Assembly: GCA_964016885.1 (NCBI GenBank)
Contig: OZ024740.1
Span: forward strand, 281,356,001-281,420,000
Length of the DNA: 64,000 nt
From: Eledone cirrhosa
Lineage: Eukaryota
Reading direction: 5' to 3'
Part shown: positions 1 through 64,000 of the stretch, piece by piece
Layout of the letters: each line of letters begins with the position of its first letter
Numbering within the stretch: position 1 is the first letter of the stretch
Program-made: the position numbers and the translations under genes
Notes under the pieces: model-generated
Seen by the model: the letters and a program-made list of their open reading frames with translations, nothing else
Told to the model about the DNA's origin: nothing
The model's database searches: none

Positions 1-362
1 CTAATATAGACCAATCAATAGAGTACGGGATATTACTATCCTTGAGATCCCATACCTTACTTGCGAGGGCCGTTGATGTTCGTTTATCTGAGTGTTTAAA
101 AGAAGCGACATGTGAGTAAAATCTGGTTTTAAACCTGTCCTGGGTCATACCGACATATCGCTCGCTTCTGGCTGGCTGGTTGTTGATAACTGGCGTTATT
201 TTAGCCTCATAAACGACAGATTTTGTTTTACATTTACCCTGCAATGGGCATTCATCCGGCTTCCTGCAACTGCATCCTGGATTTATCCTCGTACGGTTTG
301 AACTGGTGATTTTGGATTTCATGGATGGACAACAAGAGTAGCTGATCTTAACTACATTCCTA

Positions 363-828
363 TTGCAGGAAGCCGGATGAATGCCCATTGCAGGGTAAAT
401 GTAAAACAAAATCTGTCGTTTATGAGGCTAAAATAACGCCAGTTATCAACAACCAGCCAGCCAGAAGCGAGCGATATGTCGGTATGACCCAGGACAGGTT
501 TAAAACCAGATTTTACTCACATGTCGCTTCTTTTAAACACTCAGATAAACGAACATCAACGGCCCTCGCAAGTAAGGTATGGGATCTCAAGGATAGTAAT
601 ATCCCGTACTCTATTGATTGGTCTATATTAGACCATTCGAGGGAGTACCAAAGGGGCACAAAGAATTGTTCTTTGTGTACCACAGAAAAGTATAGGATTT
701 TGCTAAACTTGAGAGACACTTCCGCTTGCCTTAACTCTAAGACTGAGATCTTCAGATGCTGTCCTCATCTGAAATCGCATCTGATCTGTAACTGGATTGA
801 CACTCCTACGATAAATCAACCGCCTTGA
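363..828 (+). pseudogene. GIY-YIG endonuclease domain of a Penelope-like element (5'-truncated)
   Basis: SVVYEAKI...YVGMTQDRFKTRFYSH...LASKVWDLKD...CSLCTTEK...LNSKTE...CPH motifs. Confidence 0.88.
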
Positions 829-1116
829 ACTCCTTCTCTGCTCTTTACTTTTGCTACGGCTTTTATTTTGCTGCTTCTACCTTCTGTACTCTTGTATTTA
901 AAAAATATATTTTTTTCCCCCTTACCTCCCTTTATATTTTTACCTCCTCTAGGCCCCCCACCCCATATATTCTTTTTGTTTTGCCCTTCACATACCTATG
1001 TGTATGTGTATGTATTTTTGTGTGTATATATGTATATGTGTACGTATATGTTTGTGTATGTATATATATGTGTATGTATGTGTGTATATGTATGTGTGTG
1101 TATGTGTGTATGTATG

Positions 1117-1156
<40 letters not shown>

Positions 1157-1223
1157 TATATATATATATGTATATATATATATGTGTGTGTGCGTGTCTG
1201 TATGTGTGTATATATTTGTATAT

Positions 1224-1281
1224 TTCATTCTGAAGATTGAAGGAAACTTTTTTTGCTTTTAAGAAACCTCTGGTGAATGGA
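1224..1281 (+). ncRNA. Minimal type I hammerhead ribozyme, likely inactive (GUG at the cleavage site)
   Basis: ttcatt-CTGAAGA-stem II-GAAA-cc tct gg-TG-aatgga. Confidence 0.6.
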
Positions 1282-1749
1282 TTAATTGCCTTGTATGGCT
1301 TTATTACTTTACTACTATATATACGTTTATGTAAGGTTCATTTGTCTTACCTAATACTGAGCTTTACACATACACACATGTATATGTGTGTGTGTATGTG
1401 TATGCATGTGTGTATGTGTACGTGTACGTGTGTATATATATATATATGTATATATATTTGTGTATATATATGTGTGTATATATATATATGTATATGTATA
1501 TGTGTATGTATGTATATGTACGTTTATGTATGTATATGTTGCGTGTGTTTTTATTTATTTTTATGTATGTGTGGGTTTGTGTGTGGGTGTGTGTGTGTAT
1601 ATATGTGTGTGTGTTTGTATTTGGTTGTGCGTTCTTTTGATATATACGTATTTGCATGTGTATAATTGTTTAGCTATGTATGTATATGTGTGTTTACGTA
1701 TTTATATGTGTGTGTGCGTTTATATTTTTATATTTTGTATGTATATATA

Positions 1750-1789
<40 letters not shown>

Positions 1790-2185
1790 GTGTGTGTGTG
1801 TGTATATAATTACATATACATGTGTGTGTTTATATTGTATACGTGTACGTGTTTGCGTATGTATGTGTATGTACGTGTTTATGTATTTGTATATGTATAT
1901 TTATGTGTGAGAGTGTGTGTATGTGTTTACTATTTCGAACGTATGTATATGCGCTTATGTGTGTATTACTTACCACGCGTGTCTGTCCTGTTAGCTGGGG
2001 CATGTATCGCTGTCAAATATTTGTTAATATTATTTATATATTTTTTTCTTATATTTATTTGCGTGTGTTAATATGTAGTGGAGTGCATTCATGTATGTGT
2101 ATGTATGTACGTTGTATGTTTGTGTGAATGTATGTATATGTGTGTGTATATATATGTGTGTGTGTATGTGTAGGCTTGTACACAC

Positions 2186-2225
<40 letters not shown>

Positions 2226-2248
2226 ATATGTGTATATGTGTGTATATG

Positions 2249-2288
<40 letters not shown>

Positions 2289-2314
2289 GATATGTACATG
2301 TGTATATATATGTA

Positions 2315-2348
<34 letters not shown>

Positions 2349-2448
2349 CGTGTGTATGTATGAATATATGTATGTGTATATGTGTGTATATATATGTGTA
2401 TGTGTGTGTAGGTGTACGCTCTTATATATATATGTGTGTATGTATGTG

Positions 2449-2493
<45 letters not shown>

Positions 2494-2703
2494 GTATGTG
2501 TATGTGTATATGTGTATGCGTGCAAATTATATGTGTATATATGTGTGTGTGTGTAAGTATGCTTTTGGGTTTTTTTGTGTGTGTTTGCATGTGTAGTTTT
2601 ATTTTATTTTATTTTTCCTTTCCTTCTCCCTTTTCCAGCCTCACTTTCATATAGATTGCATTTTCGTTTTTAGAATCCATATTCAATAAACAAACCAGGA
2701 TTT

Positions 2704-2761
2704 TTCATTCTGAGGATTGAAAGCAAAACCTTTTGCTTTTAAGAAACCACTGGTAAATGGA
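2704..2761 (+). ncRNA. Minimal type I hammerhead ribozyme
   Basis: Stem I ttcatt/aatgga; CTGAGGA; stem II ttgaaagcaaa/tttgcttttaa; GAAA-cc act gg-TA (GUA site). Confidence 0.8.
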
Positions 2762-2861
2762 ATAATTGCCTTATGTTGTTTATTACATAATAATAATAAT
2801 TAAGCTCTGTTGCTTACATAGAGCACTCTTTTTTCCTGGACTTTTCCGATGGAATTACTTC

Positions 2862-2920
<59 letters not shown>

Positions 2921-2932
2921 ATATAGAAATAC

Positions 2933-2990
2933 CTTCTACAGGCCTAGAACTGTTTCATTCGGGAGAAATCATCAGGGTGGATTCACTTTG
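2933..2990 (-). ncRNA. Degenerate hammerhead ribozyme
   Basis: On -: CTGATGA tttctcccgaat GAAA cag ttctaggc ctg TA; stem I pairs poorly. Confidence 0.45.
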
Positions 2991-3050
2991 AAGCTGGTTA
3001 GATCATTACTAGTTTGAGTACTCGATACTTGGGGTAGTAGAGTATGGGTA

Positions 3051-3170
3051 TATTATAAAGAGTCGGGACCCCGACATCTAAACTCTTGTGTTTCAACAGC
3101 TAGTTCCAGTCTGGAACTAGCTGTTGAAACGGCAAGAGCTCAGCTGTCGGGGTCCCGACTCTTTATAATA
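3051..3170. repeat. Near-perfect palindrome from an inverted Penelope-type pseudo-LTR fragment
   Basis: tattataaagagtcgggaccccgaca...ctagttccag t ctggaactag...tgtcggggtcccgactctttataata. Related sequence occurs at 7320-7475, 8790-8840 and 30720-30775. Confidence 0.8.
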
Positions 3171-3176
3171 TATATA

Positions 3177-3584
3177 CGAGGGTAATCCCAAAAGTAAGGT
3201 CTCCAATGTGATGGGGACGCAGAGAAACTGTTCGTACGGCTGTTGGAAACACTGTTGTGATTGATGCTTCCTTCACTCCCAAACAAGCATGCGCGCGCTT
3301 AGATGGGATGCTCAATCTTGGCTTGGCAGCTGTTGAGAATGGAGCTCCCGATGTACGCTACCGCCAAGTGCGAAGTTCGCGTAGTTATTATATAGAGGGC
3401 AATCCCAAAAGTAAGGTCTCCTTCCGAGGAAAACATCCGTAAAGATCGGCGGATCACTCTGGATGCTCTCTTCATTTTGGTTCCTGAGGTTTCCCGAAGC
3501 ACCATCCACAGAATTTTTATGGAAAAGTTGCAATATCGGAAGTTGCAATATCGGAAGGAGACCTTACTTTTGGGATTGCCCTCG
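3177..3584. mobile_element. Mariner-type MITE
   Basis: TIRs cgagggtaatcccaaaagtaaggtctcc / ggagaccttacttttgggattgccctcg, TA-like flanks, and a third internal TIR copy at about 3395. Confidence 0.8.
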
Positions 3585-4614
3585 CATATATGATAATGGT
3601 GATTTGATTACTTATTGAATAGCTAATTGGTTATGTGAAAGATATAATTCAATCCAGTAACATCCAATTGGCTCTCATGAATTAATATTTCGATATTTGG
3701 GATGCTTAGCGCACATTATTTGTGGCGACTTCAACGTTAGTTTATATCCTTAGGGTTATTGCATTTATTGTTAGAGAGGATTTGAATATAGAACATTCTG
3801 ACATATATATTCAATTATACTCGCAATTATAATTATTAATTGTTTGCTTCGGATTTGTCTTTTAGCTTCAGTCATGTAGCTAACAGAAATTTAATTAAAT
3901 TCTTGTCTATAGTTGGGATTACGCACCAGTTATTTAGTTTGAAGACTTTTACAGTGGACTTGCATTTTACGAGGTTTTAAATAATGCTATTTTGAATATA
4001 CGTGGTTGGAAAATATTTCTGAAAAAAACTTCAAGAAACTGTAAATCTGATGTGTTTTACAAGAAACCACATAATCTAATGTTTGGGAGAAAATATTCTC
4101 TTGCTCACATTTCGGAACCCTTAAAATCCTGCCGTTACACTCCCTCTAAATCATTTACTTACGTTGTCTCTTTTTTTGATTGACAGCATGAACTCCTAGA
4201 ATTAACGATTAATTGATTAATTTAATTAGACAATTCTATTGATTGATTAATTTGTTTATGTTTGTTTGATAACTTCTAGTTGAGTGCTTAATTCGGTTTG
4301 TGTAAGGGAATTTTATTCCTTTGTTCCAAATTTCGAATTGACCGCTAAAACGGGGGTTACCTCCCTTTGGGAGAACCATGTGCCTCTACGGTGATCACTG
4401 CTAGAACGCACACCCATGAGGAACAGAACGAAAAACTTGTTGACGAAGTAAATTCCTTTGTTCTGTCGTCAAAAGCCATTAACTTACAGACCGCTGCAAG
4501 TGGATTTTGTCGATTTAGGATTTACAGAAACCTAGCGGAGATGTTGTATGTTGTATGTGATGTATATGCATCTCTAGAAACATTGTCTACAAATGTAAGG
4601 TTGAAACACCCACG

Positions 4615-5158
4615 TCCCGTAGGGCCTACATAGGGTTAACCGCCAATAGATTCAAGCAGCGTCTTGACATGCATACCCATTCTTTTCTTAACCCTTTAAG
4701 AAGGAATATGACGTCACTTTCAGCTTATATCTGCAGTCTAAAAGACAACCACACCCAATATAAGTTACACTGGGAGATCCTAGCTAGGGCTAGATCGTAT
4801 AACGGAAATAAAGACCATGTGACTTCTGCGCCGCTGAAGCCCTGGAAATACTCTACGCCAAATACCACATCTTAAACGTGTTAGCGTTTATCAACAGGAC
4901 ACATCTCTTGTCTCTGCCGAGAATTATAGGAGGTGGATTCTTATAGATTTCCAGAGGCGTGGGAGTGTGTTGTCTTGATAAAAACTAACAAGTAACCTGG
5001 CCTCTCTCCCTTTGTGTCGAGAATAGGTACATAATATAATCACTACTTTAAAACTCATTGCGAATGGTCTTCAACATTTTTCTAACTAAAGATACAGTAT
5101 ATTACCAAATATACTATACATACATTCATGTATACATCGCTATTTCAGAACACTAATA

Positions 5159-5163
<5 letters not shown>
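4615..5163 (+). mobile_element. Penelope-like 3' remnant (GIY-YIG plus pseudo-LTR)
   Basis: AYIGLTANRFKQRLDMH...LSAYICSLKD...WEILARA. The downstream UTR shares motifs with the 311-bp array unit (atcgctatttcaga, ggtcttcaa) and ends at (TA)n. Confidence 0.75.
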
Positions 5164-5206
<43 letters not shown>

Positions 5207-5679
5207 AGTGTGTGTGTGTGTGTGGTGTGTGTGTATTACATTATTATATTGTCTCAAACTCCCCTGTGGTCGAATTAACCCGAGAGTGTACTAAATGCTT
5301 TTTCTAGCAAATACGATATTAACATTCTGTCCACATTACTCCCCGTCTGTGACCACAGTATTATGTATTAATTTCTCCCTCCTCCTCTTGAGATATTTTC
5401 ACTTGCTATAAAAGAAACAGTCCTTTTTCTTAACCGATATATCACGTGTTAATTCCTCCCTCCACCTATAGATATTGTCTCACTTGCTGCAGACACGTCA
5501 AGAAAACAGTCCTTTACCTGAGATGTCTCTTGAAAAGCCGAGTTGCCTCACAACGATGATGCATTTTTATAATGCACAGTTGGACACGGAGCAACGAAAC
5601 TGAAGTCGGACTTTGAAGAAAAAATAGATATATTTTTGTCTATTATTTCCTCATATTTTGTAATTTGATATGTATGTAT

Positions 5680-6050
5680 AGTATATTTGAATGTATGTAT
5701 AGTATATTTGGCAATATACTGTATGTTTGATTAAAAATATTTTGAAGGCAATTCGCATTGAGTTTTAATGTAGTGACTATGTCACTCACTTATGCTCGGC
5801 AGAAGCTAGAAAGGGTGATGGACATTCCTATTGCTCGCTCGTTAACATTTATCAAGACCACTCACTCCTTTGCTCCTGCCGAGAGTTAGAGAAGCTGTAT
5901 TCTTATAGAATTCCAGTGATATTTAAGAGTTGATTAAACAGACACAGCAGTTGCCGGTCCAGCAAAAATTTGGTATTAGTATTGGTGCTCTGAAACAGCG
6001 ATGTATGTATACATGAATGTATAGTATACATCGCTATTTCTGAGCACCAA
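5680..6050 (-). mobile_element. Pseudo-LTR remnant of the same family as 4900-5163 and the 311-bp array
   Basis: gttgccggtccagcaaaaatt...gctctgaaacagcgat resembles 35000-35053, and there is a short terminal inversion at about 5985-6048. Confidence 0.65.
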
Positions 6051-6380
6051 AAATAATGCATATATATATATGGGACGCGGACGTGTGTGTGCGTGTGTAT
6101 GCACTCACACACATATACATTTGTACATATGTGTGTGTATATATGTATATATATACACACATATATATATATATGTGTGTATATGTATATATGTATGTAG
6201 GTATACGTCTGCGTATATATATATGTGTGTGTGTGTGCGTGTGTGTGTGCAAGACCAGGCTTAAATGAATGCATATGTAAGCACGTGTGTGCATGTATGG
6301 GTGAGCATATATATGTGTGTGTATGTATGTACACATGTGTACGAAAAAATATATATGCGTTTGTATGTACATGTCTATAA

Positions 6381-6412
<32 letters not shown>

Positions 6413-6513
6413 ATATATGTATATATGTATTAATAGATATATGTATATACGTGGGTCCCTTATGTGTACGTGTGAGCATGTCTTCGTATGAATGTACTTA
6501 TGTATGATAGGTG

Positions 6514-6545
<32 letters not shown>

Positions 6546-6561
6546 CATGTGTGAACGCAAG

Positions 6562-6633
<72 letters not shown>

Positions 6634-6975
6634 GTCCACACAGATAAGGGTACGATTAATGGCTCTGAATGCCTCTATATAGGCGTGAGCACATGTGCGT
6701 GTGTGTGTATATGTATGGAGAGGCAGGCAAACTAGGGATTGGCACGGGAATTCATAAAAAATCTACTACACACAGCAGTAATTCTGCCGATGGAATTGGG
6801 GTGACTGACAGCTCCCACCTGAATGGAAATGGACAGTGGGCAGATTTCAGTGGTCAAGCCCTTGATGGCCTCACGAACTATCAACCAATCTAATTGCCGC
6901 GCAGGATGAAGGCAGATGATAAACATTCGAAGGGTCGGAGCCCAGCAGAAAGAAAATTTGCTTCGCAATCACTAG

Positions 6976-7068
6976 ACGTATCTGAGGAGCATGCGAATCC
7001 AGAGTCAGGTTCGATCTACAAACAGATCACACCTCAAGCTGTTCGCCGTAGAAACAATTGTAATACGT
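6976..7068 (+). ncRNA. Type I hammerhead ribozyme with extended stem II
   Basis: Perfect stem I acgtat/atacgt; CTGAGGA; long stem II (gcgaa/ttcgc, gatct/agatc); GAAA-caattg-TA. Confidence 0.75.
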
Positions 7069-7499
7069 AATAAATTGTGTTCCTATGCATCACTGATTCT
7101 TCGTTTTCCATTTTATACATATATATATATATATATAAACATACATACATTGCCAGCATGAGTGTCATAAATATTGACAGTACAAGACATTTATCAGGAA
7201 TAAACCAACCATTTGAACAAGGGAACCCTAGCCCCGATTGCTGACCACTCCCGAAGAAAAACAAAAAAAAGAACAAGAGAACTTTTAAGATTTTTTTTCT
7301 TTGACTGTCTGCCCATATATGGATTATACCCCTTGATAAGTTCAGCTACATTCCCGCCGTTCGAATACTGGCGCTTTAGTTTGGATCTAGCTGACGAAAC
7401 GGCCGGAGCTCAGCCATCAGTGTCCTGAATCTTTTCATATTACCCACTCTACTACCCCAAGTATCGAGTACTCTGGTGGGTTATGGTCTACCTGGAGAT

Positions 7500-8450
7500 A
7501 TAGATATCGAAATTTTGAAAATAATTGTATAAACCTAATTTATGGACAAGACGAATAGACAACAGAATTAGACAAATTATTTCAACTCCCATGATTGATA
7601 GAACACACTTGCTATTACAAACTCATTAGGTGGACCCACAGAAACCATGCATGCAATTAAATAGTTTAAAGGTATCAAGAAAAATGAGTGATTTAAGCTC
7701 ATTCAATTCAGCATTGTTTGGTTCTATGTACAACGTTTCCCCCCAATGCATGTACATTTAGAGAGAAACACAATAGCACTAGAAGCAATGTTATGAACCT
7801 ATTTAAGCTGATTAGGAGATGTTTCTTCTCTGATAAAGAAACTGTATATACGAAAGACATTAGTGAACCATTTGATGGTAGTATGGGAAGGTAAAATGGG
7901 GCCAAAATGTGTGAACTGATTCTTTTATATATTTTAGATGTAATAAAAACAAAATTCTAAACAGCTGAAAATATAATATGAAAATGATGGTATGTTATTA
8001 TCGTAAATTACATAAATGGTCGCAAACTTTACAGAGGATTTACTTAACACATTTAGATATTTCAACCATAGTATAGACAATTTCTTACACATTATATTGG
8101 GCCTGGATACAAGTAAATATCAAACTTCCAGAAAGTCAAACGAAAAGCCCTTGTATATTAATTAAAGATTCTAACTACCCCACATATTACCAGTCTATCT
8201 AAATTTTAGTTAGTAATATAAGTAAATGGATATCAAATATGGACATATTGATAAAGCTGCTAATTATCACAGTAATACATTGCAAAGAGCTAGTTTAAAG
8301 AAAAAGATAGCCCCTTAATAATTTAAGAGCGGCAATAAATTAAACATCTGGTCAAACCCGTTTCTAAGTATATATCTAGATATATCCACCTGCTAGTTGA
8401 AACACACTTGCACACTATTCAAATGTATCACAAAGTGCTTAACTCCAGGG
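7500..8450 (+). pseudogene. Heavily degraded Penelope-like reverse transcriptase remnant
   Basis: Near 7870-7935, FDGSMG...GAKMCEL resembles the PLE RT motif FDVTMGSYDGAEVCEL; many stops. Confidence 0.5.
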
Positions 8451-8760
8451 GCAGATATAGTTGTATGAAAAATTCTGATAATAAATTGAAGTGGATCCCA
8501 GTGGGCGTGCGTGATTTTTATTAACAGCATTATCCTCCTAAAGTATAATTTATTATCAGAATTTCCCCGTCGGTTAGCTTAATGACCGAACGGTTGTTTA
8601 ATTGTTGCTTGTCCAAGCTGTTTCGTCGAACATTCTGTGACTACATTTGTTGTTACATTGTGTCTCTCACTTGTTATGTTTTATACCAACTGTTTTACAA
8701 TTATAATAAATTGAAGTGAAACCCAAAAGATGCGTGTGTTACATATCTATATATATATAT

Positions 8761-8791
<31 letters not shown>

Positions 8792-8837
8792 TAGCCGTCG
8801 AGACGGGTTGAGCTCGGCCGTCGGGGTCATACTTTTT

Positions 8838-8879
<42 letters not shown>

Positions 8880-9084
8880 TATGTATACGTACATACATAT
8901 ATGTATACAGACGTACAGTAGTATGTATATATATATATACATACATGCACACATATATATATGTACGTATGGATTCACCGAACATTTATTACAATGATCG
9001 GTGTGTTTGTAAACAAAGATCCCGAATTAAGCCGTACAGTATCTAGCAACCATCGTTGCTCATTTGTTCAACACTGACAAAGAA

Positions 9085-9127
9085 ACGCTGTACTAGTTTC
9101 AAGCTTATTAGCTATCGTCAGCAACGT
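9085..9127 (-). ncRNA. Minimal type I hammerhead ribozyme
   Basis: On -: acgttg-CTGACGA-t agct aata agct t-GAAA-ctag-TA-cagcgt, with a palindromic stem III. Confidence 0.8.
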
Positions 9128-9303
9128 ATACCTTCTTGCCAGATGATTGAACGTCTGAAAGTATATACCTTCCGTATGCATATTAACGGCTGAGCAGCCT
9201 AATTTGCATATCGAGTGACTTAAATATTTAAGTAACAGCCGTACTAAGCGTGAGAAATGAAATTTCGTTTCATCTTTTCTGTTTATATATATATATATAT
9301 GTG

Positions 9304-9336
<33 letters not shown>

Positions 9337-9389
9337 GTATATATATATATATATATATACATATATATGTATATATATATACATATATA

Positions 9390-9476
<87 letters not shown>

Positions 9477-9483
<7 letters not shown>

Positions 9484-10361
9484 GTTAGTCCTTCATCAGT
9501 GATCTTCCAACCATCATTGGTATTTCATCGCTTTAAAGACCATATACCTCCGGTTGGTGCGCTCACTTTTCGTTGCTTCACCATATTTGTTTGTTTACAC
9601 TCTCGTGTCCCGTTTATTTATGTGTCCCAACGACTTTTTTTAGCCGTTGCTCGCACCAACCGGAGGTATATGGTCTTTAAAGCGATGAAATACCAATGAT
9701 GGTTGGAAGATCACTGATGAAGGATTAACTTTATTCATATGTAACCCATTAGCAACCACGCAGCACGTTTATTCTCATATTTACACATATTTTTTCCCCC
9801 GCTATGACCCGTCTATTTCGTTCTTACTGCTTCCTCTTTCTCTGTATCTTTACCGTCTCTAACAGTCACTCTTTCTGTTAGCCTCTTCCTCACCCTTCAC
9901 TCACTCACTCTCTGTTACTACCTCTCCTCCTCCCGTTTGACCTGTGCGTAATTCTTTTCTTTCGCACCATTGGTCAGGCAGGTCGCTTTTTTTCTCTCTC
10001 TCGTCTACGATTTCACAGAACTTACGTTCACCGAATTCACAGACTAGATCCCTTCTTCCTCCCGTTAGACCTGTACGGAATTCCTTCCTTGCTCACATTC
10101 CAACCAGGTTTGATGGTCTTTATTCTCTCTCGTTCACGATTTCACCGAACTTATATTCATGGAAATGTGGGACTTGACTCCTTCTTCCTCACTTTTCGTT
10201 GCTTCACCATCTTTGTTTGTTTACACTCTCGTGTCCCCTTTATTTACGTGTCCCAACGACTTTTTTTAGCCGTTGCTCACACCAACCGGAGGTATATGGT
10301 CTTTAAACGATGAAATACCAATGATGGTTGGAAGATCACTGATGACGGACTAACTTTATTC

Positions 10362-10364
<3 letters not shown>
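9477..10364. mobile_element. Non-autonomous Penelope-like insertion: about 80-bp inverted end plus about 180-bp direct repeats, within (TA)n
   Basis: 9479-9560 is inverted to 9652-9735, and 9561-9740 is repeated at 10188-10364. The same family occurs at 14037-14676. Confidence 0.7.
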
Positions 10365-10454
<90 letters not shown>

Positions 10455-10459
<5 letters not shown>

Positions 10460-11160
10460 TAATAAAATAAATAAGTCAAATGTTTAAAATTTGGCTTCGT
10501 TTATTACTGCTATATATATTTAGGTGACAGCCATCTTTGGCTGTGACCTCTTCAGGCAGTCCGAATTAGTGTGGGAGAGACGAGTACACATGTTGTTGAG
10601 GTGTATAACTTTGTCAGTACTCTGATATGCCCAGTTCCTAGTTGGGTTGTTATTTCTCTGAGGAACTGGAATCATATGAATTTAAACAAACGAATTTTAG
10701 TGTCAAAGGGCCTCTTCTCCTCTCATTGGTCAGTTGTTAGAACATTCCTCAGTCAAAATCTATAGAAATTCGTTCTGAGGCAAGCCAATCTGTAGTTGCT
10801 GTTCTTGTTATTGTTAGGTACATCTGACCTCTATTCTTATGTTGCTAGTGGTGTTGTTGTTTGAGTCAGCTAAAAAAAAAAGGTGATAAAGTTGTAGAAG
10901 AAATAAGATGGTAAAGGAACAAAGTAAAATAAAATAAAATAATCGAATAAAATGTGTGTGTGTGTTATACCCATCTCAATGTTATAAAGATTTGTAAGGT
11001 CAAACTTCCCCTTGGTCAGTTTTGAGAGCATTCCTCAGTCCAAAGTCTATAGAAATTCTTTCTGGGGTGAGGCTCCCTGTAGTGTTTGTGTTTGCTATTA
11101 AGTACATCTGACCTCTACCCTTATTTTGGTAGTGTTGCTGGTGTTGTGGTCAGCTTATGT
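10455..11160 (-). mobile_element. Degenerate Penelope-type pseudo-LTR with decayed hammerhead and an internal duplication
   Basis: On -: actgc-CTGAAGA-stem II-tAAA-tatatata-gcagt at 10506-10560. 10700-10860 is similar to 10995-11155. Confidence 0.45.
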
Positions 11161-11453
11161 CTTACTGCTGGTGACAATTAAGAAGTAACTGTGTGTGTTT
11201 CTTCATCCCTCCTGCCACCATCTCCCGTGGTGGTGGTGGTGGGTGTGTGTGTGTGTGGGGGGGGTCTGCCATGTATATGAAGAAATAGAAGGCAATAAAA
11301 TGAAATGAAATGAAGAAAACAGAAAATATATAATAAATAGAGAATAAATGAAAAATTAATGATAAAGTGATGAAAAAGTAAGGAAGAATGAATATGGAAA
11401 ATGAAATATTTTTCACTTCTCATCTTCATTTTTCATTTTCCATATTCATTTGA

Positions 11454-11646
<193 letters not shown>

Positions 11647-11655
11647 CTATATAGA

Positions 11656-11717
<62 letters not shown>

Positions 11718-11720
<3 letters not shown>

Positions 11721-13997
11721 TTGCGAGGTTTTTTATATGAAATCGTGTGTCGAAACAAATATTGTTATACTTGAGTGCAACAAAAACAGGAACCTATCCA
11801 ACTGCATAATAGGCAGCATGGATCTGGTATCACTGTACCCATCCATTAACATTGATTTTGCTGTGGAAAAATGTGTGGAGATGATCATTGAGAGTGAGGT
11901 GGAGTTCTGCGACGTCGAGACAGACGAACTGGGCCTCCTACCAAGACTTACCTACGACACTGACTACCTAGACAGCCATGACCTTTGACGTTTCTGCCCT
12001 AGTAGACCCATAAGAGGTAGACCCCCCACCATAACCTCAATGGCAAAAAAGACTCCCATGGGAAGGTGGATTGGGTGGACCAAAGCTATACGGACCCCCC
12101 AAAATAATGATCAGGTAAGAAAAATGGTCGCAGATGCAATAGGGGCTAGTATCAAAACTACCCTAAAAGGCCACATATTCAAGTTTAACGAGAAGATCTA
12201 CACCCAAAATGAGGGAGCAGCCATTGGCGTCAGCATAGCTGGTTATGTTGCCAACCTTTTCATGGTATGGTGGGAAGGAGACTTAAAGATCTTAATGAGA
12301 GCTCCATAGACCTCATCATGTACTCTCGTTACGTAGACGATATCAATATAGTTATAAGAACATCCCCACTAGAGAGCACTAACAAGTTTGATTTAGAACG
12401 TAGCACAATGGAAAGCATCCAGCAGATAGCTAATTCCATACACCAGAGTATAACTGTAACTATCGACTTCCCTTCCAAACACCCTAACAATAGACTACCT
12501 GTATTAGACACGGAACTCTGGATTAACACTATAGACGAGAGAGCCCAAATTCTACACTCACACTATGCTAAACCCATGGCCTCCAAATACCTGATACTCA
12601 AAAACTCAGCAATGTCCAGTAGTGCTAAGTTTAATATTCTGATCGCAGATTTGGTACGAGTGATGAAGAATGTGTCCCGCATGTGCGACCCAACAGAAAT
12701 GGAAAGACACATCCAACACTTCATCAACCGCATGCAGTTCTCTGGCTACAACCAAAGAGACAGAGTCAGAGTATACGAAGGAGCCATGGAGAAGTATAAG
12801 ACCCTCATAGAACTGGACATGAAAGGAATTTGCCCATTATACAGGAGCAAATCGTGGAATAGCTTAAATAGGGCTAGACATAAGATAGGGAAAGCCACCT
12901 CATGGTATGACAACCAGAGATACCAGAGTGTCATGTTTGTGGACGCTACCCCTGGAGGGAAATTAGCTAAACAGTGTAGAAAGGCCCTGAGAAAGACCCA
13001 CTTAAGATTAAGGTGGTAGAAAAGCCAGGAACCACCATAAAATCCCTGTCAGCAAAACCTACCCTTTTAAGAAAACCCACTGTACTAATAGGAAATGAAT
13101 CATATGTAAGGTAAACCCCCGGATAAACTGTAAATCTAGAAACGTAGTCTATAGCATAAGATGTACAGAGGGTACTTGCAGAAACATGACAACAACATAC
13201 ATAGGCGAGACAACTCGTAGCATAGGTGAAAGGATAGACCAACACTGGGGGAAACTAAAAGGACGAAAAAACGGTTCAGTACTATACGAATATGCCAGAC
13301 AACAACACGACGGTAACATAGACAACATAGAAATTAGAATAATATCTAAACATAGAAATAACCCAGCAGATAGGCAAATCAGAGAGGCCAGTGAAATAGA
13401 ACTTAGAAGGCCAAGACTAAACAGAAAGAATGAATGGAATAACAACAACACCCAAACAAACAACACTGACCTAAGAGAAGTATAAATAAATAAATAAATA
13501 GATAAATAAATAAATAAATACATACACAAGCACAATAACAACAAACACATATAAACACACACTACTAAAGATAGAATACATTATCCGATACACAGTCACC
13601 CAATCACGAACACACATCAAACAAAACACTATACACACAGGCAAACGCATGCGCAAAGAAGACAAAATAAAATAAACAAACAAACAAATAAATAAATAAA
13701 TATATAGACAGACTAAATAAAAATGGTGTAGACATACAATGTAACGGGAGGAAACAATAGCACCACTGACGATGTTGCAGATGTGCAACGAAAGAACTTT
13801 GATAAACTATATATATGTGTTTGTGTCTATATTGTATTATTTTTGACCGTCGGTCAGTCAATGGCAACATTGAGGACCGAATAAATTAGATTACCGATAT
13901 AAAAGACACAGAAGCGACAAGCGAAAACCAACCAAACAGTGAGTGTGTTCTGTTATTAATTCTGGCAATATTACACAAATATGACCCTCCCCAAGTA

Positions 13998-14000
<3 letters not shown>
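11718..14000 (+). mobile_element. Penelope-like element (Neptune-like), 5'-truncated, bounded by (TA)n
   Basis: Frameshifted RT (GSMDLVSLYPSI, QNEGAAIG, RYVDD, LPVLD) then GIY-YIG (NVVYSI...YIGETTRSIGERIDQH). A decayed hammerhead lies at about 13765-13805, and there is a short inverted terminus at 11718-11775. Confidence 0.9.
11776..13485 (+). pseudogene. PLE RT + GIY-YIG polyprotein, disrupted
   Basis: ORF pieces 11737-11988, 12040-12309, 12267-13019 and 13186-13485. Confidence 0.88.
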
Positions 14001-14036
<36 letters not shown>

Positions 14037-14037
<1 letters not shown>

Positions 14038-14676
14038 AAAAATAGGGGAGAAGAATACTGCATGGTTGCACATGGATAACATGTTATAAAATGAGTCCCT
14101 CATCAGTGATTTGCCAACGGTCATTGGTATTTCATTGCATTAAAAATCATATACCTCACGTTGGTGCAATAATAACTAAAATAAGTTATTAGGACAATTA
14201 AAACGCGTAAAGCGAGTGAGACAAGTAAACAACACAGGGGAAAGCTAACCGAAGATAGGAAGAAACACAAGCTACATAGTTATTCTATCAGTATAAGCTG
14301 GGTGAATATATGAGCGAGTTAGAAATAGACCTTTCGCGATGAATCCGATGCAAGAAAGAAGGAAAATCGTTTTCGCAGCGAACGGGGGGAAGTGAGAAGG
14401 GGAGAAACAGTGAGTGAGTGAGTGGAAGTGCGAGGAAGAGGTCAGTAGAGAGAAAGTGTTAACTGACATGACAGAGGGGACGAAAGAAAGTAAGAGACAC
14501 AGAGAGAACGAGGGAGCAGTAAGAGAGAGAGAGAGACGAAAACAGAATCGTAGTTTAGGTAAATATATGTGAAAAATAGGGGAGAAGAATACTGCATGGT
14601 TGCACATGGATAACATGTTATAAAATGAGTCCCTCATCAGTAATTTTCCAACGGTCTTTGGTATTTCATTGCATTA
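14037..14676. mobile_element. Non-autonomous PLE-type repeat with direct terminal repeats
   Basis: 14039-14141 is repeated at 14573-14676 and is homologous to 9485-9560. Confidence 0.6.
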
Positions 14677-14679
14677 CAT

Positions 14680-17294
14680 ATACAAAATCGCGCCGAGTGG
14701 AACGGGCATCCGAGTCCCAAATCCAAAAAGCTTTGGGACATGTTTGGGCAGAAAAGGCCCGCATCAGACGTGGGCAGAAATATAGAACCGTGGACGTGTT
14801 CTTTGGAACACCACAGGAGGCCAGAGAGCACTCCATTGCCCCATTAAGAAGCGACGACTTTACACTCGTCCCAAGCTATTGTGGTCAGAGACTCGTGAAG
14901 ATCAGGGTGACTCACGTTCCACCGGCCATCGAAATTCCCTGGCTAATGGCTGCCGTCCTCGCCGACATCGAGGCCAACACCAAAATAATTGAAATATCAA
15001 AAGAAAAGCAGGAGAACTGATCCAGATCTGGGATGGAGCCCCTGATCCAAGCGGACCAAAAGAGCTTGAGGAAATCCCAGAGGTAATAGACCTCACTGAC
15101 GGCAGCCACCACACCGTAATCGTCGAGGGTGGAAGGCCAAGGTGTGTCGTTAGGAACCCACCTAAAGGCCTTCTGCCCTGAGGCTAAAAGGTTGAGGCCA
15201 CCTCTCTTAACCACCCCAGTGACTCAACCATCAACACGACCAGCAGCAGAAATCGCAGCAACAACAGTCACCAAAAAGCGAAACAGAAACAAACCCACAA
15301 CAAATTAAATTTGAACAACAACCAATTATTACACTACATCCGACACAACACCAGCATCACAGAAAAAGAATACACAACAACCCAAAAGTTCACACCACCT
15401 CCACACATACAAATCACTTGCATCACACAGAAAACGTACACGACATTAAAACAAAAATTCCCCAAAGACATCGGAGACTTCCGACAAGCACTCTCCAGGA
15501 GGATTTATAAGGACATCCTTCCGGAGGAGGCCACAAGCAGTGAAAAGGATGGAGAAATCATCCTTACTCTACGAGAAGTAAGGTAAGTGGTCTTTCCCAT
15601 CTTTTCCACTCCATTTCAACATGACTTCACTCAGAATAGGCAGCATAAATGCGCGTGGCTTGAGGTCGTCATGGAAGCAGGGCCACCTTCTCAACGACCT
15701 CAGGTCACTAAACATAGATGTAGTGGCCATCAGCGCGACCAGAATCTCCGAAGCACAGGCCTTCGCACCGATCTTCGGCGGCTACGATGTGTACGCATCT
15801 CCCAGCCGTCCTGGATCGGGAGGAGGAGTTGCTGTGCTTTTTCGGAGAGGTTTGGATCTCGCAATACGGGCCATCTTCCTGGACCCAGAAGGTAAGTTGA
15901 TGGTGCTGGACGTGACCAGCGGAGACGGGCAAACTTTCAGGCTAGTGGACGTTTATGCCCCGACAGGAGCAGGGCGGCCTAATTTCTTCCGGCGTCTGGA
16001 GACCTTTCTTGGAAAATCCCGTTCTTTAGTGTTAGTGGGCGAATGGAACGGGATCTTAGATGCACGCTGGGACTGTGTGGGATTAGCGGATAGGGGAGTA
16101 GGGTGCAAGAGCCTCACCAACCTGCTCAGGCGTTTTGAACTGTCTGACAGGTACGGATTGGATTACCCGAATGTGCCAATGTGGACTTCGACAAACCGCA
16201 TTGGGTCATCCAGATCATATCTATATAGAGTATTTTGTAGGGAAATAGATAGGTCTAGCATAGACGCGTCTATGCCCAGCTCGTCTCCTTTATGGAGCTG
16301 CAGTCCTGGGTTAAGCGAAGACCGAGAGGGAGCGCTTGGAGACTGGAATGTCTTGAGGCGCTCACAGCCCTCGACCAATCGAGCAATGTGATCGATAGAA
16401 ACTCCACCTTGGCATTATATACAGAATTAGTGGAGGAGAAGAGCGACGACGTACTTGGGGAAACTAAAGGCGTCAACGAAAATCAACTAGTCAATCTCAT
16501 CGGAAGAACTTTCGGGCCGAGGCCTATGGACAACTACCAGAAATCCCTGGCCTGGCAGTGCTACCGAGGAGCTTTGCCAGTTCGGGATAAACTCTACAGG
16601 CATGGAGGTGCCGTCAGTCGGACATGTCCGAGATGCACGCAGGGCGACGAAACCGTTCTGCACGCACTCGACCAGTGTCCGAGCATTGCTGACTTGTGGG
16701 TTTATGTCGAACAGCTGCTATCGCGTGTAGGACAGATCCAGCTATCAGCTGAGTCAATCGTGAGGATTTCCCCTTCCTCTTCCTTTAGCCGGGAAGGGCA
16801 GGAAGTTTTTATCTGTCTGGTGGCCATGGCGAAAGGGATAGTATGGTGGATACATTTGAAAGGGCTGAAGACGAGCACTTACGTCTTCGGTGATGCCCTG
16901 ATTAACTTTTTCAAATTTCATTTGAAAAGGAAAATCAGGGTAGAGAGGGAAGTGCTCTCTTCCCAGCATTTTGTTAAAAGATGGGTGAGCGAGGCAAGTA
17001 TGGCCCGAGTGAATGGGCCTACTCTGAGTATGTGTCTCTGTAAATTAAAGGTGGAAAACTGGGAGAGGGCACTTGCACTGGTGGTCAGGGTCACTGTGGC
17101 CTTTTACTGGGCTTTCTCCACGAATGTCCCTCGGAAGTCTCACCCCTATTGGGGAATTTTTCATTGTTATTTTTTGTTACATTCTCTGTTTTTGTTTTTT
17201 ACACGCAGAAATGACCATTTGTACCGTCCTGTATTGTCCTGCACTGTCCTTAATGTCTCCTTTATGTAAACGCTTGTGGTTAATAAAGAAAGCA

Positions 17295-17325
<31 letters not shown>
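14680..17325 (+). mobile_element. L1/Tx1-type non-LTR retrotransposon (subfamily B), 5'-truncated, with internal deletions including about 2 kb of RT
   Basis: ORF1 remnant, APE (MTSLRIGSINARGL...VLVGEWN), a jump at about 16262 to the C-terminal CCHC (CPRC..ETVLHALDQC), AATAAA and an (ATT)n tail. Confidence 0.93.
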
Positions 17326-20300
17326 GTTATTCCTTGAATCTCAGTCATTGATGTTAGTTAACTGGAAAGTCCGTTGGAATGAATATCAAGCCACTACCTG
17401 CAGCCTCAGATATTCAGGACGTATCGGACGGTTCTTGCTGTTCCCAGCAAGCATGCCTTTTGAAGCGTTCCAAAAAGCGTGAAGGGGCCGATTTTCTTTA
17501 ACCATCCCTGGAAACTTTTGGAGATAGTCCCCAGTGCGCCTATGACAATCGGGATCACTTTGACTTCATGGCAGTTCCAAATCCTTTTTACCTCCCACTT
17601 TAAGTCCTGGTATCGGTTAATTTTCTCCCTCTCCTTCTCTTGCACTCTCGTGTCGAATGGGCAGGCCACATCCACAATCAGACACGATCTTTTTTCTTTG
17701 TCCACAACCACCAGGTCAGGTTTATTGTGTTCCAGTTTCTTGTCCGTCTGTATCCTAAAATCCCACAGCACCTTCACCTGATCGTTCTCCATCACCGCCT
17801 CTGGCTTATGCTCATACCATTTCTCAGAATGTGGTAAATTGTTTACTTTGCACAGGTGCCAGTGGATCACCCTGCCCATCACATCATGTCTCCAGCCCTT
17901 ATAGTGGGTCTGGGCTAGGTGTTTACATTCGGACACAATGTGAGCCACAGTCTCCTCTCTCCACAGATCCTGCACAGTGGGCTAGCCTCCTCCTTGTAAA
18001 TATGGTGTTTCAACCACTTCGTTTTGAGGGCCTGCTCCTGCGCAGCCATTAACATTCCTTCTGTAGCCTTTTTAAGGTCTCCTCTTCTCAACCAGTTCCA
18101 TGTCTGTGGATCTCTAAATTCAGTTTTCTCAAAGAAGGTACTATGAAGGGATTTTTCCTGAAGGCTGCTCTTTCTCCTTGATGTTATTTCCTCCTTGGAC
18201 ATCTCCTGGCCAATTGTCCCCTCCGTCAGTACAGTTCTGAGCATTGGCTCCTTACTATCAGTCACGTATTTGTGTAGGTTGTTTTTCTCCATCTGAACAC
18301 AGTCCTCTATGCTGATAAGACCTCTTCCACCCTCAGATCTCCTTAGGTAGAGTCTATCGACATCACTCCTCTTGTGGTACATGTTGTAGATAGTCAATAG
18401 CTTCCTAGTCTTCCTATCCATTTCTTTTTGTTCAGCAACATTCCATCTCAGAATTCCTGCACTGTACCTAATAATAGACACAGCTCGGGAATTTACTGCG
18501 CTTAAGGCATTTCTGCTGTTCAGATGTGACTTCAACACGCTCCTTACTCTCCGAATGTATTCAGTTCTTAACAATTCCTTCATTTTTTTGTTCTTTATGC
18601 CATCAGCCTCCAGAACGCCCAAATACTTGTATCCTTCCTCAGAGTCAATTTCCTTTATCATCTCACCTGTGGGTATCTGGATTCCGTTACTTCTGCTCAA
18701 CCTACCCCTCCTCATCACAATTACTCCACACTTACTAATACCAAACTGCATACATATATCACTGCTGAAAATACGGACAGTGTCAACAAGCACATCCAAC
18801 TCCTTCTCACTCTTCCCGAAGAGCTTAAGATCGTCCATGAAGAGGAGGTGATTGATGGTAAGCCCTCCCTTTCCCAACCCGTATCCTGCTCTCACTTTTC
18901 GCAGTACACTGGTCAGGGGCATCAGGGCAATGACAAACAACAGAGGGGACAGGCTATCTCCCTGGAAGATACCTCTCTTGATCTTCACGCTTCCCAAGGA
19001 TTCTCCAGTTGATGTCAACTCTGTTTCCCAGGACCTCATACTCTTGCCCAGCAACTGTCTGATGTTATCTGCCACCCTGAAGATCTCCAGGCTTGTGGTG
19101 ATCCAGGAATGAGGCACCATGTCAAATGCCTTTCTGTAGTCTATCCATCCCATGGCAAGATCAGTGTGTCTCCTCCTGCAATTCCCCATTACCATCTTAT
19201 CAATAAGTAACTGGTCCTTTGTACCACGTGACTTCTTTCGGCATCCTTTCTGTTCGTCCGGTAACAAGTTGTTTGTGTGGAGGTGATGGTAGATTTCCTC
19301 AGACACGATGCTCGTCAACAGTTTCCACATTACGGACAGACATGTGATAGGTCTATAGTTGGTAACATCATTACCCTTGATTTGGTCTTTCATTATCAGA
19401 ACTGTGATACCTTTTGTCAACCACTCTGGTACCTCACCTGACATCAAGCAGTCATTGAACATGGTTGTCAGTTTCGGGTGGAGGGATGTTATATTTTTAA
19501 TCCAATACCCCTGCACACCATCTGGGACTGGTGATTTCCAGTTGGTTAGTTTTTTGGCCTGCCCCTTAAGAGTTTCAACTGTGATACTCAAATCAGTTTG
19601 TTGGTGTGCCTGCTCACCGATCTCCCTCTGTACTGTCTCAATCCACCCTGCCTGGTCATTATGTCTAAGATCTTGCTCCCATATTCCTCTCCAGAATGTT
19701 TTAGTTTGTTCCGCCTCAGGGATCAAGTCGTTGCCTCTTTCTTTCCCCTCAAGCTGTCCAAACAGCATCTTCTGGTTGTTGTCGAACATGCGGTTATGTT
19801 TATACTGACTGACTCTGTTCTCGTATCGCCTGATTTTTGCACTCTTTGCTACAATGCGTTGCTTCAGTTCCTCTATGATAATATTTAGCTTTTTCCTCCT
19901 AGTTTTGTATTTTATTTCCAGTCTATTTTTAGTGCCTATGTTTTTTAGTGTCCCATTCAGTAGTGACTCAAGCTTTCCAATGTCATTTCTCATTTCCCTG
20001 ATTTGACCACTCAGTCGTTTCTTCCACCAATGCTCTGCTCTTTCTTGTCTGTTGTTTTCTCTCGCTTTTATACCAAGTAGTTTCCTCACCGTATTTGCTG
20101 TTGCTTTGAGGATATTGTTGCACTGGTGAAGGCTCCTCGCCTCAAGGTATGGGATGACTTTGTTTACCTTAGCTGTTGTTTCTTTTAACTTTTTTCCTGT
20201 CTACAAATCTTAGGTTCATAGGTCTCCCACTATCATTGTTCAATTCATCTACCACTAAATTTAGGATGTCAACCGAATCTTGTCCTAGCCCGTCAACATT

Positions 20301-22103
20301 CATCTCCTCAGTGGCCGTATCTCTGTTCCAGGTATTATTTATCTCAGTATTCAGATCATTGTCTGCTTCGGGTGGTTCCTCCGTTCTCTCGACCTCTTCA
20401 CCTTCATTTCCCACTGGCTCGTTTGCCTGGCATACTCCACTCTCCATCTCCAAGCTAATCTCTCTGCTCAGTTCCTCCAGTTCCAGCTCGCTTATCCACC
20501 CATTAGTTCTTATTACCCGAGCCTGCCCGGCCAATTTTTGTTCATCTAATTTAAATAGACCAATCTCGTTCCAGATGTTATGCATCCGTCTCCTATAGCC
20601 CTTCTCCTTGGGGTTACTTTTCAGGTAACATTGCATAACAGTTCTATTCAATTCTTTCGTCCAGTTGGTTCTGGTCCCTTTCCTTCTTCTTCTTCCTCCG
20701 ACACCAGCAGTATTTGGTTGACAGCCAGGTTCCTGCTGCTGAGCCAGGGAGCACCTGTTGGGTGAGAGTCTGTCACATGACGTTCTAGTCTCCATTTCAC
20801 CGTTATTCGAACTGTTTAGGTTCGATATTTAAACACTCTTATCGAGGATTGGCGAATGTATGGTTACATACCCATCTGTGGATTCACCGTCTCCGGTGGT
20901 TGCGCCGCTCCGCTTGGCTCTTGTGTGGAATTATCACCACGCTGTAGACGAACACAAACAAACAAACAGAAAGAAAAAACCCCAAAAATGAATAAGCATA
21001 AGTTTCATTGTAATGTAGTGTTCGAATGTCTGACTTAGTTTTTCACTTCTCTTCTCTGTCCGTCCGCTTGTTTCTCTCTTCATTCTTATTTTCTTTACGT
21101 TTTTTTTTGTTTTTGTTTTTCTCTGTTTGTTTTTCTCTTTTTGTGCTGTTGTTGCTGTGCTGCTTTGGTTTTGATGTTTGTTTTTTCTTTTGAGTCTATC
21201 TATATATTTTGATGCCTTCCTCGTTTTTAGTAGGAATTCTATAATGTGGTGGCAGCAACTAGCAGGAAGCAATGGGAGAGAATAGCGGCGGTAGCGATAC
21301 TGAGACAGTGGTGGTGGTGATGTCGATACTGAGGCAGTGGTGGTGGTGATGTGATCGTATTACTGTAGTGATGGTGTTGTAGCGGTGGTAGCAATGAAGG
21401 AGTGGTGGCGGCGGTGATGGGATAGTGGTAGTAATGATGGCAGTGATGGTGGTGATGTGATCGTATTACTGTAGTGATGGTGTTGTAGCGGTGGTAGCAA
21501 TGAAGGAGTGGTGGCGGCGGTGATGGGATAGTGGTAGTAATGATGGATGAGCGGCGTTGTCGTTACTGATGTCCGTTCGGTGAATCTATGGGGTTAGTCG
21601 CGTACATGTTTGTGACATAAATTCCCTTAATGTTGGACTTAAACATTTTGTTAAAACTTGAGACAATAATACTAGTATCTATTATTATCATTATTATGTT
21701 GAGATTGGTTGTGGTGGTGGTGAAATTGCCGTTATCTGGCTGTTGCGTTTAGTGTACACAGAGAGGTGATGGGGTAGGTGGTGTATCTAGTTCTGGTATT
21801 GGTGAGATTGGTGTTGTTTGGCTGTTCTATACAGTGTAGACAGATGAGGGGAGGGTCTTCTTCTTCCAGTTATTGCCATTTTCTTTTTTGAATATACAAT
21901 GTACAATACAAAGTTGAATATTTGAATATTTGAGCCTATTAACAATATATTTTCGGTCCGAATTTTTTTTGGGCTCAAGCCGGATGCTTTACGTAGCATT
22001 TGTACTAAGAGTTGTTATTTCACAAATGATTTAAATATGTTAAAAATTCAAAACTTACGGGAGCGATTTCATGACCTTCTACCACCTCGTGTGTCTTCTT
22101 CCC
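17326..22103 (-). mobile_element. R4/Dong-type RLE non-LTR retrotransposon, full length, frameshifted (copy D1)
   Basis: N-terminal WTKELN domain, RT ([25 protein letters not shown]), CCHC and RLE (KPDLVVVD...IVDVACPFD...EKINRY), flanked by (TTA)n. Confidence 0.93.
17406..20795 (-). pseudogene. RT-RLE polyprotein of Dong copy D1 (two frameshifts)
   Basis: ORF pieces 20169-20795, 17915-20089 and 17406-17975. Confidence 0.9.
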
Positions 22104-22134
<31 letters not shown>

Positions 22135-25100
22135 GTTGTTATTCCTTGAATCTCAGTCATTGATGTTGGTTAACTGGAAAGTCCGTTGGAATGAATATCA
22201 AGCCACTACCTGCAGCCTCAGATATTCAGGACGTATCGGACGGTTCTTTCTGTTCCAAGCAAGCATGCCTTTTGAAGCGTTCCAAAAAGCGTGAAGGGGC
22301 CGATTTTCTTCAACCATCCCTGGAAACTTTTGGAGATAGTCCCCAGTGCGCCTATGACAATCGGGATCACTTTGACTTCATGGCAGTTCCAAATCCTTTT
22401 TACCTCCCACTTTAAGTCCTGGTATCGGTTAATTTTCTCCCTCTCCTTCTCTTGCACTCTCGTGTCGAATGGGCAGGCCACATCCACAATCAGACACGAT
22501 CTTTTTTCTTTGTCCACAACCACCAGGTCAGGTTTATTGTGTTCCAGTTTCTTGTCCGTCTGTATCCTAAAATCCCACAGCACCTTCACCTGATCGTTCT
22601 CCATCACCGCCTCTGGCTTATGCTCATACCATTTCTCAGAATGTGGTAAATTGTTTACTTTGCACAGGTGCCAGTGGATGACCCTGCCCATCACATCGTG
22701 TCTCCAGCCCTTATAGTGGGTCTGGGCTAGGTGTTTACACTCGGACACAATGCGAGCCACAGTCTCCTCTCTCTCTCCACAGATCCTGCACAGTGGGCTA
22801 GCCTCCTCCTTGTAGATATGGTGCTTCAACCACTTCGTTTTGAGGGCCTGCTCCTGCGCAGCCATTAGCATTCCTTCTGTAGCCTTTTTGAGGTCTCCTC
22901 TTCTCAACCAGTTCCATGTCTGTGGATCTCTAAATTCAGTTTTCTCAAAGAAGGTACTATGAAGGGATTTTCCCTTAAGGCTGCTCTTCCTCCTTGGACA
23001 TCCCCTGGCCTACTGTCCCCTCCTTCAGTACAGTTCTGAGCATTGGCTCCTTACTATAGGTCACGTATTTGTATAGCTTGTTTTTCTCCATCTGAACACA
23101 GTCCTCTATGCTGATAAGACCTCTTCCACCCTCAGATCTCCTTAGGTAGAGTCTATCGACATCACTCCTCTTGTGGAACATGTTGTAGATAGTCAATAGC
23201 TTCCTAGTCTTCCTATCCATTTCTTTTTGTTCAGCAACATTCCATCTCAGAATTCCCGCACTGTACCTAATAATAGACACAGCTCGGGAATTTACTGCGC
23301 TTATGGCATTTCTGCTGTTCAGATGTGACTTCAATACGCTCCTTACTCTCCGAATGTATTCAGTTCTTAACAATTCCTTCATTTTTTTGTTCTTTATGCC
23401 ATCAGCCTCCAGAACGCCCAAATACTTGTATCCTTCCTCAGAGTCAATTTCCTTTATCATCTCACCTGTTGGTATCTGGATCCCGTTACTTCTGCTCAAC
23501 CTACCCCTCTTCATCACAATGACTCCACATTTACCAATACCAAACTGCATACATATATCACTGCTGAAAATACGGACAGTGTCAACAAGCACATCCAACT
23601 CCTTCTCAATTTTCCCGAAGAGCTTAAGATCGTCCATGAAGAGGAGGTGATTGATGGTAAGCTCTCCCCTTCCCAACTTGTATCCTGCTCTCACTTTTCG
23701 CAGCATAATGGTCAAGGGCATCAGGGCAAGGACAAACAACAGAGGGGACAGGCTATCTCCCTGGAAGATACCTCTCTTGATCTTCACGCTTCCCAAGGAT
23801 ACTCCAGTTGATGTCAACTCTGTCTCCCAGGACCCCATACTCCTGCCTAGCAACTGTCTGATGTTATCTGCCACCCTGAAGATCTCCAGGCTTTTGGTGA
23901 TCCAGGAATGAGGCACCATGTCAAATGCCTTTCTGTAGTCTATCCATCCCATGGCAAGATCAGTGTGTCTCCTCCTGCAATTCCCCATTACCATCTTATC
24001 AATAAGTAACTGGTCCTTTGTACCACGTGACTTCTTTCGGCATCCTTTCTGTTCGTCCGGTAACAAGTTGTTTGTGTGGAGGTGATGTTAGATTTCCTCA
24101 GACACAATGCTCGTCAACAGTTTCCACATTACGGACAGACATGTGATAGGTCTATAGTTGGTAACATCATTACCCTTGATTCGGTCTTTCATTATCAGAA
24201 CTGTGGTACCTTTTGTCAACCACTCTGGCACCTCACCCGACACCAAGCAGTCATTGAACATGGCCGTCAGCTTCGGGTGGAGGGATGTTAAATGTTTAAT
24301 CCAATACCCCTGCACACCATCTGGGACTGGTGATTTCCAGTTGGTTAGTTTTTTGGCCTGCCCCTTAAGAGTTTCAACTGTGATACTCAAATCTGTTTGT
24401 TGTTGTGCCTGCTCACCGATCTCCCTCTGTACTGTCTCAATCCACCCTGCCTGGGCATTGTGTCTAACATCCTGCTCCCATATTCCTCTCCAGAATGTTT
24501 TAGTTTGCTCCGCCCCAGGGATCAAGTCGTTGCCTCTTTCTTTCCCCTCAAGCTGTCCAAACAGCATCTTCTGGTTGTTGTCGAACATGCGGTTCTGTTT
24601 ATACTGACTGACTCTGTTCTCGTATCGCCTGATTTTTGCACTCTTTGCTACAATGCGTTGCTTCAATTCCTCTATGATAATATTTAGCTTTTTCCTCCTA
24701 GTTTTGTATTTTATTTCCAGTCTATTTTTAGTGCCTATGTTTTTTAGTGTCCCATTCAGTAGTGACTCAAGCTTTCCTATGTCATTTCTCATTTCCCCGA
24801 TTTGCCCACTCAGTCGCTTCTTCCACCACGGCTCTGCTCTTTCTTGTCTGTTGTTTCCTCTCGCTTTTATACCAAGTAGTTTCCTCACCGTATTTGCTGT
24901 TGCTTTGAGGATATTGTTGCACTGGTGAAGGCTCCTCGCCTCAAGGTATGGGATGACTTTGTTTACCTTAGCTGTTGTTTCTTTTAACTTTTTCCTGTCT
25001 ACAAATCTTAGGTTCATAGGTCTCCCACTATCATTGTTCAATTCATCTACCACTAAATTTAGGATGTCAACCGAATCTTGTCCTAGCCCGTCAGCATTCA

Positions 25101-26651
25101 TCTCCTCAGTGGCCGTATCTCTGTGGCCGTATCTCAGTGGCCGTATCTCAGTATTCAGATCATTGTCTGATTCGGGTGGTTCCTCCGTTCTCAGGACCTC
25201 TTCACCTTCATTTCCCACTGGCTCGCTTGTCTGGCATACTACACCCGCCATCTCCAAGCCATTCTCTCTGCTCAGTTGCTCCAGTTCCATCTCGCTTATC
25301 CATCCATTAGTTCTTATTACCCGAGCCTGCCCGGCCAATTTTTGTTCATCTAATTTAAATAAACCAATCTCGTTCCAGATGTTATGCATCCGTCTCCTGT
25401 AGCCCCTCTCCTTGGGGTTACTTTTCAGGTAACATTGCATAACAGTTCTATTCAATTCTTTCGTCCAGTTGGTTCTGGCCCCTTTCCTTCTTCTCCTTCC
25501 TCCAACATCAGCAGTATTTGGTTGACAGTCAGGTTCCTGCTGCTGAGCCAGGGGGCACCTGTTGGGTGAGAGTCTGTCACATGACGTTCTAGTCTCCATT
25601 TCACCGTTATTCGAACTGTTTATGTTCGATATTTAAACACTCTTATCGAGGATTGGCGAATGTATGGTTACATATCCATCTGTGGATCCGCCATTCCACT
25701 TGGCCCTTGTGTGGCATTATCACCACGCTGTATACGAACACACATAAACAAACAAACACACAGGCAGAAAGGGCCCCAAAAATGAATAAGCATAAGTTTC
25801 ATTGTTCGAATGTCTGACTTAGTTTTTGTTTTTTAAGTTTTAGTTTTTCCCCCCTCTTCTCTGTCCGTCCGCCTGCTTCTCTCTTCATTCTTATTTTCTT
25901 TACGTTTTTTTGTTTTTTTGTTTTTTTGTTGTTTTTTTTGTTTTTCTCTGTTTGTTTTTCTCGTCTTTTGCTGTTGTTGCTGTGCTGCTTTGGTTTTGTT
26001 GTTTGTTTTTTCTTTTTTCTTTTGAGTCTATCTATATATTTTGATGCCTTCCTCTTTTTTAGCAGTAGGGATTCTATAATGTGGTGGCAGCAGCCAGCTA
26101 AAAGAAGAAGTGGGAGACTGGCGGCGGTAGCGATACTGAGACAGTGGTGGTGGTGATGTCGATACCGAGGCAGTGGTGGCGGTGATGTGACCGTATTACT
26201 GTAGTGATGGTGCTGTAGCGGTGGTAGCAGTGAAGGAGTGAAGGGGTGGTGGCGGCGGTGATGAGATAATGGTTGTAATGATGGCCGTAGTGAGCGGTGG
26301 TGGTTTAGTGTACACAGGTGACGGGGTGGGTGGTGTATCTAGTTTCTGGTGTTGGTGAGTTTGGCTGTTCTATATAGTGTAGACAGAGGAGGAGGGGGGG
26401 GGGGGGGTTCTTCTTCCATTTATAGCCATTTTCTTTTTTGGATATACAGTGTACAATACAAAGTTGAATATTTGAATATTTGAGCCTTATAACAATATAT
26501 TTTGGGTCCGAATTTTTTGGGGCTCAAGCCGGGTGCTTTACGTAGCATTTGTACTAAGAGTTGTTATTTCACAAATGATTTAAATATGTTAAAAATTCAA
26601 AACTTACGGGAGCGATTTCATGACCTCCGTCACCTCGTGCGTCTTCTTCCC
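22135..26651 (-). mobile_element. R4/Dong-type element, second tandem copy (D2)
   Basis: Close homolog of D1 with the same termini, bounded by (TTA)n at 22104-22134 and 26652-26735. Confidence 0.93.
22218..25599 (-). pseudogene. RT-RLE polyprotein of Dong copy D2 (premature stop at 24088, deletion near 22988)
   Basis: ORF pieces 24088-25599, 22975-24066 and 22218-22907. Confidence 0.9.
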
Positions 26652-26735
<84 letters not shown>

Positions 26736-27390
26736 CAACTGTAGTCTTCGATATATAACGAAGAGCGCTACCTTTGTAAGCTCTATGCTAACATATGCCA
26801 AAATTATTGATTATTTAATAAATGGTAACTCTATCTTTGTTTTATCGTTCCCATGGCTATTATTATCATTGGAATGCAGTAGTTATCCACAGAGATCTTT
26901 GATACACAAACAGTGTGGAATAACACTTACTTAAATAACATCACCTTTAAGTTTATTGTTATTCCATAGTCTCGGCAATCACAATTGCGTGATTTATATT
27001 AGAATTGGTACACAGGAACATTTTGATTTAGCTTCTTCTATCCTTTGAAGTAATCAGGAATTTAAGTTGGATAACTCTTTAAAATGTTTTTATTTTTGTT
27101 GTATGCATTCTGATGACATAAGCTGTTGGCGTGTAACAGTAGATCAATAAAGATTTAAACAAAAGTTTATGACAGTAAATCTTATACTGATGACAAGAAC
27201 CTACTTCTAAGGTATACTTTAGAGCGTAGAATCAATATAGATAAAATCTCCTCATATTACTTCGCTCTTCGATGTCGAGATTTTAGGCTTATACATAAAC
27301 ATATGTTTATTAGTGTGTTTGTGTATGTATGTGTGTGCTTGCGGATGGGCTGGTGTACGTATGTTGACTTTATTATTTGTTTTAAACGAA

Positions 27391-27560
27391 CCGAATTTCC
27401 CGGCGCCGAAGACGCTTCGTCCTCGAGGACGCACCCTAAGTTTGACAACCAATAATTTGAAAAAAAAAATAATGAACGACCTTCGGCCGCCAAGACGCAT
27501 GGTAGATTTGTTAGACTTATTTTAGGAAAAAAGTAACGTCTTCGACGCCGGGAAATACGG
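27391..27560. mobile_element. pogo/Tigger-type MITE
   Basis: TIRs ccgaatttcccggcgccgaagacg / cgtcttcgacgccgggaaatacgg followed by TA. Confidence 0.75.
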
Positions 27561-27939
27561 TAATATTCAATAGTAAACAGCACGAGAACATTATATTAAA
27601 ACTTTTCTAATAATAAATATCACAAGCACAAGAGTACATATTTGTTTTTATTATTCTTCGGGTGTGGGGGAGCAGTTGTACTCTGTATTTGATGAGTACT
27701 TTAGTTGATTTACTCATTTGAACTCAGTGGAAATTGTTTAGAAAGTAAACTAGCTGGAAAAAGCACCCTAAAATATATATTTAGATGCTCTGATAATACT
27801 GTTAAACGACCACCGTTGAAAATGTTATAACTTAAATGGGTATATAAGGCAGGTTTAACGTTTGGCAGCCGTGTACAGTCGAATGGGTTAGAGCAAATAA
27901 ACATGATATAGATATGACAAGTCCAGCCATTCAAATTAT

Positions 27940-28082
27940 TGGTACGCCTAATTTTAGCAAGCTGAGTGAAATGGAGTAACAGGAAATAAAGTGTTTAGCT
28001 CAAGGATATAACGTGCCATCGGAAATTTAATTCACGACCTTACGACCGTGAATCTATAACTCTAACCATAAAACACCGCACT
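27940..28082 (-). mobile_element. tRNA-derived SINE fragment
   Basis: On -: tRNA-like head (tggttagag...taaggtcgtga) then atccttgagctaaacactttatttc...cactcagc, resembling a mollusc SINE core. Confidence 0.6.
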
Positions 28083-28555
28083 TTCACACGCGTATATGTA
28101 TTTATGTATGTATATATAGATATATTATACATATATACATAGCTATATTCTCAGATATGGCATCGTTAATCTAATTGTTGTAGTATTTACGATTCCTAAG
28201 TATTCTGTTAGTAGAGTTTTTATGTTGAAAGTACTCAGCTGTTATTTCCAGCTGTCAATAACCCTATTCACTCCACTGGCTTGACGGCAAGGCGAATGTG
28301 TTTTTTATAAACCACATGTGCTTTTCGTCTTTATTCCCTGATTTGCTTTTAGCGTATAATCATAGATAGTTAAATCTTCCCCTTGGCCGATGATTCTCCG
28401 ATTAATGGTGAAATATATTTCTTCAATGGAATATATACAGAGGAGATTAATCATTATTGCAAGGTATCTATATTCAAGGTTCTTGTTAATGTTACCTTCG
28501 TAACTATGTGTGTTTACACTCTTTACAAATTATCCCTGTAACCGTTTGATGTGTT

Positions 28556-28620
<65 letters not shown>

Positions 28621-28778
28621 AATCGACTTATAATTTAATAAAAAAAAAATGCCCGAATTTATTACTCGGAATCTTTAAGCTTATTCCACAGGTGATATGG
28701 CGCATGCTTCTGATGTTATCAGACATGGCATCTTTAATCTAATTTTGGTATATATACACACACACACAAACACACACA

Positions 28779-28893
<115 letters not shown>

Positions 28894-28894
28894 C

Positions 28895-28926
<32 letters not shown>

Positions 28927-28949
28927 GTTTCCGTAGGCTACAGAGCCAT

Positions 28950-29103
28950 TTAGTTATGTAATAAACAACATAAAAAAAAATATTTCAGTTACCAAAGGTT
29001 TCACGAAGAGAGAAGAGCTTGACACAGACGTCAGTGACAAGCTCGTCTGTCTTCGTGTGAAACCTTTGGTAAATGAAATAATTGTCTTATGCTATTTATT
29101 ACA

Positions 29104-29110
<7 letters not shown>
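28950..29110. repeat. Inverted repeat of a PLE pseudo-LTR 3' end (family of 2740-2790)
   Basis: gaaacctttggtaaatgaaataattgtcttatg...ttacataac and its reverse complement upstream. Confidence 0.7.
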
Positions 29111-29178
<68 letters not shown>

Positions 29179-29284
29179 ATGTAATAAATAGCATAAGACA
29201 ATTATATATATATATATATATATATAAAGAAAAAAAGATGAAATCGAAAATGCAACTGGAGCCTTATTTTAAAAATATATATAT

Positions 29285-30680
29285 ATATTTATTTGGTTCC
29301 TTTACCGGTTTCGCAGTTCTTCTGCTTTTCAAAAGTAGAGTTGAGATGGAGGGTCTGTGGTTTTTCTCACATCTGGTTGGTCTCTGAATGTTACTTGTTT
29401 TATATGGAAAAAGTGGCTCGAAATGCCAGCTTTTTCGAGAAGTAATTTGATTGGTTGTTCAATAATTATAATAAATTTTGCGCCAGTTCGCGTTATAAAG
29501 TTCTTCAAACAAGGGATGGGTGGGGTGTCACAGGTTGTTTTTTCATATATGAGTGTTTGAATTTCCTTTTACTTGAAAAAAGGGGCTCACGAAGGCTTTT
29601 TTTTAATAAGGCGTAATTTGATTGGTTATAAATGAAATTATGGCTGTCGCTCGCACACACACACACATAACACCCATATACACACACACACCCTCCCCCA
29701 TTTCTACTAATAGAATCATCTTCCAATACACACACACACACACAGACAAGCACACAAATAAACATACATATCTTTACTTTCTTTATTCAATAGAAAATCT
29801 GAATTCTGACACCCCAGCGAACCAACCATATTCACTGAACCAGAATAATTCTCCCATCCCATTTCTCTTTGGCTTGTCATAAAATTCTGTAAAAAGGCTA
29901 CAGAATAGATTTCCAAATAAGGGCGCGAAAATTTAATGAAAACTTGTTCACGTGACAGCCATAATTTCATTTATAACCAATCAAATTACGTTTATGAAAA
30001 AAAAGCCTCGTGAACCCCCCTTTTTTTAAAGTAAAAAGAAATTCAAACATACACACACAACACACACGCACACACACACAAGCACACAAATAAACATACA
30101 TATCTTTACTTTCTTTATTCAATAGAAAATCTGAATTCTGACACCCCAGCAAACTAACCATATTCACTGAACCAGAACAATTCTCCCATCCCATTTCTCT
30201 TGACTATTATCTTTTGCTTATCATAAAATTCTCTAAAAAGGCTACAGAATGGATTTCCAAATAAGGGCGCGAAAATTTAATGCAAACATGTTCACGTGAC
30301 AGCCATAATTTCATTTATAACCAATCAAATTATGCTTATTAAAAAAAGCCTTCGTGTGCCCCTTTTTTCAAGTAAAAAGAAAGTCAAACACTGATATATG
30401 AAAAAACAAACTTTGACCCCCCCCCCCCCCCCATCCCATTGTTTGAAGAAATTTGTAGCGTGAACTGGCGCGAAATTTATTATAATTATTGACCAACCAA
30501 TAAAATTACTTCTCGAAAAACCTGGCATTTCGAGCCACTTTTTCCATATAAAACAAGAAATATTCAGAGACCAACCAGATGTGAGAAAAACCACAGACCC
30601 TCCATCTCAACTCTACTTTTGAAAAGCAGAAGAACTGCGAAACCGGTAAAGGAACCAAATAAATAAATATATATATATAT
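29285..30680. mobile_element. Non-autonomous PLE-type element: about 370-bp inverted arm plus tandem duplication, with a decayed hammerhead
   Basis: 29285-29650 is inverted to 30295-30675, and 29745-29985 is repeated at 30080-30330. ttgaaaa-gcag aagaa ctgc-GAAA-ccgg-TA occurs near 30618-30650. Confidence 0.7.
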
Positions 30681-30822
30681 ATAAACAAAGAAAGTGTGGT
30701 AAGGAACCACGTGGAAGATAACTCACCAGAGTACTCGATACTTAGGGTAGTAGTCTGGGTCCTGACTCTTTTCCTATATATGTATATATGTGCGTATGTC
30801 TGTGTGTCTGTGTGAGTGCGTG

Positions 30823-30855
<33 letters not shown>

Positions 30856-30859
30856 GAAT

Positions 30860-32015
30860 GTAAATTACACAATTATCAAAGTTATGTTCAAATCATTTAA
30901 TTGCTGACAATCGTTTCTTCCAAACTTTCCTTTGGTATCATCGGAGCATTATCAATATAATTAACATATAATTAACCTCCTATTCAACTGAACAATCATA
31001 TAGATACATATATATTGATGTTGTAAACAAGAGTTTCGTATTTACAGGGTGCAATGGGTCCGATATATATTATACGAGAATTATACAAAAATTCAAATTC
31101 AAATTAAAAGCACAGAGTGGAATACATGCGACAGATAATACAAGAGAATAGTCTAATAGTTAAAGACGTATTGAGAAAGAATGAGGACATTAGCAGTACA
31201 TATGCAAGCATGTAGAATGTGTACATGTTTTAGTCATATATATTAGCAGGAAACAAGCAAAGGTATTAGGCATATATAAATGCTGTATGGCAAAGGTATC
31301 ACATAAAATACCAAGCAAATACTTCCGGAAATTAAACCGTTAGAAAAACTACCTGTAGAACAATTCTAATCCATGAATAAGAATACAATAAGACCAAGTT
31401 ACAATCCATTACTGTAACTAACTAAAAACATTCAATATAAACATTAACTAAATATATAATTTAACATATGTAATGGAAAAGATAACAATAACTTTGATAT
31501 TCTCAACACATACACATTTTAACACTACAGAAACTACCATCACATTACATCCTCCATAATTTTAATACACTAGCACATTTTATGTGATACCTTTGCCATA
31601 GAGTATTTATATGTGCCTAATACCTTTTCTTGTTTCCTGCTCATATATATGACTAATGCATGTGCACTTTCTACACGCTTTCATATGTACTGCTAATGTC
31701 CTCATTCTTTTCAATGCCTCTTTAATTATTAGACTAATCTGTCGCATGTATTCCACTCTGTGCTTTTAATTTTAATTTGAATTTTTGTATAATACTCGTA
31801 TAATATATGTCGCATCCATTACACCCTGTAAATACGAAACTGTTGTTCACAACATCAATATATATGTATCTATGTAACTGTTCAGTTGAATAGGAGGTTA
31901 ATTATATGTACAAACATAGCTAATGCTCCGATGAATCCCAACGAAAGTTTGGAAGAAACGATTGTCAGCAATTAAATGATTTGAACATAACTTTGATAAT
32001 TGTGTAATTTATATT
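30860..32015. mobile_element. Non-autonomous PLE-type element forming an inverted repeat with arms of about 440 bp
   Basis: 30860-31308 is the reverse complement of 31578-32012, and both arms carry a hammerhead. Confidence 0.75.
31924..31970 (+). ncRNA. Type I hammerhead variant (CCGAUGA core, GUC site)
   Basis: tgct-CCGATGA-stem II-GAAA-cgattg-TC-agca. Mirror copy at 30903-30948 (-) and homolog at 36374-36421 (-). Confidence 0.65.
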
Positions 32016-32158
32016 CCTGCTCTGTAAAACACCTGATGTTCTTACATTGAGCTATTTCTCTTACTGGTAATAAGGTAGTAAGAAATTACTGACCTTTCCT
32101 GTTTATAGTTGTTTATAGTGTATACATAACTATAAATAGTATCATTATTATTATATAT

Positions 32159-32333
32159 CGGTAGAGGGTGGGACGCCATGCTTTCCAGCATAGTTACATC
32201 CCTTTACGATCTGAGTTCAACTCCCGCCGAGGTTGACTTTGCCTTTCATCCTTACGTGGTCGATAAAATAAAGTACCAGTAATGAACTGGGTAATTGCTG
32301 GCCTTGTGCCTAAAGTAGAAACAATTATTATTA
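32159..32333 (+). mobile_element. SINE of octopus-like type
   Basis: ctgagttcaactcccgccgaggttgactttgcctttcatcc...gtcgataaaataaagtaccagt with an (ATT) tail; homolog at 38616-38805. Confidence 0.75.
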
Positions 32334-33069
32334 TATATGAATGTATATATTTATACATATAGTCACAACGCTAACAGAATTTTTTTTTTTTTTTACAAAT
32401 GTAGTTAAATTTTAGAAAAAATTCAAACACGTTTAAAGAACATCTTTTAATGGATTATCCCTCATGTTTCTTCATCTTTAAAAAAGCTAATATTATTTTG
32501 AAAATATATTTCAGATATGAAATATTTCATTTTTATCAAGATCATAGCAGTATTCGAATAAGGTTGAATGTTTGTGTTTGTTACATAAAGCGTTTTATTA
32601 TATAACTTAGCTCCTCCTAAACGGCAAATATTTAACATTTCACGTTTAACGATGCCTTTTCTCACTATTATCTTGTCAATGTAAACAATTTGCGAAAATA
32701 TGTGTTAGTTTGTTTTCAATAAAGCCGCCCAATTTAAGGCCAATGAAAATCAGGATTGCATATATTGAGACTTGTGAAACAAGAAGCAGTTTCTCTCAGG
32801 AAATGTATGGCGAGATGTAAAGGTGTTAGCCGCTTGGAAGTATATAGTGATTCATTAAAAGTATTAAAACTTGCCTTTGTATTCCTGTGTTTCTCATACC
32901 TTCTCTCTCTCCAAACTATGTTCTTTACTGAACGATATATATCAGATATGTTGAGACAGTTATTTCCTTCCTGTTAATTTTCTTTTTCTTTATCTTTATT
33001 CCCAAGTGTGAATCTAATAAGATTTTGTGTTTTTTCATCTCTGTTTCTCTCGTTTATTCTTGAACTATA

Positions 33070-33345
<276 letters not shown>

Positions 33346-34089
33346 ATACGAAGATGTGTCAGGTTAAATTTTGTTTGTGTGAATCAAATGTGCAAACAAA
33401 AATAAATATGGAAGATTGATTACCAAAGTATTATTCTCGACGTGTTCCTTGCAGGAGGTACGGTAACAGTCGTCCAATTCAAGAGTTTAAGGTGTAGTTT
33501 CCAAGGAGAAGATCACGGAGTAATTATGATAGTAAAAAGTATAGTACCAGGTAAAACAAAAATTACTAGGTGAGAAGTAATGGTTAGAAGGACAAAATTT
33601 AGAGTTTTTGCTTACATTACTCGCCTGCCATCTCACATCTTAGTTTTTGCTTACATTCTCGCTTCCCATCACTCTCGCCTACCGATTCTGCTACATCTCT
33701 TTACGTGTGCCAGTTGACGATACGTCCGAACAGATATCAATAAGAAATTCTTATTGCAAAATTCAGCGACCTCACCTTCGACTATGAACATTCTATTCTT
33801 TCTGATAAAGTGCAATATTTTACGAAATAATTGTGATTGAGCATAAGACTACGCAGTTAGCACACTTAGACTGTTATTGTACAGAAACATATATTAAGTA
33901 ACGAACCCTAAATAAATTTTATCCTGCTAACCATTACTTCTTGCCAAGTAATTTTTCTTTTTCCTGGTTCTATACCTTTTAATATTTTATATGTATATAT
34001 ATATGCCCACCACCACCCCACTCTCAAGAGCGTGAAACTAATAAACCTTTGTTCGTACTGCCTCTCTGTTTTGTTCCCGTTCAATATTT

Positions 34090-34172
<83 letters not shown>

Positions 34173-34301
34173 TGTGTGTTTGTGTGTGTGTGTGTGTGTA
34201 TGTGAGAGTGTGTATATCAAAGGTAAACAGAAGTAAGAACACAATCGGTAGAGTATATGGAAGGAATGCATAAGTTTAACGCTTGAAATAGCAAGAAGAG
34301 G

Positions 34302-34339
34302 GTCTTAACGTTTCGGACGCTAGTCCTTCATCAGAAGAC
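34302..34339 (-). ncRNA. Ultra-minimal type I hammerhead ribozyme
   Basis: On -: gtctt-CTGATGA-a ggac tagc gtcc-GAAA-cg-TT-aagac; perfect stems I and II and a palindromic AACGTT stem III. Confidence 0.8.
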
Positions 34340-34693
34340 AGAATGAGAAATTAGAAAGAGTGAGGGGACAGGCGGGGCGGAATCGGAGAAAATGTTTTTA
34401 GATAGAAAATTACGGGTCCATTCATGTTGCTATCTCTAGGAAAACTGTTGATGTTGGCGTTTTGTGTATAATATACTTTTTAGAAAAGTGGATGATGGAG
34501 CGCGTCTACCTGAAATGGAAAAATAACCGTTTTGTAAATAGAGCTATACGTGGGCGCGTGCGTATGTGTGCGTGTGTGTGTGATATTATACATCCGAACG
34601 AAGCTAAGAGGATAAGTGTCTGTATATGTAAGTAAAAGAGTGTGTATGCTTGTAAGTATGAAGCTGTGAGCAAAAGTATTTTAATATGAGAGA

Positions 34694-34741
<48 letters not shown>

Positions 34742-34766
34742 GAGAGAGAGAGAGCGTGTGGGTGTA

Positions 34767-34800
<34 letters not shown>

Positions 34801-34932
34801 CAGAGCTATGAAGGGAAAAGTAGTTTGCGTGCGTATTTTGTTGGTCTGTATCAGCTGTAAGAATGTATGTTTCTAACCATAAGAGAGCCGTAGGAATGTA
34901 GGGGCGAATGTACAAGAATACATATCTATTAA

Positions 34933-34992
<60 letters not shown>

Positions 34993-34997
<5 letters not shown>

Positions 34998-36283
34998 GCG
35001 GTTGCCGGTCCGGCAGAAATTAGAAATTGGAATAAATGCTCTGAAATAGCGATATATATGTGAATATAGACATAGAATATTCGAAAATATTCTGTATGTT
35101 TATAATAAACATTTTGAAGACCTAATCGCTATAGAATAGAATACGTCACGTATTACAATTAGATTCTCGATAAAAGCAAGGGAAGTAAATCTACGCGTTT
35201 CATTCTCGTTAGAAATCGTCAGGACTACATATCCAGTGCTTTTATCGAGAATGACACAGCTTTATCGCTATTTCAGAGCATTTATTCCAATTTCTAATTT
35301 CTGCCGGACCGGCAACCGCTCTTTCAAACCAGTTCCTGTACACAGCTAAGTATTCTATAAGTCTCTAGCTGTGTCATTCTCGATAAAAGCACTGGATATG
35401 TAGTCCTGACGATTTCTAACGAGAATGAAACGCGTAGATTTACTTCCCTTGCTTTTATCGAGAATCTAATTGTAATACGTGACGTATTCTATTCTATAGC
35501 GATTAGGTCTTCAAAATGTTTATTATAAACATACAGAATATTTTCGAATATTCTATGTCTATATTCACATATATATCGCTATTTCAGAGCATTTATTCCA
35601 ATTTCTAATTTCTGCCGGACCGGCAACCGCTCTTTCAAACCAGTTCCTGTACACAGCTAAGTATTCTATAAGTCTCTAGCTGTGTCATTCTCGATAAAAG
35701 CACTGGATATGTAGTCCTGACGATTTCTAACGAGAATGAAACGCGTAGATTTACTTCCCTTGCTTTTATCGAGAATCTAATTGTAATACGTGACGTATTC
35801 TATTCTATAGCGATTAGGTCTTCAAAATGTTTATTATAAACATACAGAATATTTTCGAATATTCTATGTCTATATTCACATATATATCGCTATTTCAGAG
35901 CATTTATTCCAATTTCTAATTTCTGCCGGACCGGCAACCGCTCTTTCAAACCAGTTCCTGTACACAGCTAAGTATTCTATAAGTCTCTAGCTGTGTCATT
36001 CTCGATAAAAGCACTGGATATGTAGTCCTGACGATTTCTAACGAGAATGAAACGCGTAGATTTACTTCCCTTGCTTTTATCGAGAATCTAATTGTAATAC
36101 GTGACGTATTCTATTCTATAGCGATTAGGTCTTCAAAATGTTTATTATAAACATACAGAATATTTTCGAATATTCTATGTCTATATTCACATATATATCG
36201 CTATTTCAGAGCATTTATTCCAATTTCTAATTTCTGCCGGACCGGCAACCGCTCTTTCAAACCAGTTCCTGTACACAGCTAAG

Positions 36284-36287
<4 letters not shown>
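34993..36287 (+). mobile_element. Retrozyme-like / non-autonomous PLE array: one inverted partial unit plus 3.3 tandem 311-bp units, within (TA)n
   Basis: atcgctatttcagagc recurs at 35264, 35575, 35886 and 36197, and 34993-35261 is inverted. Each full unit has a hammerhead. Confidence 0.9.
35402..35440 (+). ncRNA. Type I hammerhead in the array unit (also 35713-35751 and 36024-36062; inverted copy 35188-35226)
   Basis: agtc-CTGACGA-t ttct aacg agaa t-GAAA-cgcg-TA-gatt, closed by a 16-bp helix attctcgataaaagca/tgcttttatcgagaat. Confidence 0.85.
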
Positions 36288-36338
<51 letters not shown>

Positions 36339-36644
36339 GTTAAAACAATCAAATCTTAGTTTAATACATTTATTTGCTGACAATTGTTTCTTCTAAAGGG
36401 AAGTCTGGATTCATCGGAACATAGGGAATGTCTAACAGGTGATTAAAATCCTAGTCGTTCTGAACATTTAGGCAGATACATAAGTTTTGTTAGTGTCATA
36501 GACATCATGTATAGATTCAGGAGTTAAAAAGAGGTTATGCTTGAGAGAAGACAATTATAAGGAGCACTGGTTGGAAGTGTAAGAGGTACAAGCAAAAAAT
36601 ACAAGCAAAAAAAGTTACAAGCAATATATATATATATATATATA

Positions 36645-37430
36645 ATTTGTTTCCGAACTTGTTTTGCGAGATTTCTTATCTGAAAACGTGTTTTGAAACA
36701 GATATTGTTATACTTTGGGAGAGTCGTGCTGCCAATAAAATCACACTCACACGTTGGTTTTCACTTCAACTTATTATCATTTTCCGGCTGGTTGGTTAGT
36801 TCGATAATCGGATGGTTGTTTATATATTGTCAAAGCTATTTCGTCACAGATTCTGTGACCTCCTCAGCGACTAGGTTTTTTATTTTGTGTCTCTCCTTTG
36901 TTGTGTCCTATACCATTTTGTTTTTGTGTGTTGTGTGTCGTTTGCTTAGTTTGCGGGTGTGTGTGTGTGTGTGTTTATTTATTTGTCACTAGTTGGTTGT
37001 TTGTTCTATCTGTGTGTGTCTGATTTGTTTTGTTAGTTTGGTTTTTGTGTGAGTTTGTATGTCTTCATTTTGTCCTTAACTACTAGTTGTGATATTGCTA
37101 TTCCACTCATGTTTTCTGTTTAATTTTGGTTGGAGTTTGTTTATATTTGTTGCCTCTGTGATTTTCCTGAACATTGCATATTTTTTCTGCGTCTGGATAT
37201 AATTTTATCTCTATGCTCTCTAATGTGCCCCTATGTTGTCTTTTGGCATGTTGGTATAAGAATATAACATACATAAGTGAAACAGCCCGTAGCATATGAG
37301 AAAGGATAAGTGGACACTGGCGAGAAATCCAGGATGGGAAAAACTCATCAGCACTCCACCAACATGCAAAAATAGAACATAGGGGCACATTAGAGGACAT
37401 AGAAATAAAAAATTATATCTACAAACAGAA
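36645..37430. mobile_element. Neptune-like PLE 3' remnant with inversion (family of 11718-14000)
   Basis: On +, 37263-37410 reads TYISETARSI*ERISGH...LHQHAKIEH. There is an inverted copy at 37190-37260, a hammerhead-like motif on - at 36828-36872, and a terminus matching 11718-11775. Confidence 0.75.
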
Positions 37431-38414
37431 AAGATGTAATCACCCCATTAGATTCTCTAGCCAACACCCCACCCACCCCACACACACACCACGTGATCTG
37501 TCTAAGGTGAAACAAATTGTTCTCGGAAATGGTGAATTAACTGTTGTGAAACCTGTCCCATGGATTGAGTGCTCTACTACTACGGATATAGCCCACCAGG
37601 GTTCTACTATACATATAATAAATTGAACAATTTTTCACATTTTTTATTGCTTTGTTTTAATATACTCTCTAGTTCCTGTTATAGATTTTCTCTCTCACTC
37701 ACCTATTGAATAGTACAAGTTGTGAAATAGACCGGTTTACGCACGTGGTTGGTCGAAATATTTAGAATTCAGACTCTAACCAGCGCGCTACTCTATTTCG
37801 TTGTGTAATGGCTGGTTGGCATTTAATGTCCGGAAAAAGTTTGTAGGCACTACCATTGTTACTATTGCACTATTTCTCGCCAAGGAACTTGGAGACTAGA
37901 GCCGAATGCTCCTATTCTATTGTACAGCGATTTGAGACTGAATTTTTCTAATAACCAATTTTTCAATAACTTATTAATATGTGTTTGAGGTACGTAAATT
38001 TATAAATCGGTAGCCAATCAGAGTTAGCATTGTGATGCGTAGAGATTCTAGTTGCTAATCGCTTTATAGTGTTGCCCATCACAAACAGTCATAGTCAGCA
38101 ACGACTGGTGTCGAATTATGTCGATCGTTTGGTTATTGAATAGGTGAAACATGCTGATGAAGCCACATGCACCGATTATGCATTGTTACATAATATATGC
38201 GGACAGAGGGTGCAGTGCACTCTACTGCTGCATTAAGTGTGGCCGAAATTCGAGTTCGGGAATAATTGAAGGTACCCGTTCACGTGTGTTGAAGCGAATA
38301 ACCATGTGTATACTCTGGAGTTCGTTTAACATTACCTATTGAGTACGCTGAGATGCAAACGGTACTAGCAGTGAAACCTATGCTAGTTCCGTCAACTATA
38401 TATACACATATATT

Positions 38415-38475
<61 letters not shown>

Positions 38476-38615
38476 GTGTGTGTGTGTGTGTGTGTTTACA
38501 TATATATATATATATATAAGCACATATATATATAATATATACATACATTAAATATCAATGTCCGTACATACAAACTCTTTCATATCAAATAACATATCTT
38601 TAATATAGAATAATA

Positions 38616-38805
38616 CAACTGTTTCTACTTTTGGCACAAGGCCAGCAATTACCCAGTGCAGTACTGGTACTTTATTTTATCGACCCCGTAATGATGAAAG
38701 GGAAAGTTAACCTTGGCGGGATTTGAACTCACAACATAAAGGGCCGTAACTCTATACTGTAAAGCATGGCGTCCGACCCTCTACCGATACTGCCAATTCA
38801 CCACC
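38616..38805 (-). mobile_element. Full-length SINE with an 18-bp target-site duplication
   Basis: ctttaatatagaataata at 38598-38615 and 38806-38823; homologous to 32159-32333. Confidence 0.85.
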
Positions 38806-41073
38806 CTTTAATATAGAATAATATAACGACGCTACAATTGTTCGAATATTTTACTACTGCGTGTTCTAAGATTTTTCAAGACTTCCATGAGCCATGATTT
38901 CACTATTAGATTTAATTGACAATTCTACAATCAAATTTAAAGATTTTACTACATAACAAATTATATGTTCTTGGAATATTTCAAACTAAAATTAACTGTT
39001 GGAATGTGGCGTTAATATGTAGAATCTAAACTATAATAAATGGAGGAGCGCAGGACTGCGTACGGTTTATAATTGTTTATCCCATTAGTAAAATATGTTT
39101 TGTTTATTTAAAGATTCACTTCTTTAAAATTTCTGAAATGTCAACACTTCCGGTTGGCGATCGCCTACATAAACATACTAATTTTCTGTCACTAATTTTC
39201 TCCTAATGCAGTTTATATATAATATCGTCTTATTTAATGTATCATGGATTACGTTACTTACATAAGACAGTATAACAGTCTTCGTTCAATTTCTGTGTAT
39301 ATTGTCAATTACGATTTTATTTGATGTATCATATCTACATGTATATATACCTGCGTATAATATCAATATACACACTACACATGCTAGCAGGAAACCACCC
39401 GAAGGGTTGTTTTTCTGCTAGTATTATCTAATAATCACAACACTCGTATAGATTTTTTCTCCTACATATATAGACTATTAATAAATGAAATCCACTCATT
39501 ATGAAATCTCAAAACACTTATGTTCGAAGTACGAGTTATTCTCACTTCCTAATATTAAACATCCAATATATAATTGTCCAATTAAAAGAATTTACAATTT
39601 AAGTTCACTTATCTAAGTTTTGATAATCTACTCAAAGAAACACTTCTTTTCATGAAAATCTGGAATTAAATAGATCATGAAAGGAATACAATACATGTGT
39701 CAGATTGTTAAATAAATGTTTGATTCAAAATTAGAAATATCCATTCAGGCATACAGTCATATTTACAATTTAGTGAAAAATTCTGATGTGCTCGTATAAA
39801 TCAATATGTACAAGACAGTGTTTTGTGTGTGTGTGTGTGTGGACGGGGGGGAGGGGTATGCTAGATTCGAATCACATCATATTGTAGTTTTTCTTGAAAG
39901 CATATGTGCACTAACGCAATGCTATAATATAACGTCCCTACTCTGATACATAGCTTTTAAATCGATTTATATATGTATTCCAACAACAGATTTGGTAATA
40001 GTTATTTTAAAATTTCTCCTGTCAAATTGAGAGTTAATATTATCAGTAACCTCTGTTATTGTTGTTGTTGTTTTTGTTTTGTTTTTCAGATATAGAATAC
40101 AGAGTTCAGTCTTGCTTCTTTCAATCGAATATAACATTTTATAAAAGTTATTCAATTGTTAATTCTATTATATATCGTATCGCTACTTAGAGTAATGCAT
40201 AGTATCTTCTCATGAGGCGTTGTAGGAAAAGATTATATAAAGAAACATAATTACAACATTATAATCAGTTAATTGCATAAAGTATATACTATACAATAGA
40301 TACGCTACACTAAATATAACCAAATTATCAATAACTAGAAAATCGCAAACTTCTTCAGTTACAATACATGTTAATATTAGTATGCATATTCTAATATATT
40401 TCTTGATTTTATCAAGACACAATATATCTATATGTAGTAGACATATATTTCTTCAGACAATATCCTTTCAATATAAAATTATTATAGCAATGTGTTTATA
40501 AAAAAAAGAAAGAAAGAATAAAGGAACCTTTATTACAACGTAGCGTTGACGTAACATGGAATGCATTAGAAATCATTAATTATTGATGAAATAAAAATAG
40601 TTTAATAAAAAAGAAATAATTCAATTTCAGTATAATAATGTTCACATTAAGCGTGTGTGCACTTTGGGAGATGAAAGCTTGTTGTTGATAGAATATTATT
40701 GTCTAAAATATAGTTTTAATTTATTTTTCTACTTTAAATTTCTTCTATAGTGGGACAAAATATTGTTTTCAATTTAATATAGTGCGTTAGAACATTAGAT
40801 TTTTAATTTCCTCTCATCGAGCCTGAATCTGTATTTTGTATTAAAGTATTAATCATATATCGATATTGTTTCGATTATTTTCAAAGTTTTCTTACAATTC
40901 TAGACCCCGTTGTAAATATGTTGTAAATAACAGCATAATATAATGGCATCATTTTACTTGGTAAAATCAAAACTGAAGGATCAACAATAAATCGAATGAA
41001 TCACAATATTTAAATGAATCAAGGATGAATTAAACCACTCGGGTGAGCTTTGAAAATAGAAATTAAATTCATT

Positions 41074-42336
41074 TATAGGGTGACTCAAAACAATTGGCCG
41101 TGTGCACGTTTTGTGTCACTGTATATTCATTTTCTAACCGATTAACCTTAAATTTAAGGACATGGCAGATACAACGCCTAAGAAGACAAAAGTATAATGG
41201 AAGCTCTAGCACCAGATTTTCTGTGTAAAATACTACTATAAGTGTAGCTCGCACAAGCAGGTCCAGGAGCAATTTCATGCATTTGGGGGAACAGACAAAT
41301 CTCCCTTCAACGCCAATATACAAAACTGGGTGAGAAAATTTGAGACCTATGGAACAGTAGAGAACTTCAATACAGTGTCTGAGAACCATCTAACCCAACC
41401 CATTCTGGCGACCCAGGAAGCGTATGCAGGAGTGTTTTGATATGATCCGAGAGTCTGTTGAAGAGAGCCCAAAACGATCCTTATATAGAAAGGTCGTCAA
41501 ACAACATCTTAAGAAGTGTCCCTACAAAGTACAGACTAATCAAAAGCTTACTAAAGCTCATAAGACCTAAGTTTTCTGAATCTGCTCTGGACTTCTGATG
41601 AAGCCCATTTTTACTTAGAGAGGGAGATCAACTCTCCGAAGAATGTATGTGTTCTGAGGGAAAAAGAAACCAGTGAAAAGGCTACGAAACCTCTTCATTC
41701 GGCTAAATGTAACATCTGGGCTGCAATTCTGAGAGAGAGTTGATTGGCCCATTCTTCTTCGAAGAAATGTTGTCATTGCTACAGTCATAAAGGAATGATA
41801 TATGAAGATCTTGGTAGATTTCTAAAAGAGCTACAAACCATGCACCCATCTCTAATTAATACGTTGTGGTTCCAGCACGACAGAGCAAGCTCTCACACCT
41901 CCAATGAGTCAGGAGAATGGCTGAAAAATAACCAATCGCGAGATCAGTTTGAAGACTGATTTTGTGTGGGCCCCACAGAGCCCTAATTTACCCCCCCCCC
42001 CCCCCCGGATTTGCTTCTTTGTGGCTATCTGAAGGATAGTGTATATGTCAACAAACTTAAGACCTTCATTGAACTAAAAGAAAACACCAGGAAGGGTATC
42101 AGATCCATCCCTATGTCTGTAAAGATGCTATGCTAAATTTCATCATATGCCTCAAAACATGCATGAATTCAAATGAGGTCACTTGGATCATGTACTATAA
42201 CTTTGGACAGAAACATCAAAAGATAGGGAATTGGGGCGAGTGTTAATGGTTTGAACTAAAGGTATTTGGTGAATCATCAGCTTACGTCAAAAACTGAGTG
42301 ATATAGACAAAAGTATAAAGGGGGCCAGTTGTTTTG
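41074..42336 (+). mobile_element. Degraded Tc1/mariner-superfamily (maT/DD37D-like) DNA transposon
   Basis: WTSDEAHFYL, WFQHDRASSH and WAPQSPNL...GYLKD.VY remnants; partial TIR caaaacaattggcc / ggccagttgttttg. Confidence 0.75.
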
Positions 42337-42989
42337 TTTTTTTTAGTTTGTATATCGTACCATTTTTTTTTTGTGATATTTGCACAAACTCATCATTCTT
42401 TTTGTCTTAATTTGACATGTTTTCCCGAGAATCATTTTACGCAGAGAATATGGTTTTTCAAACAAAAGTTTTGAGTAACATTATCAATTGGAAAATATAT
42501 GAGGATTTTCGCAAGAGAAAGAAATAATTCCATCTAACTTTATTAAAGCCATTAATATATTCCTAGTATTTGTTTATCTTATACCGAATCTATTCTACTT
42601 TGTGTAAACAAAGCTACTGCTTAGGCATTATCAGAATAAAATATGTTTAAATCCGAATTATTTTCTCTTTAGTTTGAAAACGATGCCCTCCAGCACTGGC
42701 CCATATTTTACTATTCTCTACAGTTTTCAATTTCTTTAGTTGAAAACAGAATAACTAGTAAAAACCAATTAATTAATTATAATGTGATCTGTCAATTCTT
42801 CTAATTCCCAATACAGAAACAACCTCATTTCTATTATCTATTGCAAGAAACAATTTGATTGCTTACTTCCTGAGACTGTTTCCTTATAATTTGCATTAAT
42901 GCTTTCTTACGGTGATAAAAAAACTAAACTTCGTTGACTACAGTAAAAACATTGGAACCAAAAATAAAATAAGGAATATATGTAAACAT

Positions 42990-43262
42990 ATGCAAATAAA
43001 GTATTCTGGCAGACCATCCGCCGACTTTGTAATAAGAAGTCCCCCTTCACGCCTACTATCAGGAATGCCCCCATATGCATCTGCGTGAGGTGGAGAGAAT
43101 ACTTTGCTGATCTCCTAAACTGGGTCACACACTATTTTAATGTAATGTGGTACAACTAACAGCAATGACTAACCACTCGGAGAGTGTGATCACTGGAGCA
43201 ATAAATAAACTCGAATATGCCACGGCCTCTGAGTAGGGTGAAATTCGTCTCGAGAAGTTTTT
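42990..43262 (+). pseudogene. RTE-type LINE ORF fragment
   Basis: NKVFWQTIRRL...RWREYFADLLN...AINKL. Confidence 0.65.
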
Positions 43263-43473
43263 TTAATGGGCTTTATCCACGAGAGACTCTTGGAGATGTC
43301 CCCACTATTGGGGAATTTTCCTTTGTTTCATTTTTTTTTTTGTTACATTCTTTGTTTTTATTTTATTTATTTGTTTTTACACGCAGAAACGCCCAGTTGT
43401 ACCGTCCTGTGCTGTCCTTAATGTTATGTTTTGTGTCAACCCTTATAGATAATAAAGAAAACATTATTATTAT
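43263..43473 (+). mobile_element. Tx1-type 3'UTR-only stub with (ATT)n tail
   Basis: gggctttatccacg...ccccactattggggaatttt...acacgcagaaa...gtaccgtcctg...aataaagaaa matches the Tx1 3'UTR. Confidence 0.8.
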
Positions 43474-44823
43474 TGTTACTCTTGGAGTGTCAGTCATTTA
43501 GGTTTGTTAAAATGAATATCAAGCCGCTACCTGCAGCCTCAGATATTCAGGACATATCGGCGGGTTCATGCTGTTCCCAGCAAGCATGCCTTTTGAAGTG
43601 TTCCAAAAAAGGGGGCTGGACAAATGTTCTTTAACCATCCCTGAAAACTCCTATGACAATCGGGACGACATTGATCTCAGGACAGTCCCAAATCCTTTTT
43701 AACTCCCACTTTAAATCCTGGTATCGGCTAATTTTCTCCTTCTACTTCTCCTTTTCTACAATCAGACACGATATTTTTTCCTTGTCCTATTGTGTTCTAA
43801 TTTGTCCGTCTGTATCCTGAAATCTCGTTTTCTATCACCCACTCTGCATTATGCTCATACCACTTCTCAGAATGTGGTAAATTGTTTAGTTTGCGTAATG
43901 TCATATCATATCTCCAGCCTTTATAGTGGGTCTGGGCTAGGTGTTTACACTCGGATACGATGTGATCCACAGTCTCCACAGATCCTACACAGTGAGCTGG
44001 CCTCCTCCTTGTCAATATTGTGTTTCACTCACTTCGTTCTGAGGGCTAGCTCTTGTGCAACCATTAGCATTTCTTCTGTAGCTTTTTTAAGGTCTCCTCT
44101 TTTTAAACAGTTCCATGTCTGTGGATCTCTGAATTCCGTTTTCTTAAAGGTGCTATGAAGGGATTTTTCAGGAAGGTTGCTCTTTCTCTTTGTTGTTATT
44201 TCCTCCTTTGGGCATCTCCTGGGCTATTCTCTTCTCCTTCAGTACAACTTTGAGCATTGGCTCCCTACTCTGAGACACATATTTGTGCAGGTTATTTTTC
44301 TCCATCTGAACACAGTCCTCTATGTTGATAAGACCTCTTCTACCTTCAGATCGCTTTAAGTAGAGTTTGTCAACATCACTTGTGGAACATGTTGTAGATA
44401 GTCAATAGCTTCCTAGTCTTTCTATCCATTTCTTTTTGTTCAGCAGCATTCCATTTCAGAATTCCCGTACTGTACCTAATAATAGACACAATTCGGAAAT
44501 TTACTGCACTTATGACATTCCTACTATTTAGATATGATTTTTGTATGTTCCTTACTGTCCTTATGTATTCAGATCTGATCAATTCCTTCATTTTATTGTT
44601 CTTGGTGTCATCTGCTTCCAGAACACCCAAATATTTGCATCCCTATTCAGTGTCGATTTCCCTTATCATCTCACCTGTTGGTACCTGGATGCCGTTGCTG
44701 CTGCTCATTTTACCCCTCTTCATCACTAGGACTCCACATTTATTAACAGCAAATTCCATAGATATATCATTGTTAACAAGTACATCCAACTCCTTCTCAC
44801 TCTTCCCAAAGTGTTTTAGATCG
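43474..44823 (-). mobile_element. 5'-truncated, degraded Dong-type copy (D3)
   Basis: GVLEAD...[18 protein letters not shown] and ETVDHIVSECKHLA; (TTA)n on both sides. Confidence 0.9.
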
Positions 44824-44840
44824 TTATTATTATTATTATT

Positions 44841-47800
44841 TACCAGACAATCAAGGTAAGTGATCCTTTCTCACTTGCCCTCTTCCTCACGTGTAAACGT
44901 GTAAACGTGCGTGGCTTGCGCTCGGTTTGGAAGCAGAGACACTTGCTTAACGACCTCAGGTCACTAAACATAGATGTGGTGGCCATCAGTGAGACGAGAA
45001 TCTCCGAAACGCAAGCCTTCGCACCGATTTCGACGGTTACGAGGTGTACACATCTCCGAACCGTCCGGGAACGGGGAGCGGAGTGGCTGTGTTGTTTCGG
45101 AAAGGCTTGGGTCTCGCCATACGGACCATCTTCCCCGACCCAGAAGGTAAGTTGGTGGTGCTGGACGTAAGCGGCACCGAAGGCAACGCTTTCAGGCTAG
45201 CAGCCGTCTATGCCCCGACAGGGACAGGACGGCCAGATTTCTTTAGACGTCTAGAGACCGTTCTTGGAACGTCCCGCTCTTTAGTGTTAGTGGGCGACTG
45301 GAACGGTATCTTGGATGCATGCTGGGATTGTGTAGGGCTAGTGGATAGGGCAGAAGGGCGCAAGAGCCTCTCCAACCTGCTCAGACGTTTTGAACTGTCT
45401 GACAGGTATCGACTGGATCACCCGAATATGCCAATGTGGACATGGACAAACCGCATCGGGTCATCCAGATCGTATCTCGATAGGGTTTTCTGCAGAGAAC
45501 TAGATAAGGCTAGTATAAGTTGTCCACAAATTAAAATAGTCGACTACACAGACCACAAATGTGTGATCTGTGAGATCGACATAGACAGACTACAAGGGCC
45601 CGGTTACTGGAAGCTGAACGCGTCTTTCCCGGCGCGCAAAGCCTACAGAGACCGGATTAGTGTATTAGTTAAGCGGGCGTTGACGGGAGCGGTCGCCAAC
45701 AACAGGTGGTGGTTCACCCTGAAAAGGGCAATTAATGTAGAGTCGATTAGGTTTAGCAAAGGACTAGTGATAGAGGAAAATAGAGTAGAGGGAGAGCTAG
45801 TCAGAAAGCTAGAAGAGGTGTTTAGGACAGGCATCGCAACCGAGGTGCTTGTGGCGAGATTGGCACTCGACCAATTCTTCAACGCAAAACACGAAGGCTG
45901 TGGTGTCAGAGCTAGAGCGCGTGCTCTGAAACACGAGGGGACAAAAGCCGTCCAATGGGCCCGGGAGGCAGAGGCGCGACGTGGCAACAAAGCCGCAATT
46001 CGGTCTTTGTCTGACCAAAACGGGTGCGTATTGCTCGAACCCGAGCAGTTGTGTGGAGTTTTTCAGCAGCACTTTGTGAACTGTTCGGGAACAGCGGCGG
46101 CCCGGATCGGGGCATGGACTTCAGTGCATACTTCGACGGACTGCCTCGGCTCTCGATGACCGCAGCACAGTGTTGCAAAAAGCCAATAACAGCCGGTGAA
46201 ATACGGGAGGCGATGGCTAACTGCACGAGGGGTAAATCGTCTGGTTTGGATGGTCTGCTCTACGAGTTTTAAGCATTTATGCCAGACATGTTGTTGACCT
46301 CTTGGCAGACGTCTATTGCAAATGGCAGCAGAACGGGAGCATTCCCAGTTTTGTGAGCCGGTAGCGGTGGCGCTGCTGAGAAAAGACCCGAACAAAGGGG
46401 ATGTTATCGATAACTTCAGGCCCATAACCCTGCTAAACGCAGAGTTAAAGATTTTGGCCAAGGTGTTAGCAACGAGGTTGGCGCTTGTCGTCGAGGGTCT
46501 GGTGGGAGAGGCGCATACATGCGCCATTCCGGACAGATCCATACACGACAACCTCCACCTCTTGCGATACATCGTAGAGAGGGAGGTTAAGGAACCTGGT
46601 ACGAATCGGGCCCTGATCAACTTGGATCAATCCAAAGCATTCGATAGGGTCGACCATCGGTACCTGGCGGTGGTCCTCGAGGCAGCCGGTTTCGGGTCCG
46701 TTTTCAGCGACATCTGATCGGTTGTCAGAGTGAACGGTCACCTGTCGCAGCCGTTCAGCATCATGATCTCGGTCTACCAGGGTTGTCCCCTCTCGTCCCT
46801 CTTGTACGTATTGGCTCTCGAGCCGTTACTGCACAAACTGGGGGCGATGAGGGGCGTCCCACGCGAACTAGGATGCGGGAAATCCGAGTCGGCTTGCGCC
46901 AACGATGTCACCCTGGTAGTGTTGAGCACCAGACACGTCCAGATGCTGGGCACCGCTCTCAAGGAATACGAAGCGATGCCAGGAGCAAAGATAAACCAGG
47001 AAAAGTCGGTGGGCTTGCAGCTCGGCACCTGGAGAGGCAAGTCCATGCCGTCCGACAGTGTCGTGGGGGCGTTGGACGGACGGACCGGTTAAATTGCTCG
47101 GGGTCTGGTTCGGACCGGACCTCCAGATGGAGAAAAGCTGGAGCGAGGTGACGAGCAGGGTGGCCACCCTTACCCAGAAATGGGCCGAGAGGAAGCTATC
47201 CCTGAAAGGTCGGGCGGAGGTGGCGAATGCGTACATCGCATCCGTCATCTGCTACCGCCTGACCATCGTCCCTTGCCACGTACCAACTCTCACCAAAATG
47301 GAATGTCTCCTCTTCCGCTTTTTGTAGAAGGGACGCGTTCCCATGGTCAGACGATCCATCTGCTGTCATCACTCGTTGCGTGGAGGACTGGGCATGTCAT
47401 GGCTGATGATGCGCAAACATGCGCCGAGGCTGCGACATCTCTGGTGCTTCCTTGACGGTGGACAGGCACTTTTTCCCACAGCTCGTCTCATTGACGGAGC
47501 TGCAATCCTGGGTTAAGAAAAGACCGAGGGATAGCGCTTGGAAACTGGAATGTCACCAGGCGCTCACTGCCCTCTGCCAGCTAGGCATCAGTATCGGTGG
47601 AACATCCAACTCGGCGTTCTATAGAGGACTAGTGGAGGGGAAGAACGACGACGTTCTCGGAGAGATCCTGGGCGTCGAAGAAGATCAACTGTTTGCTGTC
47701 TTCCGGAGAGCTTTCAGCCCAGGGCCTATGGATAACTTCCAAAAATCCCTGGCCTGGCAGTGCTACCGGGGAGCGTTGCCGGTTCGAGATAAGCTCTACA

Positions 47801-48565
47801 GGCACGGAAGTGCCGTCAGCCGAGCCTGTCCGAGATGCGCGCATAGCGACGAAACCATCGTGCACGCTCAGTGCCCGAGCATTGCTAACTTGTGGAGCTA
47901 TGTCGAACAGTTGCTGTCGCGTGTAGGACTGATCCGGTTATCGACTGAGTCCATATTGCAGATGGTCTCTCTGTCTTCCTTCGAGGAAATGGCAAGCGGC
48001 TTTCATCTGCCTGGTGGCCATGGCAAAAGAGATTGTGTGGTGGACAAGGTTGAAAGGGTTAAAGACAGACACTTTCCTCTTCGGCGAATCCCTAATTAAC
48101 TTTTTCAAGTTTCACTTGAAGAGGAAAATCAGGGTGGAGAGGCAAGTGCTGCCTTCTAGCAAGTTTGTTGAAAGGTGGGTGAATGTAGCGAGAATGGTCC
48201 GAGTGAACAGGACCGCTCTGAATATACGCCTGTAGTTTGAGAAATGGAAAAATTGAGAGAGGGCACTTGCCCTGGTGGTCAGGGTGGCCGTGGTCTTCTG
48301 TGCGGTTTTCGCCACGAGTAATCCTCAGAGGTTTCCCCCTATTGGGAAATTGTTTCATTGTTTCACTTTTCATTTTTATTGTTTATATATATATATATGT
48401 TTCTATGTCTTTTTTTTTCTTTCTTTATATAAATAATAAAAATCTTTACACGCACAAAACCCATATCGTACCGTCCTGTACCGTCCTGTGCCGTCTGTAA
48501 AGTTTTTCTTGAGGTCAGCCCTTGTGGCCAATAAAGAAATCATTATTATTATTATTATTATTATT
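44841..48565 (+). mobile_element. Tx1-type element, divergent subfamily C, 5'-truncated and frameshifted
   Basis: APE, RT and CCHC fragments homologous to 56576-59995; AATAAA and (ATT)n at 48542-48565. Confidence 0.92.
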
Positions 48566-48778
48566 GAATGCCATGGTTGACGGAGGCTCGGCTCTGTAAG
48601 GTATAGTAATTTTTAACCGTTAAAACAATTGTAAATTGTTTAAAACTTGAACCAAATTGTTGATAAAGACACCCTCCTCCTCGTGAGAGGGGTCTTTCTG
48701 TCCGTTATTTGGCCCTTCGGGGTTAAATAACCAGTTATTGGGGTTTTGTACCCAAAATTTCATTTTAAACAAAAAAAC

Positions 48779-50698
48779 ATGGCTACCAAAAAGAAATTTC
48801 ATACGTCACTCCCACTCATTCCGTCTTCTTCTTCCTCAATCATCACTACAGCAGAGAGAAGATTGTCTCTCTCCCTCCCTTCTTTAAATGTGTCTCTCTC
48901 CCTCCCTTCTCTTTCGCAAGCGACGAAAGAAAAGAAAAGTCTCGTGCAAAGCGTGCAAGGTTTCTCCACGACGACGACGACAGCGACGAAACAGGTGTGC
49001 GGGAAATACGAAAACCCAGTTCATTCGTCTGACGTCAGGAATAATAGCAGTAGCAGCCGTAATAACAACAGCAACAGTGACAATGAAAACAACAGTAGCA
49101 GCCGCAACAGCATCACCAGCAGCATAAACAACAACAGCATTAGCAGCAGCAACACCAACAACAACCACAGCAACAGCGGCGGAGGCAGTAGTCGTAGTAC
49201 CTGCAGCAACAAAAGTACCAGCAGCTCTGACGACAACAACAACAGCAGAGAAAAACCAATCTCATTTGCAGGTATTGCGAAAAACTTGGAAACAATCCTC
49301 ATAACAAATGAGGAATTAGAGGAAGCGAAGAAGATGGTGACAAAGAACGGACACCGAGCAATCTGCAAGGCAGCGAAACATTTTTTCGAAACCCAAGAGC
49401 ACTGTACGGTCACGTACCGTACAGTAAGTACAAAATCCCGTAGGGTGGAAAGAGCCACAGAGGCCCAAATACAAAAAGCCTTGGGGTCTGTGTGGCAGAG
49501 GAAAACGCACATCACCCAAGGCAAAAAATACGCCACCGTAGACGTACTTTTTGCCACACCCCAGGAGGCAAAGGCCCAATCAGTAGTGACCCTAAGGAGC
49601 GAGGAAATGGTGTTGGTGCCCTCCTACTGCGGGCAAAAAATTGTGAGGGTCAAACTGACCCACGTCCCCCCCGGAATGACCCCTTCTTGGCTGGCCGCGT
49701 CTGTCCTCGTCGGAATCGAGGACAAAACAACTGTACTGCAAGTACAGAAAAAAGTAAGAGAAGATTGGGTCGGCTCCTCCATTGAGATGCTAATCCAAAC
49801 CAACCAGGAGTGCATCGAAGCTATCCCGGATGTGATAGACTTCGATAACGGCACTCAACTGCCCATAAGTGTTGAGGGCAAACGCCCGAAATGCTTTCGC
49901 TGTGGATCGAAGACTCACCTCAGGGCCTTCTGCAACGAGAAGACCCTGAGAAAGGAGAAAACCCCCCTCCTTCCGAATCCGGCTCCACGGCTACCAGCAA
50001 CAGGACAAGCGGCAACCAGGAACGATAGGTCCGTGGCACCCATACCCACTCCACGGAAATCAAAGACAGCAGCAGCAGTGGAAATATTAACAACAACAAC
50101 AGCAATACCAAATGCAGCTGCAACAGAGACTCCAGTGCAAACATCACCAACAACAACAAGTGAAAGAGTGGAGCTGGTACCCCTCCCCGACCTTACAGAA
50201 TCAGACATGGATGTGTGAGGTGGGAGAGGGATGGCAAAAGGTCGCAAGAAGGCACAAACGCAGAAGCAGCGCATCGTCGCCTTTGAAAAGGGAGGAAAGA
50301 AATGAGAAAAGGGTAAAGTCTACTGCAAAGAGACCCACAGCAGCAACACCACCAACACCATCACCACCCACACCAGCACCACCATCACCACCGGCGACAA
50401 CCCCACCGCCAACAACACCTTCAACACCACCACCACAAGCACCAACATCGCAAACACAACAACAAAACACACACACCCAGCAACAACGACAAGAAAATAG
50501 CAGAACCACACCCCACCCCCAGAAAAACAAATGCACGGCAATAAACACACACAACAAGAAACTAATGACTTACATAATTGAACACACAGACATTTCAAAA
50601 CAGGACTACATAATACCAGCACCAATCAAAACGCCAACTAACATAAGACTGCTAAAAATAGCACAGAAACAATACACAAACATTAAAACGAAATTCCC
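48779..50698 (+). pseudogene. ORF1 (gag-like, CCHC knuckle) of copy A1, frameshifted at about 50212
   Basis: CFRCGSKTHLRAFC; one extra base relative to A2. Confidence 0.85.
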
Positions 50699-53600
50699 GA
50701 TGTGTACGCATCTCCCAGCCGTCCTGGATCGGGTGGAGGAGTTGCTGTGCTTTTTCGGAGAGGTTTGGATCTCGCCATACGGGCCATCTTCCTGGACCCA
50801 GAGGGTAAGCTGGTGGTGCTGGACGTGACCAGTGGAGACGGGCAAGCTTTCAGGCTAGTGGCCGTCTATGCCCCGACAGGAGCAGGGCGGCCTGATTTCT
50901 TCCGGCGTCTGGAGACCTTTCTTGGAACGTCCCGCTCTTTAGTGTTAGTGGGCGACTGGAACGGGATCTTAGATGCACGCTGGGACTGTGTGGGATTAGC
51001 GGATAGGGGTGGAGGGTGCAAGAGCCTCACCAACCTGCTCAGGCGTTTTGAACTGTCTGACAGGTACCGATTGGATTTCCCGAATGTGCCAATGTGGACT
51101 TGGACAAACCGCATAGGGTCATCCAGATCATATCTAGATAGAGTATTTTGTAGGGAAATAGATAGGTCTAGCATAGGCTGTCCACAATTCAAGATAGTCA
51201 GCTACACGGACCACAAATTCGTGATCTGTGTGCTTGACTTAGATAGGCTTCATAGACGAGGACCCGGCTACTGGAAGCTAAACGCGTCCTTACCAGCGCG
51301 CAAGGCCTACAGAGACCGGATTAGCGAACTAGTTAAGCGGGCGTTGACGCGGGCCATCGTCAACAACAAGTGGTGGTTTGCTCTGAAAAGAGCGATTAGA
51401 ATAGAATCGATTAGGTTTAGTAAGGCTTTAGCAATAGAGAAAAATAGAGCAGAGGGAGAACTAGTTAGAAAATTAGACGAGGCGCTTAGCAAAGGCATTG
51501 CGACCGACGTGCTTGCGGCGAAATTGGCCCTTGACCAATTCTTCAATGCAAAGCACGAAGGCTGCGTTGTCAGAGCTAGGGTGCGTGCTCTCAGACACGA
51601 GGGGACGAAAGCCGTTCAATGGGCCCGAGTGGCGGAGGCGCGTCGTGGCAACAAAGCCACGATCCAGTCTTTGGTGGACCACGACGGGCGCATGCTACTC
51701 GATCCCGGGCAAATGTGTGAAGCTTTTCAGCGACACTTCGCTCAGCTGTTCGGGGGCAGCGGGGGGCCGGGTAGAGGGATGGACTTTAGTGTCTACCTCG
51801 ACGGACTGCCGCGGCTCTCGGCCACTGAGGCGAAGTGTTGCGAAAAGCCGATAACAGCCGCTGAAGTACGGGAGGCAATGACTGGCTGCACAAGGGGTAA
51901 ATCGCCTGGTTTGGATGGTCTGCCCTATGAACTTTACGTACAGATGCCAGACTTGTTCGGAGGCCTCTTGGCGGACGTCTACTGCAACTGGCAACAGAAC
52001 GGGAGAATTCCCAGTTCTGTGAGCCGAGGAGCGGTGGCACTGCTGAGAAAGGATCCGAACAAGGGGGATAACATAGACAATTTCCGGCCCATAACTCTGC
52101 TAAACACAGAGTTTAAGATTTTGGCCAAGGTGCTAGCAAAGAGGTTGGCGCTTGTCGTTGGTGGTCTGGTGGGAGAGGCGCAGACATGCGCCATTCCCGA
52201 CAGATCCATCCACGACAACCTCCACCTCATGCGATACATCGTAGAGAGGGTAGCTAGGGAACCTGGCACGGGTGGGTCCTTGATCAATTTAGATCAGTCG
52301 AAAGCTTTCGATAGGGTCGACCATCGTTACCTAGCGGCAGTCCTGAGGGCGGCTGGCTTTGGGCCCGTCTTCAGAGGCTGGATCGCTGCCATGCACAGCG
52401 ACATCTGCTCTGTGGTGAGAGTGAACGGTCACCTGTCGGAACCGTTCAACATCATGCGCTCGGTCCGCCAAGGATGTCCCCTCTCGTCCCTCTTGTACGT
52501 ATTGACTCTCGAGCCATTACTGCACAAACTGGAGACGTTGAGGGGAGTCCCGCGCGAACTAGGATGCGGAAGATCCGTGTCAGCATATGCGGACGATGTC
52601 ACCGTAGTGGTGTCGAACGCCAAACACATCGAGGCGATCGGCACTACACTAAGAGAATACGAAGCGGTGACAGGAGCAATGATCAACCAGGAAAAGTCAG
52701 TGGGCCTGCAGCTCGGCACCTGGAGAGGCAGGTCCATGCCGTCCAACAGCGTCGTCGGGCGCTGGACGGACGGACCGGTTAAATTGCTAGGGGTCTGGTT
52801 CGGTCCGGACCTCCAGACGGACAAAAACTGGGACGAGGTGACGAGCAGGGTGGCTTCTCTCACCCAGAAATGGGCGGAGAGGAAGCTATCCCTGAAAGGT
52901 CGAGCGGAGGTGGCTAACGCGTACATCGCGTCTGTCATCTGCTACCGCCTAACCGTCGTACCTTGTCCTAAGCCTCGCCTGACTGCGCTGGAGCGTTTGC
53001 TCTTTCGCTTTTTGTGGAAGGGACGTGCTCCGATGGTCAGGCGGTCCATCTGTTGTCAACACCCGCTACGTGGAGGGCTGGGCATGCCGTGGCTGATGAT
53101 GCGCAGGCACGCGCTCAGGCTACGACATCTCCACCTCTTCCTCGACGGTGATCAGGTGTGGTCGCCGTTTGCTAGACGCGTTTTTCCCCAGCTCGTTTCC
53201 TTGACGGAGCTGCAGTCCTGGGTCAAGCGAAGACCGAGAGGGAGCGCCTGGAGACTGGAATGTCTTCAGGCGCTCACAGCCCTCGACCAATCGGGCAATG
53301 TGATCGGTGGAAACTCCACCTCGGCGTTCTATAGAGGATTAGTGGAGGGGAAGAGCGACGACGTACTTGGGGAAACTCTAGGCGTCGACGAAAATCAACT
53401 AGCCAATCTCTTCGGAAGAACTTTCGGGCCAGGGCCTATGGACAACTTCCAGAAATCTCTGGCCTGGCAGTGCTACCGAGGAGCCTTGCCAGTTCGGGAT
53501 AAACTCTACAGGCATGGAGGTGCCGTCAGTCGGGCATGTCCGAGATGCGCGCAGGGCGACGAAACCGTCCTGCACGCACTCGTCCAGTGTCTGAAAATTG

Positions 53601-53953
53601 CTGACTTGTGGGTTTATGTCGAACACCTGCTGTCGCGTTTAGGACGGATCCAGCTATCATCTGAGTCTATCGTGAGGATTGCCCCGCCCTCCTCCTTTAG
53701 CCGGGAAGGGCAGGCAGTTTTTATCTGTCTGGTGGCCATGGCGAAAGAGATAGTATGGTGGACACGTTTGAAAGGGCTGAAGACGAGCACTTACCTCTTC
53801 GGTGATGCTCTGATTGACTTTTTCAAATTTCATTTGAAAAGGAAAATCAGAGTAGAGAAGGAAGTGCTCTCTTCCCAGCATTTTGTTGAAAGATGGGTGA
53901 GAGAAGCAAGAATGGCCCGAGTGAATGGGCCGACTCTGAGTATATATCTGTAA
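50699..53953 (+). pseudogene. ORF2 (APE-RT-CCHC) of copy A1 lacking the N-terminal part of the endonuclease
   Basis: Open 1083-aa frame, but the first about 55 codons including the INARG and SETR motifs are missing. Confidence 0.85.
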
Positions 53954-54213
53954 ACTAAAGGTGGAAAACTGGGAGAGGGCACTTGCCTTGGTGGTCAGGG
54001 TCATTGTGGCTTTTTACTGGGCTTTCTCCACAAATGTCCCTCCGAAGTCTCCCCCCTATTGGGGAATTTTTCATTGTTATTTTCATTGTTATTTTTGTTA
54101 CATCCTCTGTTTTTGTTTTTTTACACGCAGAAATGCCCATTTGTACCGTCCTGCATTGTCCTGCACTGTCCTTAATGTCTACTTTATGTAAACCCTTGTG
54201 GTTAATAAAGAAA

Positions 54214-54254
<41 letters not shown>

Positions 54255-54467
54255 GAATGCCATGGTTGACGGAGGCTCGGCTCTGTAAGGTATAGTAATT
54301 TTTAACCGTTAAAACAATTGTAAATTGTTTAAAACTTGAACCAAATTGTTGATAAAGACACCCTCCTCCTCGTGAGAGGGGTCTTTCTGTCCGTTATTTG
54401 GCCCTTCGGGGTTAAATAACCAGTTATTGGGGTTTTGTAGCCAAAATTTCATTTTAAACAAAAAAAC

Positions 54468-56540
54468 ATGGCTACCAAAAAGAAATTTCATACGTCACTC
54501 CCACTCATTCCGTCTTCTTCTTCCTCAATCATCACTACAGCAGAGAGAAGATTGTCTCTCTCCCTCCCTTCTTTAAATGTGTCTCTCTCCCTCCCTTCTC
54601 TTTCGCAAGTGACGAAAGAAAAGAAAAGTCTCGTGCAAAGCGTGCAAGGTTTCTCCACGACGACGACGACAGCGACGAAACAGGTGTGCGGGAAATACGA
54701 AAACCCAGTTCATTCGTCTGACGTCAGGAATAATAGCAGTAGCAGCCGTAATAACAACTGCAACAGTGACAATGAAAACAACAGTAGCAGCCGCAACAGC
54801 ATCACCAGCAGCATAAACAACAACAGCATTAGCAGCAACAGCGGCGGAGGCAGTAGTCGTAGTACCTGCAGCAACAACAAAAGTACCAGCAGCTCTGACG
54901 ACAACAACAACAGCAGAGAAAAACCAATCTCATTTGCAGGTATTGCGAAAAACTTGGAAACAATCCTCATAACAAATGAGGAATTAGAGGAAGCGAAGAA
55001 GATGGTGACAAAGAACGGACACCGAGCAATCTGCAAGGCAGCGGAAACATTTTTCAAAACCCAAGAGCACTGTACGGTCACGTACCGTACAGTAAGTACA
55101 AAATCCCGTAGGGTGGAAAGAGCCACAGAGGCCCAAATACAAAAAGCCTTGGGGTCTGTGTGGCAGCGGAAAACGCACATCACCCGAGGCAAAAAATATG
55201 CCACCGTAGACGTACTTTTTGCCACACCCCAGGAGGCAAAGGCCCAATCAGTAGTGACCCTAAGGAGCGAGGAAATGGTGTTGGTGCCCTCCTACTGCGG
55301 GCAAAAAATTGTGAGGGTCAAACTGACCCACGTCCCCCCCGGAATGACCCCTTCTTGGCTGGCCGCGTCTGTCCTAATCGGAATCGAGGACAAAACAACT
55401 GTACTGCAAGTACAGAAAAAAGTAAGAGAAGATTGGGTCGGCTCCTCCATTGAGATGCTAATCCAAACCAACCAGGAGTGCATCGAAGCTATCCCGGATG
55501 TGATAGACTTCGATAACGGCACTCAACTGCCCATAAGTGTTGAGGGCAAACGCCCGAAATGCTTTCGCTGTGGATCGAAGACTCACCTCAGGGCCTTCTG
55601 CAACGAGAAGACCCTGAGAAAGGAGAAAACCCCCCTCCTTCCGAATCCGGCTCCACGGCTACCAGCAACAGGACAAGCGGCAACCAGGAACGATAGGTCC
55701 GTGGCACCCATACCCACGCCACGGAAATCAAAAACAGCAGCAGCAGTGGAAATATTAACAACAACAACAGCAATACCAAATGCAGCTGCAACAGAGACTC
55801 CAGTGCAAACATCACCAACAACAACAAGTGAAAGAGTGGAGCTGGTACCCCTCCCCGACCTCACAGAATCAGACATGGAGTGTGAGGTGGGAGAGGGATG
55901 GCAAAAGGTCGCAAGAAGGCACAAACGCAGAAGCAGCGCATCGTCGCCTTTGAAAAGGGAGGAAAGAAATGAGAAAAGGGTAAAGTCTACTGCAAAGAGA
56001 CCCACAGCAGCAACAACACCAACACCATCACCACCCACACTAGCACCACCATCACCACCGGCGACAACCCCACCGCCAACAACACCTTCAACACCACCAC
56101 CACAAGCACCAACATCGCAAACACAACAACAAAACACACACACCCAGCAACAACGACAAGAAAATAGCAGAACCACACCCCACCCCCAGAAAAACAAATG
56201 CACGGCAATAAATACACACAACAAGAAACTAATGACTTACATAATTGAACACACAGACATTTCACAACAGGACTACATAATACCAGCACCAATCAAAACG
56301 CCAACTAACATAAGACTGCTAAAAATAGCACAGAAACAATACACAAACATTAAAACGAAATTCCCCAACGCAGTTGGTGATTTCAGGGACCTAGGAGGAA
56401 CCATCAATCGAAGAGTATACTCAGACATTCTCTTAGAAGAGCCGACGACCAGCCGAAGGGACGATTCAACGGTCCCTTCACCAGACGATCAAGTGAAAAG
56501 GGATGTAAAAACCATCCCTCCTCTACCAAAAGTACGGTAA
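54468..56540 (+). CDS. ORF1 nucleic-acid-binding protein (low-complexity N-terminus, probable RRM-like core, CCHC knuckle, Pro/Thr-rich tail), 690 aa
   Basis: Open frame, CFRCGSKTHLRAFC, and position upstream of APE-RT. Confidence 0.9.
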   Translation: MATKKKFHTSLPLIPSSSSSIITTAERRLSLSLPSLNVSLSLPSLSQVTKEKKSLVQSVQGFSTTTTTATKQVCGKYENPVHSSDVRNNSSSSRNNNCNSDNENNSSSRNSITSSINNNSISSNSGGGSSRSTCSNNKSTSSSDDNNNSREKPISFAGIAKNLETILITNEELEEAKKMVTKNGHRAICKAAETFFKTQEHCTVTYRTVSTKSRRVERATEAQIQKALGSVWQRKTHITRGKKYATVDVLFATPQEAKAQSVVTLRSEEMVLVPSYCGQKIVRVKLTHVPPGMTPSWLAASVLIGIEDKTTVLQVQKKVREDWVGSSIEMLIQTNQECIEAIPDVIDFDNGTQLPISVEGKRPKCFRCGSKTHLRAFCNEKTLRKEKTPLLPNPAPRLPATGQAATRNDRSVAPIPTPRKSKTAAAVEILTTTTAIPNAAATETPVQTSPTTTSERVELVPLPDLTESDMECEVGEGWQKVARRHKRRSSASSPLKREERNEKRVKSTAKRPTAATTPTPSPPTLAPPSPPATTPPPTTPSTPPPQAPTSQTQQQNTHTQQQRQENSRTTPHPQKNKCTAINTHNKKLMTYIIEHTDISQQDYIIPAPIKTPTNIRLLKIAQKQYTNIKTKFPNAVGDFRDLGGTINRRVYSDILLEEPTTSRRDDSTVPSPDDQVKRDVKTIPPLPKVR

Positions 56541-56575
56541 GTGGTCTTTCCCATCTTTTCCACTCTATTTTAAAC

Positions 56576-59500
56576 ATGACCTCACTCAGAATAGGCAGCA
56601 TAAATGCGCGTGGCTTGGGGTCGTCATGGAAGCAGGGTCACCTGCTCAACGACCTCAGGTCACTAAACATAGATGTAGTGGCCATCAGCGAGACCAGAAT
56701 CTCCGAAGCACGGGCCTTCGTACCGATCTTCGGCGGCTACGATGTGTACGCATCTCCCAGCCGTCCTGGATCGGGTGGAGGAGTTGCTGTGCTTTTTCGG
56801 AGAGGTTTGGATCTCGCCATACGGGCCATCTTCCTGGACCCAGAGGGTAAGCTGGTGGTGCTGGACGTGACCAGCGGAGACGGGCAAGCTTTCAGGCTAG
56901 TGGCCGTCTATGCCCCGACAGGAGCAGGGCGGTCTGATTTCTTCCGGCGTCTGGAGACCTTTCTTGGAACGTCCCGCTCTTTAGTGTTAGTGGGCGACTG
57001 GAACGGGATCTTAGATGCACGCTGGGACTGTGTGGGATTAGCGGATAGGGGTGGAGGGTGCAAGAGCCTCACCAACCTGCTCAGGCGTTTTGAACTGTCT
57101 GACAGGTACCGATTGGATTTCCCGAATGTGCCAATGTGGACTTGGACAAACCGCATAGGGTCATCCAGATCATATCTAGATAGAGTATTTTGTAGGGAAA
57201 TAGATAGGTCTAGCATAGGCTGTCCACAATTCAAGATAGTCAGCTACACGGACCACAAATTCGTGACCTGTGTGCTTGACTTAGATAGGCTTCATAGACG
57301 AGGACCCGGCTACTGGAAGCTAAACGCCTCCTTACCAGCGCGCAAGGCCTACAGAGACCGGATTAGCGAACTAGTTAAGCGGGCGTTGACGGGGGCCATC
57401 GTCAACAACAAGTGGTGGTTTGCTCTGAAAAGAGCGATTAGAATAGAATCGATTAGGTTTAGTAAGGCTTTAGCAATAGAGAAAAATAGAGCAGAGGGAG
57501 AACTAGTTAGAAAATTAGACGAGGCGCTTAGCAAAGGCATTGCGACCGACGTGCTTGCGGCGAAATTGGCCCTTGACCAATTCTTCAATGCAAAGCACGA
57601 AGGCTGCGTTGTCAGAGCTAGGGTGCGTGCTCTCAGACACGAGGGGACGAAAGCCGTTCAATGGGCCCGAGTGGCGGAGGCGCGTCGTGGCAACAATGCC
57701 ACGATCCGGTCTTTGGTGGACCACGACGGGCGCATGCTACTCGATCCCGGGCAAATGTGTGAAGCTTTTCAGCGACACTTCGCTCAGCTGTTCGGGGGCA
57801 GCGGGGGGCCGGGTAGAGGGATGGACTTTAGTGTCTACCTCGACGGACTGCCGCGGCTCTCGGCCACTGAGGCGAGGTGTTGCGAAAAGCCGATAACAGC
57901 CGCTGAAGTACGGGAGGCAATGACTGGCTGCACAAGGGGTAAATCGCCTGGTTTGGATGGTCTGCCCTATGAACTTTACGTACAGATGCCAGACTTGTTC
58001 GGAGGCCTCTTGGCGGACGTCTACTGCAACTGGCAACAGAACGGGAGAATTCCCAGTTCTGTGAGCCGAGGAGCGGTGGCACTGCTGAGAAAGGATCCGA
58101 ACAAGGGGGATAACATAGACAATTTCCGGCCCATAACTCTGCTAAACACAGAGTTTAGGATTTTGGCCGGGGTGCTAGCGGAGAGGTTGGCGCTTGTCGT
58201 TGGTGGTCTGGTGGGAGAGGCGCAGACATGCGCCATTCCCGACAGATCCATCCACGACAACCTCCACCTCATGCGATACATCGTAGAGGGGGTAGCTAGG
58301 GAACCTGGCACGGGTGGGTCCTTGATCAATTTAGATCAGTCGAAAGCTTTCGATAGGGTCGACCATCGTTACCTAGCGGCAGTCCTGAGGGCGGCTGGCT
58401 TTGGGCCCGTCTTCAGAGGCTGGATCGCTGCCATGCACAGCGACATCTGCTCTGTGGTGAGAGTGAACGGTCACCTGTCGGAACCGTTCAACATCATGCG
58501 CTCGGTCCGCCAAGGATGTCCCCTCTCGTCCCTCTTGTACGTATTGACTCTCGAGCCATTACTGCACAAACTGGAGACGTTGAGGGGAGTCCCGCGCGAA
58601 CTAGGATGCGGAAGATCCGTGTCAGCATATGCGGACGATGTCACCGTAGTGGTGTCGAACGCCAAACACATCGAGGCGATCGGCACTACACTAAGAGAAT
58701 ACGAAGCGGTGACAGGAGCAATGATCAACCAGGAAAAGTCAGTGGGCCTGCAGCTCGGCACCTGGAGAGGCAGGTCCATGCCGTCCAACAGCGTCGTCGG
58801 ACGCTGGACGGACGGACCGGTTAAATTGCTAGGGGTCTGGTTCGGTCCGGACCTCCAGACGGACAAAAACTGGGACGAGGTGACGAGCAGGGTGGCTTCT
58901 CTCACCCAGAAATGGGCCGAGAGGAAGCTATCCCTGAAAGGTCGAGCGGAGGTGGCTAACGCGTACATCGCGTCCGTCATCTGCTACCGCCTGACCGTCG
59001 TACCTTGTCCTAAGCCTCGCCTGACTGCGCTGGAGCGTTTGCTCTTTCGCTTTTTGTGGAAGGGACGCGCTCCGATGGTCAGGCGGTCCATCTGTTGTCA
59101 ACACCCGCTACGTGGAGGGCTGGGCATGCCGTGGCTGATGATGCGCAGGCACGCGCTCAGGCTACGACATCTCCACCTCTTCCTCGACGGTGATCAGGTG
59201 TGGTCGCCGTTTGCTAGACGCGTTTTTCCCCAGCTCGTTTCCTTGACGGAGCTGCAGTCCTGGGTCAAGCGAAGACCGAGAGGGAGCGCCTGGAGACTGG
59301 AATGTCTTCAGGCGCTCACAGCCCTCGACCAATCGGGCAATGTGATCGGTGGAAACTCCACCTCGGCGTTCTATAGAGGATTAGTGGAGGGGAAGAGCGA
59401 CGACGTACTTGGGGAAACTCTAGGCGTCGACGAAAATCAACTAGCCAATCTCTTCGGAAGAACTTTCGGGCCAGGGCCTATGGACAACTTCCAGAAATCT

Positions 59501-59995
59501 CTGGCCTGGCAGTGCTACCGAGGAGCCTTGCCAGTTCGGGATAAACTCTACAGGCATGGAGGTGCCGTCAGTCGGGCATGTCCGAGATGCGCGCAGGGCG
59601 ACGAAACCGTCCTGCACGCACTCGTCCAGTGTCCGAAAATTGCTGACTTGTGGGTTTATGTCGAACACCTGCTGTCGCGTTTAGGACGGATCCAGCTATC
59701 ATCTGAGGCCATCGTGAGGATTGCCCCGCCCTCCTCCTTTAGCCGGGAAGGGCAGGCAGTTTTTATCTGTCTGGTGGCCATGGCGAAAGAGATAGTATGG
59801 TGGACACGTTTGAAAGGGCTGAAGACGAGCACTTACCTCTTCGGTGATGCTCTGATTGACTTTTTCAAATTTCATTTGAAAAGGAAAATCAGAGTAGAGA
59901 GGGAAGTGCTCTCTTCCCAGCATTTTGTTGAAAGATGGGTGAGAGAAGCAAGAATGGCCCGAGTGAATGGGCCGACTCTGAGTATATATCTGTAA
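56576..59995 (+). CDS. ORF2 apurinic-type endonuclease / reverse transcriptase / C-terminal zinc knuckle, 1139 aa
   Basis: SINARGL, ISETR, LVGDWN, YLDR, YTDH (APE); GYWKLN; KSPGLDGL, NFRPITLLN, DQSKAFDRV, VRQGCPLS, YADD (RT); CPRC..ETVLHALVQC. Confidence 0.96.
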   Translation: MTSLRIGSINARGLGSSWKQGHLLNDLRSLNIDVVAISETRISEARAFVPIFGGYDVYASPSRPGSGGGVAVLFRRGLDLAIRAIFLDPEGKLVVLDVTSGDGQAFRLVAVYAPTGAGRSDFFRRLETFLGTSRSLVLVGDWNGILDARWDCVGLADRGGGCKSLTNLLRRFELSDRYRLDFPNVPMWTWTNRIGSSRSYLDRVFCREIDRSSIGCPQFKIVSYTDHKFVTCVLDLDRLHRRGPGYWKLNASLPARKAYRDRISELVKRALTGAIVNNKWWFALKRAIRIESIRFSKALAIEKNRAEGELVRKLDEALSKGIATDVLAAKLALDQFFNAKHEGCVVRARVRALRHEGTKAVQWARVAEARRGNNATIRSLVDHDGRMLLDPGQMCEAFQRHFAQLFGGSGGPGRGMDFSVYLDGLPRLSATEARCCEKPITAAEVREAMTGCTRGKSPGLDGLPYELYVQMPDLFGGLLADVYCNWQQNGRIPSSVSRGAVALLRKDPNKGDNIDNFRPITLLNTEFRILAGVLAERLALVVGGLVGEAQTCAIPDRSIHDNLHLMRYIVEGVAREPGTGGSLINLDQSKAFDRVDHRYLAAVLRAAGFGPVFRGWIAAMHSDICSVVRVNGHLSEPFNIMRSVRQGCPLSSLLYVLTLEPLLHKLETLRGVPRELGCGRSVSAYADDVTVVVSNAKHIEAIGTTLREYEAVTGAMINQEKSVGLQLGTWRGRSMPSNSVVGRWTDGPVKLLGVWFGPDLQTDKNWDEVTSRVASLTQKWAERKLSLKGRAEVANAYIASVICYRLTVVPCPKPRLTALERLLFRFLWKGRAPMVRRSICCQHPLRGGLGMPWLMMRRHALRLRHLHLFLDGDQVWSPFARRVFPQLVSLTELQSWVKRRPRGSAWRLECLQALTALDQSGNVIGGNSTSAFYRGLVEGKSDDVLGETLGVDENQLANLFGRTFGPGPMDNFQKSLAWQCYRGALPVRDKLYRHGGAVSRACPRCAQGDETVLHALVQCPKIADLWVYVEHLLSRLGRIQLSSEAIVRIAPPSSFSREGQAVFICLVAMAKEIVWWTRLKGLKTSTYLFGDALIDFFKFHLKRKIRVEREVLSSQHFVERWVREARMARVNGPTLSIYL

Positions 59996-60260
59996 ACTAA
60001 AGGTGGAAAACTGGGAGAGGGCACTTGCCTTGGTGGTCAGGGTCATTGTGGCTTTTCACTGGGCTTTCTCCACAAATGTCCCTCCGAAGTCTCCCCCCTA
60101 TTGGGGAATTTTTCATTGTTATTTTTTATTGTTATTTTTGTTACATCCTCTGTTTTTTTTTTTTTTTTTACACGCAGAAATGCCCATTTGTACCGTCCTC
60201 CATTGTTCTGCACTGTCCTTAATGTCTACTTTATGTAAACCCTTGTGGTTAATAAAGAAA

Positions 60261-60310
<50 letters not shown>

Positions 60311-63300
60311 GGCGACCTACGTAGTAAATCGTACTATCGTGAGCTCCGCAAAGGTTTGTTATTTTCAGTGGTTTAAAATTGCCATTTATGGAAAAATGTT
60401 ATTGTTAACTGTACATAAGTGCACATACATTGTTATCTGAAAAGGACACCCAAAAAGATTGGGGCATTGAGCCCAAAATTTAAACTTTTATAATTATCAA
60501 ACAAATATTTTTCTTTGAAAAATCATGGACGACTCCAGGTCACACCTTCCTCACAAACTAACACCTCACACCGACACCACCATTGTAAATATTACTACGT
60601 TTGCCAACACTAAAAATATAAGCAGTAGCAATATTTTAAATTTGTCTCAAGCAGACATTCATTTCCCGCCATTACCAATGACTGCAGGTGTTAAAGCCGC
60701 CACCTCCACCACCACCACAGCGACAACAGAAACAAAAGAAAAAATAAATTAACTCGTGATATCGAAATGAATTCAACCAAATTGAACTCTTCCACACCGA
60801 ACACAACTGACGCCACCGCCACCACAATTGAAACTAAAATTAACAATAAAAAAATAACGATAACAACAACAGCAACAATGAAATTAATAAAACCACCCTG
60901 AGTTGCAAAACAGTGCGAAGTATTTCAGGTAACTCAGGAGGAATTAGAAGAAGCCAAAAAATGGTAAAAAATGGTAAACATAAAATCGCGCCGAGTGGAA
61001 CGGGCATCCGAGTCCCAAATCCAAAAAGCTTTGGGACATGTGTGGGCAAAAAAAACCCACATCAGACGTGGGCAGAAATATGGAACCGTGGACGTGTTCT
61101 TTGAAACACCACAGGAGGCTAGAGAGCACTCCATGGCCCCATTAAGAAGTGACGACTTCACACTCGTCCCAACCATCGAAACACCGGCCATCGAAACTCC
61201 CTGGCTAATAGCTGCCCTCCTCGCCGGCATCGAAGCCAACATCAAGATAATCGAAATAGCGAAAGAAAAGCAGGAGAACTGGTCCGGATCTGGGATGGAG
61301 CTCCTGATCCAAGCGGACCAAAAAAGCATTGAGGAGTTCCCAGAGGTAATAGACCTCACTGATGGCAGCCACCTCACCGTGATCGTCGAGGGCAGAAGGC
61401 GTAGGTGTGTCGTTTGTGGTGAAGGAACCCACCTAAGGCCTTCTGCCCTCAGGCTAAAAGCTTTAGGCCACCTCTCTTACCCACCCCAGTGACTCAACCA
61501 TCAACACAACCAGCAGTGACTCAACCATCAACACAACCATGGCACCAACAACTGTAGCAGCAACAACAGAAGCAACTGTAACAGCAACAACCCCAGCAAC
61601 AGTAGCAAAACCAAAACCACCACCACCCAACGCTTCAGAACTAGCACCAGCGCCTACACCATCCACCACACAACAACCAAAACTAACTTCCCGGCGTATC
61701 ACAACTGGAGACAGATTGTGACGACGAGAAGTGGGAAACGGTATCAGGAAAAAAGAAAAAAAAGAAACCAAAAAAGAAAAAATTCTCTTCCTTCCCCCTC
61801 CAAAAACAAAATACAGAGGGAAACAAATAAATTAACAAACAAAAAAGTTAGGACAGATATGCCACCATCTACACCAGCATCACCAACCCCATCACCACAA
61901 ACACCAACACCATCACCATCATTAACCCCAACATCATCATTACCAACACCACAAAAGTCACCAAAAAGCGTAACAGAAACAAACCCACAACAAACGCAAA
62001 CAAAACAAAACAACCAAAACGATACATACTACACAGCATTAAATTTGAACAACAACCAATTATTACACTACATGCAACACAACACCAGGATCACAGAAAA
62101 AACTACACAACAACCCAAAAGTTCACACCACCTCCACACATACAAATCACTCGAATCACACAGAAAACGTACACGACACTAAAACAAAAATTCCCCAAAG
62201 ACATCGGAGACTTCCGACAAGCACTCTCCAGGAGGATTTATAAGGACATCCTTCCGGAGGAGGCCACAAGCAGTGAAAAGGATGGAGAAACCATCCTTCC
62301 TCTACGAGAAGTAAGGTAAGTGGTCTTTCCCATATTTTCCACTCCATTTCAACATGACCTCACTCAGAATAGGCAGCATAAATGCGAGTGGCTTGGGGTC
62401 GTCATGGAAGCAGGGCCACCTGCTCAACGACCTCAGGTCACTAAACATAGATGTAGTGGCCATCAGCGAGACCAGAATCTCCGAAGCAAGGGCCTTCGCA
62501 CCGATCTTCGACAGGAGCAGGCGGCCTGATTTCTTCCGGCGTCTGGAGACCTTTCTTGGAACGTCCCGCTCTCTAGTGTTAGTGGGCGACTGGAACGGGA
62601 TCTTAGATGCACGCTGGGACTGTATGGGATTAGCGGATAGGAGAGGAGGGTGCAAGTGTCTCACCAACCTGCTCACGCGTTTTGAACTGTCTGACAGGTA
62701 CCGATTGGATTTCCCGAATGTGCCAATGTGGACTTGGACAAATCGCATTGGGTCATCCAGATCATATCTAGATAGAGTATTTTGTAGGGAAAGAAATAGG
62801 TCTAGCATAGGCTGTCCACAATTCAAGATAGTCAGCTACACGGACCACAAATTCGTGATCTGTGTGCTTGACTTAGATAGGCTTCATAGACGAGGACCTG
62901 GCTACTGGAATCTAAACGCATCCTTACCAGCGCGCAAGGCCTACAGAGACCGGATTAGCGAACTAGTTAAGCGGGCATTGACGGGGGCCATCGTCAACAA
63001 CAAGTGGTGGTTTGCTCTGAAAAGAGCGATTAGAATAGAGTCCATTAGATTTAGCAAGGCTTTAGCAATAGAGAAAAATAGAGCAGAGGGAGAACTAGTT
63101 AAAAAATTAGACGAGGCGCTTAGCAAAGGCATCGCGACCGACGTACTTGCGGCGAAATTGGCCCTTGACCAATTCTTCAATGCAAAGCACGAAGGCTGCG
63201 TTGTCAGAGCTAGGGTGCGTGTCTCAGACACGAGGGTACGAAAGCCGTTCAATGAGTCTGTGTGGCGGAGGCGCGTCGTGGCAACAAAGCCACGATCCGG

Positions 63301-64000
63301 TCTTTGGTGGACCACGACGGGCGCATGCTACTCGATCCCGGGCAAATGTGTGAAGCTTTCTAGCGACACTTCGCCCAGCTGTTCGGGGGCAGCGGCGGGC
63401 CGAATCGAGGGATGGACTTTAGTGTCTACCTCGACGGACTGCCGCGGCTCTCGGCCACTGAGGCGGAGTGTTGCGAAAAGCCGATAACAGCCACTGAAGT
63501 ACGGGAGGCAATGAGTGACTGCACAAGGGGTAAATCGCCTGGTTTGAATAGTCTGCCCTATGAACTTTACGTACTGATGCCAGACTTGTTCGGAGGCCTC
63601 TTGGTGGACGTCTACTGCAACTGGCAACAGAACGGGAGAATTCCCAGCTCTGTGAGCCGAGGAGCTGTGGCGCTGCTGAGAAAGGATCCGAACAAGGGGG
63701 ATAACATAGATAATTTCAGGCCCATAACTCTGCTAAACACAGAGTTCAAGATTTTGGTGCTAGCAAAGAGGTTGGCGCTTGTCGTTGGTGGTCTGGTGGG
63801 AGAGGCGCAGACGTGCGCATTCCCGACAGCTCGATCCACGAAACCTGCACCTCATGCGATACATCATAGAGAGGGTAGCTAGAGAACCTGGAACGGGTGG
63901 GTCCTTGATCAATTTAGATCAGTCGAAAGCTTTCGATAGGGTCGACCATCGTTACCTAGCGGCAGTCCTGAGGGCGGCTGGCTTTGGGCCCGTTTTCAGA
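60311..64000 (+). mobile_element. Tx1-type element subfamily B with intact 5' end but disrupted ORFs, running off the window
   Basis: Starts right after (ATT)n; ORF1 pieces 60525-62319; ORF2 from 62354 with a deletion at about 62510 and frameshifts. Confidence 0.93.

Follow-up and report, generated by a model that had tools for sequence, protein, structure and literature searches.

Read in element sense, the reverse transcriptase (RT) regions of D1 and D2, two complete copies of an apparently R4/Dong-like LINE family in the window (the whole 64,000-nucleotide stretch that was analysed), differ by an excess of A/G over C/T changes. Other family copies show the excess as well; it is polarised as A>G at the sites that allow polarisation, and is absent both from the private changes of D1 and from the decay of an older copy, D3. 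It is interpreted as a real but modest bias of the RNA phase, to which RNA editing is a possible contributor. The leading explanation, held tentatively, is that the D1/D2 skew consists mostly of inherited subfamily variants that originated from A>G errors of reverse transcription in active source elements.

D1 (17332..22103, minus strand, ORF at ~20828-17406) and D2 (22144..26651, minus strand) lie head-to-tail. (TAA)n tracts are found at the D1 3' end (17295..17331) and between the D1 5' end and the D2 3' end (22104..22143), and a (TAA)28 tract at the D2 5' end (26652..26735), an arrangement corresponding to Dong-like insertion in TAA repeats. Both ORFs are interrupted, by two frameshifts in D1 (near 20195 and near 17961) and by a stop codon at 24088 and a 17-nt deletion at 22988/22989 in D2, whose zinc knuckle also carries a His>Arg change at 22753. 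D3 (43470..44824, minus strand) is an old, 5'-truncated Dong-like copy, ~75% identical.

The Dong-like ORF has an RVT_1 domain (E=2.8e-24 and 9.5e-17) and the closest solved proteins to its RT are R2 (E=6e-25) and then L1. It features a C-terminal CCHC knuckle and a PD-(D/E)xK endonuclease motif, simple patterns of which were found in 109/120 and 108/120 homologues, respectively; in D1 and D2 both were read from the sequence. None of six Dong ORF pieces matched Exo_endo_phos (AP endonuclease). ORF domains, motifs and TAA flanks suggest placement among R4/Dong-like elements. Dong of Bombyx mori (R4 clade) likewise has one long ORF with RT, a C-terminal cysteine-histidine knuckle and a PD..D endonuclease motif, and PMC3774820 assigns it to the R4 lineage and notes TAA upstream of it; the missing AP endonuclease and the flanking TAA repeats of D1 and D2 add to the likeness. 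Unlike Dong, their family has a very high copy number. Same-family proteins are absent from the database, the best relatives being 60-71% identical with top values of 65% and 71%, and no Rfam model matched a 5' HDV-like ribozyme within 20800-26800 at E<=1.

In a gapless alignment over 660 nt of the RT domain (18841..19500 of D1, minus strand, with 23640-24299 of D2), recounting gave exactly the 17 A/G differences, 3 C/T differences and 7 transversions of the original prediction. G occurs in either copy, as claimed (in D2 at 12 A/G sites and in D1 at 5), and all the listed amino-acid pairs (K/R, R/G, E/G, T/A, M/V, Q/R, S/G, K/G) were found. The seven sites reported with G in D2 at 24182-24271 are all present, but 24182/19383 is a CpG lost by G>A in D1 (G in 99.5% of aligned depth).

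The composition-corrected A/G:C/T ratio of these 660 nt is 4.48 (p=0.011), although a stretch as extreme occurred in 9.3% of 2000 simulated scans (p=0.093); the best scan stretch was 18444-19103 (17/18, scan p=0.015). Across the D1/D2 ORF the counts are 48:16 (corrected 1.88, p=0.029), and they fall to a ratio of 1.3 (14:7 and 17:7, not significant) outside the 660 nt, to 0.72 in the 5' UTR (15:18) and to 1.21 over the complete element (63:35, p=0.41). The 660-nt stretch is a local peak of a modest bias. CpG decay was rejected as its cause, since removal of CpG sites alters the ratios little (13:2 in the 660 nt, p=0.018; 41:13 in the ORF, p=0.048). The skew withstands composition and CpG correction in the 660 nt and the ORF but vanishes over the complete element.

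The weak signal beyond the RT region is what would be found if no special mutation process were at work and a purine-rich coding strand, selection tolerating A/G replacements and a stretch chosen post hoc had combined, an explanation that is improbable overall. The small gap at synonymous sites (A/G 20/572, C/T 12/555) also speaks for it.

The strongest signal between D1 and D2, overlooked in the original prediction, is strand-symmetric: D1 has A/T where D2 has G/C at 74/98 transitions (p=4e-7).

Variants of the family were obtained by aligning contigs of two public runs (X1 and X4) to 1.5 kb of D1 and retaining places at >=5% depth; this stretch was picked around the skewed 660 nt, and summed contig depth does not equal copy number. 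The A/G:C/T counts in the RT region are 64:17 for X1 and 44:10 for X4 (2.6- and 3.0-fold after correction). Family sites overlap in part those of D1/D2, and the independent ones range from 37:14 to 52:13 (p=0.064 to 0.0006). The lower bound of this range, and a ratio of 9:5 at the sites of the rows examined where D1 and D2 agree but the family differs, as composition predicts, would suit the absence of a special process. Against it, the counts of both runs remain at p<=0.002 relative to a crude selection-adjusted expectation (~60-61% A/G), X1 relative to D1 shows A>G at 27/485 versus T>C at 2/339 (p=6e-5), and related families under like selection give a ratio of 1.0. In ten such families, neither the changes counted at protein level (282:126, corrected 1.03) nor the shared variants (49:23, corrected 0.98; shared A>G/T>C 1.41) are skewed. 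The symmetric trend toward G/C might instead stem from gene conversion with a GC bias, acting between copies, or from selection that favours G/C, with the strand skew as noise. Equal rates on the two strands (48/1481 A, 26/899 T) agree with this, and a rare allele common to D1 and D2 at 19527/24326 hints at conversion. Such a process cannot yield 64:17 between strands; moreover, the D1/D2 direction conflates D1 decay with gain in the D2 lineage, and this alternative is very improbable.

By difference counts D2 matches the dominant haplotype of X4, from whose records it differs by about one private change each, or none. Its G-rich tract (24229..24271, minus strand) has six sense G that are A in D1 within ~43-45 nt, followed by two transversions, and is found in X4 records 15 and 16. 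Because D2 matches a high-copy haplotype, the tract is likely an inherited subfamily haplotype common to other copies rather than a private event. D1 carries four derived sense A>G changes at 18864..18907 (minus strand; family A share 0.88, 0.92, 0.99 and 0.72), which include an AAG/GGG doublet at 18879-18880. Its 15 private changes are unskewed (A>G 2, G>A 3, T>C 1, C>T 1, transversions 8). Most D1/D2 differences in the rows examined are family alleles, and a tandem DNA duplication was rejected as the main relation of the two copies. The same contigs largely refute assembly or base-calling error in repeats as the source of the D1/D2 differences, since D2 alleles occur there at high depth (8/17 sites of the 660 nt, rows examined) and record counts agree. 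Many changes sit in purine runs and the contigs come from sources other than identified reads of the sequenced individual, yet such error is hardly credible.

Family transitions could be polarised at 29 sites (40/103 variant rows), giving A>G 17, T>C 6, G>A 4 and C>T 2. In these rows the changes do not polarise mainly as G>A. The direction is A/T>G/C at 23/29 sites (p=0.008), and per-base rates are 17/485 for A>G versus 6/339 for T>C (p=0.20). D3 had been said to support a derived G at several but not all testable sites, but it reaches D1 only up to 18834 and covers no site of the 660 nt. Outside that stretch, D3-polarised sites are A>G 10, T>C 4, G>A 3 and C>T 2 (10/417 A>G versus 4/276 T>C, p=0.58), and at the shared transition sites within its reach D3 carries the majority base of the family (5/5). 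Polarisation with homologues 45-65% identical, which is noisy and carries low weight, gave replacements A>G 13 and G>A 11. The decay of D3 is symmetric (G>A 48/340, C>T 26/198; ratio 1.0-1.1), and because D3 lies on the same strand, host-gene transcription or replication asymmetry is disfavoured. APOBEC-edited retroelement copies (PMC4866542, PMC2873906) likewise have strand-biased changes of one type fixed in the genome, but as sense G>A clusters, ~10-fold over C>T, in vertebrate LTR elements and absent from 19 invertebrates, whereas the D1/D2 family is a LINE with A>G polarity and a 2-3-fold excess; its polarised changes show no APOBEC-type G>A clusters (G>A 4, A>G 17).

The polarised changes fit the published error spectrum of R2 and L1 RTs. 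In PMC11331410, transitions dominate the spectra of the R2 RT from Fasciolopsis buski and of the human L1 RT, thymine being substituted most (47% and 40%) and cytosine misincorporated most in the cDNA; the text does not give its strand convention outright, and equation with sense A>G is likely. PMC6009661 defines dT>dC as rA>rG and names dA>dG the most frequent change made by retroviral RTs in the second strand. Every retrotransposition cycle would add errors by the element's own RT. A dC placed in the first strand instead of dT, and a dG in the second instead of dA, would both read as sense A>G, and dG instead of dA in the first strand may account for the less frequent T>C changes. Replacements of the C/T type might be purged by purifying selection more than those of the A/G type: dN/dS between D1 and D2 is 0.54 for A/G changes but 0.25 for C/T changes, and 40% of A/G against 15% of C/T replacements are also seen in homologues. 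The 660-nt peak could mark by chance where two subfamily haplotypes diverge most. Several observations count against RT error. An RT bias is expected to be general, whereas the ten related families are unskewed. The published spectra come from non-R4 enzymes in vitro, with scattered errors at 1-2e-4 per base that predict no doublets or clusters; independent errors at ~1e-4 leave unexplained AA>GG doublets and a cluster in T3, a Tx1-like LINE copy described below. Recent vertebrate non-LTR copies mutate mainly by C>T and G>A, according to the review PMC9099904. No R4 RT error spectrum was found in the literature.

The main alternative to RT errors, possible but doubtful, is that ADAR edits element RNA in duplexes with antisense copies, inosine is copied as C, the A>G change integrates and some edited transcripts start subfamilies. 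The host is likely an octopod, judging by the closest named relative of the Tx1-like ORF2, which is from Argonauta hians (69%), and in coleoids RNA editing targets repeats (PMC9068888). Hyper-editing by ADAR, frequent in the repeats of octopus and squid, leaves clusters of A>G changes in repeat transcripts; a 5' G is scarce at these sites, and its depletion is the shared ADAR motif (PMC5625713, PMC9068888). Such editing is reported in RNA, whereas the Dong-like variants are inherited genomic ones known from DNA. A 5' G precedes 2/17 polarised Dong sites against a background of 0.326 (p=0.05) and 3/24 sites with T3 added (p=0.021), but 5/28 with 11 further D2 sites (p=0.066) and 15/48 unpolarised ORF sites (p=0.54), where it is undepleted. 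AA>GG doublets at D1 18879-80, at D2 24264-65 and twice in T3, and the replacement skew of D1/D2 compared with the ten related families (28:4 versus 282:126, p=0.027), also favour editing. Editing of sense RNA could not produce the six derived T>C changes, nor the 5' UTR differences toward D2 (13 A/G, 15 T/C), and would not explain the unskewed private changes of D1. The run of six in D2 is clustered by position (p=0.005), but not significantly so when labels are shuffled (p=0.068 and 0.17), and is common to other copies. Local folding of D1, predicted from single-copy folds, gave ordinary values (17 folding windows, z -1.8 to +1.9) and no sign of double-stranded RNA. Human L1 RNA showed no ADAR1 editing in HeLa cells in PMC5224506, and in a literature search that covered few subscription papers none of the studies listed described a cephalopod genome with fixed LINE copies that ADAR had edited.

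The best editing-like feature of the 64 kb lies outside the Dong-like finding. T3 has five private A>G changes in 24 nt (58158..58181, plus strand), a density reached in 0/20000 permutations. The cluster is known from the assembly alone and its adenosines are predicted to be unpaired inside a structured region. Across the Tx1-like family the strands are not skewed in general (T2/T3 15:15, T3/T4 25:18). Eight pairs of non-LINE repeats, a small sample lacking a sense strand, gave 21 A/G and 22 C/T differences. Of the proposal that D1 and D2 represent a second family with an editing-like signature, the recurrence of the excess in other copies, mostly as A>G, is upheld. The signature itself is weakened by its loss over the complete element, the derived T>C changes, a borderline 5' G motif, Dong RNA that lacks predicted local structure and a Tx1-like family with one cluster in a single copy.

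If the variants stem from RT errors, the family would provide an in-genome readout of the error spectrum of an R4-type enzyme and would call for caution when dating repeats. It is conceivable, though rather unlikely, that ADAR-edited LINE RNA is reverse-transcribed in the octopod germline, leaving A>G clusters in single copies (T3 58158-58181, D1 18864-18907), and that edited transcripts start subfamilies, editing thereby steering the evolution of active lineages. If ADAR contributes, these copies would preserve RNA edits as inherited DNA changes and would be evidence from the germline that editing in coleoids affects retrotransposons while they mobilise; PMC9068888 terms this role unexplored.

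Self-comparison of the window located two LINE copies arranged head to tail on the minus strand: D1 spans 17332-22103 and D2 22144-26651, each with TAA tracts at both ends. An old fragment of the same family, D3, lies at 43470-44824. The ORF, interrupted in both D1 and D2, features a reverse transcriptase (RT) domain together with what we take to be a C-terminal knuckle and a PD..D motif. It lacks an AP endonuclease and its closest solved structures are R2 proteins, a combination that fits an R4/Dong-like LINE. A second LINE family, on the plus strand, codes for AP endonuclease, RT and zf-RVT domains; its label "Tx1-like" is a single database name at 32% identity, and among named sequences its closest relative comes from Argonauta hians (69%), which makes an octopod the likely host. 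TAA/ATT tracts mark the ends or insertion sites of both families, which are unrelated, and their copies accumulate in arrays (14684-26735 and 43261-64000) with no fewer than six pieces of the Tx1-like and three copies of the Dong-like family. The Tx1-like copy T2 (48566-50697 joined to 50698-54254) lacks ~370 nt at the ORF1-ORF2 junction when compared to copy T3, and different internal stretches are deleted in copies T0 and T4, whose ORF1-type 5' part also differs. Long elements of palindromic or inverted-repeat structure adjoin TA microsatellites at 1-631, 28888-29205 and 34953-36326, one of them with 3.3 tandem 311-nt units of 99% identity.

The original prediction counted an excess of A/G over C/T differences, in element sense, between 660-nt RT segments of D1 (18841-19500) and D2 (23640-24299). 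The count was exact on recount. The skew exceeds composition in this segment (corrected ratio 4.48, p=0.011), a level reached by 9.3% of 2000 simulated scans, but not over the whole element (63:35, corrected ratio 1.21, p=0.41), and removal of CpG sites changes it little. The best D1/D2 window is 18444-19103 (scan p=0.015). With sites 3 nt or less from a gap left out of these ratios, the ORF yields 48:16 (corrected ratio 1.88, p=0.029), falling to 1.3 outside the 660-nt segment, and the 5' UTR 0.72. The strongest D1/D2 signal is strand-symmetric, with G or C in D2 at 74 of 98 transitions. D3 could not serve as polariser of the segment since its match stops at D1 18834; within its range changes are A>G 10, T>C 4, G>A 3 and C>T 2, with a third base at 3 sites.

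Parts of the element were found in 20 of 24 listed public sequencing runs. Element words occur under sixteen organism labels (share 0.10-0.71), many of which likely reflect foreign DNA traces and not true hosts, given the small yield of run X4 (82 contigs) and the lack of matching reads in a Hi-C run of label E. Four runs were aligned to D1 18300-19800, a stretch picked around the skewed segment and containing 27 A/G and 4 C/T D1/D2 sites; two raw-read runs yielded no aligned reads, and X1 and X4 yielded 6433 and 82 contigs. Places differing at ≥5% of depth, in element sense, are A/G 64 and C/T 17 in X1 (2.6-fold after composition, p=0.0003), and 44 and 10 in X4 (3.0-fold, p=0.0008). The excess persists in both runs against a crude selection-adjusted expectation, and chance acting with composition and selection is an improbable source of it. 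Sites independent of the D1/D2 differences give a remainder ranging from 37:14 (p=0.064) to 52:13 (p=0.0006).

Polarisation by the X1 majority allele, covering 40 of 103 variant rows, showed a predominance of A>G (17) over G>A (4) among 29 transitions, the others being T>C 6 and C>T 2. D3 matches that majority at 5/5 testable sites where D1 equals D2. Eight of the 17 A/G sites of the 660-nt segment are among the rows covered and seven polarise A>G; 24182/19383 polarises G>A, at a CpG. In the same rows, the 15 changes private to D1 or D1+D2 (other allele ≥98.8%) are A>G 2, G>A 3, T>C 1, C>T 1 and 8 transversions. X4 records differ from D1 about as often as D2 does; at 19400-19525 two records of equal depth have 1 and 9 differences, D2 having 9. 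Because these counts match, the G tract of D2 is likely a high-copy haplotype, a reading based on difference numbers, not letters. Since, in addition, private changes are unskewed, the bias is located in variants common to several copies, the kind that originates in source elements while they are active, and decay after insertion does not carry it. At 19527 and 24326, within a 99-nt identical stretch, D1 and D2 both have an allele that is almost never seen elsewhere in the family (X1 shows another allele at 99.996%) and that encodes Val where 120/120 homologues have Gly; the two tandem copies may have undergone conversion or may descend from one rare parent.

In ten related families (45-65% identical, 13-15 members each out of the 15 listed) replacements show no skew (282 A/G-type versus 126 C/T-type, 1.03 opportunity-corrected), and shared variants give 0.98, with shared A>G over T>C of 1.41. 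The D1/D2 replacements (28:4), counted at the DNA level and so not strictly comparable, differ from them with p=0.027 (all) and 0.052 (shared). Among Tx1-like copies a general skew is absent, with ratios of 0.6-1.4 and no significant one in 8 comparisons, and eight non-LINE repeat pairs in the window give 21:22.

Two RNA-phase routes would lead to sense A>G, RT copying error and ADAR editing. We tentatively favour RT error plus selection, at somewhat less than an even chance. Thymine is reported to be most often replaced and cytosine most often misinserted by an R2 RT and L1 RT (PMC11331410), cDNA dT>dC is equated with rA>rG in the same method line (PMC6009661), and dA>dG is the largest second-strand class of retroviral RTs (PMC6009661). 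Such errors would yield scattered A>G exceeding T>C and a drift from A/T to G/C, matched by 23 of the 29 polarised transitions (p=0.008). Selection would contribute on top, since dN/dS is 0.54 for A/G and 0.25 for C/T. A real ADAR contribution is possible but doubtful. Repeats are described as targets of coleoid editing (PMC9068888) and 5' G depletion as the conserved ADAR motif (PMC5625713); a 5' G is found at 2/17 polarised A>G sites (p=0.05), 5/28 after adding D2 sites outside the 40 rows (p=0.066) and 15/48 unpolarised sites. D1 RNA has no unusual predicted fold, and editing of human L1 RNA was reportedly not found (PMC5224506).

As assembled, the feature of the window that most resembles hyper-editing lies outside the D1/D2 finding, in T3 (54255-60262, plus strand), a copy otherwise 99% identical to T2; it is a single event recognised post hoc. 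Private T3 changes (n=16) include A>G 7 and T>C 1 (p=0.037), five A>G falling within 24 nt of the RT domain (58158-58181, plus strand), two as AA>GG doublets, a cluster matched by 0 of 20000 permutations. At these sites T1 and T2 carry A, as does T4 wherever it covers them; a 5' G is found at 0/5, and the changes alter residues of a conserved RT stretch. The region has a strong predicted fold (z=-8.1) in which the five adenosines are unpaired. Tx1-like ORF2 RNA is also predicted to be strongly structured within the RT coding region at 51700-52900 (plus strand; z -4.3 to -8.6 in 4/6 200-nt windows, 12 shuffles each), unlike Dong-like RNA.

APOBEC is already known to leave strand-biased edits fixed in retroelement copies, as described in PMC4866542 and PMC2873906. 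Among the papers listed by our literature searches, none was a report on traces of ADAR in LINE copies of cephalopods. What stands of the proposed editing-like signature in a second family is its A>G bias, the ADAR share being doubtful: the bias is real among the variants that copies of this ordinary LINE family share, modest in size and limited to a region.

Follow-up and report, generated by a model that had tools for sequence, protein, structure and literature searches.

Tx1-like and Dong-like LINEs Nested on Opposite Strands around a Shared (TTA)n Repeat in Eledone cirrhosa

Introduction

How do LINEs of two clades, one with an APE-type and the other with a restriction-like endonuclease (RLE), come to lie end to end on opposite strands with nothing but TTA repeats between them? 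This question is raised by the 64,000-nucleotide stretch of Eledone cirrhosa DNA analysed here (the window). Several Tx1 families are described from microsatellites, namely Kibi in (TC)n, Koshi in (TTC)n, and crocodilian families in (TTCC)n/(TTTC)n (PMC4494074). The initial annotation of the window had taken both Kibi and Koshi to target trinucleotides, which is correct for Koshi, whereas the repeat given for Kibi in PMC4494074 is a dinucleotide. Dong of B. mori, DongAg, and DongBg are described as RLE elements of TAA repeats (PMC3812793; PMC3774820), and the 5' end of silkworm Dong as self-cleaving by an HDV-like ribozyme (PMC3774820). The mechanism of microsatellite targeting has been described as not well understood (PMC3812793), and whether an APE-type LINE gains or changes its specificity through its endonuclease or through RNA-DNA pairing is an open question.

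Layout of the Nests

Positions 43260-64000 consist of six LINE copies whose sole connectors are (TTA)n runs of 12-48 nt (Table 1). The initial annotation had described this layout correctly: all five runs lie where it had placed them with nothing else in between, and the array, which it had put at more than 20 kb, measures 20,741 bp and runs beyond the window edge. Its strands were likewise confirmed, with the APE-type Tx1-like copies on + and the RLE-type Dong-like copy D3 on -, as were the 5' ends of C, A1, A2, and B, each immediately after ...TTATT. That the 5' flank of the leftmost Tx1-like copy, the stub, is itself non-TTA had been overlooked. An extension of the stub further upstream was rejected because its alignment drops off at ~43260; the DNA beyond, which we take to resemble an RTE-type relic, gave no convincing match to 236 fetched proteins (best E 0.009).

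Another nest built in the same way, also overlooked earlier, lies at 14684-26735 and comprises Tx1-like E and Dong-like D2 and D1. Neither a resumption beyond this nest of the host repeat found left of E nor a target-site duplication was detected, so that the 5' junction of E involves a deletion. When the nests were masked, no further copies of either family were found in the window (best tblastn E 0.14). Runs of at least 14 nt make up 0.45% of the window, and eight of the nine TTA-family runs of at least 12 nt are element junctions; TTA runs therefore occur at element junctions more often than by chance.

Table 1. Elements, repeat junctions, and internal features of the two nests.
Feature	Position	Strand	Description
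Tx1-like E	14684..17294	+	ORF1 of B type; large internal deletions; preceded by a cut host repeat rather than TTA
TTA junction E/D2	17295..17325		31 nt
Dong-like D2	17326..22103	-	Full length: RT, CCHC, PD-D endonuclease motif, long low-complexity leader
D2 5' head	21874-22103	-	Colinear with Tx1-like heads 54255-54484 and 60311-60540
TTA junction D2/D1	22104..22134		31 nt; no Tx1-like copy inside
Dong-like D1	22135..26651	-	Full length; 93.5% to D2
D1 5' head	26422-26651	-	Colinear with Tx1-like heads 54255-54484 and 60311-60540
(TTA)28	26652..26735		Closes the second nest on the right; longest run; holds no Tx1-like copy
Tx1-like 3' stub	43260..43462	+	~200 nt; 73% to A2; 5' flank non-TTA
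(ATT)4 junction, stub/D3	43463..43474		Tail to tail; 12 nt, perfect period-3
Dong-like D3	43475..44823	-	5'-truncated within RT; decayed; 77% to D2
(TTA)n junction, D3/C	44824..44840		Head to head; 17 nt, perfect period-3
Tx1-like C	44841..48541	+	5'-truncated just ahead of ORF1 stop; 80% to A2
(ATT)8 junction, C/A1	48542..48565		24 nt, perfect period-3
Tx1-like A1	48566..54215	+	Full-length head; 375-bp deletion over ORF1 end and ORF2 start
(ATT)13 junction, A1/A2	54216..54254		39 nt, perfect period-3
Tx1-like A2	54255..60262	+	Full length: head, ORF1, ORF2, 3' UTR ending AATAAAGAAATC
A2 ORF1	54468-56540	+	RNA-binding-like core and one CCHC knuckle
A2 ORF2	56576-59995	+	APE-RT-zf, 1139 aa, open
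A>G cluster	58158..58181	+	Five A>G changes in 24 nt; A2-derived; editing-like
(ATT)16 junction, A2/B	60263..60310		48 nt, perfect period-3
Tx1-like B	60311..64000	+	Full-length head; ORF2 95% to A2; leaves window

Clade Assignment

The Tx1-like ORF2 contains Pfam domains PF03372, PF00078, and PF13966 (APE, RT, and zf-RVT), and its best PDB match is L1 ORF2p (E 4e-50, versus 1e-21 for R2). As in the Tx1 clade of the L1 group, APE, RT, and a C-terminal zinc domain are combined in a protein nearer to L1 than to R2. The ORF1 of this clade is described as RRM plus CCHC type, not Transposase_22 (PMC5203782). The Tx1-like ORF1 agrees with this type in its CX2CX4HX4C knuckle, and its language-model features matched CCHC and ZCCHC3-type RNA-binding clusters at 0.90-0.93. 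Its Pfam search returned no Transposase_22 match and also no direct RRM match, and no published link between ZCCHC3 and Tx1 ORF1 was found in the literature searched. Named Tx1 sequences were absent from the homolog matches, the cluster look-up, and the Atlas, and the RT tree, built by a quick method, contained relatives without names, a single plant L1, and Dong-like sequences as outgroup but no named Tx1 element. Copy B differs from the A copies in head and ORF1.

The RT of D2 is nearest to R2, and the Dong-like family profile matched R2 with an E of 7e-46 and its restriction-like endonuclease stretch with an E of 0.0019. A single ORF with an R2-like RT, a C-terminal CCHC, and a restriction-like endonuclease is the protein layout of the Dong/R4 clade, whose TAA repeats were present at both ends of all three copies; the copies end in (AAT)n tails. 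No informative name occurred among the best 120 of 2208 Dong-like matches. Rfam searches of heads and leaders detected no ribozyme or other RNA family. Our own ribozyme descriptor, crude enough for a divergent ribozyme to escape, found none starting at the 5' end of D1 or D2, and in their leaders no candidate with the usual loop; a loosened version matched 33 times within a 296-nt stretch of the A head and was uninformative. The copies thus resemble Dong, DongAg, and DongBg, as these are described, in being single-ORF RLE elements between TAA repeats. In contrast to silkworm Dong, D1 and D2 lack a detected ribozyme and bear a Tx1-like head plus a low-complexity leader of 1.0-1.3 kb. Because the ribozyme was not detected, we refer to these elements as Dong-like.

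Probable Target Preference of the Tx1-like Family

Four of the six Tx1-like 5' ends follow TTA in the same ...ATT phase (all three full-length copies and one of the three truncated ones); the two without TTA, the stub and E, are truncated, and each stands leftmost in its nest. All three Dong-like 5' ends adjoin the repeat. Each of the five Tx1-like 3' ends terminates in (ATT)n directly after AATAAAGAAATC, without poly(A). The earlier proposal of a (TTA)n-specific Tx1 family thus held for the shared repeat, the opposite strands, and the abutting full-length 5' ends, but the evidence fell short of establishing specificity, with TTA lacking at two of the six Tx1-like 5' ends. Target preference has been defined as more than 20% of a family's flanks lying in one sequence type (PMC4494074); the counts here (4/6 5' flanks and 5/5 3' ends) come from two nests in one window and are non-independent. 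The pyrimidine-rich target of the Kibi/Koshi lineage, (TC)n or (TTC)n, was not seen, all junction runs being of the TTA family.

On balance, we favor the explanation that the (AUU)n end of the Tx1-like RNA pairs with an (AAT)n strand that has been nicked, giving the family a preference for TTA runs. The RNA would extend a few AUU units past the polyadenylation signal, the APE would make its nick at a T/A step of the (AAT)n strand, and the AUU units would then anneal to the nicked strand and prime. The Dong-like RLE may act likewise on the (TTA)n strand, each clade priming reverse transcription on whichever repeat strand is complementary to the tail of its RNA. Every insertion would divide one TTA run into two, so that the nest could keep growing. 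The opposite-strand, end-to-end nesting likely arises because the TTA repeat is the insertion site of both clades, and every new copy would provide further repeat for the next one.

The preference for TTA is probably pronounced but not all-or-none, with RNA-DNA pairing rather than a strict endonuclease as its main determinant; truncated or founding copies can therefore be without upstream TTA. The hairpin loop of the Tx1-like endonuclease aligns without gaps to that of L1 and has 2 residues fewer than the loop of the LTX chimera, which is consistent with a relaxed nick of the L1 type. In SART1, priming is described as improved when the RNA anneals to its repeat target (PMC7265360), and truncated copies without upstream target are described for Utopia (PMC4640811). 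Three observations weigh against TTA priming: a sister lineage forms arrays without TTA, the leftmost copies are non-TTA, and the runs bordered only by Dong-like copies hold no Tx1-like copies.

The sister lineage (contigs CAXXMW01..., loci L001-L037 and L040) has an ORF2 41% identical to that of the window family, a placement with an SH-aLRT of 100, and a homologous ORF1 (E 9e-11). Across 16 contigs, 51 distinct 3' ends were counted, and behind every one of them comes another copy on the same strand, either full or truncated; poly(A) occurs at 0/51 junctions and TTA runs at 0/51. In both families, copies are stacked head to tail after AATAAA and lack poly(A), a GTAAGT motif marks the ORF1 stop, and heads and ORF1s have been exchanged; in contrast to the window family, the sister lineage has no microsatellite at its 51 junctions and no opposite-strand partner was seen. 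No tRNA targets were found in 30 of its loci, no snRNA targets in six array loci (Rfam), and no telomeric repeats in the window or 41 loci.

These arrays lend some weight to the main alternative, possible though doubtful: landing behind its own 3' end would be a trait of the lineage, (ATT)n a mere tail, and founders would insert at unrelated sites, so that Dong-like elements alone would truly target the repeat by exploiting the tails. The sister lineage stacks in this way at all 51 ends. Both window founders are non-TTA and leftmost, as this alternative predicts, and with D3 set aside each TTA-flanked 5' end (C, A1, A2, and B) lies directly behind another Tx1-like 3' end. The two runs away from Tx1-like 3' ends (22104 and 26652), bordered by Dong-like copies only, are empty of Tx1-like copies. 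However, the new 5' ends lie beyond 17-48 nt of pure repeat, so that recognition would have to ignore run length, and C sits behind a stub of just 73% likeness. The sister-lineage sample is moreover biased toward pure arrays, its loci having been fetched around ORF2 matches on contigs that had been binned together, and a solitary decayed relative (L041) exists.

The window family resembles Kibi, Koshi, and the crocodilian families, as described, in being a two-ORF APE LINE of the L1 group within a simple repeat, but differs in that its repeat is A/T-only and shared with an RLE element. Convergence of APE and RLE clades on a single target is described for Keno (Tx1, APE) and Utopia (RLE), both in U2 snRNA genes (PMC4640811). 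Theirs is one genic site, whereas here the target is a microsatellite, occupied on opposite strands and, in the proposed view, renewed with each insertion. TRAS1 and SART1 are likewise described as two families in one repeat, (TTAGG)n, with opposite directions (PMC7265360); both are telomeric APE elements, whereas the pair in the window spans APE and RLE at an interstitial site. For one of the two clades, the TTA repeat would count as a new target; the supplements and Fig. 3 of PMC4494074 may list Tx1 elements targeting TAA or ATT. In O. vulgaris, 1129 insertions are listed for Dong-R4 and 421 for L1-Tx1, both recently active (PMC13282606 Table 1), and two clades using one repeat could help explain TE hotspots in octopus-type genomes. 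With the open frames of A2, an endonuclease loop of L1 length, and a sister lineage that stacks alike at other junctions, the window family is suited to testing how APE-type specificity is gained or changed.

Heads of the Dong-like Elements

The 5' heads of the Dong-like copies resemble Tx1-like heads; past the head, the leader gave just low-complexity matches to ORF1 DNA. We regard it as unlikely that the Tx1-like lineage sets its own target through the sequence after the polyadenylation signal and that the APE and RLE clades have exchanged a 5' head module. The post-signal sequence would be the next copy's head in the sister lineage and (ATT)n in the window family, and entry into (TTA)n would have placed the Tx1-like lineage opposite Dong's target strand. 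A Tx1-type promoter head would then replace the self-cleaving ribozyme on the Dong-like element. Similarity between window heads and sister-lineage heads was mostly within that of shuffles, with one of 28 pairs at 1/200. A real shared head would mean that 5' modules cross between clades thought to start their RNAs differently; the whole reading, if true, would add target switching set by RNA to head transfer between APE and RLE clades.

Growth of the Nest

The nest likely grew by successive insertions, as judged from the unequal decay of its copies and the editing-like A>G cluster in A2. ORF2 of C carries 9 frameshifts and 4 stops in 3394 nt, and that of B 4 frameshifts and 2 stops in 1659 nt (3.8 and 3.6 disablements per kb); A1 has none and ORF2 of A2 is open, so that young copies sit between decayed ones. 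A1 has an early ORF1 stop and 44 substitutions relative to A2. Among polarised changes, 7/15 derived in A2 are A>G, versus 5/104 in the other copies (Fisher 6.6e-5), and five A>G within 24 nt were reached in 3 of 200,000 simulations; both statistics were computed post hoc, once the cluster had been noticed. This excess and clustering fits passage through RNA. No local hairpin was found beneath the cluster, and most of its sites stay unpaired when folded locally, so that editing would need an antisense partner. The A>G excess between D1 and D2 (35 versus 11 T>C) was not significant after composition was considered (p 0.067).

Duplication at the DNA level by unequal crossing-over, involving either runs or copies, or in the assembly, is an improbable source of part of the array, notably the A1/A2 and D1/D2 pairs. 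A1 and A2 are neighbors, ~99% identical with an identical 5' start, their ORF2 differences fall 6/7/10 across the three codon positions, and in the sister lineage one identical truncated unit is repeated twice in L034. However, A2 carries its 7 derived A>G over a symmetric background (8 other changes versus 10 in A1), the 375-bp deletion is private to A1, and duplication cannot join C, B, and the stub (73-80%) or the inverted D3. Arrival of the whole nest at once is very improbable: template jumping between RNAs, established for R2, predicts the head-to-tail order with just the upstream copy's tail between, but for this route as for a single read-through transcript the neighbors are strongly unequal in decay and represent four subfamilies, and D3 is inverted.

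Structure of the Two Nests

The six elements and five junctions of the initial annotation were borne out, with no other DNA between the elements: a Tx1-like stub, the Dong-like copy D3, and the Tx1-like copies C, A1, A2, and B. This main nest measures 20,741 bp and continues past the window edge, in agreement with the array of more than 20 kb claimed there. A second nest, beyond the coordinates of that annotation, holds one Tx1-like copy (E) and two Dong-like copies (D2 and D1). No further copies of either family were found in the remaining window. Eight of the nine TTA-family runs of at least 12 nt in the whole window are element junctions, and runs of at least 14 nt make up 0.45% of its sequence. 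Chance is therefore excluded as the cause of the TTA runs at junctions, and the question becomes the independence of the junction events. The summed repeat lengths per nest are 146 and 140 nt; the runs may be newly synthesised or may have been split from one original run per nest.

Across both nests, all five Tx1-like 3' ends read AATAAAGAAA-x-C followed by (ATT)n, without poly(A), and all three Dong-like copies are flanked by the repeat on both sides. As regards the (TTA)n specificity first proposed for the Tx1-like family, the repeat precedes four of six 5' ends (3/3 full-length and 1/3 truncated). The two non-TTA 5' ends are those of the stub and E, each leftmost in its own nest; strict specificity is unproven and has a serious rival. 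On its 5' side E borders a host repeat that has been cut, and the rest of this repeat is not taken up again beyond the second nest, implying that a deletion was involved at this flank. Decayed coding-like DNA, presumably resembling an RTE-type LINE, lies immediately upstream of the stub (tool matches only E 0.07-0.08).

Coordinates of features in the window and in two loci of the scanned genome collection (L007, L038)
Feature	Position	Strand	Detail
Stub/D3 junction	43463-43474		perfect period-3 run, 12 nt
D3/C junction	44824-44840		perfect period-3 run, 17 nt
C/A1 junction	48542-48565		perfect period-3 run, 24 nt
A1/A2 junction	54216-54254		perfect period-3 run, 39 nt
A2/B junction	60263-60310		perfect period-3 run, 48 nt
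Second nest	14684-26735		E (+), 31 nt repeat, D2 (-), 31 nt repeat, D1 (-), 84 nt repeat
Donor-/acceptor-like sites, D1	26607 and 25727	-	
Donor-/acceptor-like sites, D2	22058 and 20942	-	
Helix upstream of Dong-like ORF	25630-25670, 20860-20900	-	7 bp
GGTAAGT region at ORF1 stop	A2 56533-56590; B 62311-62370; E 15578-15640; C 44852-44865; L007 12420-12440		
A2 element	54255-60262	+	
A2 3' UTR tract	60140-60180		T-rich tract plus CAG
A2 A>G cluster	58158-58181		24 nt
Decayed DNA upstream of stub	42990-43255		
RT-like ORF	12213-13019		268 aa
Tandem repeat	35263-36292		311-bp
Relic	41500-42200		
L038 insertion	3036-3199, 10010-10166		157-nt duplication

The Tx1-Like Elements and Their Age Order

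A2 is a complete two-ORF LINE. Its ORF2 (1139 aa) carries APE, RT, and zf-RVT domains, and the nearest solved structure is L1 ORF2p (E 4e-50; R2, E 1e-21). Its ORF1 has a single CX2CX4HX4C knuckle, and its language-model features match RNA-binding clusters of the CCHC and ZCCHC3 types (0.90-0.93); the available part of PMC5203782 describes CCHC-type ORF1s of non-mammalian animals as consistent with Tx1. The family is here called Tx1-like.

Identity between A1 and A2 is about 99%, and A1 has a 375-bp deletion. B and E have ORF2 in common with A1 and A2 (91-95%) and differ from them in head (5' end) and ORF1; two additional subfamilies are represented by C (80%) and the stub (73%). When A2 (56492) was compared with B (62272) and E (15539), ORF1 was barely alignable until some 45 nt ahead of its stop, where 94-95% identity set in; this switch points to a head-plus-ORF1 exchange between subfamilies. 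The splice-donor-like GGTAAGT is present at the stop of ORF1 in each of the four window copies that contain this region and, with the stop codon differently placed, in the main array-forming relatives; it is not in L031, L038, or L041. The A2 3' UTR contains a T-rich tract plus CAG. ORF2 may be spliced out, giving an ORF1-only message. Among private changes on the sense strand, G>A exceeds C>T in B (14 vs 7) and E (17 vs 7).

ORF2 disablements (frameshifts plus projected stops) numbered 13 in 3394 nt for C and 6 in 1659 nt for B, with none in A1 (3256 nt) or E (1420 nt); the A2 frame is open. The 44 substitutions between A1 and A2 comprise 16 unpolarised, 3 mixed, 10 A1-derived, and 15 A2-derived changes. 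A>G accounts for 7 of the 15 A2-derived changes and none of the A1-derived ones; five lie in one cluster, and some hit residues conserved in relatives. Compared with 5/104 private changes in other copies, the excess gave a Fisher p of 6.6e-5, and the clustering was reached in 3/200,000 simulations, both tests being run post hoc after the cluster had been noticed. The pattern, which we take to be ADAR-like, suggests that A2 went through RNA after splitting from A1. Against this, local folding leaves most of the A>G sites unpaired, and a comparison of D1 with D2 gave an A>G excess that was not significant (p 0.067).

The Dong-Like Elements and a Possible Shared Head

On the minus strand, the elements encode an R2-like RT together with motifs of the CCHC and PD-D endonuclease types. 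Their family profile also aligns with the endonuclease of R2, and this stretch scores E 0.0019. Over their initial 230 nt, D1 and D2 run colinear with the A and B heads as far as an A-run plus ATG, which lies at +214, +215, +223, and +225. Anchored scores reached 83-88 when a Dong-like head was paired with a Tx1-like one, and 76 for the A/B pair; the cross-clade scores were matched by 0-4/1530 genomic windows and 0-12/1000 block-preserving shuffles (jointly 0-1/2000). Just ~52% of the columns are identical, in sequence rich in A/T; D2 scores weakly in local alignment, and similarity between window and sister-lineage heads was not significant. The chances that the heads are truly homologous are about even. 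A chimeric head would have to come from template switching or from a shared donor, since simple nesting cannot produce one when the clades are always oppositely oriented. Target switching set by the RNA, together with head transfer between the clades, is distinctly unlikely.

Dong of the silkworm begins with an HDV-like ribozyme (PMC3774820, in the part available); none was found in the Dong-like elements of the window. Ahead of the Dong-like ORF, D1 and D2 both retain a helix through two one-sided changes; it is not an HDV-type fold. A donor-like CCC|GTAAGT near +45 and an acceptor-like T-tract plus CAG ~120-140 nt upstream of the ORF bracket a low-complexity leader, resembling a retained 5' intron; in relatives' heads, GTAAG lies at +51 to +63 in 6/11 and at +101 to +130 in 4/11.

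Proposed Growth of the Nests

The mixed nest is real, well formed, and explained in part. The best supported explanation, which we hold to be somewhat probable, is pairing-primed targeting of TTA runs by both families on opposite strands. We infer that Tx1-like RNA would continue a few AUU units beyond AAUAAA, that an L1-like endonuclease would nick the (AAT)n strand, and that RNA-DNA pairing would prime reverse transcription; Dong-like elements would use an equivalent process on the opposite strand. Such priming would give the fixed opposite orientations, the absence of poly(A), and one run becoming two. The sequence itself demonstrates the anatomy of the nests and the age order of the copies. 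The Tx1-like endonuclease loop has the length of that in L1, and the LTX chimera loop is 2 residues longer. According to the available part of PMC7265360, priming of SART1 on its repeat is aided by pairing, and TRAS1 and SART1 occupy one repeat in opposite orientation.

Every single ingredient already has precedent. The portions available describe microsatellite-targeting Tx1 families (Kibi (TC)n, Koshi (TTC)n, and crocodilian (TTCC)n/(TTTC)n; PMC4494074), Dong targeting TAA, also in snail (PMC3812793), and APE/RLE convergence of Keno and Utopia at one site (PMC4640811); PMC10088271 cites a telomere-targeting Tx1. The literature listings and passages covered contained no Tx1 family reported to target (TAA)n/(ATT)n and no mixed Tx1/Dong nest.

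The main rival, possible but rather unlikely, is that the Tx1-like family stacks after its own 3' end, (ATT)n being a mere tail exploited by Dong. It is favoured by the non-TTA founders of both nests, by the absence of Tx1-like copies from the two Dong-only runs, and by a sister lineage with its arrays. A single genome-collection scan gave 41 loci, 38 of them on contigs of one MAG (CAXXMW01...), which look like animal DNA because they are made of LINE arrays. The ORF2 of this relative is 41% identical and its ORF1 is homologous (E 9e-11); a quick IQ-TREE analysis places the relative as the sister of the window family (SH-aLRT 100, without bootstrap). In this sample, biased toward arrays, a same-strand copy, full-length or truncated, comes next after 51/51 distinct 3' ends (16 contigs), with poly(A) or a TTA run at 0/51. 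Stacking immediately 3' of AATAAA is a trait of this lineage, with TTA not required.

DNA duplication, also at work in the sister lineage since an identical truncated unit is present twice in L034, is an improbable source of the nests and accounts for part at most. Single-event template jumping, likewise a partial account at most, is very improbable given the young copies interspersed among decayed ones.

Other Observations

All 41 loci lie on eukaryote-like contigs assigned to bacterial MAGs, probably as contamination from a host, with the arrays on contigs of at most 94 kb. Several head/ORF1 subfamilies are combined on one ORF2 in the sister-lineage arrays. In L038, the single copy of a remoter relative (28%) meets a U1 snRNA gene at nucleotide 37 of that gene, following a short A tract; it resembles target-specific Tx1 elements in other small RNA genes, and for U1 the available part of PMC4640811 lists only Dada-U1.

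The microsatellite load and a short 64% match in an Octopus sinensis protein suggest that the host is probably an octopus. The RT-like ORF in the window has no Pfam match. We take it to be Penelope-like and the relic to be mariner-like. The tandem repeat also has inverted and dispersed copies.

Follow-up and report, generated by a model that had tools for sequence, protein, structure and literature searches.

Two neighboring copies of one LINE in the genome of Eledone cirrhosa, A1 and A2, are nearly identical, and A2 carries a tight cluster of A>G substitutions within its reverse transcriptase (RT) gene, which raises the question of whether these changes arose in DNA or were already present in the RNA from which A2 was copied. 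The window analyzed here (the whole stretch of 64,000 nucleotides, positions 281,356,001 to 281,420,000, from a 3.0-Gb assembly) holds four LINE copies arranged head to tail on the + strand from 44.9 kb onward, in the order C, A1, A2, and B. All three of their junctions (C-A1, A1-A2 at 54215..54254 on the + strand, and A2-B) are (ATT)n tracts. Copy A2 (54255..60310, + strand) is a young full-length element with a 5′ untranslated region (UTR), ORF1, ORF2, 3′ UTR, and (ATT)n tail. Its ORF1 (54468..56540, + strand) is an open frame with a CCHC-like knuckle that was read by eye, and a Pfam search of it gave no match; its ORF2 (56576..59995, + strand) is an open frame encoding an APE endonuclease, a reverse transcriptase, and a zf-RVT domain, and the best solved relative of that protein is human L1 ORF2p. 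Copy A1 (48566..54254, + strand) belongs to the same young subfamily, is unedited, and has an internal deletion of ~375 nt and a frameshift in ORF1. A1 and A2 share 99.07% identity across 3,562 nt. An origin of the pair by tandem duplication was ruled out, as the nearest sampled copy to A2 is L067 (37 differences, versus 44 for A1) and the nearest to A1 is L239 (16 differences); the two are separate insertions of one young subfamily.

In its organization the element is like the L1/Tx1-type non-LTR retrotransposons, in which ORF1 is followed by an ORF2 with APE endonuclease, RT, and zf-RVT. It shares with them a simple-repeat 3′ tail and a repeat target, seen at the three junctions of the window and in all 10 edited genomic copies that were inspected, each of which is preceded by an (ATT)n tract; it differs in that its own tail and target are (ATT)n. 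The repeat-targeted tandem insertion resembles that of Tx1 elements, an affinity that we treat as a lead only; no named Tx1 reference appeared among the hits obtained for the element.

In the assembly, A2 has G where A1 has A at positions 58158, 58169, 58170, 58180, 58181, 58289, and 57876, and the first five of these lie within 24 nt of ORF2 (58158..58181, + strand). Copy C has A at all seven sites, and copy B has A outside its deletion of 58165-58170, as the initial annotation had described. Each of the five cluster sites is G in only 1 of 129 young copies, and 58289 in 1 of 128; at 57876, G is found in 20 of 128 young copies and is an inherited sub-lineage allele outside the A2 event. The five changes recode the RT fingers motif from FKILAKVLAKRL to FRILAGVLAERL (K>R, K>G, and K>E), exactly as had been proposed, and the sixth private change (58289..58289, + strand), 108 nt downstream of the cluster, adds R>G. 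The 5′ neighbor of 58289 is G, which is atypical for ADAR, so this change may be a separate mutation.

The rarity of the A2 form was assessed across the genome with the 33-mer around the cluster, permitting A or G at the five sites, which matched 4,277 places. Among the matches listed, the first 100 of the 4,277, all have A at the five sites; 11 of the 4,277 have G at 58170, 11 have G at 58181, and A2 alone has all five Gs, every other match having two at most. Assuming that the other three sites are equally rare, independent mutation would be expected to give ~5e-10 copies with all five. A first sample of copies, in which 58181G appeared in 13 of 31 and 58289G, singly, in 15 of 31, had suggested subfamily alleles; 58181G is present genome-wide in only 11 of 4,277 places, and the earlier frequencies were dismissed as selection bias because the search favors the rare words of its query. 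At least five A>G changes within 150 nt were found in 2 of 131 young copies, A2 and L251, and never in 500 permutations. The A2 cluster is beyond chance.

The immediate surroundings of the A2 changes fit the initial annotation less well. The 5′ neighbors of the five sites are A, C, A, C, and A, with no G, and the A-A-G context that had been noted for several of them applies to two of the five and not to the other three. Both U-preceded adenosines of the tract (58157 and 58177) were left unedited in A2, the second of them within a paired UAG. The local imperfect hairpin that had been put forward as the ADAR substrate is unconvincing, because the five sites are predicted to be mostly unpaired (pairing probabilities of 0.00 to 0.36 in the predicted fold of the unedited A1 sequence) and the paired UAG at 58177 was spared. 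The RNA that separates the cluster from 58289 is predicted to form a strong hairpin (58195..58262, + strand; z of −6.8, and −6.6 for the A1 equivalent), which is likewise unedited in A2. A search for a long inverted repeat inside the element returned only weak matches, among them a 25-nt match near the A2 cluster at E=1.3. The possibility that this part of ORF2 is a hot spot of the family was also considered, by comparing 38 older copies selected for one A2-type G with 26 unselected older copies, and was unsupported: nearby A>G made up 17 of 295 changes in the former and 2 of 89 in the latter (p=0.27). Since the older selected copies have no extra A>G nearby, the A2 cluster is best regarded as a single event.

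The wider family was sampled by fetching 180 further places, all on the contig of the window, with motifs that did not fix the tested sites. Together with A1 and A2 these made 182 rows, of which the 131 lying at <2% from the column majority were analyzed as young copies, while 16 at 2 to 10% and 35 at ≥10% were set aside. In bulk, the 131 young copies showed no A>G excess (rare changes per 10,000 sites of 7.3 for A>G, 8.3 for T>C, 19.6 for G>A, and 15.3 for C>T), no 5′-neighbor bias among A>G changes, including no TpA bias, and no strand bias. Clusters of T>C, G>A, or C>T in these copies never exceeded three per 150 nt. Sense-strand clustering of G>A of the APOBEC type was not seen in them; five copies had three such changes, versus 3.7 expected by permutation, and none had more.

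A clustered excess of A>G on the sense strand, which the initial annotation had set as a family-wide test, does exist, and it is found in the 5′ UTR. All five A>G changes of L251 lie there, and four of them are preceded by U. A DNA search with the L251 5′ UTR gave 47 candidates, of which 40 were scored, representing 30 loci; 27 of these have young-type 5′ ends, and the 3 older ones were unused. Removal of the query, one copy from the unselected set, and five tandem twins left 20 independent copies. At sites not changed in the query, 23 of the 30 changes in these 20 selected copies are A>G, compared with 6 of 62 in the 113 unselected copies (Fisher p=1.8e-10), and the 30 include neither A>T nor A>C. 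At least 13 independent young copies, L251 included, have 2 to 12 A>G each in the first ~240 nt, and together they define an editing hot spot of the family that covers the 5′ UTR and the first ORF1 codons (54288..54492, + strand), is edited in other genomic copies, and is unedited in A1 and A2. The recurrent sites are 54298, 54304, 54311, 54331, 54356, 54414, and 54426. The multi-edited copies lie on both strands of the assembly, on differing haplotype backgrounds, and have site combinations that are not nested. The most heavily changed, L289, has 12 A>G and no other change in 174 nt and a single other rare change across its remaining 5.8 kb; L274 and L278 have five and six A>G at the 5′ end, respectively. 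A further search with the L289 5′ end recovered mostly members of a lineage with the allele 54419G and no further multi-edited copy, and no cluster of three A>G was present among 24 distinct older-type 5′ UTRs.

ADAR enzymes prefer the 5′ neighbor in the order U>A>C>G. The 53 events in the 13 multi-edited copies are preceded by U in 35 cases, A in 16, C in 2, and G in none, where the available adenosines number 17, 37, 9, and 7; the non-query events alone are divided 10/11/2/0 in the same order. Counted as distinct edited sites, the fractions are 10 of 17 after U, 10 of 37 after A, 2 of 9 after C, and 0 of 7 after G, which fits the preference and bears out the neighbor bias that had been anticipated for the family. 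The edited copies are not older than others, the 20 selected copies having a median of 6.5 rare changes beyond the 5′ end against 10 in the rest, and a frame of ≥1,130 amino acids is kept in 15 of the 20, which were refetched. In all 10 edited copies inspected by eye, the (ATT)n tract immediately upstream is unaltered. Site 54414, which is changed more often than any other (in 12 of the 13 multi-edited copies), is paired in a predicted 12-bp UUCG hairpin (54393..54420, + strand) that also holds the lineage allele 54419G; other sites are not, and the predicted fold of the 5′ UTR as a whole is modest (z of −1.9).

Strand specificity was evaluated by counting matches in the whole assembly. The 33-mer at 54396-54428 has 1,000 exact matches, which rise to 1,189 when A>G is allowed at all eight As and to 1,049 when T>C is allowed at all twelve Ts. 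These first counts, 189 versus 49, proved to owe most of their size to two inherited alleles, 54419G (157 copies) and 54412C (46 copies). With the inherited sites fixed, the totals are 1,032 for A>G at 7 sites and 1,003 for T>C at 11 sites, that is, 32 versus 3 copies genome-wide (binomial p=1e-10, or 8e-9 with known tandem twins collapsed). Because this 33-nt segment was picked for the changes of L251 within it, the comparison establishes that a hot spot exists and does not measure an average rate. A control search for T>C, made for one site only, recovered 2 young copies and no cluster. The exception is an older copy, L119 (2.9% diverged): four T>C fall within 103 nt of its 5′ UTR, with nothing between them, a pattern that may reflect chance, antisense editing, or editing of hybrid DNA.

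Several explanations other than editing of the RNA template have to be weighed against these observations. The changes might arise on DNA at or after insertion, through ADAR activity on a DNA:RNA hybrid, a DNA mutator directed to TpA, or error-prone second-strand synthesis of the Pol eta type. The edited sites are indeed mostly W-preceded and concentrated at the 5′ end, where second-strand synthesis starts, and Pol eta errors favor W-preceded sites; Pol eta also makes many A>T and A>C changes, however, and these number 0 among the 30 non-query changes. ADAR is able to edit DNA in model hybrids, according to work cited in the available text of PMC12925331, and the four-site T>C cluster of L119 could be of such origin, but editing of first-strand cDNA would appear as T>C. 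Double-stranded TpA hypermutation should give TA->TG and TA->CA alike, which is at odds with the strand bias of 32 versus 3 genome-wide and with the lack of bulk TpA bias in the young copies. The load also does not grow with age, and the A-rich tracts upstream are intact, so we consider an origin at the DNA level unlikely. Bursts of misincorporation by the RT, for example, under unbalanced dNTP pools, with C placed opposite template A, would likewise be specific to the sense strand and date from the birth of the copy, and they would suit the absence of a 5′ U bias in the A2 cluster. They do not explain why identical 5′ UTR sites recur over 13 independent copies, or why none of the 53 events follows G. 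There is no bulk rise in A>G, and wobble errors should yield G>A and T>C, not A>G; on these grounds misincorporation appears very improbable.

The Gs could also be errors of sequencing, polishing, or assembly. Sequencing data at 58158 are non-A for 24.5 of a depth of 349,823 in run X1 and only A in X4 and X5, with no coverage from X22 (these being from other or unknown individuals, with no piece that spans the locus), and singleton A>G and T>C changes number 81 and 52 on + strand copies versus 52 and 58 on − strand copies. Against this, the clusters track the strand of the element on both assembly strands, and the tandem neighbors L278/L279 and L284-L287 have identical edit sets and also share unrelated private variants that are not edits, and yet differ from one another downstream. 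An ORF of ≥1,130 amino acids is intact in 87 of 122 young full-length copies, which indicates that base accuracy is high, and there is little probability left for error as the source. It would be more surprising still if gene conversion or template switching had brought the A2 tract in from another subfamily, the alternative that the initial annotation had named. The family is highly mosaic, 58180G is found in a subfamily diverged by 27%, two or three of the Gs are present in the distant copies L062-L064, and G occupies 54304 and 54422 in older 5′ UTRs. In the whole assembly, however, no donor tract was found within 3 mismatches of the A2 form. The four other places at that distance have at most three of the five Gs; three lie in subfamilies that are 71 to 76% identical overall and differ at 58175, and the fourth is an older copy, L065, with the 58169-58170 doublet. 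The Gs of the 5′ UTR are embedded in young-type flanking letters, in combinations that are not nested, and we regard copying from another subfamily as extremely unlikely.

Editing of the RNA template by ADAR, followed by target-primed reverse transcription, predicts pure A>G changes on one strand, clustered, favored after U and avoided after G, and it also predicts that the youngest copies are affected and that the (ATT)n tract upstream is spared. The clusters, with their strand, neighbor bias, and independent origins, were directly observed, as was the young age of the copies. Under such a scheme, ADAR would convert adenosines of the LINE RNA to inosines, and the RT of the element would copy inosine as G into a heritable insertion; RT is known to read inosine as G (the available text of PMC5224506). 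The enzyme would presumably be a host ADAR: the PF02137 deaminase domain is present at four loci of the host genome, and one host exon has the CHAE, PCGD, and MSCSDK motifs and is 95% identical to Octopus vulgaris ADAR2, which marks the host as an octopod. Squid repeats are edited widely outside the nervous system, according to the available text of PMC9068888. A double-stranded substrate at the 5′ end could form when the 5′ UTR folds or when antisense RNA pairs with it, the latter a candidate over the first ~240 nt. The ORF2 cluster of A2 may record a one-off meeting with a short duplex that local folding does not predict. Editing would take place in cells of the germline or early embryo. We are strongly confident that ADAR editing of the template explains the 5′ UTR set, and it is the likely explanation for the cluster of A2 itself. 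We hold it to be quite probable that a few percent of LINE RNAs undergo ADAR editing and then retrotranspose into heritable DNA; the strand-specific A>G clusters of the 5′ UTR thus support, at that level of confidence, the original suggestion that the template was edited before integration.

For A2, the event was probably costly. Its changes map to K541 (to R), K545 (to G), and N549 (in A2, K to E) of L1 ORF2p, and a figure legend in PMC10830420 describes K541 and K545 as contacts of the fingers to primer and template. In an alignment with 12 other sequences, all 12 keep the first lysine and all 12 have K or R at the second position. Since the altered positions are so uniformly occupied in this alignment, the RT of A2 is probably impaired, with the K>G change crippling it.

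Footprints of deaminases in retroelements are already known, and the main new result is the recurrent 5′ hot spot across a family. ADAR-type A>G hypermutation was described in avian retroviruses, in the U3 of Rous-associated virus and an inverted repeat of avian leukosis virus (Felder 1994 and Hajjar & Linial 1995, as cited in the available text of PMC12925331). There, as here, clustered A>G was ascribed to ADAR-edited RNA that was later reverse transcribed. The present case differs in that it concerns a non-LTR element in an animal assembly, with many independent copies and recurrent 5′ UTR sites, and in density, with at most 12 of ~60 As changed and no long inverted repeat, compared with nearly 50% in the avian viruses according to the same source. 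The “DNA editing” footprints of APOBEC in endogenous LTR retrotransposons (Knisbacher & Levanon, PMC4866542; Zaranek et al., PMC2873906) are similar in that clustered transitions, confined to one strand, are left by a host deaminase and passed on together with the new insertion. As presented in the available text of those papers, however, they are G>A changes that arose when cytidines of cDNA were deaminated in vertebrate LTR elements, whereas those described here are A>G, apparently made on RNA, in an invertebrate LINE; the word ADAR is absent from the main text of PMC4866542. ADAR1 restricts human LINE-1 by a block that is independent of editing, and no editing was seen in >2.5 kb of L1 RNA (Orecchini et al., PMC5224506, available text). 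ADAR meets LINE RNA in both systems, but the record described here suggests catalytic editing of templates that integrated. Squid transcriptomes show A-to-I editing directed to repeats, for which transposon defense was proposed in 2022 as an unexplored function (Albertin et al., PMC9068888, available text). Coleoid ADAR appears active widely on repeat-derived RNA in both cases; the squid evidence is at the level of RNA, and the available text does not address edits written back into DNA. The accessible portions of PMC7186786, PMC5974252, and PMC6015446 contain nothing on such write-back, and among openly accessible main texts none was found that describes LINE copies in genomic DNA as edited by ADAR, in cephalopods or elsewhere. 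A 2016 review, in its available text on Alu, described a role of ADAR in the evolution of retrotransposon subfamilies or in their mutational suppression as undetermined (PMC4982230).

The initial annotation had concluded that editing might be a heritable mutagen or a means of restriction for LINEs. In the hottest 33 nt, A>G is found in ~3% of the copies outside the 54419G lineage (32 of 1,032), and several A>G are present in at least 13 of roughly 1,200 copies. As editing reaches only a few percent of insertions, it is a low-rate mutagen and not an effective mutational defense; ~97% of copies are unedited even in the hottest segment, and most edited copies keep an open ORF2. Restriction itself may or may not take place, as edited RNAs that fail to integrate leave no genomic trace. 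The 54419G lineage comprises 157 copies (1,189 minus 1,032), has one haplotype in all 9 copies sampled, and shows very few private changes. Its defining G could be an edit that was captured in a source element, although a single A>G is indistinguishable from an ordinary mutation. We offer as a tentative picture that octopus ADAR edits germline LINE RNA often enough for a few percent of new insertions to carry edits at reproducible sites from birth, and that edited copies can become sources, the 54419G lineage perhaps descending from one of them.

If this is correct, some of the genomic A>G differences among cephalopod repeats would be old edits, and caution is warranted in reading them. Occasional edits would be damaging, as in the RT fingers of A2. 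With >1,000 near-identical young copies and recurrent sites, the frequency of editing, its sites, and the numbers of daughter copies could be counted from DNA alone, and young LINE copies would serve as a DNA archive of germline editing levels. RNA editing would then act in these animals as a directional, heritable mutagen that writes subfamily-defining changes into LINEs.

Among the rare changes counted on the sense strand of the 131 young copies (less than 2% from the column majority), G>A occurred at 19.6 per 10,000 and exceeded C>T, at 15.3 per 10,000. In the same sample, the ratio of singleton A>G to T>C changes varied with the assembly strand, being 81/52 for copies on the plus strand and 52/58 for those on the minus strand. 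The coding RNA of the LINE is predicted to form unusually stable folds (z scores of -6.8 to -8.2, each against 15 shuffles) at about 55555-55705, 58155-58305, and 59555-59705 of the window; however, no editing hot spot was found at these three folds in the 131-copy sample.

One very young lineage, comprising 157 copies, is distinguished by an A>G change at window position 54419, inside the edited hairpin predicted in the 5' UTR, and it is possible that this G represents an edit that was captured and fixed in a source element. An older copy, L119 (G000:C1:90194130-90200380), carries four T>C changes within 103 nt of its 5' UTR, equivalent to window positions 54293-54395, and three of the four precede A. 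This cluster may reflect editing of the antisense strand or of the cDNA strand.

Other repeats were also observed. A second, apparently young subfamily has an ORF2 that is about 27% diverged (copies L104, L105, L107, L135, L138, L160, L172-L176, L180, L181, and L183). Another reverse transcriptase-bearing LINE is present on the opposite (minus) strand as two decayed copies in tandem, 93.6% identical (window 17295-26691). The window also contains a palindrome-like stretch of 631 nt (91%; 1-631) and a nest of inverted and direct repeats that are themselves near-perfect (34953-36326).

Tandem neighbors of the family often have their 5' part in common, including private variants, up to a breakpoint, 3' of which they differ (for example, L085/L184, L124/L207, L143/L144, L217-L219, L239/L240, L242/L243, and L284-L287 [L348-L351]), although such sharing is absent in several other tandem pairs. 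Unequal crossing-over is a possible source of this sharing. The likeness 5' of the breakpoint and the difference 3' of it suggest that when a new copy lands in the (ATT)n tract that lies 5' of an existing copy, it would draw its 5' end from the DNA of that neighbor. Acquisition of 5' ends in this way would explain why many copies of this LINE are full-length and mosaic.
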